A stretch of 64,000 nucleotides of DNA from Candidatus Bathyarchaeota archaeon (GTDB lineage: Archaea; Thermoproteota; Bathyarchaeia; 40CM-2-53-6; DTDX01), in the NCBI GenBank assembly GCA_018396775.1, contig JAGTRF010000002.1, forward strand, positions 14,069-78,068, given 5' to 3'. Of the stretch, positions 1 through 64,000 are shown in pieces; within the stretch, counting starts at the first letter, position 1; the number at the start of each line of letters is the position of its first letter. A program made the position numbers and the translations under genes. Below the pieces are notes generated by a model, which saw only the letters and a program-made list of their open reading frames with translations, had not been told where the DNA came from and searched no databases.

Positions 1-75
1 GTCCCTCTACACTATGCTTTAATCCATTATATTCTATTTGAACTTTAACTTTTTTAGATTCAAAATTCATATTCT

Positions 76-573
76 TCACCCCTTCAATTTTGGAATAACA
101 TTCTTCAGAAAATAATCTAAACCATAAGTTGTAATTCTATATTCGCCTTTCCCCACTCGTTCAACTAAATTTTCAGAGCATAATTCGCTTAATCTTCCAG
201 CAACGCTTCCAACGCTATGTTTAGTTGAAGATAAAATATCGCTGATAAGCAAGCTTTCTTTTTCTGATTTATTAAGCAATCTACTAATTTTCGCTTTAAC
301 TAAGTAAAGTAAAATTAACTCTTTATCTGGTAATGTTTCAACATCAACTAATGTTACAACTCCCTCAGGTGTTACTGCAACTATTCCTTGACAAGCTTTT
401 AATAAATCATTAACATCAACTGTTAATGAAAGTTTTGAAGCCAACTCCATTTTAGGATAGATTTTCGTTAAAAATGAGATAAGCTCCCTTAAAACCTCAT
501 CAACTTCCCCTGTAATCTTTTTTTCAAAATCTTTATGTTTTAAGTAAACTTCAATCTTTTTTTCTTCGCTCAA
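76..573 (-). CDS. Hypothetical protein with a putative C-terminal winged-helix DNA-binding region. Tandem paralog of the next gene.
   Basis: 165-aa ORF. Shares the C-terminal motif ...GRLSEL...GL/GEYR... with the adjacent 577..1038 ORF. The 4-bp gap suggests an operon. Confidence 0.45.
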   Translation of the reverse strand: MSEEKKIEVYLKHKDFEKKITGEVDEVLRELISFLTKIYPKMELASKLSLTVDVNDLLKACQGIVAVTPEGVVTLVDVETLPDKELILLYLVKAKISRLLNKSEKESLLISDILSSTKHSVGSVAGRLSELCSENLVERVGKGEYRITTYGLDYFLKNVIPKLKG

Positions 574-576
574 AAA

Positions 577-1038
577 TTAACCTCCCGACTTAAATGAAGA
601 AATTAACTTTTCTATCCATTTTTTTCCAGAAACAGTTAACCTGTAAGCCTCCCCCTCTTTGTAGGCTAAGCCCTCCCGTTTTAACTCGCTAAGCCTGCTA
701 GCAAAACCTACAGAAAGAAAACCGCTTAAATTCAATAATCGGCTTAGCTCTTTAGGTTTTAATCCATTAGGTTCCGTAGCGTAAAGAAGCAATCCTACTG
801 CTTCTCTATCTGTTAACTTCTCTCTTGAAACCGTTATTAATGGGCCATCAGGCGTATTTTCAACAATACCTTTAAGAACTTCTTTCTCGCTTATTCCAGA
901 AGAGCTTGCAACTATCATACCGTCTATAACTTCAAGCCACTCTGGAAAACCTTTAAGATTCTCTATTAATTCGTCGAAGTTTTCTCCTTCAATTTCAATA
1001 TTTCCATAGCTTCTATGAAGCGTTATTCTAACTTTCAA
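577..1038 (-). CDS. Hypothetical protein with a putative C-terminal wHTH. Tandem paralog of 76..573.
   Basis: 153-aa ORF. Has the SRLSELKREGLAYKEGEAYRLT motif resembling the TrmB/MarR-type recognition helix and wing. Family not recognised with confidence. Confidence 0.4.
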   Translation of the reverse strand: MKVRITLHRSYGNIEIEGENFDELIENLKGFPEWLEVIDGMIVASSSGISEKEVLKGIVENTPDGPLITVSREKLTDREAVGLLLYATEPNGLKPKELSRLLNLSGFLSVGFASRLSELKREGLAYKEGEAYRLTVSGKKWIEKLISSFKSGG

Positions 1039-1314
1039 GCCTATTCACACATTTTTATTTTAAACGTTAAAGTATATAAACTTTTCTGTATAAAGTATAT
1101 AATATACGTAACGTTTAACTAATACACTTAATCATCCATAAATGAATGGAATAAGCGAAAAATAAAATTTTAGAGTAAAGCCAATTTTTGACAAGAAAAA
1201 GTAAATATTTAAGGTTTTTCATGAAGTTTAACCGCGATTCTAAGCTTATTTATTAACAGAAAACGTATAAATAAAAGTGTTTCTTCAACGAAATAGAGCT
1301 GGAGGTTATGAAAA

Positions 1315-1467
1315 ATGGAAATGTTTTGCGTTAAATGCAGAAAAAAAGTATCTGTAAATGACGACGCAGTGCAAAAAGAAACAACAAGCAAAGGAAGAAT
1401 TTTACTTAAAGCAACATGTCCTCTATGCAACTCTAAAATAACCAAGTTTGCTAAATCTACATCATAA
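1315..1467 (+). CDS. Small zinc-ribbon protein (50 aa, CxxC...CxxC). Not in the supplied ORF track.
   Basis: ATG at 1315 preceded by GGAGGT (1301-1306). Translation MEMFCVKCRKKVSVNDDAVQKETTSKGRILLKATCPLCNSKITKFAKSTS has two CxxC pairs. Followed by a hairpin plus T-run terminator. Confidence 0.55.
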   Translation: MEMFCVKCRKKVSVNDDAVQKETTSKGRILLKATCPLCNSKITKFAKSTS

Positions 1468-1488
1468 ACTGTTTCCAACTTAGATTTC

Positions 1489-1527
1489 TTCAGATACTGG
1501 AAAACTCCAGTATCTGAAACTTTTTTA
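1489..1527 (+). terminator. Inverted repeat TTCAGATACTGG/CCAGTATCTGAA followed by TTTTTT.
   Basis: 12-bp perfect arms with a 6-nt loop, then an oligo-T tract immediately after the zinc-ribbon ORF stop. Confidence 0.5.
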
Positions 1528-1869
1528 ATTTTACTTTAAAACTATGTAAGAATTAAAGACTTAATCCTACTTTTTAGAAAAACATATTTTTTGTTTATTC
1601 ATTAAATTAAAAATGGCTTGTTTTAAAAAGTTGAAAGCGTGAAATTAAACTAAAATATTTAAGCTTGGCTAAAAGGCTTTCAAGTTAAAGCTTATTTGAA
1701 TGCTCTTAAAGTTTTATTTTAATAAAGGAATAAAGGGCTTAATTACCCTTGAAAGAACTATTGGCCAAACCAAAAAATTTATATTATGATTTTGTTTTTG
1801 CATTAATAATGCTTACGAAATTTTGTGAGTTATGTTATTATTTAAAAAGCTTAAAGGAGGTTTTATGAT

Positions 1870-3528
1870 ATGGCAGTTGAATCTGCTCCAGAACTTGCTG
1901 GAACCCCGATTTTAATATTAAAAGAGGGTACTACACGATCTAGGGGGCGAGAAGCTCAGCATGCGAATATAACTGCTGCTAAAATCATCGCTGAAACGGT
2001 GAAAAGCTCTTTAGGCCCAAAAGGTATGGATAAAATGCTTGTTGACAGCTTTGGAGATGTTACTATTACTAATGATGGGGCTACTATTCTTGATGAGGTT
2101 GATGTTCAGCATCCAGCAGCTAAAATGATGGTTGAAGTAGCTAAAACACAAGATAATGAAGTAGGCGATGGAACAACAACAGCCGTAGTATTAGCAGGAG
2201 AGCTTCTTACTAAAGCTGAAGAGCTTATCGATAAAGATGTTCACCCAACTATAATTGTTGATGGATATAGAACTGCAGCTGAGAAGGCTCTTGGATTTCT
2301 TAATGAAATAGCTATTAAAGTTGAGCCAACTGATAAAGAATTTTTAAAGAAAGTTGCTAAAGTGGCTGTAGCTAGTAAATTACTTTCTGAATATAAAGAT
2401 TATATCGCTGATTTAACTGTGAATGCTGTGCTTCAAGTTGCTGAGAAAACTCCAGAAGGCTATAAAGTTGATATTGACGATATAAAAGTTGAAAAAAAAG
2501 CTGGAGAATCTTTAATGGATACAAAATTGGTTAAAGGTGTGGTGCTTGATAAAGAAGTTGTTCATCCAGGAATGCCTAAAAGAATTGATAATGCTAAAAT
2601 AGCCTTGCTTAATTGTCCTTTAGAAATTGAAAAAACAGAAATGGATGCTAAAATAAACATAGAGACGCCAGAGCAAATGGATGCTTTCCTTAAGGAAGAA
2701 GAAAGAATGCTTAAAGAAATGGTTGAGAAAATCGCTAAAGCTGGAGCTAATGTTGTTATTTGTCAAAAAGGAATCGATGATATGGCTCAACATTTCTTAG
2801 CTAAAAAAGGAATTTTAGCTGTTCGCAGAGCTAAAGAATCAGATATGGAAAAGCTTGCTAAAGCTACAGGTGGTAGAATAATAACGAATCTTGATGATTT
2901 ATCTTCTAAAGATTTAGGTTTCGCTAAAATTGTTGAGGAAAGAAAAGTTGCAGATGATAAAATGACTTTTATTGAAGGGTGCAAAAACCCGAAATCTGTT
3001 ACAATCCTTGTTCGTGGAGGAGCTGAAAGAATAGTTAATGAAGCTGAAAGAGCCATTCATGATGCTTTATGCGTTATAAGAGACGTAGTTGTAGATCCAA
3101 GAGTTGTAGGCGGTGGAGGTGCTCCTGAAACTGAGGTAGCTAGAAAGTTAAGGCAATACGCTGAGAAGTTAGCTGGAAAAGAACAGTTGGCTGTTTTAGC
3201 TTTCGCTGAAGCCTTAGACTCTATACCAATGACTTTATCTGAAAATGCTGGTTTAGATCCGATAGATATAATCACAGAGTTAAGATCTAAACATGATAAA
3301 GGAGAGATGTGGGCTGGCGTAGATATTTTTTCAGGTAAAGTTTCTGATATGACTAAAAACGATGTTTATGAACCATTAGTTGTTAAAACTCAAGTTATTA
3401 AATCTGCAAGTGAAGCCGCAACAATGATATTAAGAATTGACGATGTAATAGCTGCTTCCAAAACTAAAGAAGAAAAGGGACCGCCAAAGGGGCCAGAAGA
3501 GAGTGGTGAAGAATTCGGAGAAACTTAA
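1870..3528 (+). CDS. ths: Thermosome subunit (group II chaperonin, CCT/TCP-1 family).
   Basis: 552 aa. GDGTTT ATP-binding motif, NDGATIL, VGGGA. AAGGAGG RBS upstream of the ATG. C-terminal G/E-rich tail. Confidence 0.95.
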
Positions 3529-3532
3529 ATCT

Positions 3533-3787
3533 ATGGAAAAAACATTAATAGGACCGAAAAAACTTACTCGGTTTGAAAAAACTAGAATCGTTGGCGCGAG
3601 AGCGATGCAAATAGCTATGGGCGCTCCAGTATTAATAGATATTCCACCAGAAGTTAAATCTCCAATTGATATAGCTCTCTTAGAGCTTGAAGAAAGTATT
3701 TTACCAATAAGCATTAGACGTCAACTTCCGGATGGAACAAGCCAAAATATTCCTCTTAAACTATTATTGAAATCTGAAGAAGATTAA
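3533..3787 (+). CDS. rpoK: DNA-directed RNA polymerase subunit Rpo6/RpoK (omega/RPB6 homolog).
   Basis: LTRFEKTRIVGARAMQIAMGAPVLIDIP matches the conserved RpoK/RPB6 core. Start placed at the internal Met (3533) because the track start at 3503 overlaps the thermosome stop. Confidence 0.85.
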   Translation: MEKTLIGPKKLTRFEKTRIVGARAMQIAMGAPVLIDIPPEVKSPIDIALLELEESILPISIRRQLPDGTSQNIPLKLLLKSEED

Positions 3788-3827
3788 ACTTTTTTTAACT
3801 CAAAAACCTCTTCCACTCTGGTTTTTT

Positions 3828-4001
3828 ATGAAAATTAATCATTGGTTTTATTCTTTTCTAGTAATGAGCATTATTTCATTTTCTTTGCTTACCACAAGGT
3901 TTTTTTCAATTCAAATATTCGCTTTTGAATTTGAATTTTGCATTTTTTATTTTCCAACAATAGCTTTATTTTTAGCTTGGCTTTTAACAAAGAAAAAGTA
4001 A
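3828..4001 (+). CDS. Possible small membrane protein (57 aa, two hydrophobic segments, KKK tail).
   Basis: ATG-to-TAA ORF in an otherwise empty 250-bp gap. Hydrophobic profile only. No homology recognised. Confidence 0.25.
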   Translation: MKINHWFYSFLVMSIISFSLLTTRFFSIQIFAFEFEFCIFYFPTIALFLAWLLTKKK

Positions 4002-4041
4002 AGTTAATTGAAATGCTATTTTTGAGGGAAAGGGGCTTGCT

Positions 4042-5253
4042 TTGAAAGTTTATATGGCTGTTTGCGGAATAGGTTTAGGGCATGTAACAAGATGTGAGCC
4101 TATAGGTAGATTGTTAAAAAATAAAGGTGTAAATGTTGTTTTTTCAACTTGCTTTGAAGCTGCTAATTATTTAAGAAGAATAGGATACAATATTTTTGAA
4201 ACATTACAAATGAGTTACGCTGTAAATGAAGATGGAACTGTTGATTATAAAGCTTCTTTAGCGTATAACCCAGGTTTTTTTCATGCAATAAAACTTTCTC
4301 TTAAAGAGTTGGCTTATGAATTAAAAAGAATAGAAGAGTATAATCCTAACCTTGTTTTTTCAGATTCTAGAATGGCACCAATTTTAATAGCTAAAATGCT
4401 AGGCATACCTAACGTTTTAATGTTAAATCAATTTAAAGTAAATATTATTAATTCTAGTTTTAATAACTCTTTGATTGAGGAAGCATCATTTAAATTAATG
4501 AAGGTTTTATGGGGTGCTTCAAGCAGTGTTATTGAAGGAATTTGGAGTTTAAGTGACCAAATTTTAATTCCAGATTTACCCTACCCATATACTGTTTCGT
4601 CTAGGAACTTGGCGATTCCAAAAGCTTTTGAGAAGAAAATAAAATTTGTTGGACCTATAATCCCAATTAAATATAGCGATTTGCCTAATGAAGAAACAAT
4701 TAAGAAAGAGTTAAATATCGATGAATCTAAAATAACTGTTTACGCTGTTGTTAGCGGTCCAAAAAAAGAAAAAGCTTGGTTGCTAAATAAACTTATGAAA
4801 ATTCTTCAAGTTTTCCCTGAGAAATATGAGGTGATTCTTTCCAAAGGAGATCCTAAAGGAGATGTAACCTTAAAGAAAATTGGTAAAATTAAAGTTTATG
4901 ATTGGGTTGATGAAGAAACTCAATTTAAGCTTTTTAAAGCATCTGACATTATCGTTGGGAGAGCTGGTCATGGTGTAATAATGAAAGCTTTAGCTTATAA
5001 AAAGCCGATTATTACTATTCCGATTCCGGGTCAAGCTGAACAATATGGAAATGCTGAACGGATTGAACAGTTAAAGCTTGGAAAAATGATTAAGCAAGAG
5101 AAGCTTAATGAAGAAGCTTTGTTAAACGCTGTGGAGAACCTGCTTAAATTAAAAGATAGTAAAGAATTAAATAATGTTTTTAAAGTTTTAAACTCATTTG
5201 ATGCTGTGAAAACAATTTTAAACTTAATCTTAGAAATGCTTAATCAACAATAG
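4042..5253 (+). CDS. GT-B fold glycosyltransferase (GT1/GT28, MurG/UDP-glycosyltransferase-like).
   Basis: N-terminal Gly-rich VCGIGLGHVTRC and C-terminal GRAGHGVIMKAL...PIPGQAEQYGNAERI donor-binding motif. TTG start. Confidence 0.7.
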   Translation: MKVYMAVCGIGLGHVTRCEPIGRLLKNKGVNVVFSTCFEAANYLRRIGYNIFETLQMSYAVNEDGTVDYKASLAYNPGFFHAIKLSLKELAYELKRIEEYNPNLVFSDSRMAPILIAKMLGIPNVLMLNQFKVNIINSSFNNSLIEEASFKLMKVLWGASSSVIEGIWSLSDQILIPDLPYPYTVSSRNLAIPKAFEKKIKFVGPIIPIKYSDLPNEETIKKELNIDESKITVYAVVSGPKKEKAWLLNKLMKILQVFPEKYEVILSKGDPKGDVTLKKIGKIKVYDWVDEETQFKLFKASDIIVGRAGHGVIMKALAYKKPIITIPIPGQAEQYGNAERIEQLKLGKMIKQEKLNEEALLNAVENLLKLKDSKELNNVFKVLNSFDAVKTILNLILEMLNQQ

Positions 5254-6791
5254 CAACTTTTAATTGTTTTAACCTTTAATTCTATAGGATGCGAAATTGA
5301 AGGTAAGCCTTGTTGATACTCAAAAATTTTTTCCTCCCTTCCTTTACGCTCTATTAACCAAATAAATAGATCATAAAGCTTCCGCATTATGAAACTATAC
5401 CATTTTCCTTGAATGTAACAATCTATAATTTCTTTTGCATATTTAATATCGTGGGTTAAGCATTTCACCATTAACTCTTTTTGTAAATCTGTTAAATCCT
5501 CATATTTAAACCAGTCTTTATTTTTTAGTTTACCCATAGGAACAAAAAATAATGGAACAATCATGCTTTTAAACCAATTTAAATCCTCAACTAACTCTAT
5601 AGTTCTAATTACATCGTCATCAATTTCTTCAGGTAAACCAGTTATCAATGTGCAGGCTGGAATTAACCCATAATCATTCATTAAGCCTGCAGCTTTCTCT
5701 ACAACTTCTCGCCATTCTTCAGGCTTAAAAGGCTTAGCTTTAGCTGGCATAGCCAACTTAACTAATCTAGGTGAACCTGTTTCTATACCTATTTGAGCTC
5801 CCCACCATTTTTGATCTTCATCAATAATTATCTCTGAAACTTCTTTAAACAATTTTGGGTCAGCTGCTATAGCAGCCATACTAACATGGCTCCAGCAAAA
5901 ATTCTTCATATATTTTTTAGTTAATTTATGCAGCTCAAGAATTTTTTCTCTATTAGGCATAACTGATTTAGAACCGTAAAGCAGCGCATCTTCAGCGTGA
6001 AGAATCCCTGAAGTTATTCCACCTTTAATGTTTACCTGAAGTTCCTTCTCTATTTTATCAAGTGGATACCATCTTAAAGGCTTTAAAGTTACACTGCAAA
6101 AGTTGCATCCTCTAGGGCATCCTCGTCCAATTTCAATTAAACCATTAATCGATGGATTTTTAATCTCTGAAATCTCATTTAAGCTAGGTAAATTATGAAT
6201 GTTAACTTCAAAATAGCTTGGTAAATCTTCTCCTTTTAAAGCTTTCCTTATAAGATCACCAATAACTCGTTCAGCTTCTCCATCAACTACGCAATCTATT
6301 CCATACTCTTTTTGTTCTTCAACTCTATACTTAAATTGCCAAACTCCAGCTCCTCCTACAATTATTTTTAAGCCATGTTTTTTAGCTTGTTTAACTTCAG
6401 GCTTCATAAATAACTCTTTAAAATACTTTAATAAGTAAGGCTCACCTGTACGAAGAATTCTAGCGAAAGTTGTTGATGAAGGCCCTAAACCAAAAGGATC
6501 CATAACATGAACACATAAAACTTTAGCGTTTTTAATATATTTTTTCAAGTGATCAGGGTCAACTGTAAGCGCGTTAAAACCCTCATCTAAAAGTTTAGCT
6601 TCAATTTTTCTAAGTCCATAAGGCGCCTCAAGCGGTAAACCCCTCTTATTTTTTACTGGAGGGAAAAACATAATTTTATAAAACCATTCTGGTAAAATAT
6701 TCGGCGGAGCACTAGTAGCGAAACCAAGAAACTCTTTCCCACGATAATTACTCATTAATGTTCTATCAGCAGTAAGTATAATATCAACCAA
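5244..6791 (-). CDS. B12-binding-domain radical SAM protein (class B rSAM).
   Basis: 515 aa. CPRGCNFC (CxxxCxxC) at the centre. N-terminal Rossmann-like region consistent with a cobalamin-binding domain. Long C-terminal helical extension. Confidence 0.7.
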   Translation of the reverse strand: MVDIILTADRTLMSNYRGKEFLGFATSAPPNILPEWFYKIMFFPPVKNKRGLPLEAPYGLRKIEAKLLDEGFNALTVDPDHLKKYIKNAKVLCVHVMDPFGLGPSSTTFARILRTGEPYLLKYFKELFMKPEVKQAKKHGLKIIVGGAGVWQFKYRVEEQKEYGIDCVVDGEAERVIGDLIRKALKGEDLPSYFEVNIHNLPSLNEISEIKNPSINGLIEIGRGCPRGCNFCSVTLKPLRWYPLDKIEKELQVNIKGGITSGILHAEDALLYGSKSVMPNREKILELHKLTKKYMKNFCWSHVSMAAIAADPKLFKEVSEIIIDEDQKWWGAQIGIETGSPRLVKLAMPAKAKPFKPEEWREVVEKAAGLMNDYGLIPACTLITGLPEEIDDDVIRTIELVEDLNWFKSMIVPLFFVPMGKLKNKDWFKYEDLTDLQKELMVKCLTHDIKYAKEIIDCYIQGKWYSFIMRKLYDLFIWLIERKGREEKIFEYQQGLPSISHPIELKVKTIKSCYC

Positions 6792-6837
6792 TATTAACCG
6801 CCTCCTAATTTCTAAATAAAAAAGAAGTAAACTGGTT

Positions 6838-8271
6838 TTAATATGGAATTACAGGAGCCAACCTCGCCTCCTCCTTAAGCATCGTGTAAAATGCTTTATT
6901 ATTTATGCAACCAGGGTCTGGAGCTAAGTAATCATTAAAGTAACCATAAGCTCTTGCCCTGCACCCACCACAGTAATATCTATATTCACATGTTCCGCAA
7001 TGTCCTTTTAAAATATCTTTATTTCTAAGATCTTTTAAAACTTTAGAATTAACCCACAACTCCTCTAAATTATCACTTCTAATGTTTCCAAGTTTTAATG
7101 GAAGGAAAACGCATGGTTGAATATCGCCATTAGGTTTTATAGCTATGTAAAATCTACCTGCGCCGCATCCCCCTATAAATTCAGCTAAACTTTTAATTTT
7201 TTCCCTTGATTTAGATGAATAAAAATGGCTTAAAACTAAAGCCTCGCTTTGGCAGGATGCTTCTAAGGAAACTCTAGCGAATTGAGGCGCTGTAGAAAGC
7301 ATAGCTACATTTGAATTTTGCATTCTTTCATAAAGCATTTTTAAAAGTTCTTCTCTTTCATCAGGCGTTAAATCTAGTTCTGTAATATCAACACCTCTTC
7401 CAGTTGGAATAAAATTATAAGCCATAAACCAATCTACGCCAAGCTTTTCACATAAATCCAATATTTTAGGGATTTCTTTATAATTCAACTTAGTGATTGT
7501 GGTTGAAACTTCAACAAAAAATTCTTCAGCTATAACGTTTTTAATTCCTTCAACAGCTTTATTAAATGCTCCTGGAACACCCCTAAAATAATCATGTGTT
7601 TCAGCTACAGCTCCATCAAGGCTAATTTGCACATAATCTATTCCAGCTTCCTTCATAGCTTTAGCCTTCTCTTTAGTTATTAAGGTAGCGTTTGTAGCTA
7701 CAGCTACATAAATTCCTTTATCAGATGCATATTTAGCAAGCTTAAGAAAATCTCTTCGCATAAACGGTTCTCCACCAGAAAAAGCTAAAATTGTTATACC
7801 AAATTTATCAAGCTTATCTATTGCTTTTAAAGCTTCCTCTGTATTTAACTCATTTACTTCTGCCCCTGCATTAGCTGAGCAATGCTTACACCTTAAATTA
7901 CAAGCATTAGTTACTTCCCAAACTACTTGAAAGGGGGCCCCTGGAGTAAAAGGTTTTGTAACACCAAATAAACCTAACCCTTTAACTACGCTGCTTAACC
8001 CCCTTCTCCAATATGAGTCAGCAAAAGTCTTCTTCATCTCTTCTTCTGAAACATTAAAGCTTCTTCTCCCAATCCTCAAAATTAAGCTTAAGATTTTTTC
8101 AGCAGCTTTACATTTTAAGCAAGCATCAGCTCTAACGCCTGAGTAAAGCTCTAAACCAGCTTCCAATCTATTTTTTCCATCTTTTTCGCAATAAGTTGAA
8201 ATATTTTTTAGTAAACTTCTTGTTAAAAGATTATTAGAAATTAACTTAAATGCCCGAATTTTCCCTTCCAA
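6838..8271 (-). CDS. Radical SAM protein with a C-terminal SPASM/twitch domain and a roughly 100-aa N-terminal extension carrying 3 Cys.
   Basis: CNLRCKHC rSAM motif. C-terminal GGCGAG...C...CGTCEYRYYCGGC Cys cluster typical of SPASM peptide/cofactor maturases. Confidence 0.75.
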   Translation of the reverse strand: MEGKIRAFKLISNNLLTRSLLKNISTYCEKDGKNRLEAGLELYSGVRADACLKCKAAEKILSLILRIGRRSFNVSEEEMKKTFADSYWRRGLSSVVKGLGLFGVTKPFTPGAPFQVVWEVTNACNLRCKHCSANAGAEVNELNTEEALKAIDKLDKFGITILAFSGGEPFMRRDFLKLAKYASDKGIYVAVATNATLITKEKAKAMKEAGIDYVQISLDGAVAETHDYFRGVPGAFNKAVEGIKNVIAEEFFVEVSTTITKLNYKEIPKILDLCEKLGVDWFMAYNFIPTGRGVDITELDLTPDEREELLKMLYERMQNSNVAMLSTAPQFARVSLEASCQSEALVLSHFYSSKSREKIKSLAEFIGGCGAGRFYIAIKPNGDIQPCVFLPLKLGNIRSDNLEELWVNSKVLKDLRNKDILKGHCGTCEYRYYCGGCRARAYGYFNDYLAPDPGCINNKAFYTMLKEEARLAPVIPY

Positions 8272-8709
8272 ATTTTAAAACGCTCCGGTTAAATATACCT
8301 ATTTAACACCGAAAAATCTGAAATTTTATTTTATAAAAGAAGGTATTTAAAGCTTTCCGTGCTTTAAAAGAGATTGAAAAATAAGAGTTATCGCCTTCCT
8401 AAACCTTTTTAAAGGTTTAGCGATTTAAAGTAATGAACACTTTTACAAGAGTTTTGAATTAAGCTTCAGTTTACCTACTCTACGGTAAAGCTTTAGAAAG
8501 GCTTATAGCTGCAGATAAAACGAAAAGTAAGCTTAACGGTAAATAGCTTTCGCCTTTAAATTGTAATATGTGGATGAAAAAGAAATTTTGCAAAATGCTT
8601 GAATTCTTCATTAAAAGCATAGATTTATTTATTGAGTTTACTAAAGCTTGCTATACTGCTATTAGGAAAGCTCATTTTACCACCAATTGCATTGTAACAA
8701 AAATTAATT

Positions 8710-9843
8710 TTAATAGCTTCCAAGCAAATGGATATTTCCTATATAAACATTTCTTAAAAATTTTTTAGCGATTTTATAACAGTTTAATGCTTGAATTCTT
8801 GGTGTTATAGGTAAATCTTGCATCATAAAATCTGGGTGGAAAACTAAAAGCGAATATGGAATTTCATGGTTTAAACTTGAAATAAACTCTGAAATATTCT
8901 TTATCTCCTCTTCATCTACATAACCTGGAACCAAAAGTGTTGTAGCTGATAAAACGGGTAAATGCTCTCTTTTATTATAAAACTCTTTAGCTATAAACTC
9001 AAAGTTTTCATAAGCTTTTTTATTTGAGACTCCGCTTAAAGCTAAGCTTAAATTTTCATCGAAGCATTTTAAATCAAACTTAATGTTTCCACCGCTTTTA
9101 AAAGCTAATTCAACCGCTTCTTTAACTAAAAACTTGTTTCCACAACCATTCCACTCAAAGCAAACTCTAATTATTCTATTAGGATTTTCTTCAAGAATCT
9201 TTTTTGATGAAGCTAAAGCGAATGGAAGTTGAGGTTCAGGTGAACCGCCGAAAAAACATATACAAGAGTATTTTTCATCATTTTTAACAATTTTAGTAAA
9301 TTCGTTTAAAGATATTATTGAACCCAACTCTATATTTTTATGAGAAGCATTTTGACAAAATAAACAGTTAAAGTTGCATCCATAAAAGAATACAGCCAAA
9401 TTTTTATATCCTATTTCTGGCCCTTTAGTGTAAGTAAATTTTGGGTAGCCTACTCCTGTTCCAGCTGGGCAAAACCATGCGTTGCAGCAATTTGTAACAT
9501 GAGGATCTGGATACCAATGTAAAACTGCTTTCTCAACGTTTGATAAAGAAATTATTTTTCCATTTAAATTTCTTTTTAAACCGCAGTAGCTTCTCTCTCC
9601 GCTCCCAATTACGCATTCATTAGCGCATAAATTGCATGGAACTCCCCCCAAAGATTTAGGAGAAGTTGAAGGTAAATTGTATAAAGCTCTAACGTTTTCA
9701 TGAGTTTTCATTATTAAAGGTTTAGCTTCCTCAGGTTTTTCTTTAATGCATTTACCGCAAAGATTAAGAATGCTTGAAATTAACTCTCCTTTTTTACCGC
9801 AAAGCTTACATTCCTTATGCTTAAACATATTAAAACGAAACAT
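8710..9843 (-). CDS. Radical SAM protein with a Cys-rich N-terminal zinc-ribbon-like extension (AmmeMemoRadiSam or PFL-activase-like).
   Basis: GCNFNCLFCQN (CxxxCxxC). N-terminal CKLCG...CGKC and CNLCANEC...C motifs. Confidence 0.6.
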   Translation of the reverse strand: MFRFNMFKHKECKLCGKKGELISSILNLCGKCIKEKPEEAKPLIMKTHENVRALYNLPSTSPKSLGGVPCNLCANECVIGSGERSYCGLKRNLNGKIISLSNVEKAVLHWYPDPHVTNCCNAWFCPAGTGVGYPKFTYTKGPEIGYKNLAVFFYGCNFNCLFCQNASHKNIELGSIISLNEFTKIVKNDEKYSCICFFGGSPEPQLPFALASSKKILEENPNRIIRVCFEWNGCGNKFLVKEAVELAFKSGGNIKFDLKCFDENLSLALSGVSNKKAYENFEFIAKEFYNKREHLPVLSATTLLVPGYVDEEEIKNISEFISSLNHEIPYSLLVFHPDFMMQDLPITPRIQALNCYKIAKKFLRNVYIGNIHLLGSY

Positions 9844-9845
9844 TT

Positions 9846-10250
9846 TTGAGCAGGGAAAAAATATTTTTAAAGGAAATTATGGGCAACTTTTCTTTAATAA
9901 TAATTATTTCATACGCGGTTATATTAACTTTATTTATCCTTGTAGGAATATTAAATATTAAAGATATGAAAGTTAAAAAAAGAGATAGATGGGTTAAAAA
10001 AGATTCTATAGCGATGATTATAAGAGTATTGTTTTATGGTTTTTTAATAAGCTTTGCAATCATCGAGCTTGAAGCTTTAATTTTAATGTTTGGACGTTTT
10101 TCGCTTCAGTTTTTTGCTGGAAAAAGCTTACCTATTTATGTTTCTCGTTCTCTTTTAATTCTACCTATTCTCCCAGTTATTTTAATTGGGGTAGTTTATG
10201 CTATAGCTAAAAAGAGGGAATGGTATGAGCTTATTGATGAAGAAGAATAA
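9846..10250 (+). CDS. Small integral membrane protein (3 predicted TM helices). Translationally coupled to the AAA-Lon gene.
   Basis: Hydrophobic segments. The stop overlaps the start of 10225..12978 by 26 nt. Confidence 0.5.
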   Translation: MSREKIFLKEIMGNFSLIIIISYAVILTLFILVGILNIKDMKVKKRDRWVKKDSIAMIIRVLFYGFLISFAIIELEALILMFGRFSLQFFAGKSLPIYVSRSLLILPILPVILIGVVYAIAKKREWYELIDEEE

Positions 10251-12978
10251 TAGCGAGTATGAGTTTAAACCTTGGTGGATTCAACATCCTAAGCTTAGCA
10301 CCTTACTAAGTTTTCCATTATACGTTACAACTAGAGAGTATCGAAGATGGAGAAATGCTAAGTTAACCCCTAGAAAGCTTCAAAAATTAATTAAAGAGCT
10401 TGATAAAAACTATCCATCTAAAAGAGAAAAGCTTGTTGGAAGAGATAAAGAATATGAGCTTATAATGTCTAGCATAACATTTCATGTAGTTCAAGAGAAA
10501 TGCATAAAAGAACTGCTTAAAGATGCTTCGCCACCAAAATTTTTTATTCTTAAAGGCGCAAGTGGAACTGGAAAATCTTTGCTGGCTGAAGTATGCATTA
10601 GAGAGGGCGTTTTACATGGTATAAGAAATGGTGTAAACGTTCAACCAATTTTTGTTAAGGGACCTGAAGTTTTTGATCCTCTTTATGGGCAATCAGCTAG
10701 GAATTTAATGGCTATTTTTGATAAAGCTTTTAATACACCAAGCATAATTTTCATAGATGAGTTTGAAAGCTTCGCTAAAAAAGTGGATACAGCTAAAGCT
10801 GCAAGAGTAGCTGAAATGGAAGATTTAAGAGTTCAAAGTCTTTTTATAAACAATTTAAGAAGGCTTTTAGATACACAAACAAGAACAATTTTAATAGCTG
10901 CTACAAACATGTATGAAGCTATTAGAGAAGATATAAGAAGAAGAGCTTTTACAATAGATTTAGATCAAAACATAACTAGAGAAATGCTTTTAGCTATTTT
11001 AGCTTCAGAGCTTAAAAGCCATGATTGGACATATTTAAATCCTGAAGAAGTTATGGTAACTTTAGAGAAGGGTGTAAGTATTTATAGGCAAACGCAACTA
11101 TCCCCCTTTGATATAATTGATGCTTGCAATAAAGTTAGAGAAAAGAAAATAGCGCCTATTAGAAAAAGCCTTTTTGAAAGGTTGGAGAGAAAATTAACTC
11201 AGAAAAATGAGGTTAAATATAAAGTTTCAATAGAAGATTTTGAAGCTGTAGCGAGAGAGCTTAGAGGGTATATTGAACAAGAGAAAAGCACTGAGGTTAT
11301 GAGCGCGGTTTTAAAAATAAAACCTTCAATAACCTACGATGATGTTGGAGGATTATTTAATATAAAAGAGAAAATCTTTAAAACTATTTCTTTAAGTTTA
11401 AAGCCTGAGCTTGTAAATAAGCTTGGTTGGATACCGCCTAAAGGCTTCATTCTTTGGGGGGAACCTGGATGCGGTAAAACTCATATTTCTAAAGCTATAG
11501 CTAGAGAGAATGGCGCTGAATTCTTTTATGCTCCAGCAGCTCAACTTCTTATTAACGCTAAATGGGTTGGTGAACCAGAGAAAAATGTTAGAGATTTATT
11601 TGCGATAGCTAGAAAAACCGCTCCAAGCATAATTTTCTTTGATGAATTTGATATAATAGCTGGAAAACGTAAAGGCGACCCTGTAGGCGATAGAATAACT
11701 GCTCAAATATTAACTGAGCTTGATGGGTTGCAACCTCTTGAAAACGTTATTGTTATAGCTGCTACAAATAGGCTTGAAGCTGTTGATGAAGCTGTTTTAA
11801 ATAGATTTGAACCAAACATTATAGAGGTTCCATTACCAAGGAACGATGCTGAAAGAAAAGATATAATTAAAATTCATTTAAGACATTATGTAGAGCATTT
11901 AGATCAGGAAGTTACTATTGATAACGTGCTTAAAATAATAAAAAAACATAGAATTGTTTCCCCAAGAGTTGTCGCAGAAATAATAAGGTCAGCTAACCGT
12001 TTAAGAACTCAAGAAATTATAGCTTCTTGGGAGCTTAAAAAAGGAGATGAAGCTTATAAAAGTAAAGTTTTAAAAATGTTTCATGAGGATATAAAAAGGC
12101 TTTGTGAAGTATTAAATTTAAATGAGGAAGAGTTGATTAAAAATCATGCTGAGTTAACTGGAGAAAACTATAAGGTTAAGCTTTACCATTTTGAGAAAGC
12201 TGCTCAACAACTTGAGCAGGATATTGATAAAGAATTAATGGATGTTCAAGAAAGCGCTGTTTTTGAAGAACCTGAAACTGGCGTGGCTTATGGGCTTGGA
12301 ACAGATCCCACAGGTAGAAGAGGAGTAATACTCATAGTTGAATGTGTAATAAACCCAAATGGAAATGGAAAAACTGTTGTAACTGGCGCGTCTAAATCTA
12401 CAATTATTGGTCCAACAGCTATTGAAGATACAAGCGTGATTGAAAGCGCTGTGAATGTAATTGAATATATTAAGAAATATGTTAGAGAAAAGATTGGTGA
12501 AGAAATTTCAAAATTTGATTTTATATTTGAAGTTGTTAGCCCATTAGAGGGGGCTTCTGGATTAGGAGTAAGCGGTCCAAGCTTAGGAGTAGCCTTCAGC
12601 GTAGCAGCTGTTTCAGAGCTTGCTCAAATAGAAGTTGAATCAACGGTAGTTATGACTGGAAAAGGAGATATTAAAGGAAATATTGGTCCTGTTGGGGGAG
12701 TTGGCTGGAGAGGAGCAGGAAAATTTCTTGCAGCTATAAAAACTAAAAAAATGAAAATCAACAAGTTTTTGCTTCCAAAATGGAATTATGAAAACTCTAA
12801 AGACGAATGGGAAATTTTAATAGAAAAAAACATTAACGTCATCCCCATTCAAAAACAATTAGAAGCTTGGCTTCACTCATTTAATGTTACTGAAGAAGAA
12901 TTATTAAGAAAACTTTCTATACAGCTTAAATCTTTAAAGTTTAAATCTGTAAGCTATCCTGAAGTTAAAGAAGTTTAA
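10225..12978 (+). CDS. Tandem AAA+ ATPase fused to a Lon-type (S16) protease domain.
   Basis: AAA-1: Walker A GASGTGKS, Walker B IIFIDEFE. AAA-2: GEPGCGKT, IIFFDEFD, and SRH TNRLEAVDEAVLNRF. C-terminal SGPSLG (Lon catalytic Ser motif) and GAGKFLAA (candidate catalytic Lys). Confidence 0.75.
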   Translation: MSLLMKKNNSEYEFKPWWIQHPKLSTLLSFPLYVTTREYRRWRNAKLTPRKLQKLIKELDKNYPSKREKLVGRDKEYELIMSSITFHVVQEKCIKELLKDASPPKFFILKGASGTGKSLLAEVCIREGVLHGIRNGVNVQPIFVKGPEVFDPLYGQSARNLMAIFDKAFNTPSIIFIDEFESFAKKVDTAKAARVAEMEDLRVQSLFINNLRRLLDTQTRTILIAATNMYEAIREDIRRRAFTIDLDQNITREMLLAILASELKSHDWTYLNPEEVMVTLEKGVSIYRQTQLSPFDIIDACNKVREKKIAPIRKSLFERLERKLTQKNEVKYKVSIEDFEAVARELRGYIEQEKSTEVMSAVLKIKPSITYDDVGGLFNIKEKIFKTISLSLKPELVNKLGWIPPKGFILWGEPGCGKTHISKAIARENGAEFFYAPAAQLLINAKWVGEPEKNVRDLFAIARKTAPSIIFFDEFDIIAGKRKGDPVGDRITAQILTELDGLQPLENVIVIAATNRLEAVDEAVLNRFEPNIIEVPLPRNDAERKDIIKIHLRHYVEHLDQEVTIDNVLKIIKKHRIVSPRVVAEIIRSANRLRTQEIIASWELKKGDEAYKSKVLKMFHEDIKRLCEVLNLNEEELIKNHAELTGENYKVKLYHFEKAAQQLEQDIDKELMDVQESAVFEEPETGVAYGLGTDPTGRRGVILIVECVINPNGNGKTVVTGASKSTIIGPTAIEDTSVIESAVNVIEYIKKYVREKIGEEISKFDFIFEVVSPLEGASGLGVSGPSLGVAFSVAAVSELAQIEVESTVVMTGKGDIKGNIGPVGGVGWRGAGKFLAAIKTKKMKINKFLLPKWNYENSKDEWEILIEKNINVIPIQKQLEAWLHSFNVTEEELLRKLSIQLKSLKFKSVSYPEVKEV

Positions 12979-13481
12979 AGCTTCCTAGACATTACGTAAG
13001 CATCTTCTCCATCATGATAATAGTAAACGATTCTTTGAGCAACTTCAAAACCTAGTTTTCTATAAAGATTTATTCCTGCTTCATTAGAAACTCTAACCTC
13101 TAAATAACATTCTTTAGCTTGAGCATTAACAAGCTCTTTTAATGCTTGAGTAATTAAAGAAGTTCCTATTCCTTTCCCTCTATACTCGTTAAGAACCGCT
13201 ATTGAAACAATATGACCCTTTTTAACAAGCTTAAACCTGTTAAAATCTGAGAAACCATACTCTATTCTACACATAATATATCCAACAATTTTATCTTCTG
13301 CTTCAGCCACCAAAAAAGCTTCAGGACAATTTCTATAAATATCCATAAAAAAATTAAATGTATAATTTTCAGGGAGGCATCTTCTATTTATTTCAATTAC
13401 AGCATTTAAATCACTTGGGTTGAATCTTCTAATAATAAACTTCTGCATTGTAACCATTTTTACCAAATCCCAACTCTGCAA
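12975..13481 (-). CDS. GNAT family N-acetyltransferase (RimI/Ard1-like N-alpha-acetyltransferase).
   Basis: VLNEYRGKGIGTSL acetyl-CoA binding motif. About 165 aa. Confidence 0.75.
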   Translation of the reverse strand: MQSWDLVKMVTMQKFIIRRFNPSDLNAVIEINRRCLPENYTFNFFMDIYRNCPEAFLVAEAEDKIVGYIMCRIEYGFSDFNRFKLVKKGHIVSIAVLNEYRGKGIGTSLITQALKELVNAQAKECYLEVRVSNEAGINLYRKLGFEVAQRIVYYYHDGEDAYVMSRKL

Positions 13482-13612
13482 GCTATAACTTACATTTAAT
13501 TAAATCTTCGTTTTATAAGCTTTTAAACTAATCTTTATGTCTTTAATAATAATGTTTAAATTTTAATAAAAAATAAGTTAATATAAGATTAATTTTGTAA
13601 GGATGAATTAAA

Positions 13613-14740
13613 ATGGGTTTAAATTATTCAGAAATCGTTTACCCTTATTCATTTTCTGAATTAAAAGCTTTAGTTTCTTCTAGATTTACTGTTTTAGACT
13701 CATATATAGATGAAAGAGGTACTCCAAACTTTGTTATTTCACCTAAAGTAAACAAAGAGAATTTTAAACAAATGTCTAAAGAGTTGATGAAGCTTAACTT
13801 GATCCCATTTTTAAGGAAGAATGGTGATCGCTATGTTATAAAAGTTTTTTTGAAATTTTTAGAGAAAAGAAGGAAAAATAACATTTTAAATGTTATTCTT
13901 TTAATCGCAACTTTAGGAACAATATTTTTAGCTGGTTATTATAGTTTCATCAATACTCCTGTATTAAAAGATATTTTAATGAAGGGTGAAAATGCTTTTC
14001 TTCAAGCAGGTTTATTTACTCTCTCGCTCTTCGCTATAATTGGATTGCATGAATCAGGTCATATGATTGCTTGTAAAATTCATGGATTAGAGTTCTCTTT
14101 ACCATATTTTATTCCCGGGCCTCCCCCATTCGGGACTTTTGGAGCAATAGTCTCATTAAAATCTCCTCCAACAAATCGAGATGAGCTTTTCGATATAGGG
14201 TTTGCCGGTCCTATAGCAGGTTTTATAGCTACAACAATTGTGGCAATATTAAGTTTTAAGTTGGGTTTTCTCGTTCCTGAAACTGATGTGTCTGTTTGGG
14301 AAAAGCAAAAATTAGTTCAAAGCATAAGTTGGCCAAGATCGCCTTTACTATTTGAAGTTCTTTTACCTTTTATACGTCAAATTCCTCAAGGTTTTAGGCT
14401 TGTTTTAACTCAAATAGAATTCGCTGCTTGGGTTGGTGCTTTATTAACATTCCTAAACATTCTTCCAATATGGCAGCTTGATGGTGGACATGTTTCTAGA
14501 GCTATTTTTGGCGCTTCAAAACATAAAATCGCTTCTATAATTGGGTTAATTATATTGATTTTCTCAGGATACTGGTTTTTTGCTTTATTTCTTTTGTTAT
14601 GGATGTTTGGAGGTGGACGTGGAACAGCAGGAGCTGAACCATTAGATGATATTTCTCCATTAAGCAGCTCTAGAAAAATTCTTTATTTCCTTTCTTTAGT
14701 TATGCTTATGCTCTGTTTTATAGCTTTTCCTTCATTATAA
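13613..14740 (+). CDS. Site-2 protease (M50 family intramembrane metalloprotease).
   Basis: HESGH (HExxH) inside a TM segment. Multiple TM helices. LDGGHV motif. Confidence 0.75.
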   Translation: MGLNYSEIVYPYSFSELKALVSSRFTVLDSYIDERGTPNFVISPKVNKENFKQMSKELMKLNLIPFLRKNGDRYVIKVFLKFLEKRRKNNILNVILLIATLGTIFLAGYYSFINTPVLKDILMKGENAFLQAGLFTLSLFAIIGLHESGHMIACKIHGLEFSLPYFIPGPPPFGTFGAIVSLKSPPTNRDELFDIGFAGPIAGFIATTIVAILSFKLGFLVPETDVSVWEKQKLVQSISWPRSPLLFEVLLPFIRQIPQGFRLVLTQIEFAAWVGALLTFLNILPIWQLDGGHVSRAIFGASKHKIASIIGLIILIFSGYWFFALFLLLWMFGGGRGTAGAEPLDDISPLSSSRKILYFLSLVMLMLCFIAFPSL

Positions 14741-14790
14741 AAAATGATTTTTTTAACATAAAACAAGAAATAAAATAGATTAAATTTGGA

Positions 14791-15036
14791 GTGAGTGTAT
14801 TGAAAGAAAAATCAGCAGTTGTTTATATGCTTATAGGAACTCAAGCCGGAAAAGAACGTGAAGTTGCTAAAGAAGTGAAAAAATTTCCAGGAGTAACTGA
14901 AGCAAAAATTGTTTATGGAGAATACGATGTAATAGTTAGAATTGAGCTTAATGATTTTTCAATCTTAAGCGAAACCGTAACATTGATTAGAAGAATTTCT
15001 GGAATAGTTAAAACTGCAACTTTAATTTCAGCTTAA
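14791..15036 (+). CDS. Stand-alone Lrp/AsnC C-terminal (RAM) domain protein.
   Basis: 81 aa. VYMLIGTQAGKEREVAKEVKKFPGVTEAKIVYGEYDVIVRIEL matches the RAM-domain beta-alpha-beta-beta-alpha-beta pattern. GTG start with a GGAG RBS. Confidence 0.6.
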   Translation: MSVLKEKSAVVYMLIGTQAGKEREVAKEVKKFPGVTEAKIVYGEYDVIVRIELNDFSILSETVTLIRRISGIVKTATLISA

Positions 15037-15125
15037 ACTTTCACTTAGTTTGCTTATAACATTTTATTGAAAGGAAAGATTTAAGTAAAAGCATCTTAAC
15101 TTTAATTAATAGGGGGTTAAAAGTT

Positions 15126-15404
15126 TTGGCTTTTATTGGACCTTGGGAAATAGCTTTAATTTTAGCCATAGTTTTAATCTTATTTGGGGGGAAAAAGCTT
15201 CCTGAGCTTGCAAGATCGATTGGCGACTCAATAAGACAGTATAAAAAGGCTGTTGAAGGAGTTGAACCTAAAAAAAACGAGAGGGAAAGCATTTTAGAAG
15301 CTGCTGAAAAACTTGGTATAGATACTAGAGGTAAAAGCGTAGAAGAAATCGCTACGGAAATAACCCAGAAAATTAAGGAAGAAGATAAACAAGCAAAAAA
15401 TTAA
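15126..15404 (+). CDS. tatA: Twin-arginine translocase subunit TatA/E.
   Basis: N-terminal TM plus the FGGKKLPELARSIG amphipathic-helix motif. TTG start after AGGGGGT. Confidence 0.8.
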   Translation: MAFIGPWEIALILAIVLILFGGKKLPELARSIGDSIRQYKKAVEGVEPKKNERESILEAAEKLGIDTRGKSVEEIATEITQKIKEEDKQAKN

Positions 15405-15604
15405 AGCTGCTTATTTAAATCGCTTATAATCTGCTTAATTTTTCTTGAAGCTTGAATTTCAACCTCTTCAGGTTCCATGCTAAGTTTTCTTCCGCAATTA
15501 GGGCAAACTCCATTATATCTTTTAACTGTTTCAATTGGAGGTTCAGGTTCAAAACCTCTATATAATATAGTGCCGCAACGCGAGCAAACTGTTTCTTGAG
15601 GCAA
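15401..15604 (-). CDS. Small zinc-ribbon protein.
   Basis: CSRCG...CPNCG Cys pairs. 67 aa. Confidence 0.5.
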   Translation of the reverse strand: MPQETVCSRCGTILYRGFEPEPPIETVKRYNGVCPNCGRKLSMEPEEVEIQASRKIKQIISDLNKQL

Positions 15605-15789
15605 GCTTATCCACCAGAATTCTTCTAAGTTTACTTCTAAAAAGCTATGTAAATTTAACCTTTTTTAACCTTCTTTAATTATTTTTGTAAAAATTGATTT
15701 ATGTAAAAAAACCTTTATTATAAGCCGGCTCTGTATTTTTAAGAAAAATTTATTTCTTATTCTTCTTAAAATTTATTGGAGGTGAAATT

Positions 15790-16110
15790 TTGCTTCAAGA
15801 ATTATATCTAGCGCCTGTAACTTTCAATTTTAAGGTCAGAAGAGGAGCTAAGCAAATTTGCATTGAATGCTTTTGGTTAGGGGCAGGTTCAATTGAAATA
15901 AAAATTCAAGCCTTAAATAAAGTTTATACAGAAAAAGATATGAAAGTTATTGAAAAAACAACAATACATGCATCAGGTTTAACTGTAGAATATCAATGCT
16001 ATAAAAAATGCTTGCTTTCAATACCTTCTATAGCTGAAGATGAATTTTGGAGATTAGAGTTAACATTATTAGGTGTTTCTGAATATCAGCTAGCTATTGA
16101 AATCTCATAA
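15790..16110 (+). CDS. Hypothetical protein.
   Basis: 106-aa ORF with no recognised motif. First of three consecutive same-strand ORFs. Confidence 0.35.
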   Translation: MLQELYLAPVTFNFKVRRGAKQICIECFWLGAGSIEIKIQALNKVYTEKDMKVIEKTTIHASGLTVEYQCYKKCLLSIPSIAEDEFWRLELTLLGVSEYQLAIEIS

Positions 16111-16130
16111 AAGCTTCTGCGGTAAAAGCG

Positions 16131-16490
16131 ATGAAAATAAATGTTTCATGCAATCTTAAAGCTTTTAGAAAATTTTTAATACTAAATGTTTGTCAAAGCT
16201 TTATTCCAAATGAATGGAAAGTTAATGATGAAATTTTCCCTGAAAAAATTGGGAAAGAAGGAAGCATAATTATTGAAGCAAAATATAAAGAAACTGTTGG
16301 AGTTATTAAAGGAATGAAATTTAGTAAAGTGAAGGAAATTTTAAAAATAGTTTATAACTCTAAAAGTGGTAGAACCAAGTTAACTTGGGTTAAAGTAAAA
16401 GGGAATGAAGGTAAATTAATTGGAGACGCAAGCGTTAACAGCGTTGTTAACCTAGCTTTAGCAGGAATTATTAAATCAGTTGAAGCTTAA
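16131..16490 (+). CDS. Hypothetical protein.
   Basis: 119-aa ORF. 3-nt gap to the next ORF. Confidence 0.35.
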   Translation: MKINVSCNLKAFRKFLILNVCQSFIPNEWKVNDEIFPEKIGKEGSIIIEAKYKETVGVIKGMKFSKVKEILKIVYNSKSGRTKLTWVKVKGNEGKLIGDASVNSVVNLALAGIIKSVEA

Positions 16491-16492
16491 AA

Positions 16493-17161
16493 TTGTTTAG
16501 AAAAAACTTTTTGCTATCTCTTTTAAAGCAAACTAAAGAAGATAAAGCTGTAAAACCACTTGATGGTTTTAGCAAGGCTGAAATTAATGAAGCTTGCAAA
16601 AAAGGTTTAATAGAATTTAGCGATGGAAAAATATTTGTTAACTCTTTAAACCGTTTAAAGATCGCCGTTGAAGCTATAAACCTTGGCGTTGATTTTGAAA
16701 AAGTTTGTCGATTGCTAGATTGGAAGGAATTTGAAGAATTCAGCTCTATAATTCTCGAGCATAATGGTTATTTAACGTTTAAAAAGTTTATTTTTAAAGA
16801 AGGAAAAGGTAAAAGATGGGAAATTGATGTTTTAGGCGTTAAAAACTCAGTAATTTTATGTTTAGATTGTAAAGGATGGCGTTATGGTTGGTATAAAAGC
16901 AAGCTTTCTTCAGCTGCTGAAAAACATTTTGAAAGAGTTAAAGCTTTAAGTAAAGAATTGCCTAATTTAGCTTTAAAATTAAGGATTAAAAGAAATGAAA
17001 GCTTTATAATTTTGCCCTTATTAATCACTTTAGCTGATGTTTCATATAAAAATATTAATGGCTCGCTTATAGTTTCAATTTTAAGGTTTAAAAGCTTTCT
17101 TTATGAGTTGCCTGAAATAATTTATAGCGAATCTAACTTATTAATTAAAGCTTTAAGCTAA
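16493..17161 (+). CDS. Hypothetical protein with a possible PD-(D/E)xK nuclease-like core.
   Basis: EIDVLGVK...ILCLDCKGW fits a D...(D/E)xK signature. Weak. Confidence 0.35.
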   Translation: MFRKNFLLSLLKQTKEDKAVKPLDGFSKAEINEACKKGLIEFSDGKIFVNSLNRLKIAVEAINLGVDFEKVCRLLDWKEFEEFSSIILEHNGYLTFKKFIFKEGKGKRWEIDVLGVKNSVILCLDCKGWRYGWYKSKLSSAAEKHFERVKALSKELPNLALKLRIKRNESFIILPLLITLADVSYKNINGSLIVSILRFKSFLYELPEIIYSESNLLIKALS

Positions 17162-17162
17162 T

Positions 17163-17756
17163 TTAAACTTGAAATCTATATTCAAAATTATAATAGTTTC
17201 TTGTTTTTTTAGCTAAACTATAGCCAATTATTAATCCAGCTGCTAAACCTCCAAAATGAGCAAACAAATTTACACCTGCTCCAGCATTTATTAAAAACAA
17301 GTAAAATGAATAAATTAAAGCGCTTAAAATAGGTTGATTCATAGTTTTTCTCATATACATTATTGAGGCGCCGAAAAGACCGAAAATAGCTCCTGAAGCT
17401 CCAACTGATACAACATTAGAGCCCATTAATAAAGTTAACAAGTTGCCTATAAAACCTGAGCTAAAATATATAAATAAGTAAATTTTCTTCGAAAATAATT
17501 CTTCAGCTTTAAAACCGAAAAAAGCTAAAAATAATGAGTTTCCTAAAACATGAAGAAGATTAGCGTGAACAAATATTGAAGTGAAAAGCTGCCAGAGCCA
17601 ACCTTCATAAACAAATAGATTGTATTGGCCATAAATTGCAAGCAACTCATAATTTATAATTAAAATGTTTCTGCTTGAGAAAGCTAGAAAAGCGTAAATT
17701 ATTAAATTAATTGTAATTAACAGTGAAGTTAGCTTTCCTAATATTTCAAGAGACAA
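17163..17756 (-). CDS. Rhomboid family intramembrane serine protease.
   Basis: GASGAIFG (GxSG) and a downstream His in AHFGGLAAG. 6 TM profile. Confidence 0.75.
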   Translation of the reverse strand: MSLEILGKLTSLLITINLIIYAFLAFSSRNILIINYELLAIYGQYNLFVYEGWLWQLFTSIFVHANLLHVLGNSLFLAFFGFKAEELFSKKIYLFIYFSSGFIGNLLTLLMGSNVVSVGASGAIFGLFGASIMYMRKTMNQPILSALIYSFYLFLINAGAGVNLFAHFGGLAAGLIIGYSLAKKTRNYYNFEYRFQV

Positions 17757-17835
17757 TTTTTTATTTAACCTCTAAAGGAAGCTAATATTTATTTGCAGCT
17801 TAATAATTTTTCTAAGCTTTAAAGAGGGATGAAAA

Positions 17836-19080
17836 ATGAGTGCAAAAGCTATTTTTGTGATTTGCGATGGAATGGGAGATAGGCCTGTTAAAGAGCATGG
17901 TTATAAAACTCCCCTGGAAGCTGCGAATACACCGCATTTAGATAAGCTGGCTGAAGAAGGGTTAATTGGGTTAATGGATCCTGTAAGCCCAGGAGTTAGA
18001 CCTGGAAGCGATGTAGCTCACCTAGCTATTTTAGGTTATAATCCTTATGAATGTTATGCTGGTAGAGGAAGCTTAGAAGCTGCTGGAGCTGGAATAACGC
18101 TTAAACCTGGCGATATAGCTTTTAGAGCAAACTTCGCTACTGCAACTGAAGATTTAACAATTGTGGATAGAAGAGCTGGAAGAATAAAAACTGGAACTAA
18201 AGAGTTAACTGAAGCATTAAATCAAATAAAAATTGAAAGCGTTAACGATGTTTCAATAGAGTTTTATCCAACTATTGAGCATAGAGGTGTTTTAATTCTT
18301 CGCGGAGAAAAGCTTTCTAGAAATGTATCAGATACAGATCCTCATGCAACTGGTGTTAAACCATTAAAATCTAAACCTTTAGATAATAGTGTTGAAGCTG
18401 AAAGAACAGCTAAAGCTTTAAACGAGTTTACTGAAAAATCCTTTCATATGCTTAAAAATCATCAAGTAAACTTGAATAGAGTTAAGGCAGGAGAAAAACC
18501 TGCAAACATAATTTTATCTAGAGGCGCCGGCTCATATTTTAAGCTTGAAACTTTGCAAGATAAATATGGAATTAAAACTGCTGCAATAGCTGGTGTAGCT
18601 TTAGTTAAAGGAGTTTGCCGAATAGTTGGAATGGATATATTAAATGTTGAAGGTGCTACTGGGGGATTAAACACTAATTTTAATGGTAAAGCTGATGAGG
18701 CAGCTAAAGCTATTAAACAATATGACTTTGTTTTACTTCATGTTAAAGCTACAGATGTGGCTGGACATGATGGAAACTTTGAAGCTAAAATTGAAGCTAT
18801 AGAAAATATAGATAAAATGATTGATAGATTAATAAAGCAATTAGATTTAAATGAAACATACATAACTGTTACTGCAGATCATTGCACTCCAGTAAATTTT
18901 AAAGACCATTCAGGCGACCCTGTTCCAATCTTAATTCATGGACCTGAAGTTTTCCATAGTGGAATTAAAAAATTCTGCGAAAAAACAGCTTCTCAAGGAA
19001 ACTTATGTAGAATAAAAGGAGCAGATATAATGGCTATCCTAACAAATTATATGGGTGTATCAAAGAAATTTGGTTATTGA
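17836..19080 (+). CDS. apgM: 2,3-bisphosphoglycerate-independent phosphoglycerate mutase, archaeal type.
   Basis: VICDGMGDRP N-terminus and overall ApgM-like sequence. 414 aa. Confidence 0.85.
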   Translation: MSAKAIFVICDGMGDRPVKEHGYKTPLEAANTPHLDKLAEEGLIGLMDPVSPGVRPGSDVAHLAILGYNPYECYAGRGSLEAAGAGITLKPGDIAFRANFATATEDLTIVDRRAGRIKTGTKELTEALNQIKIESVNDVSIEFYPTIEHRGVLILRGEKLSRNVSDTDPHATGVKPLKSKPLDNSVEAERTAKALNEFTEKSFHMLKNHQVNLNRVKAGEKPANIILSRGAGSYFKLETLQDKYGIKTAAIAGVALVKGVCRIVGMDILNVEGATGGLNTNFNGKADEAAKAIKQYDFVLLHVKATDVAGHDGNFEAKIEAIENIDKMIDRLIKQLDLNETYITVTADHCTPVNFKDHSGDPVPILIHGPEVFHSGIKKFCEKTASQGNLCRIKGADIMAILTNYMGVSKKFGY

Positions 19081-19089
19081 TGAAAAACA

Positions 19090-20109
19090 ATGGAAAATTT
19101 AATTGAAACTAAAAACAATTTAATTTTACCAAGTAAAATCAGAGTTTCCATCGGTTCAGCGATATTAATTGGATTAAAAAAAGGTTTTATAAATGCCCTT
19201 CCAGAAACAATTTATTTAATGACTTTTCATGAAGGGAAATGCCTTGCTAACTGCGGTTTTTGCGCTCAAGCAAGAGAAAGTAAAACTGATTTAAACCATT
19301 TATCTAGAGTAGCTTGGCCTATTTTTGAAACAGAAAAAGTTTTAAATAAAATAGAGGAATCCCTGAAAAAAGCGAAACGAATTTGCATTCAAGCATTAAA
19401 TTACCCTAATTCTTTTAATGATGTTGCAAGCTTAGCAAAAGCATTAAGAAAATTTAATATTCCTATATCTATTTCATGTCAACCTTTTAATGAAACGCAA
19501 TTCCATATGTTAAAAGTTATTGGCGTAGATAAAATCTCTATACCATTAGATGCATCTACAAAAGAAATTTTTGAAGAAGTTAAAGGTTTAAAAAGAAAAA
19601 GCCCATACATTTGGGAAGCCCATTTTGAAGCTTTAAAAAAAGCTGTTAAAATATTTGGTGAAGGAAACGTTACAACGCATTTAATTTTAGGTTTAGGAGA
19701 AACTGAACGTGACGTTTGTTTTTTAACCCAAAAATTAACTGATATAGGTGTTAACATAGCTTTATTCGCTTTAACACCTATAAAAGGCACGTTTCTAGAA
19801 AACTTTAAATCCCCTTCAATAAACTATTATCGAAAAGCTCAATTAGCTAGACATCTAATTGTTAACCGTTATATTAAATTTAGTAAAATTAAATTTAATG
19901 AAAAAGGAGAAATAATTGATTTAGGTTTACCTAAAAAAGAATTGCTAAAGATAACTCTATCTGGGAAACCGTTTTTAACTTCAGGATGCCCAAATTGCAA
20001 TCGACCATATTATAATGAAAAAGTTTCAGGCCCAATATATAATTTCCCTAAAGCTTTAACAGAAAAAGAAATAAATGAGGTTTTATACTCATTAACATCT
20101 ATTCTTTAA
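19090..20109 (+). CDS. Radical SAM protein, candidate archaeal lipoyl synthase component (LipS1/LipS2 family).
   Basis: CLANCGFC motif. Positioned directly upstream of a split lplA and a second rSAM, the reported lipS-lplA arrangement. Confidence 0.55.
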   Translation: MENLIETKNNLILPSKIRVSIGSAILIGLKKGFINALPETIYLMTFHEGKCLANCGFCAQARESKTDLNHLSRVAWPIFETEKVLNKIEESLKKAKRICIQALNYPNSFNDVASLAKALRKFNIPISISCQPFNETQFHMLKVIGVDKISIPLDASTKEIFEEVKGLKRKSPYIWEAHFEALKKAVKIFGEGNVTTHLILGLGETERDVCFLTQKLTDIGVNIALFALTPIKGTFLENFKSPSINYYRKAQLARHLIVNRYIKFSKIKFNEKGEIIDLGLPKKELLKITLSGKPFLTSGCPNCNRPYYNEKVSGPIYNFPKALTEKEINEVLYSLTSIL

Positions 20110-20123
20110 AGGGAGGTCGGTTT

Positions 20124-20894
20124 ATGATTGAAGAATGGCGTTTAATCGAATTAACTATAAATGATGCATATATGAATATGGCTATAGATGAGGCTATTTT
20201 AACTATGATTCAAAAAGGTGAATCTCAAAATACGATAAGATTTTATAGATGGAATCCATCAGCTGTTTCTATCGGATACTTCCAAAGTTTAATTGAGGAA
20301 GTTAACATTGAAACATGCAGAAAACTTAATGTAGACATAGTGAGGAGAATAACTGGAGGAGGCGCTGTTTACCACGATTATAATGGAGAAATAACTTACA
20401 GCGTTATAGCCTCTACAAATAACCCGAAAATTCCAGGGAATATTCTAAAATCCTATAGCGTTTTATGCAATGGAATAGTTTTAGGGTTAAAAAAGCTTGG
20501 TTTAAACTCTACCTTTAAACCTATAAACGATATTGTTGTTAATGAGAAAAAAATTTCTGGAAACGCTCAAACAAGAAAATTGAATGCTATTCTTCAACAT
20601 GGAACAATTTTAATTGATGTTAATGTAGAGAAAATGTTTAATCTACTTAAAATAAGCGATGAAAAAATAAAGGATAAAATGATTAAATCTGCGAAAGAAA
20701 GAGTTACAAGCATTAAAAAAGAGTTGAATAAGGAGGTTAGCTTCAGCGAGGTTGCTGAAGCTTTAAAAAATGGTTTTGAAGAAGCTTTAAACATAAAGCT
20801 TTCTTTAGGAAAGCTTACGCAAGAAGAGAAATCTTTAGCTGAAAAATTAAAGAAGGAAAAATACTCTGCAAAAGAGTGGCTTTATAAAAGGTGA
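20124..20894 (+). CDS. lplA: Lipoate-protein ligase A, catalytic (N-terminal) domain protein.
   Basis: RRITGGGAVYHD and KISGNAQ motifs of the BPL/LplA/LipB family. 256 aa. Confidence 0.8.
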   Translation: MIEEWRLIELTINDAYMNMAIDEAILTMIQKGESQNTIRFYRWNPSAVSIGYFQSLIEEVNIETCRKLNVDIVRRITGGGAVYHDYNGEITYSVIASTNNPKIPGNILKSYSVLCNGIVLGLKKLGLNSTFKPINDIVVNEKKISGNAQTRKLNAILQHGTILIDVNVEKMFNLLKISDEKIKDKMIKSAKERVTSIKKELNKEVSFSEVAEALKNGFEEALNIKLSLGKLTQEEKSLAEKLKKEKYSAKEWLYKR

Positions 20895-20900
20895 AAAACT

Positions 20901-21179
20901 TTGATTAAATTTGAGTATAAAGTACCTGGGGGAAAACTCATCAAAGTTTTAACCTCTATAAAAAATGATGTTATAGAAGAGATTAAAATAACAGGAGACT
21001 TCTTTCTTCACCCAGAGGAATCTATAGAGATTCTTGAGCAAAAATTAAAAGGCATGAAAATTGAAGAAGAGTCATTAATAAAAAATATTATTAACGAGTT
21101 TTTTAAATCTAAAACCTTAATTGGAGCATCTTCAGAAGATTTCTTCTTAGCTGTAAAGGGAGCTTTAAGTAAAGCCTAG
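20901..21179 (+). CDS. Lipoate-protein ligase C-terminal accessory domain protein (LplA-C/LplB).
   Basis: 92 aa, immediately after lplA-N. Archaeal split-LplA arrangement. Confidence 0.55.
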   Translation: MIKFEYKVPGGKLIKVLTSIKNDVIEEIKITGDFFLHPEESIEILEQKLKGMKIEEESLIKNIINEFFKSKTLIGASSEDFFLAVKGALSKA

Positions 21180-21184
21180 CTAAG

Positions 21185-22162
21185 GTGCAGGAAACTCTGA
21201 ATCTTCAAGATTTAAAACTAGAAGAAGAAATAAAGCTTGCTAGAGAAGCTTCCTGGAAAAATCTTGGAAGAAAAATAGTTTTCTTTACTCCAAGCTTCAT
21301 TTATTATAAAAAACATTTTTCTCCTTGGAGTTTTCCGTCAATTTCTATAACTGGAGAAAGCTGCGCTTTAAAATGCGATCATTGCGATGGAAAAATATTG
21401 AAAACTATGATTCCTGCTTTAACTCCCAAAAAATTAATAGATGTTTGCATGGAGATTGAAAAACATAAAGGTTTAGGATGCTTAATAAGCGGTGGCTGCT
21501 TAATAAATGGGGTTGTTCCATTAAAAAATTTTTCAAAAGCCATTAAAGAAGTTAAATCAAAAACTAAATTAAAAATTGTTGTGCATACAGGGTTAATAGA
21601 TGAGGAAACAGCTTTCAGCCTTAAAGAAGCTGGTGTTGACGCAGCTTTAATAGATGTTATTGGAAGCGAGAAAACCTTAAAAGAAATATACCATTTAAAC
21701 ACTAATGTTGAAAGCTTTGATAAATCTTTAAGCATTATTAATAAAGCTGGTCTCCCGCTTATCCCTCATATTTTAGTCGGTCTTCAGCATGGAGAAATTG
21801 AAGGTGAATATAACGCGCTTAACATTATTTCCCGCTATAACCCATCTGCTTTAATAGTAATCGTTTTCTTTCCAATTAAAGGAACTAAAATGGAAAAAGA
21901 TGATCCTCCAGCTATTCCTAAAGTGATTAAATTTATAGCGTTTGCAAGAAAAGTTTTTTCAGGCACACCTATAGCGTTAGGTTGCGCTAGACCAACAGGC
22001 GCTTATAGAGTTAAATTAGATTCATTAGCTGTTAAAACCGGCGTAAACGGTATAGCTTTTCCAGCTGAAGAAGCTGTTGAATTAGCTAAATCTTTAAATT
22101 TAGAGATTTTATATTCTAATGTTTGCTGCTCTCAAATTTATGAAGAGTATTTAAAAACTTGA
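21185..22162 (+). CDS. Radical SAM protein, second candidate lipoyl synthase component (LipS1/LipS2 family).
   Basis: ESCALKCDHCDG motif. TIM-barrel-like rSAM. Same operon as lplA. Confidence 0.55.
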   Translation: MQETLNLQDLKLEEEIKLAREASWKNLGRKIVFFTPSFIYYKKHFSPWSFPSISITGESCALKCDHCDGKILKTMIPALTPKKLIDVCMEIEKHKGLGCLISGGCLINGVVPLKNFSKAIKEVKSKTKLKIVVHTGLIDEETAFSLKEAGVDAALIDVIGSEKTLKEIYHLNTNVESFDKSLSIINKAGLPLIPHILVGLQHGEIEGEYNALNIISRYNPSALIVIVFFPIKGTKMEKDDPPAIPKVIKFIAFARKVFSGTPIALGCARPTGAYRVKLDSLAVKTGVNGIAFPAEEAVELAKSLNLEILYSNVCCSQIYEEYLKT

Positions 22163-22177
22163 TTTTGGTGTATTTAA

Positions 22178-22705
22178 TTGGAGCTTTTTGAAGCTATTTT
22201 TGGTAGAAGAAGCATAAGAGCTTTTAAAAAAGATGATGTTCCAGAAGATTATTTATTAAAATTAATTGATGCAGCTCGCTTTGCTCCTTCAGCTGGAAAC
22301 CTTCAATCTTGGGAGTTTGTTATAGTTAAAAGCGTTGAAGGAAGAAAAGCTCTTGCAAAAGCAGCTTTAAATCAAAACTTTATTTTTGAAGCTCCAGTTG
22401 CAATAGTTGTTTGCGCTAATGAAGCTAGAAGCGGAAGATATTATGGTGAAAGAGGAGCAAAACTTTACTGTATTCAAGATACAGCTGCAGCCATTCAAAA
22501 CTTGCTGTTAAGCGCTTATGCGCTTGGGCTTGGAGCATGTTGGGTCGGCGCTTTTAATGAAGCTGAAGTGGCTAAAGTAATTGAAGCTAGTAAAAGCATT
22601 AGGCCAATAGCTATAATTCCTATCGGCTTCCCATTAGAAAAGCCTTATCCCCCATCAAGAAGAAGCCTTAAAGAAATAATTCATAAAGAAAAATTAAATC
22701 TTTAA
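22178..22705 (+). CDS. Nitroreductase family protein (FMN-dependent).
   Basis: RRSIRAF N-terminal motif and overall nitroreductase fold pattern. Confidence 0.75.
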   Translation: MELFEAIFGRRSIRAFKKDDVPEDYLLKLIDAARFAPSAGNLQSWEFVIVKSVEGRKALAKAALNQNFIFEAPVAIVVCANEARSGRYYGERGAKLYCIQDTAAAIQNLLLSAYALGLGACWVGAFNEAEVAKVIEASKSIRPIAIIPIGFPLEKPYPPSRRSLKEIIHKEKLNL

Positions 22706-22725
22706 ATTTTAGGCTTAAGAAAGCA

Positions 22726-24501
22726 ATGGTTAGGCGGGAAAAATTGCGATACTTAAAATTAGCTGATTTCTACGAGAAAATTGAAGCTACAACTAAAAGG
22801 CTTGAAATTACAGATTTATTAACAGAGCTTTTAAAGCAAACCCCTAAAGAATCTATAGATAAAATTGTTTATTTAACTCAAGGAAAACTCTACCCAGATT
22901 TTATTGGAGTTGAACTAGGTTTAGCTGAAAAACTCGCTATTAAAGCTATTTCAGAAGTTTCAGGTAAACCTGAAGATGAAGTTGAAAAAAAATTCGGTGA
23001 ACTTGGCGATTTAGGGAAAGTTGCTGAAACTCTTTTAGAAAGAAAAGCGCAGCAAACTCTTTTTCAAAGACCATTAACCATAAATATGGTTTACGATGCT
23101 TTCGAAAAAATGGCTAAAGCTTCAGGAGAGGGCGCTATGGATTTAAAAATTAGATATCTTTGCAGCTTATTAAATGATGCTACACCTAAAGAAGCTAGAT
23201 ATATTGTGAGAACAGCCTTAGGTAGATTAAGGTTAGGCGTCGCCGACATGACTATTTTAGATGCTTTAGCTATAGCATATGGTGGTGGAAAAGCTTCAAG
23301 AGAAATTTTAGAAAGAGCCTATAATTTATCCTCAGATTTAGGGTTTGTAGCTAAAACTGTAGCTGTTGAAGGGCTTGAGGGAATTAAAAAATTTAAAATC
23401 TCTATAGGAAGACCTATTAGACCTATGCTTGCAGAAAGGCTTTCAGACCCTAAAGAAATTCTGGAAAAGCTTAACGGTAAAGGCGCTGCTGAATACAAGT
23501 ATGATGGTATTCGATTGCAAGCTCACTTATTTAACGATAAAGTTTACTTGTTTTCTAGGCGTTTAGAAAATATTACAAGCCAATTTCCAGATGCTTGCAA
23601 GCATATTAGAGAATGTGTGAAAGTTAAGGAAGCTATTGTTGAAGGAGAATGCGTTGGCGTAGACCCTAACACAGGCGATATGCTTCCTTTTCAAGTTATA
23701 TCCCAACGGAGAGGAAGAAAATATGATATAGAAAAGATGGAGGAAGAGGTTCCAGTTGAAGTTTTCCTTTTTGATGTTCTATATGTAAATGATGAAGATT
23801 ATACTGTTAAACCATTTTTAGAAAGAAGAAGAAAGCTTGAGGAAATTATTGAAGAAACTGAAAAAGGGAAAATTTCAGAGTTAATTATTGCAAGCGATCC
23901 TGAAGAGCTTGATAGATATATGGATAAGGCTGTATCAGATGGATGTGAAGGATTAATGGTTAAATCTATAGGGGTAGATTCAATTTATAAAGCTGGAGCT
24001 AGAGGATGGACTTGGATAAAATATAAAAGATCTTATAAAGCAGAGTTAGCGGATACATTTGATTTAGTTCCAATCGGAGGTTTTTATGGTAAAGGAAAAA
24101 GAGCTGGAAGCTACGGCGCTTTATTAATGGCAGCTTATAATAAAGAGGAAGATATCTTCGAAACTGTATGCAAGCTTGGAAGCGGCTTCACAGATGAAGA
24201 TTTAAAAAAGCTTTCAGATGAAATGAGGAAATGGGTTATTCCGCATAAGCATGCAAGAGTAGATTCGCTTATGGAAGCGGATATTTGGTTTTCTCCAAGC
24301 ATTGTTCTTGAGGTTGCTTCAGATGAAATAACGCTTTCACCTCTTCACTCTTGCGGAAGAGATTTAATAAAGAAGGAAAGTGGATTGGCTTTAAGGTTTC
24401 CAAGATTTACAGGTAGATGGAGGTTTGATAAATCTCCTGAAGATGCTACAACAACAAGCGAAATTTTAGAAACTTATAAAAAACAGTTAAAGAAAATTTA
24501 A
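22726..24501 (+). CDS. lig: ATP-dependent DNA ligase.
   Basis: KYDGIR (KxDG adenylation motif I) plus the EGLMVK and LRFPRF motifs. Confidence 0.9.
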   Translation: MVRREKLRYLKLADFYEKIEATTKRLEITDLLTELLKQTPKESIDKIVYLTQGKLYPDFIGVELGLAEKLAIKAISEVSGKPEDEVEKKFGELGDLGKVAETLLERKAQQTLFQRPLTINMVYDAFEKMAKASGEGAMDLKIRYLCSLLNDATPKEARYIVRTALGRLRLGVADMTILDALAIAYGGGKASREILERAYNLSSDLGFVAKTVAVEGLEGIKKFKISIGRPIRPMLAERLSDPKEILEKLNGKGAAEYKYDGIRLQAHLFNDKVYLFSRRLENITSQFPDACKHIRECVKVKEAIVEGECVGVDPNTGDMLPFQVISQRRGRKYDIEKMEEEVPVEVFLFDVLYVNDEDYTVKPFLERRRKLEEIIEETEKGKISELIIASDPEELDRYMDKAVSDGCEGLMVKSIGVDSIYKAGARGWTWIKYKRSYKAELADTFDLVPIGGFYGKGKRAGSYGALLMAAYNKEEDIFETVCKLGSGFTDEDLKKLSDEMRKWVIPHKHARVDSLMEADIWFSPSIVLEVASDEITLSPLHSCGRDLIKKESGLALRFPRFTGRWRFDKSPEDATTTSEILETYKKQLKKI

Positions 24502-24531
24502 TTAAATAAAAGCTTCGAAAGATAAAAAGAT

Positions 24532-24810
24532 TTACTTAGCTAAAAGAATTTCTATCGTTGAAATAAGCGTTTTTCTTCCATCTTGACGCGTAACCTCTTC
24601 AGAATTTAAATCAATTTTCTTAACCGCTAAACCTTTAGCAAAAACTCTTCTAAGCATTTCCGCTGTATCAACAGCTTTGGAAATAGCTCTCCCCCTAGCT
24701 TTCAAAGTTATTTCGCTTACCCCATGATTTAATAAATGCAAGCAAGCCACAACATAATTCATTAAAGGTTTTTTACCAATAAATACTTGATTTATTTGAT
24801 TCATCACCAC
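24532..24810 (-). CDS. albA: DNA/RNA-binding protein Alba.
   Basis: 92 aa with typical Alba sequence ([19 protein letters not shown]). Confidence 0.85.
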
Positions 24811-25302
24811 ACCCCTCCAACATCATTAATAGATATTTTTTTACCAGCAGCAAAGCTTTTCTGGCGTAAAATTTTAAAACAAATAACCTTATTAACACTT
24901 TCAACATTATAAATTTTTTGTTTAAATAAAACTCTTAATTATATCAACGGTCATGGGATAACAATTTTTAAGCTAAAAACCTTTTTTAATTATAAAAATA
25001 TGGTGAAAAGTAATTTTTCTTTCCTTTCTTTCCCTTAAAAAACATTTTTTACTAAACCCTCTAAACCATCTTTCAAAGGTTTTTATAGCAACATTAGTTT
25101 AAAAACCCTTTTAACTATATGATTGCTATGAGTAATATTGGTTTATGGCTGTAAATCATTAAGTTTATTTAAAACTTGAAAAGCCTAAATGGTAAAAGGT
25201 TACCTTATTAAGTTAATAAAAAGAAAATTTTAAATAGTAAAAACTAGATAATTATTCTGTTGGCTTTCTATTAAAAAATGTTTTTTAAGGAGGAAAGAAA
25301 TT

Positions 25303-26955
25303 TTGAGTGCAGAGAAAACTTTATTTTTAAGACGTGCAACAGGGCTTGTTAGAGCTTGGGCTTTAAGCGACGCATTCATGTACGCTGCACTTTCCGTTAA
25401 TATCGTGACGTTAGGAATGTACGCTTTCTCATTTGGCAGTTTTCTTCCGCAGCATAATTTAGTACCCGCTATTCTTATAAGCTTTCTTATAATATTCTTA
25501 GAGATTATTGCGTATTGTGGATTAATTTCTGTTATGCCTAGAGCTGGTGGAGACTACGTTTGGCAATCAAGAGTTTTGCATCCTTTAATCGGTTTTGTTT
25601 TCGCTTGGAATTGTTGGGTTTCAGTTCTTTGGCTTTGGGGACCAATTTATGGGCAGATGCTTGTTTGGGAGTTTATAAGCCCACTGCTAGTTCTTTTTGG
25701 AAAAATTTCAGGTAATCCAGCGCTTTATTCAGCAGCTTTATGGTGGACCGGCTCCATGGGAGCTTTTATTGCCACATTAATTACTATAGGCTTCGTTTTT
25801 ATTTATGTAGGGTTAGGGATGAGAAATTACGCTAGAATACAAAAAACATGTTTTATCTTAGGAACTATAGGTGTTTTAGCTTTCATAGCTATTATAGCGG
25901 CAACTCCTCAAGCAGCTTTTATTAATGCATTCAGTAAGCATTGGTCTGAATTTACTGGTCAAGCAATCAGCTATAACGATGTGATAGAGCGAACAACTCA
26001 AATTGGTGATTGGAGTTTAGATTTTAGAGATTATCCTTTTTCAGCTACTATAGCTTCCTTAAGCCTACCGTTAATTCCATTTGTTGTATTCTTTAATCTT
26101 TATCCTCAGTGGGGTGCTACTCTTTACGGTGAAGTTAGAGGGGCAAGCGATTTTAAGAGGCAAGCAGGCGCTATGGCTATAGGAAGCATTTTCATGAATA
26201 TTTTAGCTGTTATAATGCTTTTAGCCTTATGGAAATTTATTGGTTACGAGTTCTTTAATGCTTCAAATTATCTCTTTTGGTATTACATCTATACAGGGGC
26301 CGATTCTACTGTGCCATTGTTTCCATATCCTCCTCTATTAGCCACTTTCATTCTTGAAAATCCTGCTTTAGGCGCGCTGCTAGTTTTCTTAATAGGCTTA
26401 TGGTTTTTCGGTTGGTCTGGAACTTTATTCCTATCCTCTACACGAGTAGTTTTCGCTATGGCTTTTGATAGAGTTCTCCCAGAATGGTTTGGAAAAGTTA
26501 CAACAAAATTTAGAACTCCAATAAATTGCTTAGCATTTATGGCTATAATGACCACTTTCATAGGATGGCTTTACTGCTTTAACATCGGAGGCTTTACCAG
26601 GCTTACTCTTGACGCTGTATTTATGATTGCTGTAGGCTATGCTGTAACATGTATTGCGGCAGCGATAGTTCCCTGGCGTATGCCTGATGCCTATAATCGG
26701 GCTCCAATATCAAAATATAAAATTGGAGGAATCCCTGTGATTACTATAGCTGGAGTACTGTTCGCATTATTCCTAATTTGGGTTATGTATCTTTGGGCTA
26801 TAGACCCTGTTTATGGCGTTAATGATCCAGTATCAGTAATATATTTAATAGCTAACTATATAGCGGCTGTGATAATCTTTTACGCGTTTAAATGGTATAG
26901 AAAGAAGCAAGGAATTGAAGTGGATATGCTTTATAAAGAGATTCCAACCGAATAA
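25303..26955 (+). CDS. APC-superfamily permease (12 TM). Paralog of 47380..49008.
   Basis: Polytopic. TTG start after AAGGAGG. Similar in length and N-terminus to the second copy. Confidence 0.7.
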   Translation: MSAEKTLFLRRATGLVRAWALSDAFMYAALSVNIVTLGMYAFSFGSFLPQHNLVPAILISFLIIFLEIIAYCGLISVMPRAGGDYVWQSRVLHPLIGFVFAWNCWVSVLWLWGPIYGQMLVWEFISPLLVLFGKISGNPALYSAALWWTGSMGAFIATLITIGFVFIYVGLGMRNYARIQKTCFILGTIGVLAFIAIIAATPQAAFINAFSKHWSEFTGQAISYNDVIERTTQIGDWSLDFRDYPFSATIASLSLPLIPFVVFFNLYPQWGATLYGEVRGASDFKRQAGAMAIGSIFMNILAVIMLLALWKFIGYEFFNASNYLFWYYIYTGADSTVPLFPYPPLLATFILENPALGALLVFLIGLWFFGWSGTLFLSSTRVVFAMAFDRVLPEWFGKVTTKFRTPINCLAFMAIMTTFIGWLYCFNIGGFTRLTLDAVFMIAVGYAVTCIAAAIVPWRMPDAYNRAPISKYKIGGIPVITIAGVLFALFLIWVMYLWAIDPVYGVNDPVSVIYLIANYIAAVIIFYAFKWYRKKQGIEVDMLYKEIPTE

Positions 26956-26977
26956 AACCTCTCTTCCCTATTTTTTG

Positions 26978-27739
26978 TTATATCTCTTCCACTTCTTTAT
27001 ACCATTTTGTTTTTGTTCCTATTTTCGCGCGCACTTTCCAACTCATACTTTTAGGTTTTTCCTCTATTTTATTTAAAATTTCATCTATTTTATTTTTTAC
27101 ATCAATAATCTTATCTTCTGTTAAAACTTGAGAATAAGAATCTGCAAGAGTTTTAATCTTCTTTAAATTAGTTGTAACTGTATAATAAAAACCCCAATCT
27201 TTAGCTAAAAGCTCAGCTATATAACCGCTGTTAACAACTTCTTTTTCATCATCATCTCCAATTTTATGATCGCTAAGAAGAACAACAACATCTTTAACAT
27301 CTTTCTCGTTTATTTCAACTATTTGAAGCTTCTCTAAAAGCAAGTCTGCTAAAGATATGGTTGGATAATCTACAAGAAGCCTTCCTCTAAAATCAATTTT
27401 ATGACACATATCTAATTCGTTAAAGAAAACATCCACATGAATTCCTATCTCAGGTTTCTCATAAATATGTCTAGCTTCAGCCATAATAGCCATAAATCTT
27501 TCTCTAGGTTTATAGCCTATATCCAAAAAAAACTTTTTAACTTTTTCTCTATCGCTTGTAGTCATAAGGTCTATATCTGTAAATTGACGGCTTAAAGCTT
27601 CATGAAGAGATTTAGCTTCATTAGAGCTGTGAACATAAATAGCTAAAGCCCCCATCAATCTTAATGGTAGTCCTTTAGATTCTCCTAAATCAACTATTTT
27701 AACAGCTTCATCTATAAGAATCTTTTTAGTTAAAGCCAA
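26978..27739 (-). CDS. Hypothetical protein (possible nucleotidyltransferase-like fold).
   Basis: GS...DxD-like spacing (FTDIDLM, GIHVDVFF). Weak. Confidence 0.3.
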   Translation of the reverse strand: MALTKKILIDEAVKIVDLGESKGLPLRLMGALAIYVHSSNEAKSLHEALSRQFTDIDLMTTSDREKVKKFFLDIGYKPRERFMAIMAEARHIYEKPEIGIHVDVFFNELDMCHKIDFRGRLLVDYPTISLADLLLEKLQIVEINEKDVKDVVVLLSDHKIGDDDEKEVVNSGYIAELLAKDWGFYYTVTTNLKKIKTLADSYSQVLTEDKIIDVKNKIDEILNKIEEKPKSMSWKVRAKIGTKTKWYKEVEEI

Positions 27740-27832
27740 CTTCAGCTTCAGCCTCCCCTTAAAATAGGTAAAATTTAAGTATAATAAAGCTTATTAACTT
27801 TTACGATTAAACTCCTTTTAAGAGGAAAACTT

Positions 27833-28774
27833 ATGACCAGAATATTTTTCGCGACCGATGTTCACGGTTCAGAAAAATGCTGGAAAAAATTTGTTAACGC
27901 TGGAAAATTTTATAAAGCTAACATCTCAATTTTAGGCGGAGATTTAACTGGTAAAGCTGTAATTCCAATAGTGAGCGAAGGCAACAACATTTATAAAGTG
28001 AATTTTTTAGAGCAGGATTTTAATTTAAAATCTAGTGAAGAGCTTGCTGAAATGGAGTATAAAATAGTTAATTCAGGTTATTATCCATATATTGTTTCTC
28101 GTGAAGAGTTAAAAGAGTTAAGTGTTAATCCAGATAAAGTTAATAAAATTTTTGAGCAGTTAATGACTGAGCGGTTAGAGAATTGGTTAAGGTTTGCTGA
28201 TGAAAAATTAAAGGGTTCAGGGATTAAAGCGTATGTTTGCCCAGGAAACGATGATCCATTCATAATTAACGAGTTAATTAAGAAATCTGAAGTTATAGAA
28301 AATGCTGAGGGAAAAGTTGTTGAGGTAGATTCTTATCATGAAATGATAAGCTCTGGATGGACTAATGTAACTCCATGGAAAACTTTTAGGGAATGCAGTG
28401 AAGAAGAGCTTGAAAGAAAAATAGAAGAAATGACTCAAAAAGTTAATAATTTGAGAAACTGTATTTTTAATCTTCACGCTCCACCATATGGATCTGGGCT
28501 TGATGAAGCTCCCCAATTAGATGAAAGCCTTAAGCCTATTTATGGAGGGCAGGTTTTAATGCCTGTTGGAAGTAAAGCTGTTAAAGAAGCTATAGAAAAA
28601 TATCAACCGCTTCTCGGGCTTCACGGGCACATTCATGAAGGTAAGGGTTTTTCACGCATTGGAAGAACTTTATGCATTAACCCTGGCAGCTCTTATGAAG
28701 AAGGAACATTGTTAGGCGCTATAATTGATTTAGATAAAGGAAAAATAGTTAGACATATGCTTGCAACAGGTTGA
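27833..28774 (+). CDS. Calcineurin-like metallophosphoesterase. Paralog of 49148..50182.
   Basis: DVHGS, GGD, GNDD and GHIHE metal-ligand motifs. About 50% identical by eye to the second copy. Confidence 0.75.
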   Translation: MTRIFFATDVHGSEKCWKKFVNAGKFYKANISILGGDLTGKAVIPIVSEGNNIYKVNFLEQDFNLKSSEELAEMEYKIVNSGYYPYIVSREELKELSVNPDKVNKIFEQLMTERLENWLRFADEKLKGSGIKAYVCPGNDDPFIINELIKKSEVIENAEGKVVEVDSYHEMISSGWTNVTPWKTFRECSEEELERKIEEMTQKVNNLRNCIFNLHAPPYGSGLDEAPQLDESLKPIYGGQVLMPVGSKAVKEAIEKYQPLLGLHGHIHEGKGFSRIGRTLCINPGSSYEEGTLLGAIIDLDKGKIVRHMLATG

Positions 28775-30215
28775 AAGGAAGGAGAATTTTATGCTTAAAT
28801 TTTTATCTAATAATGAGGTTTTAGAAATTCATAACGCCTCCTTAAAAATGTTGAATAAGCTTGGCGTAATAATAAAACATGAAAAACTTCTTAAAATGCT
28901 TAAGGATGCTGGAGCTGACGTTGATGAAGAAAAGCAGTTAGCTAGACTTCCAATATACTTGATTGAAGAGTTTGTTAGTAAAGCTCCAAGCGGGTATATT
29001 ATGGGCGGTCGAAAAAGAGAATATGATTTATATGTTGGAGATGGTAAAAGTTATGTTAGGAGTCAAGGTGGCTGCGATCGTATCTTAGATTTAGAAACAG
29101 GTGTTATTAGAGAAGCTAATACAAACGATGTTATTAACGCTACAATCATTCAAGATGCTTTAGAAAACATTCATTGGTGCGCAAGCTTTCTTCATCCAAG
29201 TGATGAACCTCCAATGACAAGAGATCTTTATCAATTAATGCTAATGATGGAAAATACTGTAAAGCATATAGTAGCTCAACCATATACAACTGAATCTTTT
29301 AAGTATCAAGTTAAAATGGCTAAAGCTATCATTGGAGATGAGGAAGAATTCATGAAAAGACCTCTTATAAGCGTTTTTGTTGGGCCAACAAGCCCGCTGG
29401 AAATAGATAAACATAACTGCGAGCTTATAGAAATAGCTGCTAAAAATAGAATTCCAATAATGCCTGTTAGCGCTCCTATAGCTGGCGCTACTGGTCCAGT
29501 AACTTTAGCTGGGTTAGCAGCTTTAGCTCACGCTGAAATAATGATGATTGTTGTTTTAACTCAATTAATTAATCCAGGTGCTCCAATAGAGTATACACCT
29601 AGACCTAACACTATGGATATGCGAACTGCTCAATCACTTTGGGGAGCCATAGAATATGCGTTAACTTCAGCTATTGGGGTTCAATTAGCTAGGCTTATTA
29701 AGCTTCCAGTATGCGTTCAATGCTTAAGCACAGACTCTAAGCTTCCAGATGCTCAAGCTTGCATAGAGAAAACTATGCAAATAACTTTAGCAGCTTTAAT
29801 GAAGCCTGATACGATGACTGGTGCTGGAGGAATAGATTCTGTTAAAACTGCAAGCTTAGAGCAATTAGTAATCGATAATGAAATAATAGGTATAGCTAAA
29901 AGAATTGCTAAAGGGGTTGAAGTTAACGATGAAACAATTGCTTATCATGTTATCGAAAGAGTTAAGCATGGCGGCCATTTTCTAGCTGATAAACATACCA
30001 GCAAATATTATTTTGAGGAGCATTATATACCTAAGCTTTTTGATAGAAATGCTAGAGGAGCATGGGAAGCCGCTGGCGGAAAAGACTTAACAACTAAAGC
30101 AAAAGAAACTGCAAAGAAAATTCTTAAAGAATATGAGCAGAGACCATTAGATGAAGATGTTAAAAAAGACTTAAGAAAAATAATGGATGAAGCTAGAAAA
30201 AACTTGGTTAAATAA
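28761..30215 (+). CDS. MttB-superfamily corrinoid-dependent methyltransferase, non-pyrrolysine type (quaternary-amine methyltransferase-like).
   Basis: PLISVFVGPTSPLE, LEQLVIDNEII and AWEAAGGKDL match trimethylamine methyltransferase blocks. Uninterrupted ORF with Ser/Thr in the region where MttB carries pyrrolysine. Confidence 0.8.
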   Translation: MQQVERKENFMLKFLSNNEVLEIHNASLKMLNKLGVIIKHEKLLKMLKDAGADVDEEKQLARLPIYLIEEFVSKAPSGYIMGGRKREYDLYVGDGKSYVRSQGGCDRILDLETGVIREANTNDVINATIIQDALENIHWCASFLHPSDEPPMTRDLYQLMLMMENTVKHIVAQPYTTESFKYQVKMAKAIIGDEEEFMKRPLISVFVGPTSPLEIDKHNCELIEIAAKNRIPIMPVSAPIAGATGPVTLAGLAALAHAEIMMIVVLTQLINPGAPIEYTPRPNTMDMRTAQSLWGAIEYALTSAIGVQLARLIKLPVCVQCLSTDSKLPDAQACIEKTMQITLAALMKPDTMTGAGGIDSVKTASLEQLVIDNEIIGIAKRIAKGVEVNDETIAYHVIERVKHGGHFLADKHTSKYYFEEHYIPKLFDRNARGAWEAAGGKDLTTKAKETAKKILKEYEQRPLDEDVKKDLRKIMDEARKNLVK

Positions 30216-30220
30216 AATAT

Positions 30221-31141
30221 TTAAAATAAGTTTTTGCTTGTTACTTCTGGATATTTTTCTTTCAGCATTTCAAAATGCTTTAAACACTCGTTAAATTGGA
30301 ATCTCGCGTAGCTATTAAAATCGAAATCTAACTCTGAAACATGATATTGCATAACTGCCCATAAACCCCACCAAAGCCTAGATGGAAGCTTATATAAATC
30401 TACTCTACGCTTCTCTCTTGCTTTTCCATCGCCAAAATATAATTGCTTTATATGTTCCTCCTCATCACTTGTTAAATTATCAAGCTCTGCAATAAAATCA
30501 GCGATATCAAAGCATGGGTCATTCATCCCTGCATACTCCCAATCAATAATGTAAACTTTATCATTAACGAAAATGAAGTTTTCAGGTAAAAGATCATTAT
30601 GGCATGGAGCAAGCTTTATAGGCTCATCTTTACGCGCTTCAACCTCTATGTTTTTAACTGTTTTAACCATTTCATCTACTGGGTAATCGCTTAAAATAGC
30701 CTTGCCGTAAGGTTTAAGCAAACTATTATATCTTTCAACCTCTCTAAAGATATTAAATATATTGCAAAGTTGAACGTTAGAATTGTGAATTAACTTTATA
30801 GCGTTAACAGCTTTCCATCTAACTTTAGGATCTTTAAAATCTTCTTTTTTAGCTACCTTTCCAGAAATAAACTCAATAATCGATATTTGAGTATCTTCTT
30901 TATGCTCGTAAAGCTTTGGAGTTATTTCAGTCGCTTCTAAAGCTTTTAAATTTTTTATTTCAGCTTCCCTATCTATAAAAAGCTCTGTTTTTTTACCTGG
31001 AATTCTAACCTTATATTTTCTGCCTTCTTCATCCTCCACTAAATAAAGCTCGTTCGTTATTCCACCTTTAAGCTTAACAACCTTCACCGGTTTCTCAAGC
31101 CATTCACGCCTTAAGCTTTTAATAAACGTTTCATCAATCAA
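30221..31141 (-). CDS. Choline/ethanolamine-kinase-like phosphotransferase (APH/ChoK family).
   Basis: HNDLLPENFIF (catalytic loop) and IDWEYAGMNDPCFDIADF (ChoK signature). Confidence 0.7.
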   Translation of the reverse strand: MIDETFIKSLRREWLEKPVKVVKLKGGITNELYLVEDEEGRKYKVRIPGKKTELFIDREAEIKNLKALEATEITPKLYEHKEDTQISIIEFISGKVAKKEDFKDPKVRWKAVNAIKLIHNSNVQLCNIFNIFREVERYNSLLKPYGKAILSDYPVDEMVKTVKNIEVEARKDEPIKLAPCHNDLLPENFIFVNDKVYIIDWEYAGMNDPCFDIADFIAELDNLTSDEEEHIKQLYFGDGKAREKRRVDLYKLPSRLWWGLWAVMQYHVSELDFDFNSYARFQFNECLKHFEMLKEKYPEVTSKNLF

Positions 31142-31257
31142 TTTTGCTTCCTTACTATAAATTATTTAGAAGCATTTTAAGGTAATGTTTATCGATTGAA
31201 AACTTAAGGTAAAGGTTTTAAAAAGCTTTACATGGAAAGAGAAAAATATTAAGGGTT

Positions 31258-31665
31258 TTAAGGTGGAGGATAAGGTGCATAAGCCACTCTTAAAACCCAG
31301 TATAATAAATCTTTTTCTGTAATTATCCCTTCAAGCTTTCCATTCTTCACTACTGGAAGACGTCTAATATTGTTTTTTCGCATAAGTTGAAGGGCTTCAA
31401 AGATTCCTGTATCTGGAGAAACAGTAATTAAAGGTTTACTCATAACATCTTCAGTCTTCTTATCTAATGTTTCCTTATTTGCAACAAGTTTTTTCGCAAT
31501 ATCTCTTTCCGTTAATATTCCTACTGGTTTACCGTTTTTAACGATTAAAACGCTTCCTATACCTTTTTCAGCCATTATTTGAAGGGCTTTTAACACTTTT
31601 TCTGAAGCATCAACTGTTATCACGTTTTTACTCATTATTTGAGATACGAAATCTTCACTAGCCAA
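31258..31665 (-). CDS. CBS domain pair protein.
   Basis: Two CBS repeats (GSVLIV...GILTERDI and RRLPVV...GIITEKDL). Confidence 0.75.
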   Translation of the reverse strand: MASEDFVSQIMSKNVITVDASEKVLKALQIMAEKGIGSVLIVKNGKPVGILTERDIAKKLVANKETLDKKTEDVMSKPLITVSPDTGIFEALQLMRKNNIRRLPVVKNGKLEGIITEKDLLYWVLRVAYAPYPPP

Positions 31666-31823
31666 TTTTCTCCCTCCAATCGCATTTAATTCTATTGTTT
31701 AAGGCAGAGTTTAGATATAAAGTTTTAGGTTAAATATTTGCTGTTTTATAAAGCTTTATGAAAGTTTAACGCTTATATCTCACGTTTTAATTTAATTGTT
31801 AAAAGAGTTAAAAAAGATTAAAA

Positions 31824-33407
31824 ATGAATCAAAAGCTTTTAAATTGCAAATTACTCCTTGAAAAGCTTAAAGATAAAGAGTTAAGCGTTAAAGAAGTTAA
31901 TGAATTAAAACTGAAGATAGCGAAGCTCCTTAATCTTGAAAGAATTTTAAGCAACTCTGAAATTTTATCTATACTGAATGCTGAAGAAAGAAAAGCTTTA
32001 CTAAGATTACTTCAATTAAAAAAGGTTAGAAGCATTTCAGGCGTAAATATAGTAGCGGTTATGGCAGCTCCTTACAAATGTCCTCATGGAAAATGCGTTT
32101 ATTGTCCTTCTGAACCAGGGGTTCCAGAAAGCTATACTGGTCATGAACCATCTTCTATGAGAGGTCTTCAATATAATTTTAATCCTTATCTTCAAGTTTT
32201 AAATAGAATAAAACAATTAACTGATATTGGGCATTTAGTAAGCAAGGTTGAGCTTATAATTCAAGGCGGCACCTTTCCAGCTATGCCTGTTTCTTATCAA
32301 AAAGATTTTGTTAAAAGTTGTTTAGAAGCTATTATTGGAGAAAAAACTGAATCTTTAGATGAAGCTAAAAAGAAAGCTGAAGAAAGCAAAATTAGAAATG
32401 TTGGATTAACAATTGAAACTAGACCAGACTGGTGTAAACAAAAGCATATAGATTTAATGCTTGAATTAGGCGCTACTAGAGTTGAAATAGGAGTTCAAAC
32501 TTTATATGATGATATTTATAAATTAGTTGAAAGAGGGCATACAGTTCAAGATGTTATAAATGCTTTTAGAATGGCTAAAGATTCAGGTTTAAAAATTGTA
32601 GCGCATATGATGCCTGGTTTACCTGAATGCAATTTTGAAAGAGATTTAAAAGCTTTTCAAATTTTATTTAAAGATTCAAATTTTAAGCCTGATATGCTTA
32701 AAATTTATCCATGCTTAGTTTTAAAAAACACGAAGCTTTACGAATGGTGGAGAGAAGGAAAATATAGGCCTTATTCTACAGAGGAAGCGGTAGAGTTAAT
32801 TGTTAAAGTGAAGGCTAATATCCCTAAATGGGTTAGAATAATGAGAATTCAAAGAGATATTCCAGCTAAATTAATTGTCGCAGGAGTTAGAAAAAGTAAT
32901 TTAAGAGAGTTAGCTCAAGAAGAATTAAGACGGAAAGGTTTAAAATGCAATTGCATAAGATGTAGAGAAATAGGCCATAAAATGTTAAGGGAAAATGTTA
33001 AACCTAAATTTGAAAGCCTTCAACTTAATATTGAAGAGTACAAGGCTTCTGAAGGAGTTGAATTGTTTATTTCAATTGATGAACCAAGCTTGGACGCGTT
33101 AATTGGTTATTTAAGGCTTAGAATTCCATCAGAAAAAGCTGAAAGAATTGAGTTAACTGATGGAAAAACTTCTATAGTTAGAGAGCTTAAAGTTTGCGGT
33201 CCAGTAGTGCCTTTAGGAGAGCATTTTAAAGATGCTTGGCAGCATAAAGGTTTAGGTGCAAAACTGATTTTTGAAGCTGAAAAAATTAGCTTAGAAAAAT
33301 TTGATTGCAAAAAAATTCTTGTTTTAAGCGGTTTAGGCGTAAAACATTATTATAAACGTTTAGGTTACTATCCTGAAGGCCCTTATATGGCTAAAAAGCT
33401 TATTTAA
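31824..33407 (+). CDS. elp3: Elongator Elp3 homolog (radical SAM plus GNAT, tRNA wobble-uridine modification).
   Basis: CPHGKCVYCP rSAM motif. C-terminal GNAT (KGLGAKLI). 527 aa. Confidence 0.85.
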   Translation: MNQKLLNCKLLLEKLKDKELSVKEVNELKLKIAKLLNLERILSNSEILSILNAEERKALLRLLQLKKVRSISGVNIVAVMAAPYKCPHGKCVYCPSEPGVPESYTGHEPSSMRGLQYNFNPYLQVLNRIKQLTDIGHLVSKVELIIQGGTFPAMPVSYQKDFVKSCLEAIIGEKTESLDEAKKKAEESKIRNVGLTIETRPDWCKQKHIDLMLELGATRVEIGVQTLYDDIYKLVERGHTVQDVINAFRMAKDSGLKIVAHMMPGLPECNFERDLKAFQILFKDSNFKPDMLKIYPCLVLKNTKLYEWWREGKYRPYSTEEAVELIVKVKANIPKWVRIMRIQRDIPAKLIVAGVRKSNLRELAQEELRRKGLKCNCIRCREIGHKMLRENVKPKFESLQLNIEEYKASEGVELFISIDEPSLDALIGYLRLRIPSEKAERIELTDGKTSIVRELKVCGPVVPLGEHFKDAWQHKGLGAKLIFEAEKISLEKFDCKKILVLSGLGVKHYYKRLGYYPEGPYMAKKLI

Positions 33408-33423
33408 AAAGGGGTTAAATGTT

Positions 33424-34749
33424 TTGCCTGAATTAACAGGTTATAAGGGGTTAGCTTTAGAGAAGCTAAAGGAAGCTTCAGCTTCTTTAGGCGATGAAAT
33501 AAAAATTATTAAGGGCGAAAAAATTTATAAAGGAATTTTAATTCCAAGACCTGAATACCAAAATAGCGATTATATAGTTTTAAAGCTGAAAAGCGGCTAT
33601 AACATAGGTGTAAAGGTTGATTCAAGCGTTAAAATAGAGGTTTTAGGGTTTAAAGTTGAACCTAAATTCGTTAAGCCCCCTTCTCCAGAAACAAAAGAAG
33701 GTTTACCTCAAGTTTCCATAATTAGCACTGGTGGAACAATAGCTAGCAGAGTTGATTATAGAACTGGAGCTGTTGAACCTGCTTTAAATGCTGAAGACAT
33801 ATATAGCATAGTTCCAGAGCTTTCTAAAATAGCTAAAATAAACACTGAAATTCTTTATAATGAGTTTAGCGAAAACTTTACGCCAATTCATTGGGAAAAT
33901 ATTGCTAAAGCTGCAGCTAAAAATATTGAAGAAGGAGTTGATGGAATAGTTATATGCCATGGAACAGATACCATGGCATATACAGCTGCGGCTTTAAGCT
34001 TTGCTTTACAAAATCTTCCAGTTCCAGTAGTTTTAGTAGGTTCTCAAAGATCTTCTGATAGACCAAGCTCCGATGCTGCTGCAAACCTTATAGGCGCGGT
34101 TTCTATCTCGGCTAAAGCGCCTTTTGCTGAAGTTGCGATAGTTATGCATAAGGAAACATCTGATGATAAATTAATTGTTATTAGGGGGGTTAAAGCTAGA
34201 AAATGTCATACAAGCGCTAGAAATGCTTTTAAATCTATAAACGCTCAACCGATTGCAGAATATGATTTATTAAATGAAGAAATTAAATTTTTAAATGAAG
34301 ATTTTAAACCTAGAGTGAAAAGTGAAAAACTCGTTTTAAAACCAAAGTTTAACATGAAAGCTGCTTTAATAAAGTTTTACCCTGGAATGAACCATGAAAT
34401 TATAGACTTCTTTGTAGATAAAGGTTATCTTGGTTTAATTCTTGAAGGAACAGGGTTAGGACATGTAAGTCGATACTGCTATAACTCTATAAAAAGAGCT
34501 GTTGAAGCAGGATTATTTATTGGAATGACTTCTCAATGCCTTTGGGGAAGAATCAACATGCATGTTTATTATACTGGAAGAGATTTATTAAATTTAGGTG
34601 TAACCTCGCTTGAAGATATGCTTCCTGAAACAGCTCTAGTTAAATTAATGTGGGTTCTTGCTCAAACTTCTGAGCTGAATGAAGTTAAAACCTTAATGTT
34701 GAAAAATATTTCTGGAGAATTTTCTGGCAAGAGATGGATTGAGGTGTAA
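33424..34749 (+). CDS. gatD: Glu-tRNA(Gln) amidotransferase subunit D.
   Basis: Asparaginase-like ISTGGTIAS and HGTDTMAYTAAAL motifs. Confidence 0.85.
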   Translation: MPELTGYKGLALEKLKEASASLGDEIKIIKGEKIYKGILIPRPEYQNSDYIVLKLKSGYNIGVKVDSSVKIEVLGFKVEPKFVKPPSPETKEGLPQVSIISTGGTIASRVDYRTGAVEPALNAEDIYSIVPELSKIAKINTEILYNEFSENFTPIHWENIAKAAAKNIEEGVDGIVICHGTDTMAYTAAALSFALQNLPVPVVLVGSQRSSDRPSSDAAANLIGAVSISAKAPFAEVAIVMHKETSDDKLIVIRGVKARKCHTSARNAFKSINAQPIAEYDLLNEEIKFLNEDFKPRVKSEKLVLKPKFNMKAALIKFYPGMNHEIIDFFVDKGYLGLILEGTGLGHVSRYCYNSIKRAVEAGLFIGMTSQCLWGRINMHVYYTGRDLLNLGVTSLEDMLPETALVKLMWVLAQTSELNEVKTLMLKNISGEFSGKRWIEV

Positions 34750-34751
34750 TT

Positions 34752-36647
34752 ATGGCTTTAAATTATGAAGAAGCTGGATTAAAAGTTGGTATTGAAATTC
34801 ATTGTCAACTTGATACTGAAAGAAAGCTTTTTTGCAATTGCATAACAAAGCTTTCTACCGAACCTCCAAGCCTTAAATTTATCAGGCGTTTAAGGCCTAC
34901 TCAAAGCGAGCTTGGCCAAATAGATCCTGCTGCCTTATTCGAGTTTAAAAAAGGAAAAATGATTGTTTATGAAGCTGACCCTGAATCATGCTGTTTAGTT
35001 GAAATGGATGAAGAGCCTCCTCATGAATTAAATAAAGAAGCTTTAGAAGCAGCTTTAACTATCGCTCTTCTTTTAAATGCTGAACCTATAGAAGAAATTC
35101 ATGTGATGAGGAAAGTTGTAATAGACGGCTCTAATACAACAGGTTTTCAAAGAACAGCGGCCGTTGCTTTAAATGGTTTTATTCAAGTTGAAAATAAAAA
35201 GATTCAAATTGAACATGTAAGCTTAGAGGAAGATGCTGCTAGAAAAACCGGTGAATCTGGGTTAACAGTATCTTATAGAATAGATAGATTGGGAATCCCT
35301 CTTGTTGAAGTTGCTACAGCTCCAGTTATAACGAATCCAATTGAAGCTCAAAATGTAGCTTTAGCTATTGGAAGAATTTTAAAAGCTACAAAAAGAGTTA
35401 AAAGAGGAATTGGAACAATAAGGCAGGATCTTAACGTTTCAATTAAAGAAGGTGCTTTAATAGAAATTAAAGGAGTTCAAAAACTGGAGTTAATAGGGAA
35501 AGTTGTGGAATATGAGGTGCAACGTCAGTTTTCATTAATAGAAATAAAAAATGAATTAAGAAAAAGAGGGTTAACGCTTGATTTAATTCAAAATGAAATT
35601 TTTGATGTAACATCAATTCTAAAGGATACGAAAAGCAGAGTAATTAAAGAAGCTTTCAGTAAAGGTGGAGTAGCTTTAGCTGTTAAGCTTCCTAAATTTG
35701 CTGGATTATTAAAGAAGGAATTAATTCCTAACATAAGGCTTGGAACAGAAATGGCTTATCGAGCTATATTCGCTGGTAAAGTTAAAGGTTTATTTCATAC
35801 AGATGAATTACCTGGATATGGAATTTCAAAAGAAGAAGTTGAAAAAATAATTGAAACTCTTAAATTAAATAATGAAGATGCAGCTGTGATTATAGCTGAT
35901 TTAAAAGAGAATGCTGAAGATGCTTTAAAAGCGGTTATTGAAAGAGCTAAAGAAGCTTTTTTAGGCGTTCCAGAGGAAACAAGAGCAGCAAACCCGGATG
36001 GAACAACTCATTACATGCGTCCTAGACCTGGAGCTGCAAGAATGTATCCTGAAACAGACATCCCTTTAATTCAAATAACTAAAGATATGCTTACTAAAAT
36101 TGAAAAGAATCTTCCAGAACTGCCTGAAGAAATTGTTAATCGAGTGGTTAAAATTTATGGGATAAACCTTAAATTAGCTCAGCAGTTATTAGATTCAGAT
36201 AAGCTTTATTTATTTGAAGAGCTTACTTCTAAAGTTAAGATTTCTCCCCCCTTTATTGCTACAGTGTTGACTGAAACTTTAAAAAGCCTTGAAAGAGAAG
36301 GTTTTGAAATTGAAAAAATAACGGATGAACAAATAAAAGAAACTTTCAAGCTTATTGATGAAGGTGCTACAGCTAAAGAATCTATAGAAGAAATTTTCAA
36401 ATGGCTTGCTAAAAACGAGAATGCCAACCCTAAAGATGCTTTAATTAATTTAGGATTAAAAATGCTTAGCGAAAAAGAAATTGAAAAAATCATTTCAGAA
36501 ATTATTAATGAAAATTTAAGCCTTATCAAAGCTAGCGGTGAAGCTGCCTTTAAAAAATTAATGGGTTTAGCTATGAGCAGGCTAAGAGGAAAAGCAGATT
36601 CAAAAAAAGTTATGGAGCTTATTAAAAAAGAGTTGAAAGCTGTTTAA
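34752..36647 (+). CDS. gatE: Glu-tRNA(Gln) amidotransferase subunit E.
   Basis: GatB/E-like core. 631 aa. Directly follows gatD. Confidence 0.85.
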   Translation: MALNYEEAGLKVGIEIHCQLDTERKLFCNCITKLSTEPPSLKFIRRLRPTQSELGQIDPAALFEFKKGKMIVYEADPESCCLVEMDEEPPHELNKEALEAALTIALLLNAEPIEEIHVMRKVVIDGSNTTGFQRTAAVALNGFIQVENKKIQIEHVSLEEDAARKTGESGLTVSYRIDRLGIPLVEVATAPVITNPIEAQNVALAIGRILKATKRVKRGIGTIRQDLNVSIKEGALIEIKGVQKLELIGKVVEYEVQRQFSLIEIKNELRKRGLTLDLIQNEIFDVTSILKDTKSRVIKEAFSKGGVALAVKLPKFAGLLKKELIPNIRLGTEMAYRAIFAGKVKGLFHTDELPGYGISKEEVEKIIETLKLNNEDAAVIIADLKENAEDALKAVIERAKEAFLGVPEETRAANPDGTTHYMRPRPGAARMYPETDIPLIQITKDMLTKIEKNLPELPEEIVNRVVKIYGINLKLAQQLLDSDKLYLFEELTSKVKISPPFIATVLTETLKSLEREGFEIEKITDEQIKETFKLIDEGATAKESIEEIFKWLAKNENANPKDALINLGLKMLSEKEIEKIISEIINENLSLIKASGEAAFKKLMGLAMSRLRGKADSKKVMELIKKELKAV

Positions 36648-36652
36648 AGAAG

Positions 36653-36913
36653 CTAAACTTCCTCATCTTTTATTGGATTATAACCTAACCTTTTAATTCT
36701 TTCGAAATCATGTTGAAGAAAAGGCGTTAAAGCAGCTTCTTCACCTATATATATTAATGGAAACCCGCATATACTGCATACTCTTTCTTCAATAGTTGCC
36801 CCCACTCTTGGAGCATAGAAATAATTTGTTAAAACTGCTATGCCTCTAGCATCTGGATGACTTAAAAAATTTAAGCAATCAAAGAAAAGCCAAAGATTCC
36901 ATCTTTCCTCCAT
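36653..36913 (-). CDS. Hypothetical protein.
   Basis: 86-aa ORF, same strand and downstream of hisIE. No motif recognised. Confidence 0.3.
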   Translation of the reverse strand: MEERWNLWLFFDCLNFLSHPDARGIAVLTNYFYAPRVGATIEERVCSICGFPLIYIGEEAALTPFLQHDFERIKRLGYNPIKDEEV

Positions 36914-36976
36914 TCATAAATTCCTCCTTTAAACCTTAATTTATCATAAGCTCCATTTAAACTATTATGTCTAATT

Positions 36977-37651
36977 TTATTTACATGCAGTTTTAGCTTT
37001 ATGTCTTTCCTCTAATTCTTTAAAAATTTTCTTTAAGCTTATTCCTTTGTTGGCTAATAAAATTAAAACATGAAAAATTAAATCTGAAGCTTCAAAAACA
37101 ACTTCTTTTTCATCGCTTTTTTTTGAAGCTAAAACAAGCTCAAAAGCTTCTTCACCAATTTTTTGTAAAATAGCATCTTCACCTTCACTTGAAAGCTTAG
37201 AAACATAAGATTTTTCATTAAAGTTTTCTATTCTCTCTACGATAACTTCATAAATTTTTTCTAGAAATCTTCCATTAACAACCCCCTTCCCCTCTAAAGA
37301 GAAAGGTGAATTGTGAAAGCAGGATTCTTCCCCAGTATGACAGCAAACACCAATTTGATGAACTTTAAATAAAATAGCATCGTTATCACAGTCTAAAATA
37401 ACGTTTTCCACTATAGAATAATGTCCAGATTCCTCGCCTTTAAGCCATACTCTCCTTTTTGTTCTACTCCAATAATGCATTTTTCCAGTTTTTAACGTAA
37501 GCTTTAAAGCTTCTTCATTCATGAAAGCTTGCATTAAAACTTTTTCACTATCCTTATCTTGAACAACTACTGGAACTAAACCATTCATTTTTTTAAAATC
37601 AACTTTTGAAACAAGCTCTTCTATTTCTCCTTCCGATAACTTTAAAACCAT
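36977..37651 (-). CDS. hisI: Bifunctional phosphoribosyl-AMP cyclohydrolase / phosphoribosyl-ATP pyrophosphatase.
   Basis: N-terminal HisI (CHTGEESCF). C-terminal HisE-like helical domain. Confidence 0.8.
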   Translation of the reverse strand: MVLKLSEGEIEELVSKVDFKKMNGLVPVVVQDKDSEKVLMQAFMNEEALKLTLKTGKMHYWSRTKRRVWLKGEESGHYSIVENVILDCDNDAILFKVHQIGVCCHTGEESCFHNSPFSLEGKGVVNGRFLEKIYEVIVERIENFNEKSYVSKLSSEGEDAILQKIGEEAFELVLASKKSDEKEVVFEASDLIFHVLILLANKGISLKKIFKELEERHKAKTACK

Positions 37652-37787
37652 TTTTATACAACTCCTAAATCTTACTTAATTTCTCTTTGTTACTTATTAA
37701 TTAAAGCTATGAATATTTTTTTGATAGGTTTTTTTGACAGTTATAATAATCTAAAAAATCTTTACACTTTTGTTTAAGCCAATTAAT

Positions 37788-38228
37788 TTACTTAGAAAAA
37801 TTAAACTCAATATTTTTCAAAATTGCATCCACCAATTCGTTAGCTCTCTTCGCTTTTTTTAAAGCTTTATAAGCTTTTTCTTCGTTATAAAGTTCCCAAG
37901 GTGTAATACCTTCTGTAGGTTTACCATAAGTAGCAATTCCATGTTCAGGTGCTAATTCATGAGCTAAGTACGCTAACTCTTCAATAAAGTTTTTTTGTTC
38001 TAGTGATAATTCATGCATAACTTCTATCAATTCACTTGATGGATCATGAGTCCAACTTGGTATTCTTTTTAAAGCAATTATAGCTTTAGCGGCACTTTCA
38101 ATAGATAATTGTGAGGCTTCAACACTTTCTTTATAGTCACCTGTATTTAAAAATTTTTCCGCTTTTTTCAAGTATTCTAAAGCTAATTTGCATCTATAAT
38201 TCACTTCTGAGGTTGGATCGATTTTCAA
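37788..38228 (-). CDS. HEPN domain protein (toxin of the HEPN/MNT pair).
   Basis: 146 aa, helical. Directly follows an MNT nucleotidyltransferase. The Rx4-6H motif was not clearly identified. Confidence 0.55.
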   Translation of the reverse strand: MKIDPTSEVNYRCKLALEYLKKAEKFLNTGDYKESVEASQLSIESAAKAIIALKRIPSWTHDPSSELIEVMHELSLEQKNFIEELAYLAHELAPEHGIATYGKPTEGITPWELYNEEKAYKALKKAKRANELVDAILKNIEFNFSK

Positions 38229-38231
38229 AAA

Positions 38232-38681
38232 TTACACCATTATTGTAGTAAAATATTTATCTTTTGGCTTCCATCCGTATTTACCATCTTTTGTTCTATA
38301 TCTTTCAAGTTTATCTTTAACAGCATCCTTTATGCGTTTAAATAATTTCTCAAGTTTTCCAGAAGGATCATAAAGTATTATAGAATCCCATGCGATATTT
38401 AAAAGCAATGGAGTTATCGTTAATTCCTCTTTAAAAAGATTCTCTTCATCAACATCTATTATGGTTATATCTCGTTTAAGAATATTGTATAAATGATGAT
38501 ATATTGTAAATCTTCTACCTTCTTCTTTAAACTCTTTAACGACTATGAAAAAATCAGCATCACTATATTCGCAAGCTTCATTTCTAGCCCAGCTTCCAAA
38601 TAATGCTATACCCGTAATTTTATCTCCTAAAGCATTAACAAGCGCTTTAGAAGCTTTATACGCTAATTCTATTGCTTGCAT
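38232..38681 (-). CDS. Minimal nucleotidyltransferase (MNT, Pol-beta superfamily).
   Basis: GSWARNEACEYSDADFFIV matches the GS...DxD NTase signature. Confidence 0.75.
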   Translation of the reverse strand: MQAIELAYKASKALVNALGDKITGIALFGSWARNEACEYSDADFFIVVKEFKEEGRRFTIYHHLYNILKRDITIIDVDEENLFKEELTITPLLLNIAWDSIILYDPSGKLEKLFKRIKDAVKDKLERYRTKDGKYGWKPKDKYFTTIMV

Positions 38682-38791
38682 AACAATTTTATATATGACT
38701 ATAAGCTTAAAAGTTTTTATATTCCCTCAATAAAAGGCTTTGATTATAATAAATAAGATTTTTTTAAATTCTTTATGAGTGAGAAAAGCTT

Positions 38792-39601
38792 CTAATCTAA
38801 CCTAACTGGAATTCCCTGTTCTTTTAAAAATTTTTTAACTTCTAATATGCTGTATTCTTCTTCATGGAAAATAGAGGCTGCTAAAGCTGCATCAGCTTTA
38901 CCTTTTGTTAAAGCTTCTAAAATATGCTCTGGTTTTCCTGCACCTCCGCTTGCAATTATTGGGATGTTAACATTTTCGCTTATAGTTTTTGTTAATAGAA
39001 CATCATATCCATTTCTTGTTCCATCGTAATCCATGCTTGTAAGCAAGATTTCTCCAGCTCCAAGCTTTTCAACTTTTTTAGCCCATTCTATAGCGTCTAT
39101 ACCTGTAGGCGTTCTTCCCCCTTCTATATAAACTTCCCACCAGCATTTTCCTTGAGGAGTTTCAATTATATTCCTTCTTGGCTTACTTAACTTTTCATAA
39201 TTTCTTTTAGCATCTATAGCTATAACTATGCATTGTTTGCCGAAAGTTTCAGCAGCTTTTTTAATTAAGCTTGGATTTTTTACAGCGAAAGTATTTATAG
39301 AAACTTTATCTGCTCCTGAAGAAAGAATCACTCTTATATCTTTTAAGCTTCTTATTCCACCGCCAACAGTAAATGGAATAAAAACTTCTTCAGCTGTTCT
39401 TTTTACAGCATCTAAAAGTATATCTCTACGTTCATATGAAGCTGTAACATCTAAAAAAACAAGTTCATCTGCGCCTTGTTCGTTGTAAATCGCCGCTAAC
39501 TCCGCTGGATCCCCTTCAATCCTTAAATTTTTAAATTTTATTCCTTTAACAACTTTTCCTTTTTCCACATCTAAACATGGAATTATTCTTTTAGTTAACA
39601 T
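38792..39601 (-). CDS. hisF: Imidazole glycerol phosphate synthase cyclase subunit.
   Basis: TIM-barrel HisF blocks ([22 protein letters not shown]). Confidence 0.85.
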
Positions 39602-40286
39602 TTTTCGCAGCCTCTATTGCCTCTTTTAAAGTGAATTTTCCTTCATAAAGAGCTCTTCCAACTATAACTCCATCAACTCCAATTTTAGATAATTCTTTAA
39701 TATCTTTTAAACTTCCTACGCCTCCTGAAGCTATAAACTTTATGTTTGATAAATATGCTGCTTTAGAAATTTTATCTATTGATGGACCTAATAAAGTTCC
39801 ATCTTTATCGATTAAAGTTAAAATTAAAACTCCAACATTAAGCTTTTTAATTTTCGATATTAAATCTAAATAAGTTAGATTTAACTCTTTTCTCCAACCT
39901 TTAACAGCTATTTTCTCTCCTTTAACATCTATAGCTGCTGCTGTTTTTTCCGGTCCAAATTTATCTGAAAAGCTTTTTACTAAGATGGGATTTTCAATTA
40001 ATGCTGTTCCAAATATAACTCTACTAGCTCCATAACTTATAAGTTTTTCAGCTTTATCAAATGAATTTACTCCGCCTCCAACTTGAACTTTAACTTTAGC
40101 CTCTTTTAAAATCTGTTTTATAACATTCATGTTTTCTCTAAGATTTAAAGCAGCATCTAAATCTATTACATGAATCCATTCTGCTCCATCTTGAGTAAAT
40201 TTTTTAAGCGGAATCAATGGGTCATCAAAATAAACTTTTTTTGTTTCAGCTTTCCCCATAAATAGTCTAACGCATTTTCCATCCAT
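39591..40286 (-). CDS. hisA: ProFAR isomerase.
   Basis: HisA-like ([18 protein letters not shown]). Confidence 0.8.
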
Positions 40287-40319
40287 TAAATCTATAGCAG
40301 GTATAACTATCGTAAGCTT

Positions 40320-40928
40320 TCACCTTTTAATTAAATAAACGAAATTTTCCAAAATTTTTAATCCATTATCTCCACTTTTTTCAGGATGAAATTGCGTTGC
40401 ATAAATGTTATTTTTAGCTATAATTGAAGGAAAAACCACTCCATAATTAGTTGTTGATAAAACTATTTTAAAATCTTCTGGTTTAGCGATATAAGAGTGA
40501 ACAAAATACATAAAGGCTTCATCTTTAACACCATTTAGAATATCATCATCTTTAATTATTTTTATAGTGTTCCAACCTATATGTGGAAGTTTTACTGTTT
40601 CCGGTAGCTTAACAATATTTCCTTTTAATAAATTTAATCCTGAAATAACTCCGCCTTCAAAGCTTTTTGTAAATAAGAGCTGAAGACCTAAACATATTCC
40701 TAAAGTAAATTTTCCAGAGTTTACAAAATCTTTAATTACATATTCTAAACCTTTAATTTTTTTTCTTGCTTCTTTAAATGCGCCAACGCCAGGCAACACT
40801 ATAGCATCAGCTTCTTTAACATCTTTAAGCCCACTCGTAATTTTTACTGTTGCTTTACAATTTTCTAAAGCTTTAGAAACACTTCTAAGGTTTCCCACTC
40901 CATAATTTAGAATTATTATTTTAGGCAT
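40320..40928 (-). CDS. hisH: Imidazole glycerol phosphate synthase glutaminase subunit.
   Basis: Class-I GATase (GICLGLQ with catalytic Cys, HPEKS). Confidence 0.85.
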   Translation of the reverse strand: MPKIIILNYGVGNLRSVSKALENCKATVKITSGLKDVKEADAIVLPGVGAFKEARKKIKGLEYVIKDFVNSGKFTLGICLGLQLLFTKSFEGGVISGLNLLKGNIVKLPETVKLPHIGWNTIKIIKDDDILNGVKDEAFMYFVHSYIAKPEDFKIVLSTTNYGVVFPSIIAKNNIYATQFHPEKSGDNGLKILENFVYLIKR

Positions 40929-40934
40929 AAAGCT

Positions 40935-41513
40935 TTAAAGAGCCTCCTTAACGCTTGGGATCTTCCCTTTTAATTTTTCATCAATTGAAATAGCATTTTT
41001 TAAAGCTAAAGCGAAAGATTTAGCGGTAGCTTCAATTTTATGATGAGCATTAACTCCATAAAAAACTTTAATGTGTAATGTAGATTTTGAAGCTTGAGCT
41101 AAAGAAGAGAAAAAGTGAATTACATCTTCAGCTTTCACATCTTCTATTTCCTCTTGATAAACTTTAAGGTTTATTTTAGCGTATGGTCTCCCGCTTAAAT
41201 CAATTACAGTTCTAGCTAAAGCTTCATCCATAGCTGCATAAGCGTAACCAAATCGTTTAATCCCTTTTTTCTCTCCTAAAGCCTCTAAAATAGCTGAGCC
41301 AATTGCTATTCCTACATCTTCAATTAAATGATGTTTTAAATCTCCTGAAGCTTTAATTGTTAAATCAATCATTGAATATTTAACTATTGTGTCAAGTATA
41401 TGGTTTAAAAACTTTATTCCCGTTTCTACCTCAGTTTTTCCTTCACCATCAAGGTTTAATTTTCCTAAAACTTCAACTTCTTTAGTTTTTCTTTTTATTT
41501 TAGCTTCTCTCAA
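40935..41513 (-). CDS. hisB: Imidazoleglycerol-phosphate dehydratase.
   Basis: HHxIE and DxHH motifs (HHLIEDVGIAIG, NAHHKIEA). Confidence 0.85.
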   Translation of the reverse strand: MREAKIKRKTKEVEVLGKLNLDGEGKTEVETGIKFLNHILDTIVKYSMIDLTIKASGDLKHHLIEDVGIAIGSAILEALGEKKGIKRFGYAYAAMDEALARTVIDLSGRPYAKINLKVYQEEIEDVKAEDVIHFFSSLAQASKSTLHIKVFYGVNAHHKIEATAKSFALALKNAISIDEKLKGKIPSVKEAL

Positions 41514-41516
41514 TTT

Positions 41517-42602
41517 TTATCCCTCTTTAAAAATCAAACTTAATTCATTAACATCTTTTAAAATTACATCAGCATTAATTGAGGGGTTTTTCGAAACGAT
41601 AATGGATAAAGATTTTATTGAATAATTTGTTTTTAGTCTTTCAATTAAAATAGCCTCTGCTGCTGTGTCTCCTACATAAGCTGAAAGCTTGTTTTCAGCT
41701 TTCAATTCTTTAAGAAGGTTAAAAAAGGGTGTAGGATTTGGTTTTCCCGACTCTTCCAAAAAACTAAATTTATTTATTTCCTCCCAAAAATACGATTTTT
41801 CTAAATTAAAATAATTTTCAAGATTAAACTTTTCTAATACGTAAATTGCTTGTTTTCTAGTTCTTTCACTATAAATTATAAGTTTACCAAATTTTTTGCA
41901 AAGTTTTCTTAATGTTTCAATTGTTATAAGTGGAACTTCATTTTCTATAAAACCTTTATTTAAATTAAATAAGGCTGGTTGATTATAAAATTCTTCATAA
42001 AGATTTTTTCCTAAATAAAATTCTTCAAAAATTTTTTGAGGTAAATCTTCTTTATTTACTTTAGTTTGAATGAAGTTTTTTAATTTAGGTAAAGAATCGG
42101 TTAAATTTGGAAAAATTTTTTGCAAAGCCTCCAACTCACTTACGTTTTTTAATAAGCTTAATAAAGGTTTAAACCCTATTTTTTCACTTTTCTTTATTAA
42201 ACTTAAATAAGTTAAATTTAATCCATGAGAATTAAAAAACTCTTTTAACTTTTCAATCATATTTAAAATTTCCTTTAAATTTTCCCCCTCTTTAATTAGC
42301 TTTAAAAAATCCTTGTTTTTTAAAGCTAAAGCTGAAAAAAAATATAAAATAAAAAACCTTGTTAACTTCCAATCATCATTATACATACCTGTATCTTTAA
42401 ATTTTTGAATTTCTTTTTGCGTAATCAAATTTAAGCATGAACCCTTAAGTTTTAATAATTGAAAAAAGTAAAAGTTTACGGTTTCTTGAATAGCTCTTCT
42501 AAAAGAATTTCTTGATGAAAACACTACTCCATCAAAATCTAAAATTAAAACCTCAACTTTTTTTAATTTATTTAAAGCTTTCTCATCAATTTTTAAATAC
42601 AT
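41517..42602 (-). CDS. HAD-superfamily hydrolase embedded in the his operon (candidate histidinol-phosphate phosphatase).
   Basis: DFDGV motif I and C-terminal GDTAAEA motif IV. 361 aa with a large cap insert. Confidence 0.55.
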   Translation of the reverse strand: MYLKIDEKALNKLKKVEVLILDFDGVVFSSRNSFRRAIQETVNFYFFQLLKLKGSCLNLITQKEIQKFKDTGMYNDDWKLTRFFILYFFSALALKNKDFLKLIKEGENLKEILNMIEKLKEFFNSHGLNLTYLSLIKKSEKIGFKPLLSLLKNVSELEALQKIFPNLTDSLPKLKNFIQTKVNKEDLPQKIFEEFYLGKNLYEEFYNQPALFNLNKGFIENEVPLITIETLRKLCKKFGKLIIYSERTRKQAIYVLEKFNLENYFNLEKSYFWEEINKFSFLEESGKPNPTPFFNLLKELKAENKLSAYVGDTAAEAILIERLKTNYSIKSLSIIVSKNPSINADVILKDVNELSLIFKEG

Positions 42603-42603
42603 T

Positions 42604-43695
42604 TTAAGAATCTTCCTTTAAAACTTTTTTTAATTCAGAAGTAAATTTAATATTCATTTTCCTAGTTCCAACAGTAACTCTTAAACACTTTTCTAAAAGA
42701 GGATCTTTACTTCTATCTTTTATATAAACTCCTAAGCGTTTAAGTTTACTGCATATAGATTCAATTGATAAATCATTTTTATTAATTTTAAATAGAATAA
42801 AGTTTGCTTTTGAAGGAAAAGGAGTTACTCCATCTATTTTTTTTAATTCATTAAAAAGCCACTCTCTCTCCTTAATAATGCATTTAATCTTTCTCTTAAA
42901 TAAACTCCACTCCTCTAAAGCTATTTTAATAATTTTTTGAGTTATGGAATTCACTGAAAAAGGTCCTGAAACCCTCATTAAATAATTAACCACTTTCTCA
43001 TCAGCTGCTGCAAACCCTGCTCTAATTGAAGCTAAACCAAAAGATTTAGAAAAAGACCTTAAAACAATTAAGTTTTCATATTTTTCAACTAGGTTAATTA
43101 TGGAAAAGTCTCCAAAATCTACGTAGGCTTCATCAACAACAACTAAACCATCAAAGTCTTTCAAAATTTTTTCAACATCTTCTATGCTGAACTGATTTCC
43201 GGTAGGATTGTTGGGCGAGCAAATAATAACCATTGATGTTTTGGAGTCACATTTACTTAGAATGCTATTCACATCTAATTGAAAATTTGGCTTTAATAAA
43301 ACCTCTCTTTTTTCTCCACCATAAAGCTTTACAAAGAAAGAATACATATTGAAAGTAGGCTCGTTAATTATGATATTGCTTCCTTTGGGAATAAAAGTTT
43401 TTGAAATCTTATCTAATAAGTCATCTGAGCCATTAGCTACGAATATTTTTTCCTCTTTTAAATTATAAAATTCAGCTATGGATTCTATAGCTTCTTTTCC
43501 GTAAGGTTTTGGATAAAACCTAAAATCAAGTTTTTTAATTGCTTTTTCAACAATCTTCTTAATTTCTCTATTTGAAGTAAATAAGTTTTCATTTAAATCT
43601 AATTTAACGATAGTTTTTAAGCTTTTTATTTCAAGTAAATCTTTAACGTCATATGGTTTAACTTCTTCTACTTCAGGTCTGATTAAAAGCTTCAT
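42604..43695 (-). CDS. hisC: Histidinol-phosphate aminotransferase.
   Basis: Class I/II aminotransferase. PLP Lys in SFSKSFGLA. Confidence 0.8.
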   Translation of the reverse strand: MKLLIRPEVEEVKPYDVKDLLEIKSLKTIVKLDLNENLFTSNREIKKIVEKAIKKLDFRFYPKPYGKEAIESIAEFYNLKEEKIFVANGSDDLLDKISKTFIPKGSNIIINEPTFNMYSFFVKLYGGEKREVLLKPNFQLDVNSILSKCDSKTSMVIICSPNNPTGNQFSIEDVEKILKDFDGLVVVDEAYVDFGDFSIINLVEKYENLIVLRSFSKSFGLASIRAGFAAADEKVVNYLMRVSGPFSVNSITQKIIKIALEEWSLFKRKIKCIIKEREWLFNELKKIDGVTPFPSKANFILFKINKNDLSIESICSKLKRLGVYIKDRSKDPLLEKCLRVTVGTRKMNIKFTSELKKVLKEDS

Positions 43696-44329
43696 TTCTT
43701 TTCACTATCTCATCAACTTTTTCAATAAACTCTTTAATTTTATTAAAGCTTCTATAAGCAATTTTATTGCAAATCAACCTAGCTGTAGACTCTAATATAA
43801 CTTCAATTTCTTTTAATCCATTTTTTCTTAATGTTTCTCCTGTTGTTGAAAGATCCACTATAGCATCTGCTAAACCAAGTTTTGGAGTTAATTCTGCGCT
43901 TCCTCTAACTGTTAAAATTTCAATAGGCTTTTTTAATGAATCAAAGAATTTTCTTGTTAAATTTGGGAATTCTGTAGCTACTCTAGCGTTTAATGGAAGC
44001 TCAACAGCGTTATTTAAATTAGCTTCTATAGGCACAGCTAGTACAAGCTTGCATTTTCCAAATTTTAAATCTGAAACTTCATACACGTCTGCCTCTCTTT
44101 CCAAAATTATGTCATGTCCAGTTATCCCTAAGGTTGCTGCTCCATATTGAACATAAAGAGGAATATCAAAAGCTCTAGCTAATACAACCTCAAACTCTGA
44201 GTCTGAAGTCTTTAAGATATATGTTCTTTCCTGTTCTTTAACTTTTAATCCAGCTTTCTCAAGAATTTTCAGGGCTGGAGCCTTAAGCCTACCTTTGCTA
44301 GGCAAAGCTACTCTAAAACAATTCTCCAT
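43673..44329 (-). CDS. hisG: ATP phosphoribosyltransferase, short form.
   Basis: 218 aa. LPSKGRL N-terminus and DLSTTGETL motif. Lacks the C-terminal regulatory domain of the long form. Confidence 0.8.
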   Translation of the reverse strand: MENCFRVALPSKGRLKAPALKILEKAGLKVKEQERTYILKTSDSEFEVVLARAFDIPLYVQYGAATLGITGHDIILEREADVYEVSDLKFGKCKLVLAVPIEANLNNAVELPLNARVATEFPNLTRKFFDSLKKPIEILTVRGSAELTPKLGLADAIVDLSTTGETLRKNGLKEIEVILESTARLICNKIAYRSFNKIKEFIEKVDEIVKRNEAFNQT

Positions 44330-45552
44330 TAACTCTCCTCCTTAAGAATAAACTTTAAAGCTTCATTAATGCTTAACTTCTTTTCTTTTCCAGTTTTCAC
44401 ATTTATTACTAAAGCATAATCATTATCCAATTTTATTATAGCATTTGCCTTGCAGCTTTTCGCTATCATTTTTATTTGATCTATTGGTTTTGTAGATTCT
44501 AGAATTGTTGCAACTCCATTTTCTCTTAATTTTGAAGCGAATTCACCCCCAAGCTTTAAAGATGAAACCTCTAAAACAACAGTTTTCCTATAGCTATTTA
44601 ATAATGATTGATTTTTAATTGCTTTAAAGCATTCTGTAACGTCTATTGCAAATCCAGTTGCTGGTAAATCTTCGCCAAATTTTTTTAGCAATTCATCATA
44701 TCTTCCGCCTCCAGCGATTGGAAAACCTAAAGTTGGTAAAGAAGCTTCAAAAATTACCCCGCTATAATACTCTATTTCTTTAGTTAAAGCAAAATCAAAA
44801 AATAACTCTTTTACTCCTAGGTTTTCTGCAGCTTCATTTATTTCGAGAAGATTTACTAAAGCCTTCTTTATAGCTTGATAGCTTTCCGCTTCTTTAAGAA
44901 CATCTTTTAAATCTGAAATTTTAAAGCATTTAAAAAGCTTTTTTAAAATTAAAGCCAGCTTTAAAGGGCATCGTTTATTTTCTAAAAAGCTTTCAAATCT
45001 TGAGTAATCTTTATAGCCCGCTATCGCGAAAAGCTCCTCTTTTTCTTGAGGGTTTAAATTTAATTCATTTACAACTTCTTTTAAAATAGCTGCATGGCTT
45101 ACATCTATTCTAAAATTTGTTAAACCTAAAGAATTTAAAGCTTCAGTTAAAAGTGTTAAAACTTCAGCATCAGCTTCAGAATCTTTTCTTCCGATTAATT
45201 CAACTCCAGCTTGCCAAAATTCCCTAAACCTGCCAGGTCTATCAATAACCCTTCTAAAAACATTCAGTATATAATATAATCTAATTGGTTTAGGCGTTGG
45301 AGATAATTCGCTTGTTAAAACTCTAACAGTTGGAATTGTTGCTTCAGCTCTTAAAGCAATAATTTTTCCATCTAAATCTTGAAATTTAAACATGCTATCG
45401 ATTAACTTTGAGCCTATACCTAGAGAGAGATCTTCTGCAAACGCGATTGTTGAGGGAATTACCTCCGTATATCCCCAAAGCTCAAATGCTTCTCTTAACT
45501 TTTTTTCTATATGCCTGAAAATGTAGGCTTCTTTAGGTGGAAAATCCTTCAT
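44329..45552 (-). CDS. HisS/HisZ family protein (class II aaRS-like; either ATP-PRTase regulatory subunit or a genuine HisRS).
   Basis: Motif-2-like FRRVIDRPGRFREFWQAGVELIG. GGRYD histidine-binding block. C-terminal roughly 100-aa alpha/beta domain resembling an anticodon-binding domain. Confidence 0.6.
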   Translation of the reverse strand: MKDFPPKEAYIFRHIEKKLREAFELWGYTEVIPSTIAFAEDLSLGIGSKLIDSMFKFQDLDGKIIALRAEATIPTVRVLTSELSPTPKPIRLYYILNVFRRVIDRPGRFREFWQAGVELIGRKDSEADAEVLTLLTEALNSLGLTNFRIDVSHAAILKEVVNELNLNPQEKEELFAIAGYKDYSRFESFLENKRCPLKLALILKKLFKCFKISDLKDVLKEAESYQAIKKALVNLLEINEAAENLGVKELFFDFALTKEIEYYSGVIFEASLPTLGFPIAGGGRYDELLKKFGEDLPATGFAIDVTECFKAIKNQSLLNSYRKTVVLEVSSLKLGGEFASKLRENGVATILESTKPIDQIKMIAKSCKANAIIKLDNDYALVINVKTGKEKKLSINEALKFILKEES

Positions 45553-45687
45553 TCCAGTTGGTAATCGAGGGTTTATGAACGTTAAGCCTCCTTTCCATTT
45601 TTATCTCCTATCACCTTAAGTTAATATCCCACTTTTTACCCACCAGATTTATATAAACCTTTCGTTACTCTTTAAAGGGGGAAATGA

Positions 45688-46101
45688 ATGGAGTTATCTA
45701 AAATCGTTAGGTTAGATTCTAAAGGTAGAATATTGATTCCTTCAAGCATTAGAGCTGGATTAGGTTTATGTAAAGGTATGTATCTGATGATTTATGCAAA
45801 TTTAAATAATAAAGAAGCGCGATTGATTCCTTTCGCTGATTCTAAAGCTAAGCTTATAAACTTTAAAATGACGCTTTCAGATGCGCCTGGAGCTTTAGCT
45901 AAAGCCGCTTCAACTTTAGCTAATTATGGTGTAGATTTACTTTCAAGCGAATCAAGAACTATTCAAAGAGGGAAAATCGCTGAATGGAATGCTATAGGTG
46001 ATATATCTAAATGCAAGCTTAACCTTAAAGAGTTGAAAAAAGCTTTAGAAAAAGAAGCTTCAGCTAAAAATATTCAATTCAAAAAGTTATCTCTTGATTA
46101 A
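45688..46101 (+). CDS. AbrB/SpoVT-type DNA-binding domain fused to an ACT domain (putative small-molecule-responsive regulator).
   Basis: N-terminal IVRLDSKGRILIPSSIR (swapped-hairpin). C-terminal ACT-like region. Confidence 0.55.
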   Translation: MELSKIVRLDSKGRILIPSSIRAGLGLCKGMYLMIYANLNNKEARLIPFADSKAKLINFKMTLSDAPGALAKAASTLANYGVDLLSSESRTIQRGKIAEWNAIGDISKCKLNLKELKKALEKEASAKNIQFKKLSLD

Positions 46102-47152
46102 AATTTATTTTATTAACTGTTAACCAATCCATTAAATCTAAGTCATGAATTAAAAATTTTAGGTATTCACTTACATTTTTATCTCCAGCATAAAAATCGC
46201 TAATATCCCAGTGAATTAAGAAAAGGTTTACCGCTTTTATTAAAGCTGGTAAAGCTTTTATCTCCATTTCATTTAAAGCATTACTTTTCCCTTTCTCAAT
46301 AAAGGTTTTTTGATAAGCTTTAAAAAACTCTAAAGCTTTATTAACATCTATAGCATTTTCTCCTTTTTCACCCCAAACACCGCATGTATAATAAATGGCG
46401 TAAGCAACATCATAGGCTCTAGCATCCCATTTAACCCAATCGAAATCATACATAGCTGTTACTTTATTATCTTTAAACTTTAAGTTTCCAAGATGAAAAT
46501 CTCCAAAAACAACTATTTTAGGCAGGGTAGCGTAACCTATTGCCTTCAACTCTTTATAAATTTTAATGCTTTTCTCTTTTAGCTTATCTTTATTGCTTAA
46601 AAATAGTTTGCAAAAATCTGTTTCATCAGCTTTCTTAGAAAGATTTTCAAATTCTTTTCTTAAATTAAAAATTAATTTATCAAGTGGAAGCGTTTTCTTT
46701 TTTGATTTAGGTTTAAATCCTTTAACATGAATATGGTATTCAGCTAAAGTTTTAGCAGCATCTTTTAACTCTAAAATATTACAATATGGATAATACCATG
46801 TATACTTGTCTTCACCAATTGCAAATTCAAATAACGCGTAAAACACTATCTTTTTATAATTATTTCTTTTCTCAAATTTAGATACATAAGTTTTACCGGT
46901 TTTAGTTTTAAGTAAACGAGGAGTTTTTTGAAATCCTGAATTTATTAAATGGTTTATAAGCTCATGCTCGAAATTTACTTCGTTTCTTCGAGCGTTATCT
47001 CTATAACGCCTTAAAAAATATCTTCCTTTAGAAGTTTCAATAATATAGCTAACGTTAACATAGCCGCTGCTTAACTTTTCAGTTTTAATCACTTCACCTA
47101 AATCATAATTTTCTTTAATAATACTTTTTATATTGGTTAATTCATTTATCAA
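46079..47152 (-). CDS. APH/ChoK-family phosphotransferase. Second copy.
   Basis: FGDFHLGNL (catalytic loop) and DFDW..W motif. Confidence 0.65.
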   Translation of the reverse strand: MINELTNIKSIIKENYDLGEVIKTEKLSSGYVNVSYIIETSKGRYFLRRYRDNARRNEVNFEHELINHLINSGFQKTPRLLKTKTGKTYVSKFEKRNNYKKIVFYALFEFAIGEDKYTWYYPYCNILELKDAAKTLAEYHIHVKGFKPKSKKKTLPLDKLIFNLRKEFENLSKKADETDFCKLFLSNKDKLKEKSIKIYKELKAIGYATLPKIVVFGDFHLGNLKFKDNKVTAMYDFDWVKWDARAYDVAYAIYYTCGVWGEKGENAIDVNKALEFFKAYQKTFIEKGKSNALNEMEIKALPALIKAVNLFLIHWDISDFYAGDKNVSEYLKFLIHDLDLMDWLTVNKINFNQEITF

Positions 47153-47379
47153 AATAGAAGAGGCCTCTTAACTCGTTTTATTATTATTTAATTTTTAATT
47201 TAAAGCTGAAACAAAAAGTTTTTTGTAGAATAATTAAAGAATTCTAATACACTTCTTCTCTTTATATATAAAATATATAGATATATTACTTCAATATACG
47301 AAAATCTTAAATACTTAATGGGATAATAGCAAGGACTTATTTTGCGAGCTTTAATTAAATTAGGAGGAAAAATTAAAGC

Positions 47380-49008
47380 TTGGCTGAGAAAGGTGTTTTT
47401 ATAAGAAAAGCAAGCGGATTAGTAAGGGAAGTAGCTCCAATAGATGCTTGGATATACAACTGCCTTACAATGGGTTGGCTGTCTGTTATTGCCTATAATG
47501 TTGTAGTAAATGTTGCTATATTTCCTGGTGGAAACCATAGTGCAGCTATACTTATGACTGCTGTGCTTGGAACATTCATGTGGACAACCTATATATTTAT
47601 AACAACTGCTATGCCTAGAAGTGGAGTTGATTGGATTGCTCAAAGCAGGTTTATAAGCCCATGGGTAGCTGCACCAATAGTTATAGGAGACTTTTTCTAT
47701 TTAGTCTATTGGGATGTTTGGGCTTATTGGTTTGTTACATTTTTAGGTTTGCAACCATTTCTTACAGTTTTAGGCGCAGCTGCAAATAATCCTTCAATAA
47801 GCCAATTTGGTGAATGGCTTATAACATCTAAAGGCCTCTTTATAGTTGGAATGATATATCTGTTTCTAATGGGGTGGCAGCTTGCTCTGCCTATAAGGCT
47901 TTTCGCAAAAATTCAAAGAGGGTTAATGTTTTTTGCAACGCTTGCAATAATAGTTATGTATGCTGTTTTCGCGATGACGCCGAACTCGGTTTTTATTCAA
48001 CGCTTCAACTTGTTTGCTGAAGCTTTTGGTGCTGGACCAGATTATTACCATGCGGTTATACAAAAAGCTAGTGAAGTAACTAATTTAAATCCAGGCTTTA
48101 GATGGTATGATCAAATTGGCTTAATGGTTTTAATTTGGAGCCTTTTAGGATGGGCTTTTTGGAGTGCTCAACTTAGTGGAGAAATAAAAGGAGCTGATAA
48201 GCTTAAAGTTCAAAACTTTATAATGAATGGTTCAGGTTGGGCTACAGCTATAGCATGGCTTATAGCTTGGCTTTTAATATCTAGATCAGCCGGTGAAGAA
48301 TTTATGAAAGCTGCTGGATTTCTAGGTTTAAGCGGTGAATGGGAACTGCCTGTGGCACCTTATTTAGCTGGTTATCTTGCAGGTGCTACTATGGCCCCTG
48401 GATTTGGAACTTTAATAATCGTTGTGCTTTTAATACTTGCTTTAGGCTTGGTTTGTAATGGATATCAAGTTTACTATAATACTATGGTTGGCCCCATTAG
48501 AATGTTTTTCGCTATGGCTTTTGATAGAGCTCTTCCTGATGTATTTTCTAGAGTGCATAAAAGATGGCATACACCTGTATATGTTATTTGGTTGGCTTGC
48601 GCTGTAGCTGCTATTCAAATTTACGTTTCAGCTTATGCGCCTGAAGTTGCACCAGTATTCCTTCCAGCTGCGCTTTCAAGCGGATGCATACCATACTTCT
48701 TTACATCTTTAGCTGGAGCCTTAATGCCTTATACTGGAAAACCGATTTATGAAGCTTCTCCAGCAGCTAAATTTAAGCTTGGTCCAATACCGTTAATAAC
48801 AATTACTGGTGGGATTAGCTGCATCTTTAACGCTACAATGGCTTATTACTGGCTTACGGTTCCAGAGCTTGGAATAAACCCAGCTTCTATGGTTTTCGTA
48901 TTAATAGCATATATTGTAGGCTTTGTTTATTATGTTTTCTGGAGAACATATAGAAAAAGGCAGGGTATAAATCTAGATTTAGCATTTAAAGTTATTCCAC
49001 CAGATTAA
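47380..49008 (+). CDS. APC-superfamily permease. Paralog of 25303..26955.
   Basis: TTG start after TAGGAGG. Polytopic membrane protein. Confidence 0.7.
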   Translation: MAEKGVFIRKASGLVREVAPIDAWIYNCLTMGWLSVIAYNVVVNVAIFPGGNHSAAILMTAVLGTFMWTTYIFITTAMPRSGVDWIAQSRFISPWVAAPIVIGDFFYLVYWDVWAYWFVTFLGLQPFLTVLGAAANNPSISQFGEWLITSKGLFIVGMIYLFLMGWQLALPIRLFAKIQRGLMFFATLAIIVMYAVFAMTPNSVFIQRFNLFAEAFGAGPDYYHAVIQKASEVTNLNPGFRWYDQIGLMVLIWSLLGWAFWSAQLSGEIKGADKLKVQNFIMNGSGWATAIAWLIAWLLISRSAGEEFMKAAGFLGLSGEWELPVAPYLAGYLAGATMAPGFGTLIIVVLLILALGLVCNGYQVYYNTMVGPIRMFFAMAFDRALPDVFSRVHKRWHTPVYVIWLACAVAAIQIYVSAYAPEVAPVFLPAALSSGCIPYFFTSLAGALMPYTGKPIYEASPAAKFKLGPIPLITITGGISCIFNATMAYYWLTVPELGINPASMVFVLIAYIVGFVYYVFWRTYRKRQGINLDLAFKVIPPD

Positions 49009-49147
49009 ACCTCTTTTTATTTTTTTATAAATAAGGAGGTGAAGATTATATTGGATCCGGAAGATAAAGGAATGATTATTTTTTCAATCTTAATGTGGAT
49101 AATAATTATAGCTTGGCTTATTGCTGCGTCTTGAGAAACCCGTTTTT

Positions 49148-50182
49148 TTATCCAGATACAAATTGATAATTTACTACCTTTTTATCAGCTATAGTTATTA
49201 ACGCAGCCCTTAATATTCCTTCCCCATACTCGCTTCCAGGATTAACACATAATGTTCTTCCAATTTTCCTGGTGCCTTTAGATTCATGTATATGGCCATG
49301 TAAACCAAGCAGTGGTTGATATTTTTCTATAGCTTCTTTAACAGCTTCGCTTCCAGCACCATAAAAAACCATTTGGGCTCCCTCAAAAACTGGTTTTGGT
49401 GGATAAACTGTTGTATCAAGTTTTGGAGCTGTATCAAGCTCCGAGTCTTTGGGTGGAATATGAAAATTGAATATAGCATTTTCCATATCCTTAATTTTAG
49501 AAATCATTTCTTCTATTTTTCTTTTAAGCTCCTCTTCGTCGCATTCTCTTGGGGTATTCCAAGGAGTTGGGTTTCCCCAACCTAAGCTTGCCATTTCATG
49601 AACATCATCAATACGCACTACTTTTCCATCAGGATTTTTAACATGCTCAGTATCTTTAATAAGTTCAACAACTTCTTGTTCATCATCATTTCCTCCAGTT
49701 ATATAGCAGATAATATTTGTTCCCTTTAGCCGTTCTTCTGCGATTTCCATCCAGTTTTTCAAGCGTTCCCGCATTAATTCATCAAATATTTTTTTGCGTT
49801 TTTCTTCATTAGCTTCAAGTTCTTCATACTCTTTTTGAGTTACATGCAAGGGGTAAAAACCTGTTGTTAAAATTCTTTTTTCTAAATAGGGTAATTCATC
49901 TTTATTTTTAGCTTTTTGTTCTTGTCCTAAGAAATATGACTTATATATGCCATCAGCCTGCTCAATTATTGGAACAACCATTTTCCCTGTTATATCTCCA
50001 CCTAAAATAAGCGCGTCAACTTCATAGATTTTCCCAGCGTTAATAAATTTTTTAAATGTAGGTTCAGATCCGTGCACATCTGTAGCAAAAAGAATTTTAG
50101 TTATTTTTTCTTCACTTTTCTTTTTACCGAAAAAAGGCAAGCATAAACGCCTCCAAAATTTAAACGTGAATAATTTATACAC
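49148..50182 (-). CDS. Calcineurin-like metallophosphoesterase. Second copy.
   Basis: Same DVHGS, GGD, GND and GHIHE motifs as 27833..28774. The true start is probably downstream of the track start. Confidence 0.7.
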   Translation of the reverse strand: MYKLFTFKFWRRLCLPFFGKKKSEEKITKILFATDVHGSEPTFKKFINAGKIYEVDALILGGDITGKMVVPIIEQADGIYKSYFLGQEQKAKNKDELPYLEKRILTTGFYPLHVTQKEYEELEANEEKRKKIFDELMRERLKNWMEIAEERLKGTNIICYITGGNDDEQEVVELIKDTEHVKNPDGKVVRIDDVHEMASLGWGNPTPWNTPRECDEEELKRKIEEMISKIKDMENAIFNFHIPPKDSELDTAPKLDTTVYPPKPVFEGAQMVFYGAGSEAVKEAIEKYQPLLGLHGHIHESKGTRKIGRTLCVNPGSEYGEGILRAALITIADKKVVNYQFVSG

Positions 50183-50256
50183 TATTATAATATTTAAAGC
50201 TTTTTTGTTAAAACCTAAAGGTTTTTAAAGCTTTAAAAGCTTAAAATATTGCTGAA

Positions 50257-50772
50257 ATGCTGGAAACTTTAAAAATTCATGGAATAGAGCTTAAACATCC
50301 TGAAGAATGGGTAATTCACCCAATAATTAAATTGGAAAGACTTAGAGGAGAAATTGCTTTTTCCTCTAGCGAACAAAAAAGCGCAACGCCTAAGCTTATG
50401 CTTTCATGGAAACCTTTAGAGCAATCTAAAAGAAAATATAATTCACCTGAAGATCAAGCTGAAGCAACTATAAAAATAATGCGGAAAGACAGCTCATTAA
50501 AATCTCTTGAAATAATTAATCATGAAGAAATTAATGTTAACAACCATAAAGCAAGCTTTTATAATATTAAAATAACCCTTTATAAACCAGCTTTAATAAT
50601 GATTAAACCAAAATTCACAATTAAAATCGTAAAATTTGCAATGCTTTTCTGCGAAGAATCTGACCGCTCAATAACACTTTACTCTGAGCTAGAAGAAACA
50701 GAAGAAAAAGAAGATGTATTTAAAGAAATTCTTTCATCACTAATATGCCATTCAACCAAGCGTAAAATTTAA
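50257..50772 (+). CDS. Hypothetical protein.
   Basis: 171-aa ORF directly upstream of the methyltransferase genes. Confidence 0.35.
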   Translation: MLETLKIHGIELKHPEEWVIHPIIKLERLRGEIAFSSSEQKSATPKLMLSWKPLEQSKRKYNSPEDQAEATIKIMRKDSSLKSLEIINHEEINVNNHKASFYNIKITLYKPALIMIKPKFTIKIVKFAMLFCEESDRSITLYSELEETEEKEDVFKEILSSLICHSTKRKI

Positions 50773-50818
50773 ATTCTTATTACAGCTTGATTATTCAGCG
50801 TTAAAATTAAATTGAAGA

Positions 50819-52204
50819 ATGAGGAATGAAAATTTGCCTCCTATAAGTTTTATTGAAGTTTTAAATCGAAGCTTGACAGGTCCAGTTTCATCAGAAAAAG
50901 AGTTTGATTATAAAGTTGGCATGAAATTAAGAGAGCTTGTAAAAAAATATGATATTAAATATAATCCAGAAAACCCAATCCCATCTGACAATAGTTTAGC
51001 TGATGATGTATTTAAAGCAGCTGTAGAATTTTATACTGATGTAGGCACTTATTGCATGGATACCGAGCGAAGAATAACATTTACAGAGGATGAAATTAAA
51101 GAAGGAATAAAAAATGTGCCACATGCAACCCTTTTTGGGGAAGGAAATGAAGCAAAATTTTTCTCTGCTAGAACGCTTGAAAGCTCTGAGCATCCATGGT
51201 GTCATGTAGGTGCTGGAATAGCCGTATCCAGTGAAGAACTATTAGTAAAACTTGTTGAAGCTTTTGCAAGCATTCCTGAAACTGATTCCGTAAGCGTTCC
51301 TACATTAACTGAGGTTGATGGCGTTCCTATAAGAACACCGCCATTAGAAGTTTATGGATCAATAAGAATGATTGCTTTAGCTCATGAAGCTATGAAAAGA
51401 GCCGGTCGCCCAGGTTTACCGATTTTAAATTTAGTTTCTACAGCAGCTTCTCAAATAGCTGGAATAGCTGCAACAGCTCCTCAATTTGGGATAAAACCAA
51501 CAGATGGATGGCTTGTAGATGCTTTCCCAGATTTAAAAATGTATAACGATGTTTTAACTAAAGCAGCTTACCTGTTAAACTGGGGCGCAAATATAGGTGC
51601 ATGTTATACACCATTAATAGGTGGATACTCTGGAGGACCTGAAGGAACAGCTATAATGAGTGTTGCTTACTCGATAAACGGGATAATGGTGTTAAAATCA
51701 AGATATCAACTTTACTATGTTTCAAATATAGTAAACGGTTCATCAAGCAGTAGAGACGCTCTTTGGGCTTTATCAGTTAGCGCGCAAGCAATAAGCAGAA
51801 ACATTAAAGTACCTATAATTCATTTATCTTATCAAGCTGCTGGAGCTGCTACAGAAATGCTATTATATGAAATTACAGCAGCTATATTAGCGTCGGTGGC
51901 TTCCGGCATCTCAGTAGAAAGCAACCATCCATCTAAAGCTGTGTTAACCGATCATATAATCCCTATGGAATCTGAATTTTATTGTAAAGTTGCGCATGCT
52001 GTTACTGGCATGAAAAGAAGTGAAGTAAATGAACTTGCAAAAATCCTATTACTTAAATATGAGAAGGATTTAAATAATCCGCCTAAAGGAAAAAAATATC
52101 AAGAATGTTATGATGTTAAAACAGGTAAACCAAAGGAAGAGTATTTAAAATTCTATAAAGTTATGGAGAAAAAAATTATTGATTTAGGAATACAAATTGA
52201 ATAA
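50819..52204 (+). CDS. MtmB-family (monomethylamine methyltransferase-like) corrinoid-dependent methyltransferase, non-pyrrolysine.
   Basis: C-terminal PKGKKYQECYDVKTGKPKEEYLKFY resembles the MtmB C-terminus. AGRPGLPILNLVSTAASQIAG aligns where MtmB encodes Pyl. The ORF is uninterrupted. This rests on my recall of MtmB sequence. Confidence 0.65.
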   Translation: MRNENLPPISFIEVLNRSLTGPVSSEKEFDYKVGMKLRELVKKYDIKYNPENPIPSDNSLADDVFKAAVEFYTDVGTYCMDTERRITFTEDEIKEGIKNVPHATLFGEGNEAKFFSARTLESSEHPWCHVGAGIAVSSEELLVKLVEAFASIPETDSVSVPTLTEVDGVPIRTPPLEVYGSIRMIALAHEAMKRAGRPGLPILNLVSTAASQIAGIAATAPQFGIKPTDGWLVDAFPDLKMYNDVLTKAAYLLNWGANIGACYTPLIGGYSGGPEGTAIMSVAYSINGIMVLKSRYQLYYVSNIVNGSSSSRDALWALSVSAQAISRNIKVPIIHLSYQAAGAATEMLLYEITAAILASVASGISVESNHPSKAVLTDHIIPMESEFYCKVAHAVTGMKRSEVNELAKILLLKYEKDLNNPPKGKKYQECYDVKTGKPKEEYLKFYKVMEKKIIDLGIQIE

Positions 52205-52239
52205 AGTTTATAAAAATAACAAATGGAGGGAAAATTAGG

Positions 52240-52884
52240 TTGTCTTCTAAAGAAGAGATTTTAAATAAGGTTGTTTTGGATTTGTTTAGTTATGATGTTG
52301 ATGGTATTAGGGTTGATGTTGAAAAGGCTTTAGAAAAAGGTTTTTCGCCTTTAGAGGTTATTAACGCCTTATCTAATGGTATGCGTGAGATTGGTGATAA
52401 GTTTGCTAGGCTTGAGCTTTTCTTAACTGATTTAATGATGGCTGGTGACACGATGAAGGCTGCTTTAGAAATATTACTGCCTAAAATTCCTAAAGATAAA
52501 GCTGTAAGTAAAGGCAAAATTGTTATTGGAACTGTTAAAGGGGATATTCATGAAATAGGCAAGAATATTGTTTCAGCCATGTTGACAGCTTCAGGTTTTG
52601 AAGTTTACGATTTAGGGAAGGATGTTCCAGCTTCAAGGTTTCTTGAGGAAGCTGAGAAATTTAAAGCTAATATTATAGGCGCTTCAGCATTAATGACAAC
52701 AACAATACCCGCCTTAAAAGATTTAATAGAATATGTTAAGGCTAAAGGCTTAAGAAATAAATATAAAATAATAGTTGGTGGAGGACCAGTAACAAAAGAA
52801 TATGCGGAGGAAATAGGTGCAGACGCATATGCGGAAAACGCTGTAGAAGCCGTTAAAACAATAAAAAACCTAATAGAAAAATAG
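52240..52884 (+). CDS. Corrinoid (cobalamin-binding) protein, MtmC/MttC-like.
   Basis: Helical cap plus Rossmann B12 domain with GDIHEIGKNIV (DxHxxG). TTG start after GGAGGG. Confidence 0.8.
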   Translation: MSSKEEILNKVVLDLFSYDVDGIRVDVEKALEKGFSPLEVINALSNGMREIGDKFARLELFLTDLMMAGDTMKAALEILLPKIPKDKAVSKGKIVIGTVKGDIHEIGKNIVSAMLTASGFEVYDLGKDVPASRFLEEAEKFKANIIGASALMTTTIPALKDLIEYVKAKGLRNKYKIIVGGGPVTKEYAEEIGADAYAENAVEAVKTIKNLIEK

Positions 52885-52897
52885 AGGAGACACATAT

Positions 52898-54268
52898 ATG
52901 AACTCTGTTAACTTCTTTGAAGTTTTAAAACGCGCTTCATCAGGTCCCATAGTTTCTGAAAAAGAATTTAATATACTGGTTTTTAAAAAGCTTAAAGAAG
53001 TTGTGAAAGAGTACGATATAAAATTTGATGGTGAAACCCCAGTTCCTTTTGATGATAGTTTAGCTGATGATGTATTTAAAGCTGCTTTAGATTTTTATGC
53101 TGATGTAGGCACTTATTGCATGGATACTGAGCGTATAATAAAATTTACAGAGGATGAAATTAAAGAAGGCTTAAAAAATGCTCCTCATAAAGCTTTTTTT
53201 GGAGAAGGAAAAGAAGCGAAAACTTTTATACCTAGAAAACCTGAAAGCAAAGAAACTCCATGGTGTCATGTAGGTGCTGGAATAGCTGTATCTAGTGAAG
53301 AAATTCATTCAAAGTTAGTTGAAGGATACGCTAGCATTCCTGAAGCAGATTCTATAAGCGTTCCAGCATTAGCTTTTATAGAAGGTGTTTCAATAAGGGA
53401 GCCTCCAATAGAATTTTATGGTGCTTTGAAAATGTTAGCTTCAGCTAAAGAAGCTTTAAGAAGAGCCGGTCGTCCAGGCTTACCGATTTTAAATCTTGTT
53501 TCTACAGCGGCCTCTCAAATAGCTGGAATAGCTGCTAGTGCAGCGCAATTTGGCTTAACATCTTCTAACGGATGGTTAGTTCCCACTTATCCAGAATTAA
53601 AAATTGGAAATAATGAGTTATGTAAAATAGCTTATCTGCTTAGTTGGGGAGCAAATATTGGTGCTGAATACTCGCCGTTAATAGGTGGCTACTCTGGTGG
53701 ACCTGAAGGAACAGCAGTAGTGTTTGTTGCTAATTGCATTCAAGGAATACTAGTTTTAAAGTCTACTTATCAACTTGCTTGGATAACAAATGTTATTGAT
53801 AGATGCTCAACTACTAAAGATGCCATATGGGCTTTAGCTGTAAGCGGTCAAGCAATAAGCCGAAATATATCTTTTCCAGTTATTCAATTTCATTATCAAG
53901 CAGCCGGTCCAGCAACTAAAATGCTGCTTTATGAGGTTGCTGCAGGCATGATTGAGATAGTGGCTTCAGGTCAAGCTATAGAAACAGCGCATCCAGCTAG
54001 AGCTGTAGAAATAGATTATGTAACGCCGTTAGAAATGAAATTTTCTGTAGAAATAGCTCATGCAGCAGCAGGAATGAAAAGAACAATGGCAAACGAAATA
54101 GTTAAAGAACTACTAGAAAAATATGAAAATAACATTAAAAATGCTCCTAAGGGAAAAAAATATCAAGAATGCTTTGATTTAAAAACAGGTAAACCTACCG
54201 AAGAATACTTAAGAATATATAATGAAGTGAAAAAAGAGCTTAAAGATATAGGTATCCCATTTGAATAA
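52898..54268 (+). CDS. MtmB-family methyltransferase, second paralog, non-pyrrolysine.
   Basis: Collinear with 50819..52204 (GRPGLPILNLVSTAASQIAG and PKGKKYQECFDLKTGKPTEEYLRIY). About 55-60% identical by eye. Confidence 0.65.
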   Translation: MNSVNFFEVLKRASSGPIVSEKEFNILVFKKLKEVVKEYDIKFDGETPVPFDDSLADDVFKAALDFYADVGTYCMDTERIIKFTEDEIKEGLKNAPHKAFFGEGKEAKTFIPRKPESKETPWCHVGAGIAVSSEEIHSKLVEGYASIPEADSISVPALAFIEGVSIREPPIEFYGALKMLASAKEALRRAGRPGLPILNLVSTAASQIAGIAASAAQFGLTSSNGWLVPTYPELKIGNNELCKIAYLLSWGANIGAEYSPLIGGYSGGPEGTAVVFVANCIQGILVLKSTYQLAWITNVIDRCSTTKDAIWALAVSGQAISRNISFPVIQFHYQAAGPATKMLLYEVAAGMIEIVASGQAIETAHPARAVEIDYVTPLEMKFSVEIAHAAAGMKRTMANEIVKELLEKYENNIKNAPKGKKYQECFDLKTGKPTEEYLRIYNEVKKELKDIGIPFE

Positions 54269-54514
54269 CTTTATAAATTTTTTATTTAAAAGGGGAATCG
54301 GTATGAGTCTAATCTCCCAAAAATGCGTTACAGCTGAAGGCTCTGTAATGAAATTAAGGCAAATTTAGTCATCTCTTATTCTATTGATAAAAAATCTTTA
54401 GTAAACATATGTTAGCTGGAATTCAAAATAACGATTTCGCCTAAAGGCTTTTGGAGGTTTAAATAGTAGTCAAAAGAAAAAATTAGAGAAAGCGTTAAAA
54501 GCCTAAAAATTAAT

Positions 54515-54534
54515 TTGCATTAAGTCTAATGCAA
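54515..54534. promoter_or_regulatory. Palindrome TTGCATTA-AGTC-TAATGCAA in the long AT-rich leader upstream of fae/hps.
   Basis: Perfect 8-bp inverted arms with a 4-bp spacer, about 230 bp upstream of the fae/hps start. Candidate dimeric regulator site. Confidence 0.3.
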
Positions 54535-54761
54535 CTTATAAAATCGAAATAATAAAAATGAAGCTTTAATAGGTTCAATATGTTCCTGTTTAAAGAAAAT
54601 AAACTTTATTATAAATATAACATAAAAATGTCAATTTTATATTATTTACATCATAATTATTTAAAATAAAGTTTAAAATGGTATTTTTAAATCAAAAATA
54701 GTTAAAGTAAAAATGCTTAATTGCATATATTAAAAGGGTTAAGGGGGCAAAAAAGATTATA

Positions 54762-55943
54762 ATGTTTTTAATTGGTGAAGCTCTCGTCGGCTCTGGACCT
54801 GAAGTAGCCCATATAGATTTAATTATAGGCGATAAAGAAGGCGTTGTAGGGCAAGCTTTCGCTACAGGTTTAGCTAGTTTATCTGCGGGGCATACTCCTT
54901 TAGTAGCTGTTATAAGGCCTAATTTACCGCCTAAGCCCTTCACCTTACTTGTTCCTAAAGTAACAATTAAAAATATGGAACAAGCTGCTAAAGTTTTTGG
55001 TTCAGCTCAAGCAGCTGTAGGTAAAGCTGTGGCAGATGCTGTTGAAGAAGGAATTATTCCAAAAGATAAAATTGATGAATGGGTTATTATATGCAGCGTT
55101 TTTATTCATCCAGAAGCTAAAGATTCAAGGCGAATATACCATTATAATTACAGTGCAACTAAACTAGCGCTTAAAAGAGCTTTAATGAATTATCCAAGCT
55201 TAGAGAAAATAATGTATGATAAGGATAGAGCAACTCATCCGATAATGGGCTTTAGAGTTCCAAGATTATGGATGCCGCCCTACCTTCAAGTAGCTTTAGA
55301 TATTCCAGATTTAGAGAAAACAAAAGCTATTGTAGCTGATCTTCCTAAAAGCGATAGAATAATTCTTGAAGCTGGAACCCCGCTTATAAAAAGATACGGC
55401 GCTAGAGTAATTCAAGAATTAAGAGAAATAGTTAAAGATGTTTTTATAATAGCTGATTTAAAAACGCTTGATGTAGGTCAAGTGGAAGTTGATTTAGCTT
55501 ATGAAGAAACAGCAGATGCAGTTGTAGCATCTGGATTAGCTAGCATAGAAACATTAAATAAATTCATTTATGAAGCTAAAAGGCTTGGAATATACGCTGC
55601 AATAGATATGATGGATGTAGTTAACCCATTAAAGCTTTTAGAGCAATTAACTGATTTACCAGATATAGTTATTATTCATAGAGGAATAGATGAGGAAAAA
55701 ATAAAGAAAACAAGATGGGAATTAATTAAAGAGCTTAAAGAAAAATATAAAGATAAAAAAATGCTTATAGCTATAGCCGGAGGAATAGAGCCTTCAACAG
55801 TTCCTTTAGCTTTAGAATCAGGCGCAGATATAATAGTTGTAGGAAGATATATAACGCAATCAAGAGATGTTAAAAAAGCAGCTAGAGAATTCTTAACTCA
55901 GCTAGGCTTAGACATGGATATATTTAGAGTTCACGTAGAATAG
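54762..55943 (+). CDS. fae/hps: Bifunctional formaldehyde-activating enzyme / 3-hexulose-6-phosphate synthase.
   Basis: N-terminal Fae (MFLIGEALVG...VAHIDLIIG). C-terminal OMPDC-fold HPS (LQVALD, ADLKTLD). Confidence 0.8.
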   Translation: MFLIGEALVGSGPEVAHIDLIIGDKEGVVGQAFATGLASLSAGHTPLVAVIRPNLPPKPFTLLVPKVTIKNMEQAAKVFGSAQAAVGKAVADAVEEGIIPKDKIDEWVIICSVFIHPEAKDSRRIYHYNYSATKLALKRALMNYPSLEKIMYDKDRATHPIMGFRVPRLWMPPYLQVALDIPDLEKTKAIVADLPKSDRIILEAGTPLIKRYGARVIQELREIVKDVFIIADLKTLDVGQVEVDLAYEETADAVVASGLASIETLNKFIYEAKRLGIYAAIDMMDVVNPLKLLEQLTDLPDIVIIHRGIDEEKIKKTRWELIKELKEKYKDKKMLIAIAGGIEPSTVPLALESGADIIVVGRYITQSRDVKKAAREFLTQLGLDMDIFRVHVE

Positions 55944-56025
55944 AAACTATTTTTCCCCTGCTTTTTTAAAAGCTAATAACTATGGAAAATAACATTTAAT
56001 AAAACCTATCACTTAAATTGTCTTC

Positions 56026-57267
56026 ATGAATTTTAAAGAAAATATTGTCGATTCAAATTTTTTTAAATGGAAACTGCGGATTTTAATAATTTGGAATATA
56101 TTTTACATTTTTTATTATCTTGGTAGAATCCATTATGGGCTTACGCTTCCTTGGATAAAAGAGGATTTAAAGCTTACAATTATAGAGGCAAGTGTTATAG
56201 CTTCAGGAAGCCTTTGGGCTTATGCTTTAGGCAATATTATATTCGGAAGGCTTAGCGATAAATTAGGTTATAAAAAACTGTTGTTTTCAGCTTCAATATT
56301 TACAGCTTTAATGAATTGGATCGCCAGCTTTGCTTTTTCCTTTAAAACTCTTTTAATTCCATTTATAATTAATGGCTTTATTCAAGCAATGGGTTATGCG
56401 CCTGGTGAAGCTATGGTTGCGCAATGGTGGCGAAGAAAAGAATGGGGAACAACAGTTGGTTTTACAGGTTTAAGTGCATCTCTATCTGTTCTTATTGTTT
56501 GGATTATAACCGGTTGGTTTGCTTCAAATTACGGTTGGAGAGCAGCATGGCGATATCCTTTATTAATAACTTTAACAGTTGGAGTAATGCTTTATCTTAT
56601 TGCTAAAGATAAACCAAGCGATGCAGGATTTCCAAGCTATAACGATTTTAACGAAAATAATCAATCTATAAAAGAAAAACTTAACCCTTATATTTATTTA
56701 CTTTCAAATAAAAAATTTCTATTAATTTGTTTTGTTGGCATATTGCTTTTTATCGGTCGATATGGATTAATAACTTGGATACCTTTATATTATGCTGAAA
56801 GCGGAATAGCTTTATCAATTATTCCATTAACAACTATAACGTTGCCTATAGGGCAAGCTTTAGGCGCTATTTCAGCCGGCTTCATTTCAGATAAAGTTTT
56901 TAAATCTAACCGTTACAAAACCGTATGCATATATGCGGTTGCTGGTTGTTTAACTTTAATTGCTTTAGCTTTAACTTCTATTCGCTTAAACCCAATTCTT
57001 TCAATAACGTTATTAGGTTTAGGGGGCTTCTTCACTTTTGGAGCTGCTATACCTGTTTTTGTATTAGCTTTAGAGGCTGGTGGAAGAGAAATAGCTGGAA
57101 CAGCTGTTGGAATCTTCGACTTCTTTTGTTATATAGGTAGTGGTCTTCAAGGCTTAATTATAGGGTTTATACTTTATGCTACAAACTATAATTGGATAAA
57201 AACATTCATAATTTTAGGCATGTTAATTGCTTTCTCAGCAATTTTAATTTTTGCAGCAAGAAAATAA
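56026..57267 (+). CDS. MFS transporter.
   Basis: 12 TM profile and GRLSDK-type motif between TM2 and TM3. Confidence 0.7.
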   Translation: MNFKENIVDSNFFKWKLRILIIWNIFYIFYYLGRIHYGLTLPWIKEDLKLTIIEASVIASGSLWAYALGNIIFGRLSDKLGYKKLLFSASIFTALMNWIASFAFSFKTLLIPFIINGFIQAMGYAPGEAMVAQWWRRKEWGTTVGFTGLSASLSVLIVWIITGWFASNYGWRAAWRYPLLITLTVGVMLYLIAKDKPSDAGFPSYNDFNENNQSIKEKLNPYIYLLSNKKFLLICFVGILLFIGRYGLITWIPLYYAESGIALSIIPLTTITLPIGQALGAISAGFISDKVFKSNRYKTVCIYAVAGCLTLIALALTSIRLNPILSITLLGLGGFFTFGAAIPVFVLALEAGGREIAGTAVGIFDFFCYIGSGLQGLIIGFILYATNYNWIKTFIILGMLIAFSAILIFAARK

Positions 57268-57311
57268 AAAAGCTAGCTTTAATTAATTGTTCCATTCATA
57301 GATGCTGCGTA

Positions 57312-57698
57312 TTAAAGCTCATCACTTGCAACTGTTTTTACATATTTTTTACCTATTTTATAAAGCTTTGAATCATCTGTAACTAATGTTAAGTTGTTAT
57401 CTATCGCAGCTTGAATATATGATGCATCATAATAGGTTATACCTTCTTCTAAAGCCATTTTTAATATTTTTAAGGCATTTTCAGGTTTTAGCTTCTTTAA
57501 CCTATTGAAGACTTCAATTAAAGAATCTAATGCTATTCTTGCCTCATCAGCTTCTATAGCTTTATATAAATAAACCTGCTTCCAAATAGCATTTCCCAAC
57601 TCATAAAACGTTAAACTTAAAGTCCATCCTTCAAGCAGTTTATCCAATTTTTTTTCTCCACATAAGTTTATTATAGCTGAAGAGTCAAAAAGATTCAT
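57312..57698 (-). CDS. vapC: PIN-domain ribonuclease (VapC toxin).
   Basis: 128 aa with PIN acidic residues. Overlaps the upstream small antitoxin by 4 nt. Confidence 0.7.
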   Translation of the reverse strand: MNLFDSSAIINLCGEKKLDKLLEGWTLSLTFYELGNAIWKQVYLYKAIEADEARIALDSLIEVFNRLKKLKPENALKILKMALEEGITYYDASYIQAAIDNNLTLVTDDSKLYKIGKKYVKTVASDEL

Positions 57699-57922
57699 CT
57701 CTCTTCTCTACTCTCCCTTAAAGATTTAATCCAAGCCTCTTCGCTAACTTTTTTTATAATTTTGCTCGCTTCTTCAACCTTTTTATAAAGGCGTTGTTTC
57801 ATTCTTTCCTCCACTTCCTCTTCAAGCGCTCTTTTAATAACTTCAGAAGGTTTTATTCCTAGCTCAGAAAGCTTTTTTCTAAGCTCTTCATCGATTTTGG
57901 CTGAAACAGTTACATACCTCAA
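57695..57922 (-). CDS. vapB: Ribbon-helix-helix (CopG/VapB-like) antitoxin.
   Basis: YVTVSAKIDEELRKKLSEL has an N-terminal beta-strand followed by a helix. Confidence 0.6.
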   Translation of the reverse strand: MRYVTVSAKIDEELRKKLSELGIKPSEVIKRALEEEVEERMKQRLYKKVEEASKIIKKVSEEAWIKSLRESREER

Positions 57923-58196
57923 TTATACCACCAATATGTATTACATAATTTTACTATATAAATATTACTACTTTATAAGACTCCAATAAAATAAAGTTGA
58001 ATCTTATACACCTGAAAAACCCTAATTTACTACTCACCCTTAAAATTTAACAATCTAAAGGAGAGGCTTTTAAATATGCTGCTCTTACAAAAGAATAAGC
58101 TAAATGCAATATAACGATAGTTGTAAATTAAAAACGTGGAGTCATAAACTAATTTAAGGTATTTAAACCTAACACAATTTAATGAGCAATATAAGA

Positions 58197-58333
58197 TGGT
58201 AGCCCGGGGGAGATTCGAATTCAGGGCTTTAAGCTCTCCCGTCAGCAGGTTGCTTTTCCCTTTTTTAATAGGATCCAGAGCCTTACAGGGGCTTCTGAGC
58301 CCTTGCTATGCTTGACCGCTACACCACCGGGCT
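58197..58333 (-). tRNA. Atypical, likely intron-containing tRNA gene (isotype not resolved by eye).
   Basis: Minus strand. 5' AGCCCGG-TG-GTGT-AGCGGTCAA-GCAT (acceptor plus D-arm with GG). 3' ...TTCGAATCTCCC-CCGGGCT-A-CCA (T-loop, acceptor complement, encoded CCA). About 60 extra nt lie between them. The T-stem partner GGGAG sits 16 nt upstream of the T-loop. Confidence 0.5.
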
Positions 58334-58396
58334 ATAGGCTTCCCCCAGGCTAAGAAATAAGTTTATTTAAAGAGAAAATTAAACTTTTCTTAATTT

Positions 58397-59203
58397 TTAA
58401 ACTGTTTTTAAAACCCTTAAAATTTCTTTGCATAAGTGATTATTTGCAGCTGCTATAAAAGAAGCTTTTTCCTCAGGTGTAACCTTCATGTTCAATTCTT
58501 CCCCATTTAATGAAACAATAACTCCTCCAGCCTCTTTAACTATTAATTGGCTTGCTGCGATATCCACAGCTCTAATCTTATTTCTTGCATCTATAAAAGC
58601 GTCTGTAACGTTGTTTGCTATTTGACAAAGCTCTAACGCGTTAGCTCCAAAATGTCTTGTATGCCGAGCATAATTAAAAAGATTTGCAATCTTTTTTATA
58701 TCTTCACTATTTGTAAAGCATAAATCTAAACCTATTAGAGCTTTATTTAAACTTGTCACATTAGATGTATGGACTTCATTATTATTTAAATATGCTCCTT
58801 TATCTTTTTCAGCGTAATAAACATCTCCATTTACAAGATCCATAACTAAACCTGCATAAACACTTTTTAAAAATAAAGTTTTAGAAACAGCTAAGGAACA
58901 GCAATAAAAATTTATGCCTCTTAAAGCGTTTAATGTGCCATCTATAGGATCAAGAATTATAAATTCTTTAGGTTTTTCCCCCAGCTTTTTTACCCCAGCT
59001 TCCTCGCTTACTAAAATGCATGAAACATTAAGTTTATTTAAAGTTTCAATTACCGTTTTCTCCGCTATATAATCCACTTTTCTAGTTATATCCCCTCCAG
59101 CTCCTTGACCCAATTCTTCACCAGCTTCCTTTAAGCTTAACGTTAACTTCACGTTTCTCTTAACCTCTTCACAAGTTTCCCTTAAAATTTTAAACCAATC
59201 CAT
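58397..59203 (-). CDS. Inositol monophosphatase / fructose-1,6-bisphosphatase family protein.
   Basis: ILDPIDGT and EEAG...DLV metal-binding motifs. Confidence 0.75.
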   Translation of the reverse strand: MDWFKILRETCEEVKRNVKLTLSLKEAGEELGQGAGGDITRKVDYIAEKTVIETLNKLNVSCILVSEEAGVKKLGEKPKEFIILDPIDGTLNALRGINFYCCSLAVSKTLFLKSVYAGLVMDLVNGDVYYAEKDKGAYLNNNEVHTSNVTSLNKALIGLDLCFTNSEDIKKIANLFNYARHTRHFGANALELCQIANNVTDAFIDARNKIRAVDIAASQLIVKEAGGVIVSLNGEELNMKVTPEEKASFIAAANNHLCKEILRVLKTV

Positions 59204-59254
59204 CTTAACTTTTCGCCTCCTCGATTTTACATTATTTCAGCTTTAAATCAATTT

Positions 59255-60001
59255 TTACTCAAAAGCAATCTTCATGAAACCCATAAAGCTTACGCCTATC
59301 AAGAAAAGAGTAAAAGATAAAATAGATTTTTTAAATTCAGGCTGTTTATGAAGTTCAGGAATAAGATCTGAAGCTGCTATATAAAGGAATCCTCCAGCTG
59401 TAAAAGGAATTAAATGTGAAGCTATATTCTCCACATATGTAATAAAAAAGTAGCCGAATAAAGCTCCAAAAACAGCTGTTAAAGCTGATATAAAATTCCA
59501 AAATAAAGCTTTAAACTTAGTGAATCCCCCATAAATAAGCACACCAAAATCTCCAAGTTCTTGAGGGATCTCATGAGCTATCACAGCTATTGTTGTGGTT
59601 ATGCCAAGCGGTATACCAACGATAAAACTTGCAGCTATAATTAAACCATCTATAAAATTGTGAATTCCATCTCCAATTAAATTTAAGTAAGTAAACATGT
59701 GAATAGGGCATTTTTCTTCATGGCAATGACGCCAATAAAGAATCTTCTCTAAAAGAAAAAATAATGTAAACCCAAGTATAACATAAAGAAAAATCACTAT
59801 GCTATTGGTTTGGCTTAAAGCTTCTGGAAGAAGATGAATAAAAGCTCCACCAATTAATGCTCCAGCTGAAAAACCAACTAAAGAAAACAATATATTATTT
59901 AAAACTTTCTCTTTAATAATTAATGTGAATAAGCCGATTAAGGATATAAAACTTACCAAAATAACGCTTCCTAAAATCCAAATTAAAACGTTAAAATCCA
60001 A
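59255..60001 (-). CDS. ZIP-family metal (zinc) transporter.
   Basis: HEIPQELGDF and HNFIDG motifs. His-rich loop HCHEEKCPIH. TTG start. Confidence 0.7.
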   Translation of the reverse strand: MDFNVLIWILGSVILVSFISLIGLFTLIIKEKVLNNILFSLVGFSAGALIGGAFIHLLPEALSQTNSIVIFLYVILGFTLFFLLEKILYWRHCHEEKCPIHMFTYLNLIGDGIHNFIDGLIIAASFIVGIPLGITTTIAVIAHEIPQELGDFGVLIYGGFTKFKALFWNFISALTAVFGALFGYFFITYVENIASHLIPFTAGGFLYIAASDLIPELHKQPEFKKSILSFTLFLIGVSFMGFMKIAFE

Positions 60002-60456
60002 ATTAAAACTCTCCGTTTTATATTATTAAATATCTTAAGTGACTTGAATAAAAAGATTATTTAAAGCTTCTCCATTAACCTTTTTACTTTCGAATGGCGA
60101 TAGAAGCTATAAAAACTAATCCAGCAAAAATGGCTTGTGTTAAATTCAATTCTTTTTAGCAAGCAATTATTAAAAAATTAGGCTAAATAATACGCTTTTA
60201 TTATAAGCGAAAAACCTTCAAATTTTGAGAGCTGTCGACTCGCTTTATAGTTTTATGAAGACCTTTATAATGAGTTATTGGTTTTAAGGTTAAAGTTAAC
60301 GCTTTTGAATTTTTATTTAAAAATATTTTTCTTTAAAAATTTATTTTTCAAATTTTTTACATTAAAATTTGTTTTTGAATAAATTTTTTGTAAAAATTAC
60401 AAAGTTAATTTGGAAATATTTATTAAAAAGAGAGTTTATTTAAAACAAGAGTTAAA

Positions 60457-61416
60457 TTGAAGAAAGCGTTGCTTAAACAACTAAACAATTTAACTTCATT
60501 ATGCAACTTAGAAAAAAAAGAGAAAAAGGCTATATTTAAAATTGAAACAGGAATCTTAAAGGTTATGGTTGATAAGCTTATTGAAAAAGGCTTCTATTGG
60601 TTTTTACCAGTTATATTAGCTAAATCAACCGATCCATTATGGCCTGATACTCAAGCAAGCATAGAAAAAAGAGTAGAGCTTGAAATTTATAATAAGAAAG
60701 TTAAAACTATGCAAAGCATGATAATTCATAAAAGAATTTTAGTTTCTTCAGGAATAGAAAAAATATTCGTTTTATCTCCCAATATTCGAATAGAGCGAAG
60801 AGAAAGAGCTGAAACTGGAAAACACTTATATGAATTTACTCAATTAGATATTGAAGCTGCTTACTGGAAAATGAAAGATATATTCAAGCTTTTTGAAGAG
60901 CTTATTAAAACATCGATAATTTATGTTAAAGAAAACTTTAATGAAGAGCTTAAAATGCTTAAAAGAGAAATTAAAACACCTGAAACTCCATTTAAAATCT
61001 TCAATAGAATAAAGCTTGAAGAAAAATATGGAGGAAACTGGGAATCCCTTATTTCTAAAACTTTAAAAAATCCAATATGGGTAACAAACATTCCAAGAGA
61101 GTTTTATGATTATGAAGATAAAAAAACTGGAGAATGGCGAAACTTCGATTTAATTTTACCAGAAGGCTATGGCGAAGTCATTTCCGGAGCTGAAAGAGAA
61201 TATGAGTATGAAAAACTCATTAAAAAAATAGATAAAGATGGATTAAATAAAAACGATTATAAAGTTTTATTAAGCTTCGCTAAAGAGGGAAAATTAAAAC
61301 CTTCAACAGGCGCTGGGCTTGGAGTTGAAAGATTCATAAGCTATGTTTGTGGAGTTAAGCATATCGCTGAGGTTCAACCATTTCCAAGAATACCAGGTTT
61401 TGTTTCAGAGTTATAA
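60457..61416 (+). CDS. Class II aaRS-like catalytic-core protein (AsnA/asparagine synthetase A-like or AsnRS paralog).
   Basis: Motif 3 GAGLGVERFISY and motif-2-like FRNFDL. 319 aa with no anticodon-binding domain. TTG start. Confidence 0.55.
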   Translation: MKKALLKQLNNLTSLCNLEKKEKKAIFKIETGILKVMVDKLIEKGFYWFLPVILAKSTDPLWPDTQASIEKRVELEIYNKKVKTMQSMIIHKRILVSSGIEKIFVLSPNIRIERRERAETGKHLYEFTQLDIEAAYWKMKDIFKLFEELIKTSIIYVKENFNEELKMLKREIKTPETPFKIFNRIKLEEKYGGNWESLISKTLKNPIWVTNIPREFYDYEDKKTGEWRNFDLILPEGYGEVISGAEREYEYEKLIKKIDKDGLNKNDYKVLLSFAKEGKLKPSTGAGLGVERFISYVCGVKHIAEVQPFPRIPGFVSEL

Positions 61417-61458
61417 AAATGACTAAAAACTTTTTAAAAAAGAAAAGAATTGAGATGT

Positions 61459-61947
61459 TTAAGGTTTACTCTTCTTCTTAAATATTGTTGTTAAAGCTAA
61501 CAAAACTGTTAAAGAAAGGAAAATAGCGATTACACCATTAAATTCTGAAACCACTATGCATGAAATTTGAGTTGTTGCATCAGAATAACCTTGTTTGCTT
61601 GCAGTTAAATGGATAACATATGTTCCTTCTTCAGCATCTGATGGAACCCTGAATTCATGAGTAAATGTTCCATCTTGATTTGAATAAGCTAACCCTAAAT
61701 GTAAAATTTCTCCAGAAGGCTTATTAACTTGAATAGATATTGAAGCGCTTGAAACAGGATTGTTAAATTCATCTTTAATTATGCCATTTATTCTAACATA
61801 TTCTCCAGCATTATAGGATTCTTCAGATACGTTAGCTGAAATTGAAAGCGCCTCAGCTGAATAGGCTTGATTAATGGTTGATGAAATAGTTAATAAAGCT
61901 AAAGCTAAGAAAATATGCGCTTTAAAAAGTGTTTCTTTGCAAAGCAT
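61459..61947 (-). CDS. Secreted protein with an Ig/CARDB-like domain and a C-terminal TM anchor plus basic tail (archaeosortase-type sorting-signal-like).
   Basis: N-terminal signal peptide. C-terminal GVIAIFLSLTVLLALTTIFKKKSKP. Confidence 0.5.
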   Translation of the reverse strand: MLCKETLFKAHIFLALALLTISSTINQAYSAEALSISANVSEESYNAGEYVRINGIIKDEFNNPVSSASISIQVNKPSGEILHLGLAYSNQDGTFTHEFRVPSDAEEGTYVIHLTASKQGYSDATTQISCIVVSEFNGVIAIFLSLTVLLALTTIFKKKSKP

Positions 61948-61971
61948 TTAAGCCCGCCTCTTCTTAACCGT

Positions 61972-63168
61972 TTAGTTAACCATAAATATAGCATCTATTG
62001 AAGCTAAAAATTTTCCTCCTTGAGAAATCAACTTATCAGATACAAAAGCTTTAGTTGAATATATACCTTTAACAGCGTTAGCTGGTATTATAAAACTGAA
62101 CCCCTCTGTTATAGTCTTGCCCTGTTCTAAATCTCCAACATGAAAATCGACTTTAATAGGTGTTCCATTTGGGTCATCTATCTCTAACCATACGTAAGCA
62201 TTATTTAAAATTTCTCCAGAATTCTCTACTGTAACCCATATGATTAATGATTCTCCTTGAGTAAATTCTGATTTAATCGCTTCGCCAGTTGAATCGGTTA
62301 TGTTAATGCTTACAAAATTTACACTTGGAAGGTTTGATTCTCCAACAATAAATGTCGCATGCGCATACCCATCTATGTAACCAAATTTACTTGCTGTAAC
62401 AAAAACTGTGTATGTTCCATTTATAAATATTGAGTACCCTAACTCGCCGATAGTAAAGTTGTCGAAGTATATGCCTGAAGAATCTGTTTCAATTAACGCT
62501 GAATGAACAACATTGCCTAATGGATTAACTATTTGAATTGAAACTTCAACTGCTTCTACAGGGTTTTTAAATCGATCTTGAACGCTTCCAGAGATTTTCA
62601 CCACATCATTTTGCGTATAAATCGCTTCATCTGTTTGCACATTTACAAGTAATATGTTTTCTCTAGTTGTTGTTTGAGTTGTTGAAGTTGAGGTTATCGC
62701 AGCTTCTGGAGGATTAATTATTAAGCCTACTTTCGCTTCTTCCTCTTTATCTCCGCTAACAGCTGTTATTGTTATTTCATATGCGCCTTCAGGTGTTTGA
62801 ATGGTTGTAATTATGGTTAGCTTCGAATGAAAGGGTGTTCTTCCTTTTTCAGGCGTAAATATGCCTATCGTATTTTCAGGGAGTCCTTCAACCGTTAATA
62901 TTACTATTCTCCTAAAGCGTGTTAACGATTCAACTTTAATGGAGAAGCTTGCCACTTCACCAGCTTTAATCGATTTATAAGATGGTTCTGCGCGTATAAG
63001 AATGGTAGCTTCATTATTGTTTGCTAATATTGGGGATAGCGTTAAGCTTAATAGAAATAGGCTTAAAAATATTGTTGCAAAAATTTTTTGGTTCAAGAGA
63101 TTTTTCACCTTAACCTTATTTTTTGCGTTTCTTCTATATAAATGTTTCTGTGTAGCACAAATAAACAT
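61972..63168 (-). CDS. Secreted or cell-surface protein with repeated Ig/CARDB-like domains.
   Basis: Signal peptide with TM. Internal domain (VEVSIQIVNPLGNVVHSAL) homologous to the domain of 61459..61947. Confidence 0.5.
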   Translation of the reverse strand: MFICATQKHLYRRNAKNKVKVKNLLNQKIFATIFLSLFLLSLTLSPILANNNEATILIRAEPSYKSIKAGEVASFSIKVESLTRFRRIVILTVEGLPENTIGIFTPEKGRTPFHSKLTIITTIQTPEGAYEITITAVSGDKEEEAKVGLIINPPEAAITSTSTTQTTTRENILLVNVQTDEAIYTQNDVVKISGSVQDRFKNPVEAVEVSIQIVNPLGNVVHSALIETDSSGIYFDNFTIGELGYSIFINGTYTVFVTASKFGYIDGYAHATFIVGESNLPSVNFVSINITDSTGEAIKSEFTQGESLIIWVTVENSGEILNNAYVWLEIDDPNGTPIKVDFHVGDLEQGKTITEGFSFIIPANAVKGIYSTKAFVSDKLISQGGKFLASIDAIFMVN

Positions 63169-63235
63169 TTATAGAAAAACTATTACGTAACCTCTACAAT
63201 ACATCATAATAAAAAACTTAAGCGAGAAGAAACCC

Positions 63236-63610
63236 TTGAAGGAAGAAGCAGAAACAAACTCTTTAGTTATAGAGCTTTTAAAAAAAATAAGCAAAAGCCT
63301 TGAAGAATTAAATGAAAAAATTGATAAATTAATTGAAAAAACCATGTTAACCGAGGTTAAACCTAAAAAAATCTCTATAGAAAACTTGCCATTAGATGCA
63401 GCAACTCTTCTTTCGCTTCCAGATCACCTTAGAAAAACTGCTATAGCAATATGCAGTTTAGGAGAAGCTACAGCAGAGGATGTAGCTGAAGAAACAAAAA
63501 GAGCTAGAGCTGTTGAAAGCGATTATTTAAATCAATTAGTAGCTTTAGGATATTTAAAGAAAAAAAGAATTGGAAAAAAAGTTTACTTCAGCATTGAGGA
63601 GAAAAAATAA
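63236..63610 (+). CDS. Winged-helix transcriptional regulator (TrmB/MarR-like).
   Basis: C-terminal ATAEDVAEETKRARAVESDYLNQLVALGYLKK recognition helix plus wing. The stop overlaps the next start (TAATG). Confidence 0.5.
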   Translation: MKEEAETNSLVIELLKKISKSLEELNEKIDKLIEKTMLTEVKPKKISIENLPLDAATLLSLPDHLRKTAIAICSLGEATAEDVAEETKRARAVESDYLNQLVALGYLKKKRIGKKVYFSIEEKK

Positions 63611-64000
63611 TGAAAACTATAGCTATTCACTCTTATAAAGGTGGAACTGGAAAAACTTCTATAGCTGTAAATTTAGCAGCTTTATCAGCTATTAAAGGAA
63701 GAAATGTTTGCATATTGGATTATGATTTTAGAGCTCCAAGTCTTCAAGTTGCTTTTAAAGAAAACCCAAGGTTTTGGTTAAACGATTTTCTGGAGGGAAA
63801 CATTAATTTTCAAGATGCGTTAATCGAGTTAACTCGTAAATATGATTTTAAAGGAAGGTTTTTAGTAGGCTTCGCTAATCCAAACTCTCAAGCTTTAAGA
63901 AACATGATGACGAAAGATAGAATATGGGAAATGAGGGCTTTGCATAAAACGCTTTCAGCTAAAAGAAGCTTAAACCAAGAAATGGGCGTCGAGCTTTTGA
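63610..64000 (+). CDS. ParA/MinD-family ATPase (partial; continues beyond the window).
   Basis: Deviant Walker A YKGGTGKTS at the N-terminus. The ORF is open to the window end. Confidence 0.65.
   Translation, partial: MKTIAIHSYKGGTGKTSIAVNLAALSAIKGRNVCILDYDFRAPSLQVAFKENPRFWLNDFLEGNINFQDALIELTRKYDFKGRFLVGFANPNSQALRNMMTKDRIWEMRALHKTLSAKRSLNQEMGVELL

Follow-up and report, generated by a model that had tools for sequence, protein, structure and literature searches.

A gms homolog and a Grs-family gene form a probable tetraether-lipid tailoring pair in an uncultured Bathyarchaeon

We analysed a 64-kb stretch of DNA from an uncultured Bathyarchaeon, referred to here in its entirety as the window. 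Three radical SAM (rSAM) genes in a row and a glycosyltransferase (GT) gene lie together in it, with the following features:

4042-5253, plus strand: ORF of a GT-B glycosyltransferase, 403 aa
5244-6791, minus strand: ORF of a Grs-family rSAM protein, 515 aa, with a TTG start
6801-6806, minus strand: Shine-Dalgarno-like AGGAGG, read from the sequence, within the 46-nt gms-grs spacer and 9 nt ahead of the TTG with which the grs-like gene begins
6838-8271, minus strand: ORF of a gms homolog, an rSAM/SPASM protein of 477 aa
8272-8709, no strand: 438-nt intergenic gap separating gms from the third rSAM gene, about 280 nt of it particular to this genome
8344-8358, minus strand: BRE/TATA-like, promoter-like box, GGAAAGCTTTAAATA, located some 73 nt ahead of the gms start
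8710-9843, minus strand: ORF of a third rSAM protein with a Cys-rich N-terminus, 377 aa

The ORF list places the four genes where the initial annotation had put them, and profile classification with Pfam and NCBIfam confirmed the classes it had given to the GT-B, the SPASM and the third, Cys-rich rSAM protein. It had also described the GT as head-to-head with the rSAM genes, which is wrong: the genes are convergent and lie tail-to-tail, with 3′ ends overlapping by 10 bp.

On the strength of its sequence we identify the SPASM gene as homologous to gms, which encodes the GMGT synthase. Pfam detects Radical_SAM and SPASM in its product, which consists of an N-terminal six-helix extension (about residues 1-102), the rSAM motif CNLRCKHC, a GGE motif and a SPASM region with seven conserved cysteines. 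Both motifs and all seven cysteines are invariant in the alignment of gms homologs, which are 55-64% identical over the full length across Bathyarchaeia, Thermoplasmata, Archaeoglobi, Methanomethylicia and Asgard. The AF2 model runs from six N-terminal helices through the rSAM barrel and a two-helix bridge to the SPASM domain and agrees with the description of Gms in PMC11186832; the extension likewise agrees with the COG4001 extension of Garcia et al. A syntenic ortholog, 85% identical to the window protein, is MBS7658551.1, which appears in the ‘Archaeal domain-Gms-homologs’ sheet of Li et al. 2024; its identity to the M. okinawensis enzyme is given there as 52.38% (E 1e-130). The characterised counterparts are Gms/Hbs of M. 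okinawensis (METOK_RS04425), T. guaymasensis (X802_RS00105) and P. furiosus (PF0647). With these the window protein shares an AhbD-like rSAM/SPASM build of about 475 aa, the roughly 100-aa six-helix extension, three sets of cluster-binding cysteines and an anaerobic archaeal host, and both cluster with lipid rSAM genes (grs and gmm). It differs from them in being a predicted enzyme from an uncultured organism and in being paired only with a grs-type gene, as gmm is absent from the window.

The curated profiles nearest to the rSAM and SPASM core are those of AhbD (heme b synthase) and NirJ-type enzymes: AhbD (313 bits), NirJ2, NirJ1 and AhbC are the top NCBIfam matches, and ‘heme biosynthesis protein’ is the name that some homologs bear in databases. 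The gene could on these grounds be taken for a heme or siroheme enzyme of the AhbD, AhbC or NirJ type, and the pair for housekeeping tetrapyrrole metabolism. However, all of these scores lie under the curated cut-offs (500-650; 500 for AhbD), and the alignments leave out the first 115 residues, with the AhbD match beginning at residue 116. AhbD, the outgroup in both Gms papers, lacks the extra N-terminal domain that defines Gms, whereas alignment and AF2 model show this domain to be present and conserved in the window protein. Together with a search for other ahb genes nearby, which found none, this makes a role in heme synthesis very improbable.

We place the product of 5244-6791 in the Grs (GDGT ring synthase) family, with which it has GrsA motifs and a three-part architecture in common. 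Pfam reports Radical_SAM only and does not detect PF02310 (B12-binding), while NCBIfam gives weak matches to the B12/rSAM families TIGR04013 and TIGR04014. In the AF2 model (pLDDT 82.7; best folds MgmA, MiaB and TsrM) the N-terminal domain is Rossmann-like and of the B12-binding type. The earlier label ‘B12-class’ accordingly holds at the level of architecture, through the weak TIGR matches and the Rossmann-like domain, but not at the level of a Pfam call. The domain carries D98-x-F-x-x-G where DxHxxG would be expected. Because no B12-binding domain is called by Pfam and the histidine of DxHxxG is replaced by phenylalanine, we say only that the protein may bind cobalamin. The remainder comprises the rSAM motif CPRGCNFC and two long C-terminal helices, with no auxiliary Cys cluster.

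We compared the protein with GrsA over 35 residues read off the published supplementary AF2 model. Residues 14-31 of that model (RCLMTNHHGKEFLGFLGT) match window residues 10-27 (RTLMSNYRGKEFLGFATS) at 11 of 18 positions, and residues 103-119 (DYFAFGPPSSTWWGITK) match window residues 98-113 (DPFGLGP-SSTTFARIL) at 8 of 17, so that these two colinear motifs together are identical at 19 of the 35 residues sampled. The window protein has the RxLM[ST]N..GKEFLGF motif near its N-terminus and the DxFxxGP(x)SST motif seen in those parts of the model. Like GrsA and GrsB (Saci_1585, Saci_0240; TK0167), it has an N-domain of Rossmann-like fold, a single CX3CX2C in the rSAM barrel and two elongated C-terminal helices, lacks an auxiliary cluster and adjoins gms; it differs in that Pfam calls no B12-binding domain, and the likeness is one of sampled motifs and architecture. 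Full-length homologs of this Grs type range from 54% down to 29% identity and include proteins of M. kandleri and Ca. Odinarchaeum.

The grs-like gene starts 46 nt after gms, and the AGGAGG in this spacer is consistent with co-transcription; the two genes would then share a transcript. The conserved promoter-like box ahead of gms likewise speaks for an operon. We surveyed 80 species-level gms loci from several phyla. In 12 of them gms has a grs-type neighbour; nine of these are from Thermoplasmata and one each from Thermoproteota, Baldrarchaeota and another member of Bathyarchaeia, and the genes come in three different orders. Such a neighbour is also present at loci L090 and L091, where the flanks are unrelated. 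The other recurrent partner is a Gmm/Hgm-like, canonical B12-binding rSAM gene (PF02310 and PF04055), found next to gms in 24 of the 80 loci; the majority (47/80) have neither. The window grs-like gene is of another family than Gmm/Hgm (GMGT methylase, a canonical MoeK5-like B12-binding rSAM), with about 21-24% identity (E 1e-4 to 1e-9) and no PF02310 detected. Neither gmm nor tes, the maker of the GDGT substrate, was found in the 64-kb window. Clusters of gms, grs and gmm have already been reported in published work.

The gap upstream of gms was of interest since the initial annotation had considered that the genes might serve RiPP or cofactor maturation, with the precursor unannotated, and had pointed to this interval. 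Under that reading the SPASM enzyme would mature a peptide or cofactor that the B12 rSAM methylates, with the precursor encoded in 8272-8709. SPASM enzymes are often peptide maturases, PqqE and the mycofactocin and sactipeptide maturases are among the sub-threshold NCBIfam matches, and a gap of 438 nt is unusually long. Yet in L081 and L094 the counterpart gap measures only 186 and 120 bp, respectively, and in alignments with these two intergenic regions the box GGAAAGCTTTAAATA, a putative promoter, is the sole conserved part. The ORFs of the gap (21-66 aa) have no conserved counterpart in relatives, and the gap has no Rfam match. The best family matches of the SPASM protein are of the AhbD/NirJ type rather than RiPP maturases, and its close ortholog is a catalogued Gms homolog. 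Across the 80 loci the recurrent neighbours of gms are lipid-type rSAM genes and a TrmB-family regulator, with no small peptide gene, protease or transporter recurring beside it. These results lend the precursor proposal no support, and we regard a RiPP or cofactor pathway as extremely unlikely.

The third rSAM protein has a core resembling PFL-AE (PFL activase) or AmrS and an N-terminus with invariant CxxC...CxxC, CxxCxxxC...C and CCx4C motifs. It has the CxxCxxxC...C pre-motif and the CNFNCLFCQN core in common with AmrS (the AmmeMemoRadiSam rSAM, TIGR04337) and glycyl-radical enzyme activases; a Zn-ribbon-like CxxC...CxxC at the N-terminus and a TNCCxAWFCPAGTG motif are additional. Its TIGR04337 score is 70.8 against a cut-off of 220 and, unlike in the case of AmrS, there is no AMMECR1 or Memo gene near it. 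Homologs with 56-62% identity occur in Bathyarchaeia, Nezhaarchaeales, Hecatellales, Thermoprotei and Nitrososphaerales, an order of typically aerobic ammonia oxidisers. At loci L084-L088, from Nitrososphaerales, Nezhaarchaeales and another Bathyarchaeon, they sit among unrelated neighbours. The gene represents a separate, widely conserved TACK family and probably stands outside the lipid module. As six of the about 60 genes in the window encode rSAM proteins (LipS1, LipS2 and Elp3 among them), a third rSAM gene next to gms and grs by chance is plausible; among the gms loci compared, gms-grs adjacency recurs across phyla, unlike that of the third rSAM gene.

The GT is of the GT-B type, distantly MJ1255/MurG/GT1-like, with Glyco_trans_1_3 and Glyco_tran_28_C detected by Pfam. 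It shares the fold and the Glyco_tran_28_C C-terminal domain with MJ1255/VC2487-family and MurG/GT1-type enzymes, but its match to the MJ1255/VC2487 family is sub-threshold (109.7 against 195.9) and it has no conserved link to lipid genes. Only L081-L083 and L094 have it beside gms and grs. At the seven loci of more distant GT homologs, with identities of 43-45% and about 28-32%, there is no gms, grs or third-rSAM homolog.

All four genes could nevertheless form one lipid-tailoring island, in which Gms and Grs work on the core, the GT attaches a hexose to the head group of the tetraether, and the third rSAM alters either that head group, by chemistry like that of calditol synthase, or the chains. 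The genes are contiguous here and in relatives with 85% and 76% Gms identity; calditol synthase, itself an rSAM, is noted by Garcia et al. on some Thermoplasmata grs/gms scaffolds, and the action of Cds requires a prior GT. However, the flanking thermosome, RpoK, RimI-like, M50 protease and AAA-Lon genes are equally syntenic in those relatives, so co-location of the four genes there carries no functional signal. In none of the 80 more distant gms loci does a homolog of the GT or of the third rSAM lie within 10 kb of gms, and distant homologs of both genes lie at loci that lack gms and grs. Within the locus, the 438 nt between the third rSAM gene and gms hold the conserved promoter-like box of gms itself. 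The third-rSAM family also occurs in Nitrososphaerales MAGs; Li et al. (PMC11186832) report this order to be without Gms, as these MAGs may be too. A four-gene island is unlikely on this evidence, which does not support the idea of the four genes as a single unit. The third rSAM and GT genes are neighbours of gms and grs through lineage-specific synteny.

The reading that we favour, and consider probable, is a two-gene operon, gms followed by the grs-family gene, that tailors the membrane-spanning GDGTs of this Bathyarchaeon, next to two synteny neighbours. Lipid tailoring, raised at the outset as an alternative for the whole group, is retained for two of the three rSAM genes and not for the third or the GT, which are tied to them by lineage synteny only. 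The pair is marked by its families, its architecture, an operon-like spacing and a linkage that recurs at other loci; characterised homologs suggest its chemistry, and the spacer a shared transcript. Gms carries three [4Fe-4S] clusters, one rSAM and two SPASM auxiliary, and an extra N-terminal helical domain that binds lipid. It cross-links the two chains of a tetraether lipid, as the window homolog would do, and the grs-family enzyme would act on those chains too. Since the pair consists of known archaeal lipid-tailoring enzymes, here in an uncultured Bathyarchaeon, and the other two genes adjoin it in this lineage alone, we see a largely ordinary locus for which an explanation already exists.

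By analogy, the grs-like enzyme most likely forms cyclopentane rings, with GrsA-like (C-7), GrsB-like (C-3) or other activity all possible. Ring formation is not certain, because homologous B12-type rSAM lipid enzymes differ in activity, with methylases (Gmm, Cgm and Pgm) as well as a desaturase (Ted) among them. Despite its Grs-type family, the enzyme might thus methylate, desaturate or cross-link lipids; ‘unclassified Grs’ is one of the categories of Garcia et al., and the window protein is just 29-54% identical to the other cluster representatives of its family. The diverged examples so far, however, belong to the Gmm/MoeK5-like canonical B12 family and not to the Grs family. We rate such an activity as a small but real chance, given that the window protein strongly shares the motifs sampled from the GrsA model and that its predicted architecture agrees with GrsA.

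We scanned the locus with HMMs, and these scans bore out the four genes of the initial annotation as real and as belonging to the classes claimed for them. In the window, which has a G+C content of ~32%, they are arranged as follows:

4042-5253, + strand: GT-B glycosyltransferase (GT) gene, 403 aa; Pfam Glyco_trans_1_3 and Glyco_tran_28_C
5244-6791, - strand: grs-like gene ('B12-class'), 515 aa; Radical_SAM, with weak matches to the B12/rSAM models TIGR04013 and TIGR04014
6838-8271, - strand: SPASM gene, predicted gms, 477 aa; Radical_SAM and SPASM
8710-9843, - strand: third radical SAM (rSAM) gene, 377 aa; PFL activase/AmrS-like, with a Cys-rich N-terminus

Curated NCBIfam cut-offs were reached by none of the four genes in the HMM scan, and the match of the GT to the MJ1255 family was sub-threshold. 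The GT gene had been described as head-to-head with the rSAM genes; it is in fact convergent with them, and at their 3′ ends the genes share 10 bp. All three rSAM proteins have their closest relatives in Candidatus Bathyarchaeia MAGs, with 82-94% identity.

Judged by its sequence, the SPASM gene is a homolog of gms. Two 2024 papers described extended AhbD homologs as the GMGT synthase (Gms, also called Hbs), with AhbD as the outgroup in both (Li et al., PMC11186832; Garcia et al.). In the published layout, a six-helix domain (COG4001) at the N-terminus is followed by an rSAM domain, a bridging region and a SPASM domain that carries two auxiliary clusters. For the window protein, the AF2 model (pLDDT 79.7) places exactly six helices within residues 2-102, then the barrel, a pair of bridging helices and the SPASM region. 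The AhbD HMM (TIGR04545) aligns only from residue 116, and residues 1-110, an N-terminal extension of ~100 aa that AhbD does not possess, are kept across phyla. Homologs from Bathyarchaeia, Thermoplasmata, Archaeoglobi, Methanomethylicia, Methanomassiliicoccales and Asgard archaea are 55-64% identical over the full length, the first 110 residues included. The cysteine pattern sought for Gms, i.e. CX3CX2C, GGE and 7-8 SPASM cysteines for two auxiliary clusters, was also found. Invariant in 16 sequences are the rSAM cysteines C124, C128 and C131, the GGE motif G166-G167-E168, and seven SPASM cysteines (C369, C387, C425, C428, C434, C437 and C455).

The published similarity thresholds for Gms are E<1e-50, >30% identity and >420 aa (Li et al.) or E<=1e-80 and at least 400 aa (Garcia et al.). 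We compared the window protein with MoGms, the M. okinawensis enzyme, indirectly, via the ortholog MBS7658551.1, which shares 85% identity with window Gms along 100% of its length and sits in a locus that is syntenic throughout. This ortholog matches MoGms with 52.38% identity at E 1e-130 over 477 aa, within both sets of thresholds; these values rank near the top of the Bathyarchaeota entries in the 'Archaeal domain-Gms-homologs' sheet of Li et al. (PMC11186832). No exact match to window Gms was present in the contig collection. We considered and rejected other identities for the SPASM protein. AhbD (TIGR04545) scored 313.2 bits against a cut-off of 500, AhbC and NirJ also stayed below their cut-offs, and all three lack the N-terminal domain; for Tes/GDGT-MAS, the match to 7tol covered only the rSAM core (E 2e-12).

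The neighbouring 'B12-class' gene is predicted to be of the Grs type. The published GrsA/GrsB architecture consists of a Rossmann-like fold, a partial TIM barrel and C-terminal helices, without an auxiliary cluster. In the AF2 model of the window protein (pLDDT 82.7), beta/alpha repeats at residues 1-195 form a Rossmann-like N-terminal domain of B12 type, followed by the rSAM barrel (218-415) and long C-terminal helices at 435-460 and 466-486. There is a single CX3CX2C motif; the only conserved cysteines outside it are the isolated C167, C380 and C444, and an auxiliary cluster is absent. The best PDB folds for the model were the B12-rSAM enzyme MgmA, then MiaB/RimO and TsrM; no Grs structure was found in the PDB. 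In a Pfam search (E<=0.001) the B12-binding domain PF02310 was not detected in 5244-6791, and in the Gmm-like neighbours of gms at other loci it was found at 1e-21 to 1e-29. In the window protein, a resemblance to a B12 domain is seen in the predicted fold only.

Garcia et al. delimited Grs by E<=1e-20 and at least 400 aa. Our own comparison with GrsA used 35 residues read from the AF2 coordinate file deposited with Li et al. Window residues 10-27 (RTLMSNYRGKEFLGFATS) and GrsA 14-31 (RCLMTNHHGKEFLGFLGT) are identical at 11/18 positions without gaps, and window 98-113 (DPFGLGP-SSTTFARIL) and GrsA 103-119 (DYFAFGPPSSTWWGITK) at 8/17. Altogether 19 of the 35 GrsA residues are identical and colinear with the window protein, roughly ~33 bits from two motifs only, and both stretches are family-invariant motifs in an alignment of 30 homologs. 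We regard this match as good evidence of homology as far as these 35 residues, rather than the full length, can speak for it. At E<=1e-30 the grs-type family numbers 181 representatives of 50%-identity clusters, and the identity of its full-length members ranges from 54% down to 29%. Among the 20 representatives looked up, the named members were M. kandleri and Ca. Odinarchaeum yellowstonii, the rest bearing MAG names; the Ca. Odinarchaeum yellowstonii genome figures in a supplementary sheet of Garcia et al. as one that encodes GrsA, GrsB and Hbs.

The organism clearly makes use of corrinoids, a point that bears on a B12-type Grs. Elsewhere in the window a methyltransferase-cognate corrinoid protein (52240-52884, +) lies between two paralogous ~460-aa proteins (block 50819-54268). 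The paralogs matched no NCBIfam model at E<=1e-10 and are candidates for corrinoid-dependent methyltransferases of an uncharacterised kind. At 28761-30215 (+) there is also a sub-threshold match to an MttB-type methyltransferase.

To assess the linkage of gms with its neighbours we surveyed 80 species-level gms loci. A window-type grs gene stands directly beside gms in 12 of them: nine are from Thermoplasmata (57-62% identity), and the other three from Thermoproteota, Baldrarchaeota and another Bathyarchaeia locus (38-42%). The genes are arranged in one of three orders: gms-grs, grs-gms or gms-gmm-grs. A canonical B12-binding rSAM gene (PF02310 and PF04055, ~460 aa, Gmm-like) adjoins gms in 24 loci. 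Of the 59 loci that extend 1.7 kb or more to each side, 30 have one of the two partners or both. A TrmB-family regulator is often found upstream of gms. The grs-type gene also adjoins gms in loci L090/L091 and in the window lineage. On a hot-spring contig the same gms-grs pair stands in entirely different flanks, the grs homolog being 63% identical to that of the window. On two other Bathyarchaeia contigs the grs-type gene occurs alone, without gms. Clusters of grs with other GDGT-modifying genes (gms, gmm) have been published, and the Gms papers report that gms often clusters with the B12-rSAM methylase Gmm and with grs. The gms-grs pair is thus a module that recurs without being obligatory, in line with published work. 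Lipid tailoring, one of the two roles initially proposed for the locus, probably holds for gms and the grs-type gene; a unit of all four genes is not supported. In one Thermoplasmatales MAG (L013, 5730-7196), the grs-type gene beside gmm-gms is broken into three ORFs, through either an error of assembly or a frameshift that would make it a pseudogene.

In the window, the spacer between gms and the grs-like gene is 46 nt, and AGGAGG stands 9 nt ahead of the TTG start of the latter. About 73 nt upstream of gms a GGAAAGCTTTAAATA box is the sole part of the gap (8272-8709, between gms and the third rSAM gene) that is conserved in relatives. We infer that gms and the grs-like gene probably form a bicistronic operon driven by a promoter of their own.

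The other proposed role was that of a RiPP or cofactor locus, and a search of the gap for conserved short ORFs had been suggested. The gap is 438 nt long, and its counterpart in relatives measures 186 bp and 120 bp. It contains only short ORFs of 21-66 aa, has no Rfam match, is not repeated elsewhere in the window and has no translated similarity in any locus compared; apart from the promoter-like box, nothing in it is kept. Nor did any small ORF recur among the neighbours of the 80 gms loci except the TrmB-type regulator. A conserved precursor ORF was not found beside the SPASM gene, and the RiPP or cofactor reading is not supported.

The family of the third rSAM protein is large and strongly conserved: identity is 56-62% in Bathyarchaeia, Nezhaarchaeales, Hecatellales, Nitrososphaerales and Thermoprotei, and the search gave 4383 matches at E<=1e-5. 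No curated model names the family. The invariant motifs of the third rSAM are a Zn-ribbon-like CxxC...CxxC, CxxCxxxC...C and TNCCxAWFCPAGTG, all ahead of the rSAM core, and the rSAM motif CNFNCLFC. The AmmeMemoRadiSam rSAM identity (TIGR04337) was rejected, as the match reached 70.8 bits against a cut-off of 220 and covers only residues 154-372; no AMMECR1 motif is present in the window. Nitrososphaerales are typically aerobic ammonia oxidisers. Because that order is reported, at the order level, to be without Gms (Li et al., PMC11186832), the presence of the family in Nitrososphaerales MAGs argues against a Gms-linked role.

We also weighed a four-gene lipid island, in which the third rSAM, from an uncharacterised Cys-rich family with thousands of homologs in TACK archaea, and the GT would make a new head-group or chain modification of tetraethers, or, in a variant, the grs-like protein would act on GMGTs as a non-cyclase. 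Such a scheme has an analogy in the glucosyltransferase that acts before calditol synthase. Nevertheless, homologs of the GT and of the third rSAM were found near gms in none of the 80 loci. Distant homologs of the third rSAM have no gms or grs nearby, and in three distant genomes the genes around them bear no relation to lipid genes or to one another. Loci of GT homologs at 43-45% and ~28-32% identity likewise lack gms, grs and the third rSAM. The GT lies beside grs only in the relatives with 85% and 76% Gms identity, where the thermosome, RpoK, GNAT, M50 protease and AAA-Lon genes are syntenic too, so that this co-location is uninformative on function. Similarly, a third rSAM gene beside the pair is unremarkable, since the window has six rSAM genes in roughly 60. 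On this evidence we hold the four-gene island to be very improbable and favour the two-gene gms-grs module.

On a metagenome contig (L095, 7308-9215), a GT homolog with 43-45% identity starts one base after an AMMECR1 gene. The window GT lies ~3.5 kb from the AmrS-like rSAM gene, and the parallel may be coincidence.

GMGT-type tetraethers find use as biomarkers in environmental and palaeoclimate work and are considered to make membranes stiffer. With the window, one further Bathyarchaeial genome would be genetically equipped for H-shaped (GMGT) tetraethers, probably ring-bearing ones too. The literature already covers both families, the way they cluster and how abundant they are in Bathyarchaeota, the phylum being a major reservoir of Gms homologs in published surveys, and a close ortholog is already catalogued. 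The finding fits these surveys and refines lipid source attribution, leaving the picture unchanged. The third rSAM, as a member of a large and highly conserved TACK-archaeal family, is the remaining item of some interest.

Further rSAM genes of the window with confident housekeeping assignments are LipS2, LipS1 and Elp3. The first two lie in a LipS2 (335 bits) - LplA-like - LipS1 (257 bits) cluster (19090-22162, +), in which the archaeal lipoyl synthase, made up of two proteins, is accompanied by a lipoate-protein ligase. An unusual 917-aa protein (10225-12978, +) has two CDC48/PAN-like AAA+ modules and, at its C-terminus, a Lon protease domain; a 134-aa membrane protein without a family match precedes it, and the pair is kept in relatives (L081 and L094). 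Finally, the gene at 54762-55943 (+) confidently encodes a bifunctional Fae/Hps (tetrahydromethanopterin hydro-lyase / 3-hexulose-6-phosphate synthase; NCBIfam, 593 bits).

Follow-up and report, generated by a model that had tools for sequence, protein, structure and literature searches.

The 64,000-nucleotide window analyzed here, from Candidatus Bathyarchaeota archaeon (GCA_018396775.1 JAGTRF010000002.1:14069-78068), encodes a large protein that carries two AAA modules and a Lon domain and whose gene overlaps that of a small membrane protein. This raises the question of whether the locus specifies one of the established Lon proteases or a different membrane-tethered machine, as a sequence-only reading of positions 9846 to 12978 had suggested. 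On the evidence of the sequence and its relatives, the two genes probably specify a membrane-tethered, ATP-dependent protease made of two subunits.

Both open reading frames lie on the + strand, at 9846..10250 (134 aa from TTG) and 10225..12978 (917 aa from ATG), and they overlap by 26 nt, with the large frame at +1 relative to the small one (Table 1). The gene pair was therefore found where the sequence-only reading had placed it, but its left edge probably lies elsewhere. The alternative TTG start at 9846 gives 134 aa, and the small gene most likely starts at the ATG at 9879 and encodes 123 aa, because an independent 123-aa gene call is 100% identical and close relatives are 123 to 124 aa long. 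At the junction, a Shine-Dalgarno-like GAGGGA (10214-10219) precedes the ATG of the large gene at 10225, and the small gene ends with TAA at 10248-10250, followed by TAG. Similar junctions were found at 7 split loci from 6 TACK groups, each with a 20- to 26-nt overlap and an ATG or TTG at the equivalent site; a purine-rich, GGAGG-like motif 5 to 9 nt upstream of the large-gene start is usual among them.

Table 1. Features of the gene pair, with positions counted from the first nucleotide of the window
Feature	Position	Strand	Basis
Putative membrane-anchor subunit gene, 123 aa	9879..10250	+	ORF listing; identical 123-aa gene call (P0121)
Predicted TM helix 1, aa 4-26	9888..9956	+	Kyte-Doolittle peak 2.97
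Predicted TM helix 2, aa 43-73, with conserved DS.A...R..F[YF] motif	10005..10097	+	Hydropathy, alignment
Predicted TM helix 3, aa 89-110	10143..10208	+	Hydropathy, alignment
Conserved, predicted cytoplasmic tail KKREWYELIDEEE of the small protein	10209..10247	+	Conservation
Gene junction	10214..10250	+	Sequence; similar geometry at seven loci
Putative catalytic subunit, 917 aa: N-terminal basic helical region, AAA D1, AAA D2, helical linker, Lon S16	10225..12978	+	
N-terminal basic helical region, aa 13-97, with near-invariant PWW motif	10261..10515	+	Conservation; AlphaFold helices 17-62
AAA module D1, classical clade	10516..11214	+	Walker A K117, Y154-G155, D178-E179, N228, R238-R240
AAA module D2, classical clade	11302..11904	+	K418-T419, W447-V448-G449, D473-E474, N515, R527
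Helical linker between D2 and protease, aa 561-677, with conserved NYK.RLYHFEKAA	11905..12255	+	AlphaFold, conservation
Lon (MEROPS S16) proteolytic domain	12256..12855	+	Pfam Lon_C; phmmer to LonB

The claim that the large protein contains two complete AAA+ modules, each with Walker A, Walker B, and sensor or arginine elements, was borne out by a double match to Pfam PF00004 (E 9e-53) and by the motifs themselves. D1 has a Walker A motif (GASGTGKS, 111-118), a pore loop (PLYGQS, 152-157), a Walker B motif (IIFIDEFE, 174-181), a sensor-1 residue (N228), and an arginine cluster (R238-240). The corresponding elements of D2 are GEPGCGKT (412-419), KWVG (446-449), IIFFDEFD (469-476), N515, and the arginine finger R527; alignment to VAT indicated that D2 keeps one of the two classical arginine fingers and that the family lacks the "RP" of the RPGR motif. 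The motif residues of D1, D2, and the Lon domain are invariant or nearly so across 71 homologues, down to 30% identity. The TIGR01243 CDC48 model aligned to residues 102-676 in a single stretch (model positions 210-723), Foldseek aligned ~640 columns to p97 D1-D2 (E 1e-29), the top family models for the modules were CDC48, PAN, and FtsH, and the best PDB matches of the ATPase modules were VAT and p97 D1-D2. Judged by sequence and by modeled fold, both modules are classical and Cdc48/p97-like, which rules out a duplication of Lon-type modules. The large protein is a Cdc48-like type-II D1-D2 unit joined to a Lon protease domain.

Upstream of D1, no CDC48_N or CDC48_2 match was detected in the large protein with Pfam, and the N terminus is a 97-residue basic helical region. 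Its conserved residues in the homologue alignment are W17, W18, and P49, and residues 13-66 include 13 K/R against 4 D/E. We propose this region as the docking site for the anchor. In a scan of all 917 residues with 19-residue Kyte-Doolittle windows, the maximum was 1.38, at the catalytic helix, and no stretch of the large protein therefore qualifies as a membrane segment.

The C-terminal part of the protein matched PF05362 Lon_C at residues 678-877 (E 2.2e-12; 47.4 bits against a cut-off of 21.1), and phmmer aligned it to the protease domain of Archaeoglobus fulgidus LonB (E 1.2e-8) with both the Ser and the Lys in register. The relevant motifs are SGPSLG (783-788) and GGVGWRGAGKFLAA (824-837), with the Ser786 codon at nt 12580-12582 and the Lys833 codon at nt 12721-12723. 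The sequence-only reading had held that the domain retains the Ser of GPSLG and the Lys-containing motif, and had named loss of either residue on alignment as a reason to abandon its proposal. Both proved invariant in alignments of 14 and of 71 sequences and correspond to the Ser509/Lys552 dyad of Archaeoglobus LonB (GDS; TQKIEAA); around them, G784, P785, G824, G825, and G830 are also invariant in the 71 sequences. The G-P-S context, with Pro before the catalytic Ser, is A-type (LonA-like), whereas in the B-type active center of LonB the Ser is preceded by Asp (PMC9569914). Another difference concerns spacing: LonA and LonB have exactly 42 residues between the catalytic Ser and Lys (PMC9569914), and the value here is 46, with GWRG forming a family-specific 4-residue insert before Lys833 in which R829 and G830 are conserved. 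Catalysis could therefore differ from that of characterized Lons, in which the Lys is not displaced in this way, but strict retention of S786, K833, and their neighbors is what an active dyad predicts. The helical linker is conserved together with the protease in distant relatives, whose matches begin at query residues 2-8.

Among the matches listed, ~85 proteins share the architecture of the large protein (some are partial) at 57 to 91% identity, and more distant tiers were present as well; the named close homologues recovered in that list are almost all from TACK and Asgard archaea. Gene neighborhoods were obtained by exact look-ups of homologues. A membrane-protein gene lies immediately upstream in 9/9 split loci examined, and a partner with a 20- to 26-nt overlap was found in Bathyarchaeia (two lineages), Nezhaarchaeota, Sulfolobales, Methanomethylicaceae, and Hecatellales. 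A membrane-protein gene likewise adjoins the large gene in more distant relatives, at 37% and 30% identity. Odin-, Hod-, and Promethearchaeota instead carry the 3-TM module at the N terminus of the ATPase, within one polypeptide; the small protein is 39% identical to the fused Asgard N terminus (E 1e-16), the fused form was confirmed in the complete Odinarchaeum genome, and AlphaFold predicted a confident three-helix module in the fused Odin protein. The proposal that a separate, overlapping 3-TM gene supplies the membrane segment, which had come from this one locus, is thus now independently backed by adjacency in all nine split loci and by the Asgard fusion. A search of contigs with the family alignment returned only ordinary Cdc48, FtsH, and PAN loci at ~30% identity, which reflect generic AAA patterns. 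Some distant relatives (P0146, P0153, and P0165) have long soluble N-terminal extensions in place of the membrane module, so membrane tethering may not hold across the whole superfamily.

The small protein contains three hydrophobic segments by Kyte-Doolittle hydropathy, and these match helices 8-35, 42-78, and 91-112, respectively, in the AlphaFold model of the fused Odin protein. A basic loop, KVKKRDRWVKK, follows TM helix 1 and is assigned to the cytoplasm by the positive-inside rule. The three TM helices of the small protein are predicted to place its N terminus outside and its C terminus inside, where an acidic tail extends into the cytoplasm. This tail (K..xY[ED]LIDEE) is kept in 7/7 split core loci and in the fused proteins, and in the Asgard proteins the same segment is the covalent linker into the ATPase. 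The small protein had no family match in Pfam, NCBIfam, or PADLOC, and a word-indexed search with the 123-aa anchor gave 9 matches, all close Bathyarchaeia relatives; its wider homology was taken from neighboring genes and fused proteins. Partner membrane proteins differ among loci in their extracytoplasmic domains.

We compared the pair with known systems, and the large protein scored below every LonA, LonB, FtsH, and CDC48 family cut-off. Similarity to Cdc48/VAT/p97 was the closest by both sequence and fold and extends to a colinear tandem of classical D1 and D2 modules with aromatic pore loops in both rings, yet TIGR01243 scored 227 bits against a cut-off of 803. Unlike those proteins, the large protein lacks the N-terminal double-psi-barrel and beta-clam N-domain. 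Archaeal Cdc48 has a C-terminal HbYX motif for docking on the 20S proteasome (PMC3493965), whereas the large protein has no HbYX, ends in ...SYPEVKEV, and has a Lon domain in its C-terminal part; relative to Cdc48/VAT/p97 with the 20S proteasome, the protease is fused instead of separate, and the complex would be tethered to the membrane. FtsH of bacteria and organelles resembles the pair in having an N-terminal membrane anchor, sometimes with an extracytoplasmic domain, a classical-clade AAA module, and a fused protease, and, by analogy, the two may also share extraction and degradation of membrane proteins. FtsH models matched D2 (TIGR01241, 145 bits against a cut-off of 600), and Pfam gave no Peptidase_M41 match in the large protein. 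Where FtsH pairs a single AAA ring with an M41 zinc metalloprotease, the large protein would form two rings with a serine-lysine Lon protease, and in TACK archaea the anchor is a separate subunit. With ClpA/ClpC-ClpP and other double-ring AAA+ proteases the similarity is to two stacked ATPase rings that feed a self-compartmentalized serine protease; however, the Clp ATPases come from other AAA+ clades, their protease ClpP is a distinct protein that forms a 14-mer and has a different fold, and the system is soluble. MBA1 and MBA2 of Sulfolobus, described by Serek-Heuberger et al. (2009), are reportedly type-II (two-module) classical AAA proteins without a folded N-domain that attach to the membrane, reportedly by a single N-terminal TM helix of their own, and that lack a Lon domain. 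On that description, our protein would differ from them in its separate anchor and its Lon domain; no Sulfolobus or Saccharolobus isolate protein was among the best 120 matches listed. PMC3493965, which cites that work, treats MBA proteins as a separate archaeal AAA group.

Archaeal LonB (MEROPS S16.005; Thermococcus, Archaeoglobus, Haloferax) shares with the proposed complex an association with the membrane, a dependence on ATP, and a proteolytic Lon Ser-Lys domain at the C terminus. The possibility that the large protein is simply LonB, or another known Lon subfamily, with its first AAA module a degenerate N-terminal domain, is one to which we give almost no credence, even though its C-terminal domain is a true Lon S16 domain whose best solved relatives are LonB protease domains. 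The Lon models matched the protease part only, at 53.3 bits for TIGR00764 LonB (cut-off, 516.6) and 54.1 bits for TIGR00763 Lon (cut-off, 608), and Pfam and NCBIfam gave no LON_substr_bdg or LonA N-domain match in the large protein. LonA is built from such an N-domain, with its helical HI(CC) region, and one AAA+ module. D1 has the full motif set and aligns with D2 at 31% identity over 141 aa (E 4e-11) and therefore is not a degenerate Lon N-domain, the other ground on which the sequence-only reading would have been given up, in line with the colinear CDC48 model and the fold match to p97; both ATPase modules are classical, with VAT and p97 as top PDB matches. LonB has one Lon-type AAA+ module with a membrane anchor inserted inside it (PMC9569914), as the sequence-only reading had described it, whereas the large protein has two classical modules and no TM insertion, its anchor being a separate gene or an Asgard N-terminal fusion, and it also departs from LonB in the Pro in place of Asp before the Ser and in the Ser-Lys spacing. 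Canonical LonB and LonA were rejected by family scores and domain tests. There is a slim chance that the locus is a single gene whose fused TM-AAA-AAA-Lon product arises by programmed +1 frameshifting, or whose split reflects a mistake in sequencing: Asgard archaea do have the fused form, one +1 shift near GAA GAA TAA would restore it, and the split site is identical across TACK lineages. However, a start codon is retained in the +1 frame despite differing codons (GAT-GTC in Sulfolobales versus TAT-GAG elsewhere), and the GGAGG-like motif of the split lineages is missing from the fused Odin gene. Different codons precede the stop (GAA-TAA, GAT-TGA, GAA-TGA, GAG-TGA, GAT-TAG, and GAC-TGA), so there is no conserved slippery site, and RNA folding of the junction revealed nothing unusual (z = 0.02). 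Programmed frameshifting at the junction is disfavored for these reasons, namely the retained start codon and Shine-Dalgarno-like motif, the lack of a slippery site, and the ordinary RNA structure. Recurrence of the split in 7 independent assemblies from 6 groups rules out a sequencing frameshift.

Two further explanations accept a pair of genes and assign it another function. The Lon-like domain might be nonproteolytic, leaving a membrane-bound Cdc48-like unfoldase or segregase whose C-terminal domain merely binds substrates or partners, as do the Lon-like domains of RadA/Sms or ComM. The Lys is shifted by the 4-residue insert, the Lon_C match is modest at 47.4 bits, and protease-free, membrane-bound type-II AAA proteins are reported from Sulfolobus (the MBA group named in PMC3493965). 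We nevertheless consider this unlikely, if worth bearing in mind, as Ser786 and Lys833 are invariant in 71/71 sequences together with the flanking glycines and P785, and the insert is itself conserved (R829 and G830). A role in anti-phage defense or another conflict, with an AAA ATPase and a protease working together as in IetAS and the membrane protein serving as sensor or effector, is very improbable. The best PADLOC match was indeed IetA (E 5e-44), NCBIfam returned the anti-phage ATPase IteA (E 3e-37), and the extracytoplasmic domains of the partners are variable. These matches, however, are limited to D2 and amount to generic AAA similarity (129 bits against a cut-off of 510), and PADLOC found no match to the partner protein. 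Other flanking genes vary by lineage, and the contexts are housekeeping ones: the pair lies inside a ribosomal-protein operon in Hecatellales and beside thermosome genes in another lineage, with no mobile-element or defense neighbors at the loci examined. In a tree-free comparison, the close named homologues are nearly all TACK or Asgard among the matches listed, without patchy spread. A defense system is thus unlikely on both counts, the generic level of the PADLOC matches and the housekeeping contexts.

For the preferred reading, a membrane-tethered protease of two subunits, we suggest the following mechanism. Both proteins would be made from one mRNA by translational coupling, with the start codon and Shine-Dalgarno-like motif of the large gene lying within the end of the anchor gene. 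Six copies of the large subunit would assemble into a double ring that sits on a chamber of Lon protease domains (the AlphaFold models are monomeric). The acidic anchor tail (WYELIDEEE) would hold the basic, PWW-bearing N-terminal region of the large subunit, and the D1 pore would therefore face the membrane. Proteins in or near the membrane could then have their exposed tails caught by the aromatic pore loops (Y154 and W447), pulled by ATP hydrolysis through D1 and then D2, and cleaved by the Ser786/Lys833 dyad. Such an arrangement of TM anchor, AAA, and protease resembles FtsH in geometry, and by analogy the complex may act as a functional counterpart of FtsH or LonB and a second archaeal membrane AAA protease alongside LonB, with a role in membrane-protein quality control or, as the sequence-only reading also allowed, in regulation.

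Archaea have no FtsH, and LonB is the one ATP-dependent protease at the membrane that has been described from them (reviews PMC4343526 and PMC9263693). Current classification splits the Lon family into LonA, LonB, LonC, and LonBA, all of which have just one Lon-type ATPase (PMC9569914). The design seen here, shared by TACK and Asgard archaea, is apparently undescribed: a full-text literature search found no Cdc48-like double AAA fused to Lon, although unsearched literature might hold one. If our reading is correct, this way of joining a Cdc48-like double ring to a Lon protease, with a membrane anchor that is detachable, would be a new addition to the short list of AAA+ protease designs and would place a Cdc48-type motor at a membrane in the lineages nearest to eukaryotes. 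Such a natural chimera would also mark classical AAA motors and Lon chambers as interchangeable modules. More speculatively, and with rather less confidence, the family could be a third class of archaeal membrane ATP-dependent protease, broadly distributed in TACK and Asgard archaea, in which a Cdc48-type double-ring extractor sits on Lon with a dedicated membrane subunit; it might combine ERAD-like extraction and degradation in one machine, and partners with extracytoplasmic domains might couple outside events to proteolysis inside. The split (TACK) and fused (Asgard) forms offer a ready pair for studying how anchor and unfoldase are coupled. Database copies of the large protein are labeled only "AAA family ATPase" or "hypothetical."

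At the level of sequence, the 917-residue protein joins a Cdc48-like double AAA unit, with ATPase and pore-loop residues intact, to an intact Lon catalytic dyad. Pfam placed AAA (PF00004) twice on this protein (E = 9e-53), in modules referred to here as D1 and D2. The top NCBIfam match was the CDC48 subfamily, in a single alignment over residues 102 to 676, followed by the PAN, FtsH, and CdvC models; Lon models covered the C-terminal domain only, and the CDC48, PAN, FtsH, CdvC, and Lon scores all lay far under the family cut-offs. VAT and p97/Cdc48 were the best solved relatives, and an AlphaFold model built with 71 homologues as input (mean pLDDT of 80.7) matched p97 D1-D2 over ~640 columns in Foldseek (E = 1e-29). 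The ATPase is of the Cdc48 type and not of the Lon type. The tandem AAA-on-Lon layout proposed in a sequence-only reading is thus retained, two modules being followed by a Lon domain, with the type of module corrected.

That reading had also described both AAA+ modules as complete, and this is borne out: Walker A, Walker B, the sensor-1 Asn, arginine-finger residues, and a pore loop with an aromatic residue (D1, PLYGQS; D2, KWVG) are present in each, and D1 and D2 align with 31% identity (E = 4e-11). On the same evidence, we rejected the possibility that D1 is a degenerate Lon N-domain; it is a genuine AAA module. The ATPase and pore-loop motif residues are invariant or nearly so among 71 sequences, down to 30% identity. 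In D2, the "RP" of the classical RPGR motif is missing and one Arg is kept. No Cdc48 N-domain was found in the protein with Pfam, its C-terminus has no HbYX motif, and hydropathy analysis detected no hydrophobic segment. A distant member, P0160 (1,261 residues), carries an intein (Intein_splicing plus LAGLIDADG_3) inside D2, directly ahead of the sensor-1 TN motif (VVIAA|S...HN|TNRKD). Inteins are usually located at functionally critical sites.

The protease domain was identified as Lon_C at residues 678 to 877 (Pfam, E = 2e-12). In an alignment with the LonB protease domain of Archaeoglobus fulgidus, Ser786 (GPS) and Lys833 (AGKFLAA) fall on its catalytic Ser and Lys; both are invariant in the 71 homologues, in agreement with the initial description of a Lon S16 domain that retains the dyad. 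Details of the active site had to be amended, however. In LonA and LonB the Ser-Lys gap is always 42 residues, and the residue preceding Ser in LonB is Asp (PMC9569914). In contrast, Ser786 is preceded by a LonA-like Pro, and a conserved 4-residue insert, G-W-R-G, of which R829 and G830 are conserved, brings the number of residues between Ser and Lys to 46. A thaumarchaeal superfamily member from Nitrososphaerales (P0141/P0284, 1,120 residues), which also occurs in Tara ocean data, extends at its C-terminus into a BSP "peptidase of plants and bacteria" domain (PF04450, E = 9.5e-15) containing an HExxH motif. Its layout is thus AAA-AAA-Lon plus another putative peptidase.

Both ORFs of the proposed overlapping pair were recovered from the window (G+C, ~32%). 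Their overlap is 26 nt long; the large gene is read in the +1 frame, its ATG spanning the TAT-GAG codons at the 3' end of the small gene (...GAA TGG TAT GAG CTT ATT GAT GAA GAA GAA TAA). The extent originally assigned to the pair, 9846-12978, takes the small gene from its TTG; translation probably begins instead at ATG 9879, giving 123 residues, since an independent public gene call is a 100% identical 123-residue protein and the closest relatives have 123 to 124 residues. Among homologues of the large protein, the closest (91% identity) is from Candidatus Bathyarchaeia.

Features at and around the gene pair, in window coordinates (the two ORFs are from the ORF listing)
Feature	Position	Strand	Remark
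Thermosome (Cpn60/TCP-1) gene	1870-3528		~6 kb upstream of pair
Three consecutive radical-SAM genes	5244-9843		one with SPASM domain
Small ORF	9846..10250	+	from TTG
Large ORF	10225..12978	+	917 aa
M50 site-2-type protease	13613-14740		downstream of pair
AsnC-type regulator			downstream, between M50 protease and TatA
TatA	15126-15404		downstream of pair
NERD-domain protein			downstream, between TatA and rhomboid
Rhomboid protease	17163-17756		downstream of pair

Hydropathy analysis of the small protein revealed three transmembrane (TM) segments; the loop following TM1 is strongly basic, which indicates an N-out, C-in topology and hence a predicted cytoplasmic acidic tail, KKREWYELIDEEE. It had no family match in Pfam, NCBIfam, or PADLOC. 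Homologues of the large protein from Odin-, Hod-, and Promethearchaeota are ~100 residues longer, and their extra N-terminus is the anchor module (39% identity, E = 1e-16 to the Odin fused protein, P0021), which aligns colinearly between split and fused forms; in the fused proteins the tail ...YELIDEE runs straight into the ATPase start ...LYGFKPWW.... One of the fused genes comes from the complete genome of Odinarchaeum yellowstonii, and AlphaFold predicted helices at residues 8-35, 42-78, and 91-112 of the Odin protein with good confidence. In seven split TACK loci, drawn from Bathyarchaeia (the clade of the window and a lineage with 68% identity in the large protein), Nezhaarchaeota, one Sulfolobales MAG, Methanomethylicaceae, and Hecatellales, an upstream anchor gene overlaps the large gene by 20 to 26 nt. 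A membrane-protein gene likewise adjoins the large gene on its upstream side in more distant family members (37% and 30% identity). The remaining neighbors vary by lineage, which marks anchor and ATPase as a conserved unit. Supply of the membrane segment by a separate overlapping gene, as first suggested, is therefore upheld, and the partner appears to be obligatory, becoming covalently attached in some lineages.

Anchors of 257 to 273 residues occur in Nezhaarchaeota, Sulfolobales, Methanomethylicaceae, and Hecatellales (L083:5205-6026, L084:5211-6020, L087:4223-5026, and L089:2253-3026). Three of these four place an N-terminal signal or TM segment and a ~140-residue extracytoplasmic domain before the same 3-TM module. 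In the fourth, from Hecatellales (L089), the gene call starts without the signal or TM segment. The ectodomain, which is absent from the Bathyarchaeia and Asgard forms, had no match in Pfam. An N-glycosylation sequon falls within its conserved motif, [CI]P[GA]N[IV][ST].

A single +1 shift at the small-gene stop would restore an Asgard-type fusion, so the split pair could in principle be one gene expressed as a fused product by programmed +1 frameshifting. We consider this very improbable. The start codon in the +1 frame is kept at the same place despite differing codons (GAT-GTC in Sulfolobales versus TAT-GAG elsewhere), and in one split lineage TTG serves as the start. Split lineages have a purine-rich GGAGG-like motif 5 to 9 nt upstream of the start, strongest where W-R-G codons encode it, that is absent from the fused Odin gene. 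The codons ahead of the stop vary, leaving no slippery site, and RNA folding at the junction was no better than in shuffled controls (z = 0.02). Together, these features make translational coupling of two polypeptides the better reading.

A profile-free search of 1.84 billion representatives with the linker and protease region (residues 556 to 917) returned 33 clusters at E ≤ 1e-10. Nineteen are full-length (858 to 1,261 residues) with matches beginning at the linker start, indicating that they share the AAA-AAA-Lon layout; named members also came from Marsarchaeota and Nitrososphaerales, beyond the TACK and Asgard groups already mentioned. The architecture is well supported, surprising, and widespread in TACK and Asgard archaea. 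Source names of the homologues are limited to "AAA family ATPase," "SpoVK/Ycf46/Vps4 family," or "hypothetical protein." No such protein appears in a review of Lon subfamilies (PMC9569914) or in one of archaeal AAA groups covering Vps4, MBA, Mm0854, AMA, PAN, and CDC48 (PMC3493965), and full-text searches retrieved no description, which is no proof for the whole literature. We place the protein among the AAA+ proteases but outside LonA, LonB, FtsH, and Cdc48, because it lacks a defining feature of each. Overall, the observation and interpretation of the sequence-only reading hold, with three corrections (AAA module type, active-site details, and start codon). Three distant AAA-AAA-Lon proteins (P0146, P0153, and P0165) have soluble charged N-terminal extensions of ~190 to 290 residues that replace the PWW region, so the membrane-tethered form may represent a single branch within a broader superfamily; their D2 keeps the classical RPGRFDR arginine-finger motif (RAGRIDR in P0165).

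We infer the function of the AAA-Lon pair entirely, by analogy with Cdc48/VAT, FtsH, and Lon. The large protein would form a hexamer of three tiers (D1, D2, and Lon), with the anchor holding the D1 face at the membrane, likely through contact of its acidic tail with the basic PWW region (residues 13 to 66 contain 13 Lys/Arg versus 4 Asp/Glu). ATP-driven threading would then deliver membrane or membrane-proximal substrates to the Lon chamber. The layout resembles that of FtsH, but the AAA-Lon pair is built from different parts.

The pair stands among housekeeping or proteostasis-related genes and not in a defensive setting. On a Hecatellales contig (L089:1-6996), the pair lies inside a ribosomal-protein operon (L3-L4-L23...L2-S19), in the order L3, L4, L23, a 159-residue ORF, anchor, AAA-Lon, L2, and S19. 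Two thermosome (Cpn60/TCP-1) genes directly follow the pair in a Bathyarchaeia-related lineage (L090:5846-8745), and thermosome genes near the pair may mark a proteostasis neighborhood. The radical-SAM genes, on the minus strand, are divergent from the anchor gene, with start codons only ~35 nt apart, an arrangement also found in the closest Bathyarchaeia contigs (L081 and L082). Downstream (12975-17756), a GNAT acetyltransferase gene is convergent with the protease gene, the last 4 nt of which it overlaps; the downstream grouping of genes for membrane-protein processing was seen in no lineage other than Bathyarchaeia.

Follow-up and report, generated by a model that had tools for sequence, protein, structure and literature searches.

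Two Bathyarchaeota loci with a widespread permease-metallophosphoesterase gene set and a possible role in choline-type demethylation

The window analyzed here, a stretch of 64,000 nucleotides from Candidatus Bathyarchaeota archaeon (GCA_018396775.1 JAGTRF010000002.1:14069-78068), contains two loci which, by analogy with characterized systems, may be versions of a widespread gene set for importing an N-methylated amino alcohol of the choline type and demethylating it by a kinase-dependent corrinoid route; this is our best explanation, and we hold it tentatively. An APC permease and a cytoplasmic metallophosphoesterase (MPE), usually with a nucleotidyltransferase-fold protein, p253, form the constant core of the set. 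In the archaeon, copy 1 joins this core to a LicA-like choline kinase and one non-pyrrolysine (non-Pyl) MttB-type enzyme, and copy 2 combines an APC permease and an MPE with an APH-type kinase, two non-Pyl MtmB-type enzymes and a corrinoid protein. Part of this is already explained by two recent papers, on the Mth pathway (PMC12155760) and on MtqB (PMC13044021). Still undescribed are the MPE-permease-p253 core, its occurrence in at least eight phyla and what p253 does.

Organization and kinship of the two loci

Copy 1
25303-26955, + strand: permease 1, type 1, APC superfamily, 550 aa (PF13520, 61.7 bits)
26978-27739, - strand: p253, pol-beta-type nucleotidyltransferase-fold protein, the fifth conserved member
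27833-28774, + strand: MPE1, metallophosphoesterase type 1, 313 aa
28761-30215, + strand: non-pyrrolysine MttB-superfamily methyltransferase (PF06253, E 1e-94); probable start ATG 28791, 474 aa
30221-31141, - strand: choline/ethanolamine-kinase family protein, 306 aa (PF01633, E 8e-35)
31258-31665, - strand: CBS-pair protein (PF00571, two copies), co-directional with the choline kinase
Copy 2
46079-47152, - strand: APH-type phosphotransferase, homoserine-kinase/CotS-like, 357 aa (PF01636, E 8e-22)
47380-49008, + strand: permease 2, APC-type, type 2, 542 aa; homology to permease 1
49148-50182, - strand: MPE2, metallophosphoesterase type 2 (PF14582 and PF12850); probable start TTG 50140, about 330 aa
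50257-50772, + strand: p171, putative orphan ORF in the slot where relatives have p253
50819-52204, + strand: MtmB1, non-pyrrolysine MtmB-superfamily methyltransferase (PF05369, E 2e-88)
52240-52884, + strand: corrinoid (B12-binding) protein (PF02310 and PF02607)
52898-54268, + strand: MtmB2, non-pyrrolysine MtmB-superfamily methyltransferase (PF05369, E 3e-95)

An earlier note on this DNA had described two loci, each with a permease, a phosphoesterase, a kinase and a methyltransferase, and all of these ORFs are present where it placed them and belong to the families it named. The methyltransferase family differs between the copies, as it had stated (MttB in copy 1, MtmB with a corrinoid protein in copy 2), but p253, the CBS gene and the second MtmB had escaped it. 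Its proposal of a duplicated module of paralogous parts survives for the MPEs (53% identity, E 4e-119) and for the permeases (26% identity across the full length of 542 residues, E 6e-51). The kinases align with E 2e-4 over 84 residues only, and to judge from their sequences they belong to one superfamily with a common fold and are not paralogs, so that they form no duplicated pair. A recent duplication of the module was rejected in favor of two ancient paralogous MPE-permease pairs. Within copy 2, MtmB1 and MtmB2 share 62% identity, and p171 matches no family in Pfam or NCBIfam and lacks homologs among the fetched loci.

In permease 1 the PF13520 match spans residues 27-514, which places the protein in the APC superfamily, although no PDB relative was found by sequence. 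Permease 2 gave no Pfam match and owes its APC assignment to the full-length homology with permease 1. Both start at TTG after GGAGG, as had been noted (9 nt after it in permease 1). The earlier description of closely related phosphoesterases with identical metal motifs is likewise accurate: all five metal-binding motifs (DxH, GD, GNDD, H and GHxH) are invariant and, with the alpha/beta sandwich fold, make the MPEs members of the calcineurin-like metallophosphoesterase superfamily. The start of MPE2 was moved to TTG 50140 on sequence grounds. The closest characterized relative is MPPED2, a phosphodiesterase that binds nucleotides. The window MPE is only about 20% identical to the MPPED2/aq_1956/TT1561 branch and is distinguished from it by an insert of ~90 residues, located between motifs II and III, in which GYYP and a Trp are invariant. 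For none of the relatives is a physiological substrate known.

The copy 1 kinase belongs to the choline/ethanolamine kinase family by profile (PF01633, 121 bits against a cut-off of 29 bits) and by two motifs, the Brenner motif HNDLLPEN and the choline-kinase motif IIDWEYAGMNDPCFDIADF, which align with their counterparts in 3dxq (E 3e-30); LicA (4r77) is matched with E 5e-28. Its gene is convergent with that of MttB, with 5 nt between it and the MttB stop codon. The resulting choline kinase-MttB adjacency, a trait of MthB-type genes, is also found in the relatives L086 and L089. The copy 2 kinase matches NCBIfam thrB_alt (2.7e-17) and 2ppq (2e-6); a 78%-identical ortholog adjoins a broken p253 gene in the close relative L083, and in L017 and L024 homologs are found beside p253 or the island.

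The copy 1 methyltransferase is a member of the MttB superfamily (PF06253, COG5598), with the PF06253 match (E 1.2e-94) covering residues 10-477 and Pyl-MttB (7xcm, E 6e-72) as the closest solved structure. It was rejected as a true trimethylamine MttB because no stop codon interrupts the ORF and the residue aligned with Pyl334 of the Methanosarcina barkeri enzyme is Ser323. The TIGR02369 score of 454.8 is below the cut-off of 525. From ATG 28791, the gene begins 16 nt after the MPE1 stop codon. In MtgB, R312 forms a salt bridge to the acid group of the substrate, and this residue and, less strictly, H348 are reported to be conserved in MtcB, MtpB, MthB and MtyB (PMC13080624). In alignment, not in structure, the corresponding residues of the window MttB are C318 and G354; when the MPE-adjacent MttBs are aligned, L086 has D and G, those of Anaerolineales have G and N, and only L002 retains R and H. 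By this single residue criterion, applied through alignment, the window and Anaerolineales enzymes do not qualify as MthB orthologs. At least three subfamilies are represented among the MPE-adjacent MttBs.

In copy 2 the corrinoid protein gene, the only one of the two loci, lies between the two non-Pyl MtmB genes and encodes the DxHxxG motif as GDIHEIG. Both MtmB proteins show the features of the non-pyrrolysine MtmB superfamily (MtqB-like), namely full-length PF05369, no pyrrolysine and a corrinoid neighbor; MtmB2 aligns end-to-end with M. barkeri MtmB (1l2q, E 1e-58) and has Leu at Pyl202. Homologs of MtmB1 with 89%, 73% and 49% identity occur in Bathyarchaeia clusters with kinase, corrinoid protein, MPE and permease, and no Methanococcoides protein is among the best 120 homologs of the window non-Pyl MtmB.

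The fifth conserved member, p253, is a pol-beta-type nucleotidyltransferase by its fold, glycine-rich motif, DxD pair and third acidic residue. Its best structural matches include the macromolecule-modifying nucleotidyltransferases MenT1, MenT4 and TglT, and just as good are the small-molecule O-nucleotidyltransferases ANT(2'') and LnuA (24% identity for the latter). With ANT(2'')-Ia, LnuA and the MenT enzymes it has the pol-beta fold, the Gly motif and three conserved acidic residues in common, but identity is 13-24%, the C-terminal helical domain differs, and p253 is encoded with a transporter and a phosphoesterase whereas the others lie among resistance or toxin-antitoxin genes. Its role may be alternative nucleotidyl activation, or regulation.

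Conservation of the neighborhood

The counts given here refer to 80 loci in other genomes, mostly Anaerolineales. Homologs of permease 1 (39-45% identity) lie <600 bp from the MPE gene in 71 of the 80 loci, p253 lies <10 kb from it in 47, a choline kinase is present in 23 and MttB is directly upstream in 20. Type-2 permeases are paired with type-2 MPEs in 7 other loci, and the subtypes of the two proteins co-diverge. A kinase is enriched where MttB is adjacent (10/12 versus 8/25 loci, Fisher p=0.005, phylogeny uncorrected), and p253 is more constant across loci than either kinase or methyltransferase. The set recurs in Bathyarchaeia, Chloroflexota, Firmicutes, Actinobacteria and Heimdallarchaeota, and spans at least eight phyla in all. 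Because the neighborhood recurs in at least 80 independent loci, the arrangement is more than chance, and this conservation supports the view of the earlier note that the parts form a functional unit.

Among the relatives, L089 is syntenic with copy 1, and the Bathyarchaeia loci L084, L085 and L086 contain MtmB, corrinoid protein, choline kinase, MPE, permease, p253 and MttB in shuffled orders. In L083, APH kinase, broken p253 gene, MtmB, corrinoid protein and MtrH follow in a row. The triad of permease, MPE and p253 also occurs in many loci without kinase or methyltransferase within 10 kb, as in Leptolinea, Actinobacteria and Heimdallarchaeota. Further neighbors are catabolic (demethylases, aldehyde oxidoreductases, DeoR or GntR regulators). 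Those in Anaerolineales include other N-demethylases, such as a GbcA-like Rieske oxygenase and dimethylglycine/sarcosine-dehydrogenase-like enzymes, and in many of these genomes genes for a PHO4 phosphate transporter and PhoU_div are immediately upstream of MPE. An NPP-type phosphodiesterase and a binding protein with weak similarity to PhnS are also encoded in the islands. In Peptococcaceae CEB3 the neighbors are GbsR, Fe-ADH, an aldehyde dehydrogenase and an OpuA transporter, and the adjacent MttB retains R312/H348.

A possible demethylation route and its known counterparts

In the explanation that we tentatively favor, the amine would be imported by the permease and its hydroxyl phosphorylated by the kinase, as family membership and the MthK precedent suggest, to give an acidic methylammonium ester. 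The MttB and MtmB enzymes, established as to family, would transfer N-methyl groups of this presumed substrate to the corrinoid protein, from which a second methyltransferase, encoded elsewhere, would hand the methyl group to a pterin carrier; in L083 this would be the MtrH encoded beside the corrinoid protein. The MPE would then cleave the phospho-ester of the demethylated product, which could exit via the permease or be metabolized further. Several points count against this explanation: the window MttB and the MPE-adjacent MttBs of Anaerolineales have no equivalents of R312 and H348, the MPE-adjacent MttBs are divided among three or more subfamilies, no second methyltransferase or activase was found in the window, the combination of kinase and phosphatase costs one ATP per cycle, which Eubacterium limosum avoids, and p253 has no step. 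Moreover, since the triad occurs without kinase or methyltransferase, the core must have a function of its own outside this explanation.

The choline:THF methyltransferase system of E. limosum consists of MthK, MthB, MthC and MthA with an EamA transporter (PMC12155760); MthK converts choline to phosphocholine, which, unlike choline itself, is demethylated by the MttB-family enzyme MthB (Jiang et al. 2025, PMC12155760). The two loci together resemble it in the gene for an APH/choline-kinase superfamily kinase beside a non-Pyl MttB-family methyltransferase and a transporter, in a corrinoid protein (here in copy 2) and, by analogy, in the activation of the alcohol as a phospho-ester ahead of corrinoid-dependent N-demethylation. 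In L083 the likeness extends to APH kinase, non-Pyl MtmB, corrinoid protein and the pterin methyltransferase MtrH in a row, with the broken p253 between kinase and MtmB. In contrast to Mth, the host is an archaeon, the transporter is an APC permease, the window MttB has no R312/H348 equivalents and copy 2 relies on MtmB-family enzymes. A dedicated MPE and p253 are also present, neither of which occurs in Mth because MthK recycles the phosphate. For co-localized Mth homologs, the published survey names Firmicutes (classes Clostridia and Negativicutes) and deltaproteobacteria only, and its authors raise the need for dephosphorylation of DMAE-phosphate (PMC12155760).

The non-Pyl MtmB homolog MtqB of Methanococcoides methylutens Q3c was shown to demethylate two quaternary amines, choline and tetramethylammonium (Kashyap et al. 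2026, PMC13044021), and its gene lies beside that of a corrinoid protein, as in copy 2. In contrast to the proposed route, its substrates are unphosphorylated, its methanogenic host transfers methyl groups to CoM, and in the part of the paper covered here no kinase, MPE or APC permease is mentioned beside mtqB. Together these systems agree with the earlier suggestion that a phosphorylated choline-type headgroup is demethylated (MthK/MthB, PMC12155760; MtqB, PMC13044021). The further suggestion that the combination had not been described as a unit holds only in part, since kinase, MttB-family enzyme and corrinoid protein were published together in 2025.

Alternative readings of the set

The MPE could instead act first: the permease would import phosphocholine, phosphoethanolamine or a similar zwitterionic phospho-ester, from which the MPE would release amino alcohol and phosphate, and demethylases or oxidoreductases of the host would follow. 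This is unlikely, although it accommodates the strict adjacency and co-diverging subtypes of MPE and permease, the triad-only loci, the PHO4 and PhoU_div genes, the PhnS-like and NPP-type proteins, and the Peptococcaceae CEB3 context, which with its R312/H348 MttB fits a course from choline over glycine betaine to demethylation without a phospho-intermediate. A choline kinase and a phosphocholine phosphatase in one operon would be futile, yet the choline kinase gene lies between permease and p253 in five loci, and the kinase enrichment at MttB-adjacent loci also argues against it. No APC permease is known to transport phospho-esters. Phosphocholine does not support growth of E. limosum, though its transporter is a different one (PMC12155760), and p253 is left unexplained here as well.

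A role for p253 is offered by a writer/eraser pair, in which it would nucleotidylylate a protein, with the permease or a component of the methyltransferase system as the simplest targets, and the MPE would remove the mark, so that the triad would be a regulated transporter rather than a pathway. The MenT1, MenT4 and TglT matches, the relationship of the MPE to the phosphodiesterase MPPED2, the co-divergence of MPE and permease, as in interacting partners, the regular CBS neighbors and a fusion of one p253 homolog to a MarR-type HTH domain point this way. We nevertheless consider it improbable, as ANT(2'') and LnuA match p253 equally well, the p253 fusions are single, heterogeneous and possibly gene-calling artefacts, and no target site was identified.

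Similarly doubtful is a reading of the triad, with the kinase where present, as a removable acidic handle for amino-alcohol catabolism. Here p253 would nucleotidylylate choline, phosphocholine or demethylated relatives to an acidic methylammonium ester, on which unrelated demethylases (the MttB subfamilies, non-Pyl MtmB, Rieske oxygenases and dimethylglycine/sarcosine-dehydrogenase-like enzymes) would act before the MPE, as a phosphodiesterase, strips the handle. In Bathyarchaeia, one MttB and two MtmB on a single corrinoid protein would remove the three N-methyls of choline successively. If true, these archaea, which are abundant in the subsurface, would possess a complete route from choline to C1.

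Very improbable is an anabolic route in which imported choline is phosphorylated, nucleotide-activated by p253 and put on lipids or glycans, the demethylases merely sharing the substrate. Permease, LicA-like choline kinase and nucleotidyltransferase, encoded together, do parallel LicB, LicA and the cytidylyltransferase LicC of Lic-1, but p253 has a pol-beta fold unlike LicC, no locus contains a LicD-type transferase, the MPE hydrolase would have no role, the neighbors are catabolic and only 16 nt separate MPE and MttB. Chance juxtaposition of unrelated genes, for which the non-paralogous kinases and differing methyltransferase families might speak, is refuted by neighborhood conservation in more than 80 loci and at least eight phyla with co-diverging subtypes.

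Proteins with CBS domains, which bind adenosyl ligands, are regular neighbors of the set: L089 has a CBS-pair gene at the position equivalent to that in copy 1, and a four-CBS protein adjoins p253 in 11 Anaerolineales loci.

Gene content of the two loci

The window has a GC content of ~32%, and archaeal housekeeping genes (GatDE, an ATP-dependent ligase, the thermosome and the his operon) flank both loci. All of the ORFs named in the earlier note are present and belong to the families it assigned. The parts of the four-part module it proposed are real, although the p253 and CBS-pair genes of copy 1 had been overlooked.

Genes of copy 1 and copy 2 (window positions)
25303-26955, APC permease 1 (copy 1)
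26978-27739, minus strand, p253, a 253-aa protein with a pol-beta-type nucleotidyltransferase fold, between permease 1 and MPE1
27833-28774, calcineurin-like metallophosphoesterase MPE1 (copy 1)
28761-30215, MttB-family protein, likely true start ATG 28791 (copy 1)
30221-31141, minus strand, choline-kinase-family protein (copy 1)
31258-31665, minus strand, CBS-pair gene, upstream of the choline kinase
46079-47152, minus strand, APH-type kinase (copy 2)
47380-49008, permease 2, no Pfam match (copy 2)
49148-50182, minus strand, metallophosphoesterase MPE2, likely true start TTG 50140 (copy 2)
50819-52204, MtmB-family protein 1 (copy 2)
52240-52884, corrinoid protein, between both MtmB genes (copy 2)
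52898-54268, MtmB-family protein 2, MtmB2 (copy 2)

The ATG at 28791 places the start of MttB 16 nt past the MPE1 stop codon. As had been proposed, the two MPEs are related (53% identity, E 4e-119) and all metal motifs are invariant. The permeases are homologous over their full length (26% identity, E 6e-51), and a TTG start following GGAGG is seen for both. The kinases did not hold up as a paralog pair: their match covers just 84 N-terminal residues (E 2e-4), which places them in the same superfamily and nothing more. The two MtmB proteins of copy 2 are 62% identical. As an observation, the earlier note is confirmed and extended.

The copy 1 choline kinase is LicA-like (4r77, E 5e-28; 3dxq, E 3e-30) with both signature motifs present, and the APH-type kinase of copy 2 resembles type-II homoserine kinases and CotS. 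The window MttB matches the pyrrolysine enzyme (7xcm) at E 6e-72 and is more distant from MtgB (E 6e-50), but carries Ser at the pyrrolysine position and was therefore rejected as a pyrrolysine enzyme. MtmB2 can be aligned over its whole length with M. barkeri MtmB and has Leu in place of pyrrolysine; the corrinoid protein contains the DxHxxG motif. MthB, MthK and MtqB were absent from the PDB matches of the window kinases and methyltransferases and from the named homologs. A PDB sequence search with the permease returned no match, and the MPE profile matched PDB sequences only weakly (aq_1956). For p171, an orphan ORF of copy 2, no family or homolog was found, and no p253 remnant was detectable by tblastn.

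Homologs of p253 comprise 434 representatives at 50% identity, and those of MPE number in the thousands. Three p253 homologs (P0486, P0495 and P0502) are fused to a MarR-type HTH, an AhpC/TSA and a phosphoribosyltransferase domain, respectively. These fusions may be real or gene-calling artefacts, and were dropped as a clue to function because each is single and they are heterogeneous.

Conservation of the gene neighborhood

Scanning one genome per species with the MPE alignment yielded more than 590 relatives, of which the best 80 loci were analyzed by tblastn of the window proteins. These 80 are mostly from Anaerolineales, and also from Bathyarchaeia, Syntrophomonadaceae, Planctomycetota, Thermodesulfobacteriota and Geobacteraceae. 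The set recurs across genomes: the MPE has a permease within 600 bp in 71/80 loci (the exceptions are mostly truncated contigs), a p253 homolog within 10 kb in 47/80 and a choline-kinase homolog within 10 kb in 23/80. An MttB homolog is located directly upstream of the MPE in 20/80 loci, and a corrinoid protein is found in 5/80. Individual look-ups also placed the triad of permease, MPE and p253 in Leptolinea tardivitalis, Peptococcaceae CEB3, one Heimdallarchaeote and one Actinobacterium.

Eight loci contain two MPE genes, both of which adjoin a permease in seven. When each MPE and the permease next to it are typed after the window copies, 75 pairs are type-1/type-1, seven type-2/type-2 and one mixed (r = 0.89). 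The window copies thus represent two ancient co-diverged MPE-permease pairs. A recent duplication was rejected, since the permeases are just 26% identical and both subtypes also occur in Anaerolineales.

L089, from an organism closely related to that of the window, is syntenic with copy 1. The gene calls at 6795-8884 of this locus give an MPE fragment of 221 aa (85% identical) and an MttB of 441 aa, suggesting decay or assembly errors in that MAG. In the Heimdallarchaeote (L087, 3681-9774) a class-III aminotransferase and a 213-aa gene lie upstream of the permease and MPE on the same strand; p253 diverges from the MPE, and a PEMT-family gene closes the locus.

Clustering the ORFs of 82 loci together with those of the window revealed further recurrent neighbors. 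Long same-strand islands are common in Anaerolineales, typically in the order (MPE2, permease 2, choline kinase), DeoR, one or two dimethylglycine/sarcosine-dehydrogenase-like genes, a GbcA-like Rieske oxygenase, a PfkB kinase, MttB, MPE1, permease 1 and an ABC transporter, the binding protein of which is weakly PhnS-like. Upstream of these islands, and divergent from them, are p253 and a four-CBS protein. Another frequent arrangement is PhoU_div, a PHO4 phosphate transporter, MPE, permease, (choline kinase) and p253. In four loci from anaerobes (L002, from Peptococcaceae CEB3, L011, L060 and L077) the neighbors include aldehyde:ferredoxin oxidoreductase, Fe-ADH and aldehyde dehydrogenase, and in L002 additionally GbsR and OpuA. 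The shared theme of these neighbors is the catabolism of N-methylated amines of the choline/betaine type. One Anaerolineales island of ~15 same-strand genes (L079, 1-18990; also L051, L071 and L074) comprises MPE2, permease 2, choline kinase, two dimethylglycine/sarcosine-dehydrogenase-like genes, the Rieske oxygenase, the PfkB kinase, MttB, MPE1, permease 1 and the ABC transporter, and also holds a 269-aa NPP-type phosphodiesterase; it is followed by an EamA transporter on the opposite strand. The 249-aa c10 family, which follows p253 in Anaerolineales, was dropped from consideration, as it looks secreted and membrane-anchored and lies upstream of nuo genes.

No MtmB was found among the 80 MPE-centered loci. 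Within Bathyarchaeia, the link between MtmB and the MPE set is real: two loci (L084 and L085) hold p253, MPE, permease, MtmB, corrinoid protein and choline kinase, and a third (L086) combines MtmB, corrinoid protein, MPE, permease, a C45 hydrolase, MttB (53% identical to that of the window), choline kinase, p253 and a second MtmB in a single cluster. The cluster of a close relative (L083, MtmB 89% identical) contains the APH-type kinase, a p253 broken into two ORFs, MtmB, corrinoid protein and MtrH, without MPE or permease; kinase, p253, methyltransferase and corrinoid protein thus travel together even then. The two small ORFs (L083, 9424-9961), between the APH-type kinase and MtmB, correspond to the N-terminal and middle parts of p253, and the gene may be frameshifted, truncated or affected by a sequencing error.

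In the window, an ACT-domain ORF (45688-46101) shares 23 nt with the 3' end of the APH-type kinase gene, which converges on it. This junction is conserved, as an ACT-APH pair likewise follows the his operon in L083. A Fae-Hps fusion (formaldehyde-activating enzyme and hexulose-phosphate synthase) followed by an MFS transporter (54762-57267) lies 493 nt downstream of MtmB2, and may reflect a link to C1 metabolism or mere adjacency.

Published systems and possible roles

In Eubacterium limosum, choline is demethylated only after phosphorylation by MthK, and the substrate of the MttB-family protein MthB is phosphocholine rather than choline (Jiang et al., 2025, PMC12155760). MthK recycles the phosphate of DMAE-phosphate, which according to the authors solves the problem of product dephosphorylation (PMC12155760). 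In its main text, the paper of Jiang et al. makes no reference to a phosphatase, phosphoesterase, permease or Chloroflexi, and archaea appear only generically or in references. The non-pyrrolysine MtmB homolog MtqB of Methanococcoides, with its corrinoid protein MtqC, demethylates tetramethylammonium and choline (Kashyap et al., 2026, PMC13044021). Full-text literature searches found no paper containing both "MttB" and "metallophosphoesterase," and among the papers listed for phosphocholine, choline kinase, permease and metallophosphoesterase none concerned a gene set of this kind. In light of the Mth and MtqB work and these searches, the earlier claim that the combination is undescribed as a unit stands in part: the kinase-corrinoid methyltransferase logic is known, but not the core of MPE, APC permease and p253, the association of this core with MtmB-family enzymes, or its presence in archaea and Chloroflexota. 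The earlier interpretation of the genes is likewise partly supported and partly overtaken by the 2025 and 2026 papers.

On the basis of gene context, we tentatively favor a model in which the permease would bring a choline-type amine into the cell, the kinase would phosphorylate it, the MttB and MtmB enzymes with the corrinoid protein would take off methyl groups, and the MPE would strip the phosphate from the demethylated product. This model is supported by the enrichment of the kinase where MttB adjoins the MPE (10/12 loci vs. 8/25, p = 0.005, uncorrected for phylogeny) and by the two precedents, Mth and MtqB. In contrast to the Mth system, in which MthK recycles the phosphate, the window set has in the MPE a candidate hydrolase for the demethylated phospho-ester.

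The likeness to Mth has bounds. In MtgB, Arg312 and His348 bind the acid group of the substrate and are reported to be conserved in MthB (PMC13080624). In our alignment, these positions are Cys and Gly in the window MttB, Asp and Gly in the Bathyarchaeal MttB of L086, Gly and Asn in the MPE-adjacent MttBs of Anaerolineales, and Arg and His in that of L002. With residues differing in this way, the MPE-adjacent MttBs belong to at least three subfamilies, and by the Arg312/His348 criterion they are not MthB orthologs. This weakens the claim that the set is the Mth system, not the claim that it works like Mth, because phosphate could be bound another way.

An unlikely alternative has the MPE at the first step, acting on a phospho-ester that has been imported; the existence of triads without a kinase, the PHO4 and PhoU neighbors and the context of L002 speak for it. 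It is quite improbable that p253 and the MPE form a nucleotidylylation writer/eraser pair controlling the permease, and a Lic-like anabolic route is very unlikely. In the favored model and its rivals alike, any role of p253 is conjectural. Chance juxtaposition of the genes is excluded.

Bathyarchaeia and Anaerolineae, both of them abundant in anoxic sediments and elsewhere where oxygen is low, hold very many non-pyrrolysine MttB and MtmB homologs, hardly any of which has a known substrate. For the Bathyarchaeia enzymes, gene context yields a specific substrate prediction, choline-type amines as phospho-esters, which would extend the kinase-dependent demethylation logic described for a gut acetogen in 2025 to archaea, Chloroflexota and the MtmB family. 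The published pathway lacks a dedicated hydrolase of the demethylated phospho-ester, a step for which the MPE is a candidate, and attention is drawn to a conserved three-gene core of permease, MPE and p253. If the demethylation model is true, non-methanogenic archaea would obtain C1 units directly from membrane-lipid choline, bypassing trimethylamine.

Sequence motifs and other features of the window

Among the eight intergenic regions of both copies, no k-mer of at least 10 bases was common to three or more regions, and the shared 9-mers are AT-rich. The 10-base palindrome TAAAGCTTTA occurs 13 times in the window (1.4 expected; maximum in 100 shuffles, 6), at 8486, 16939, 17146, 18411, 20049, 31749, 37860, 40866, 40928, 43322, 46331, 50226 and 59504. 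It was rejected as a module-specific signal, being enriched window-wide and scattered over coding and intergenic DNA.

The stretches 5244-9843 and 10225-12978 hold three consecutive minus-strand radical-SAM genes, one of which encodes a SPASM domain, and, adjoining them, a gene for a 917-aa protein that combines an AAA ATPase domain with a C-terminal Lon protease domain. All of these are unrelated to the modules.
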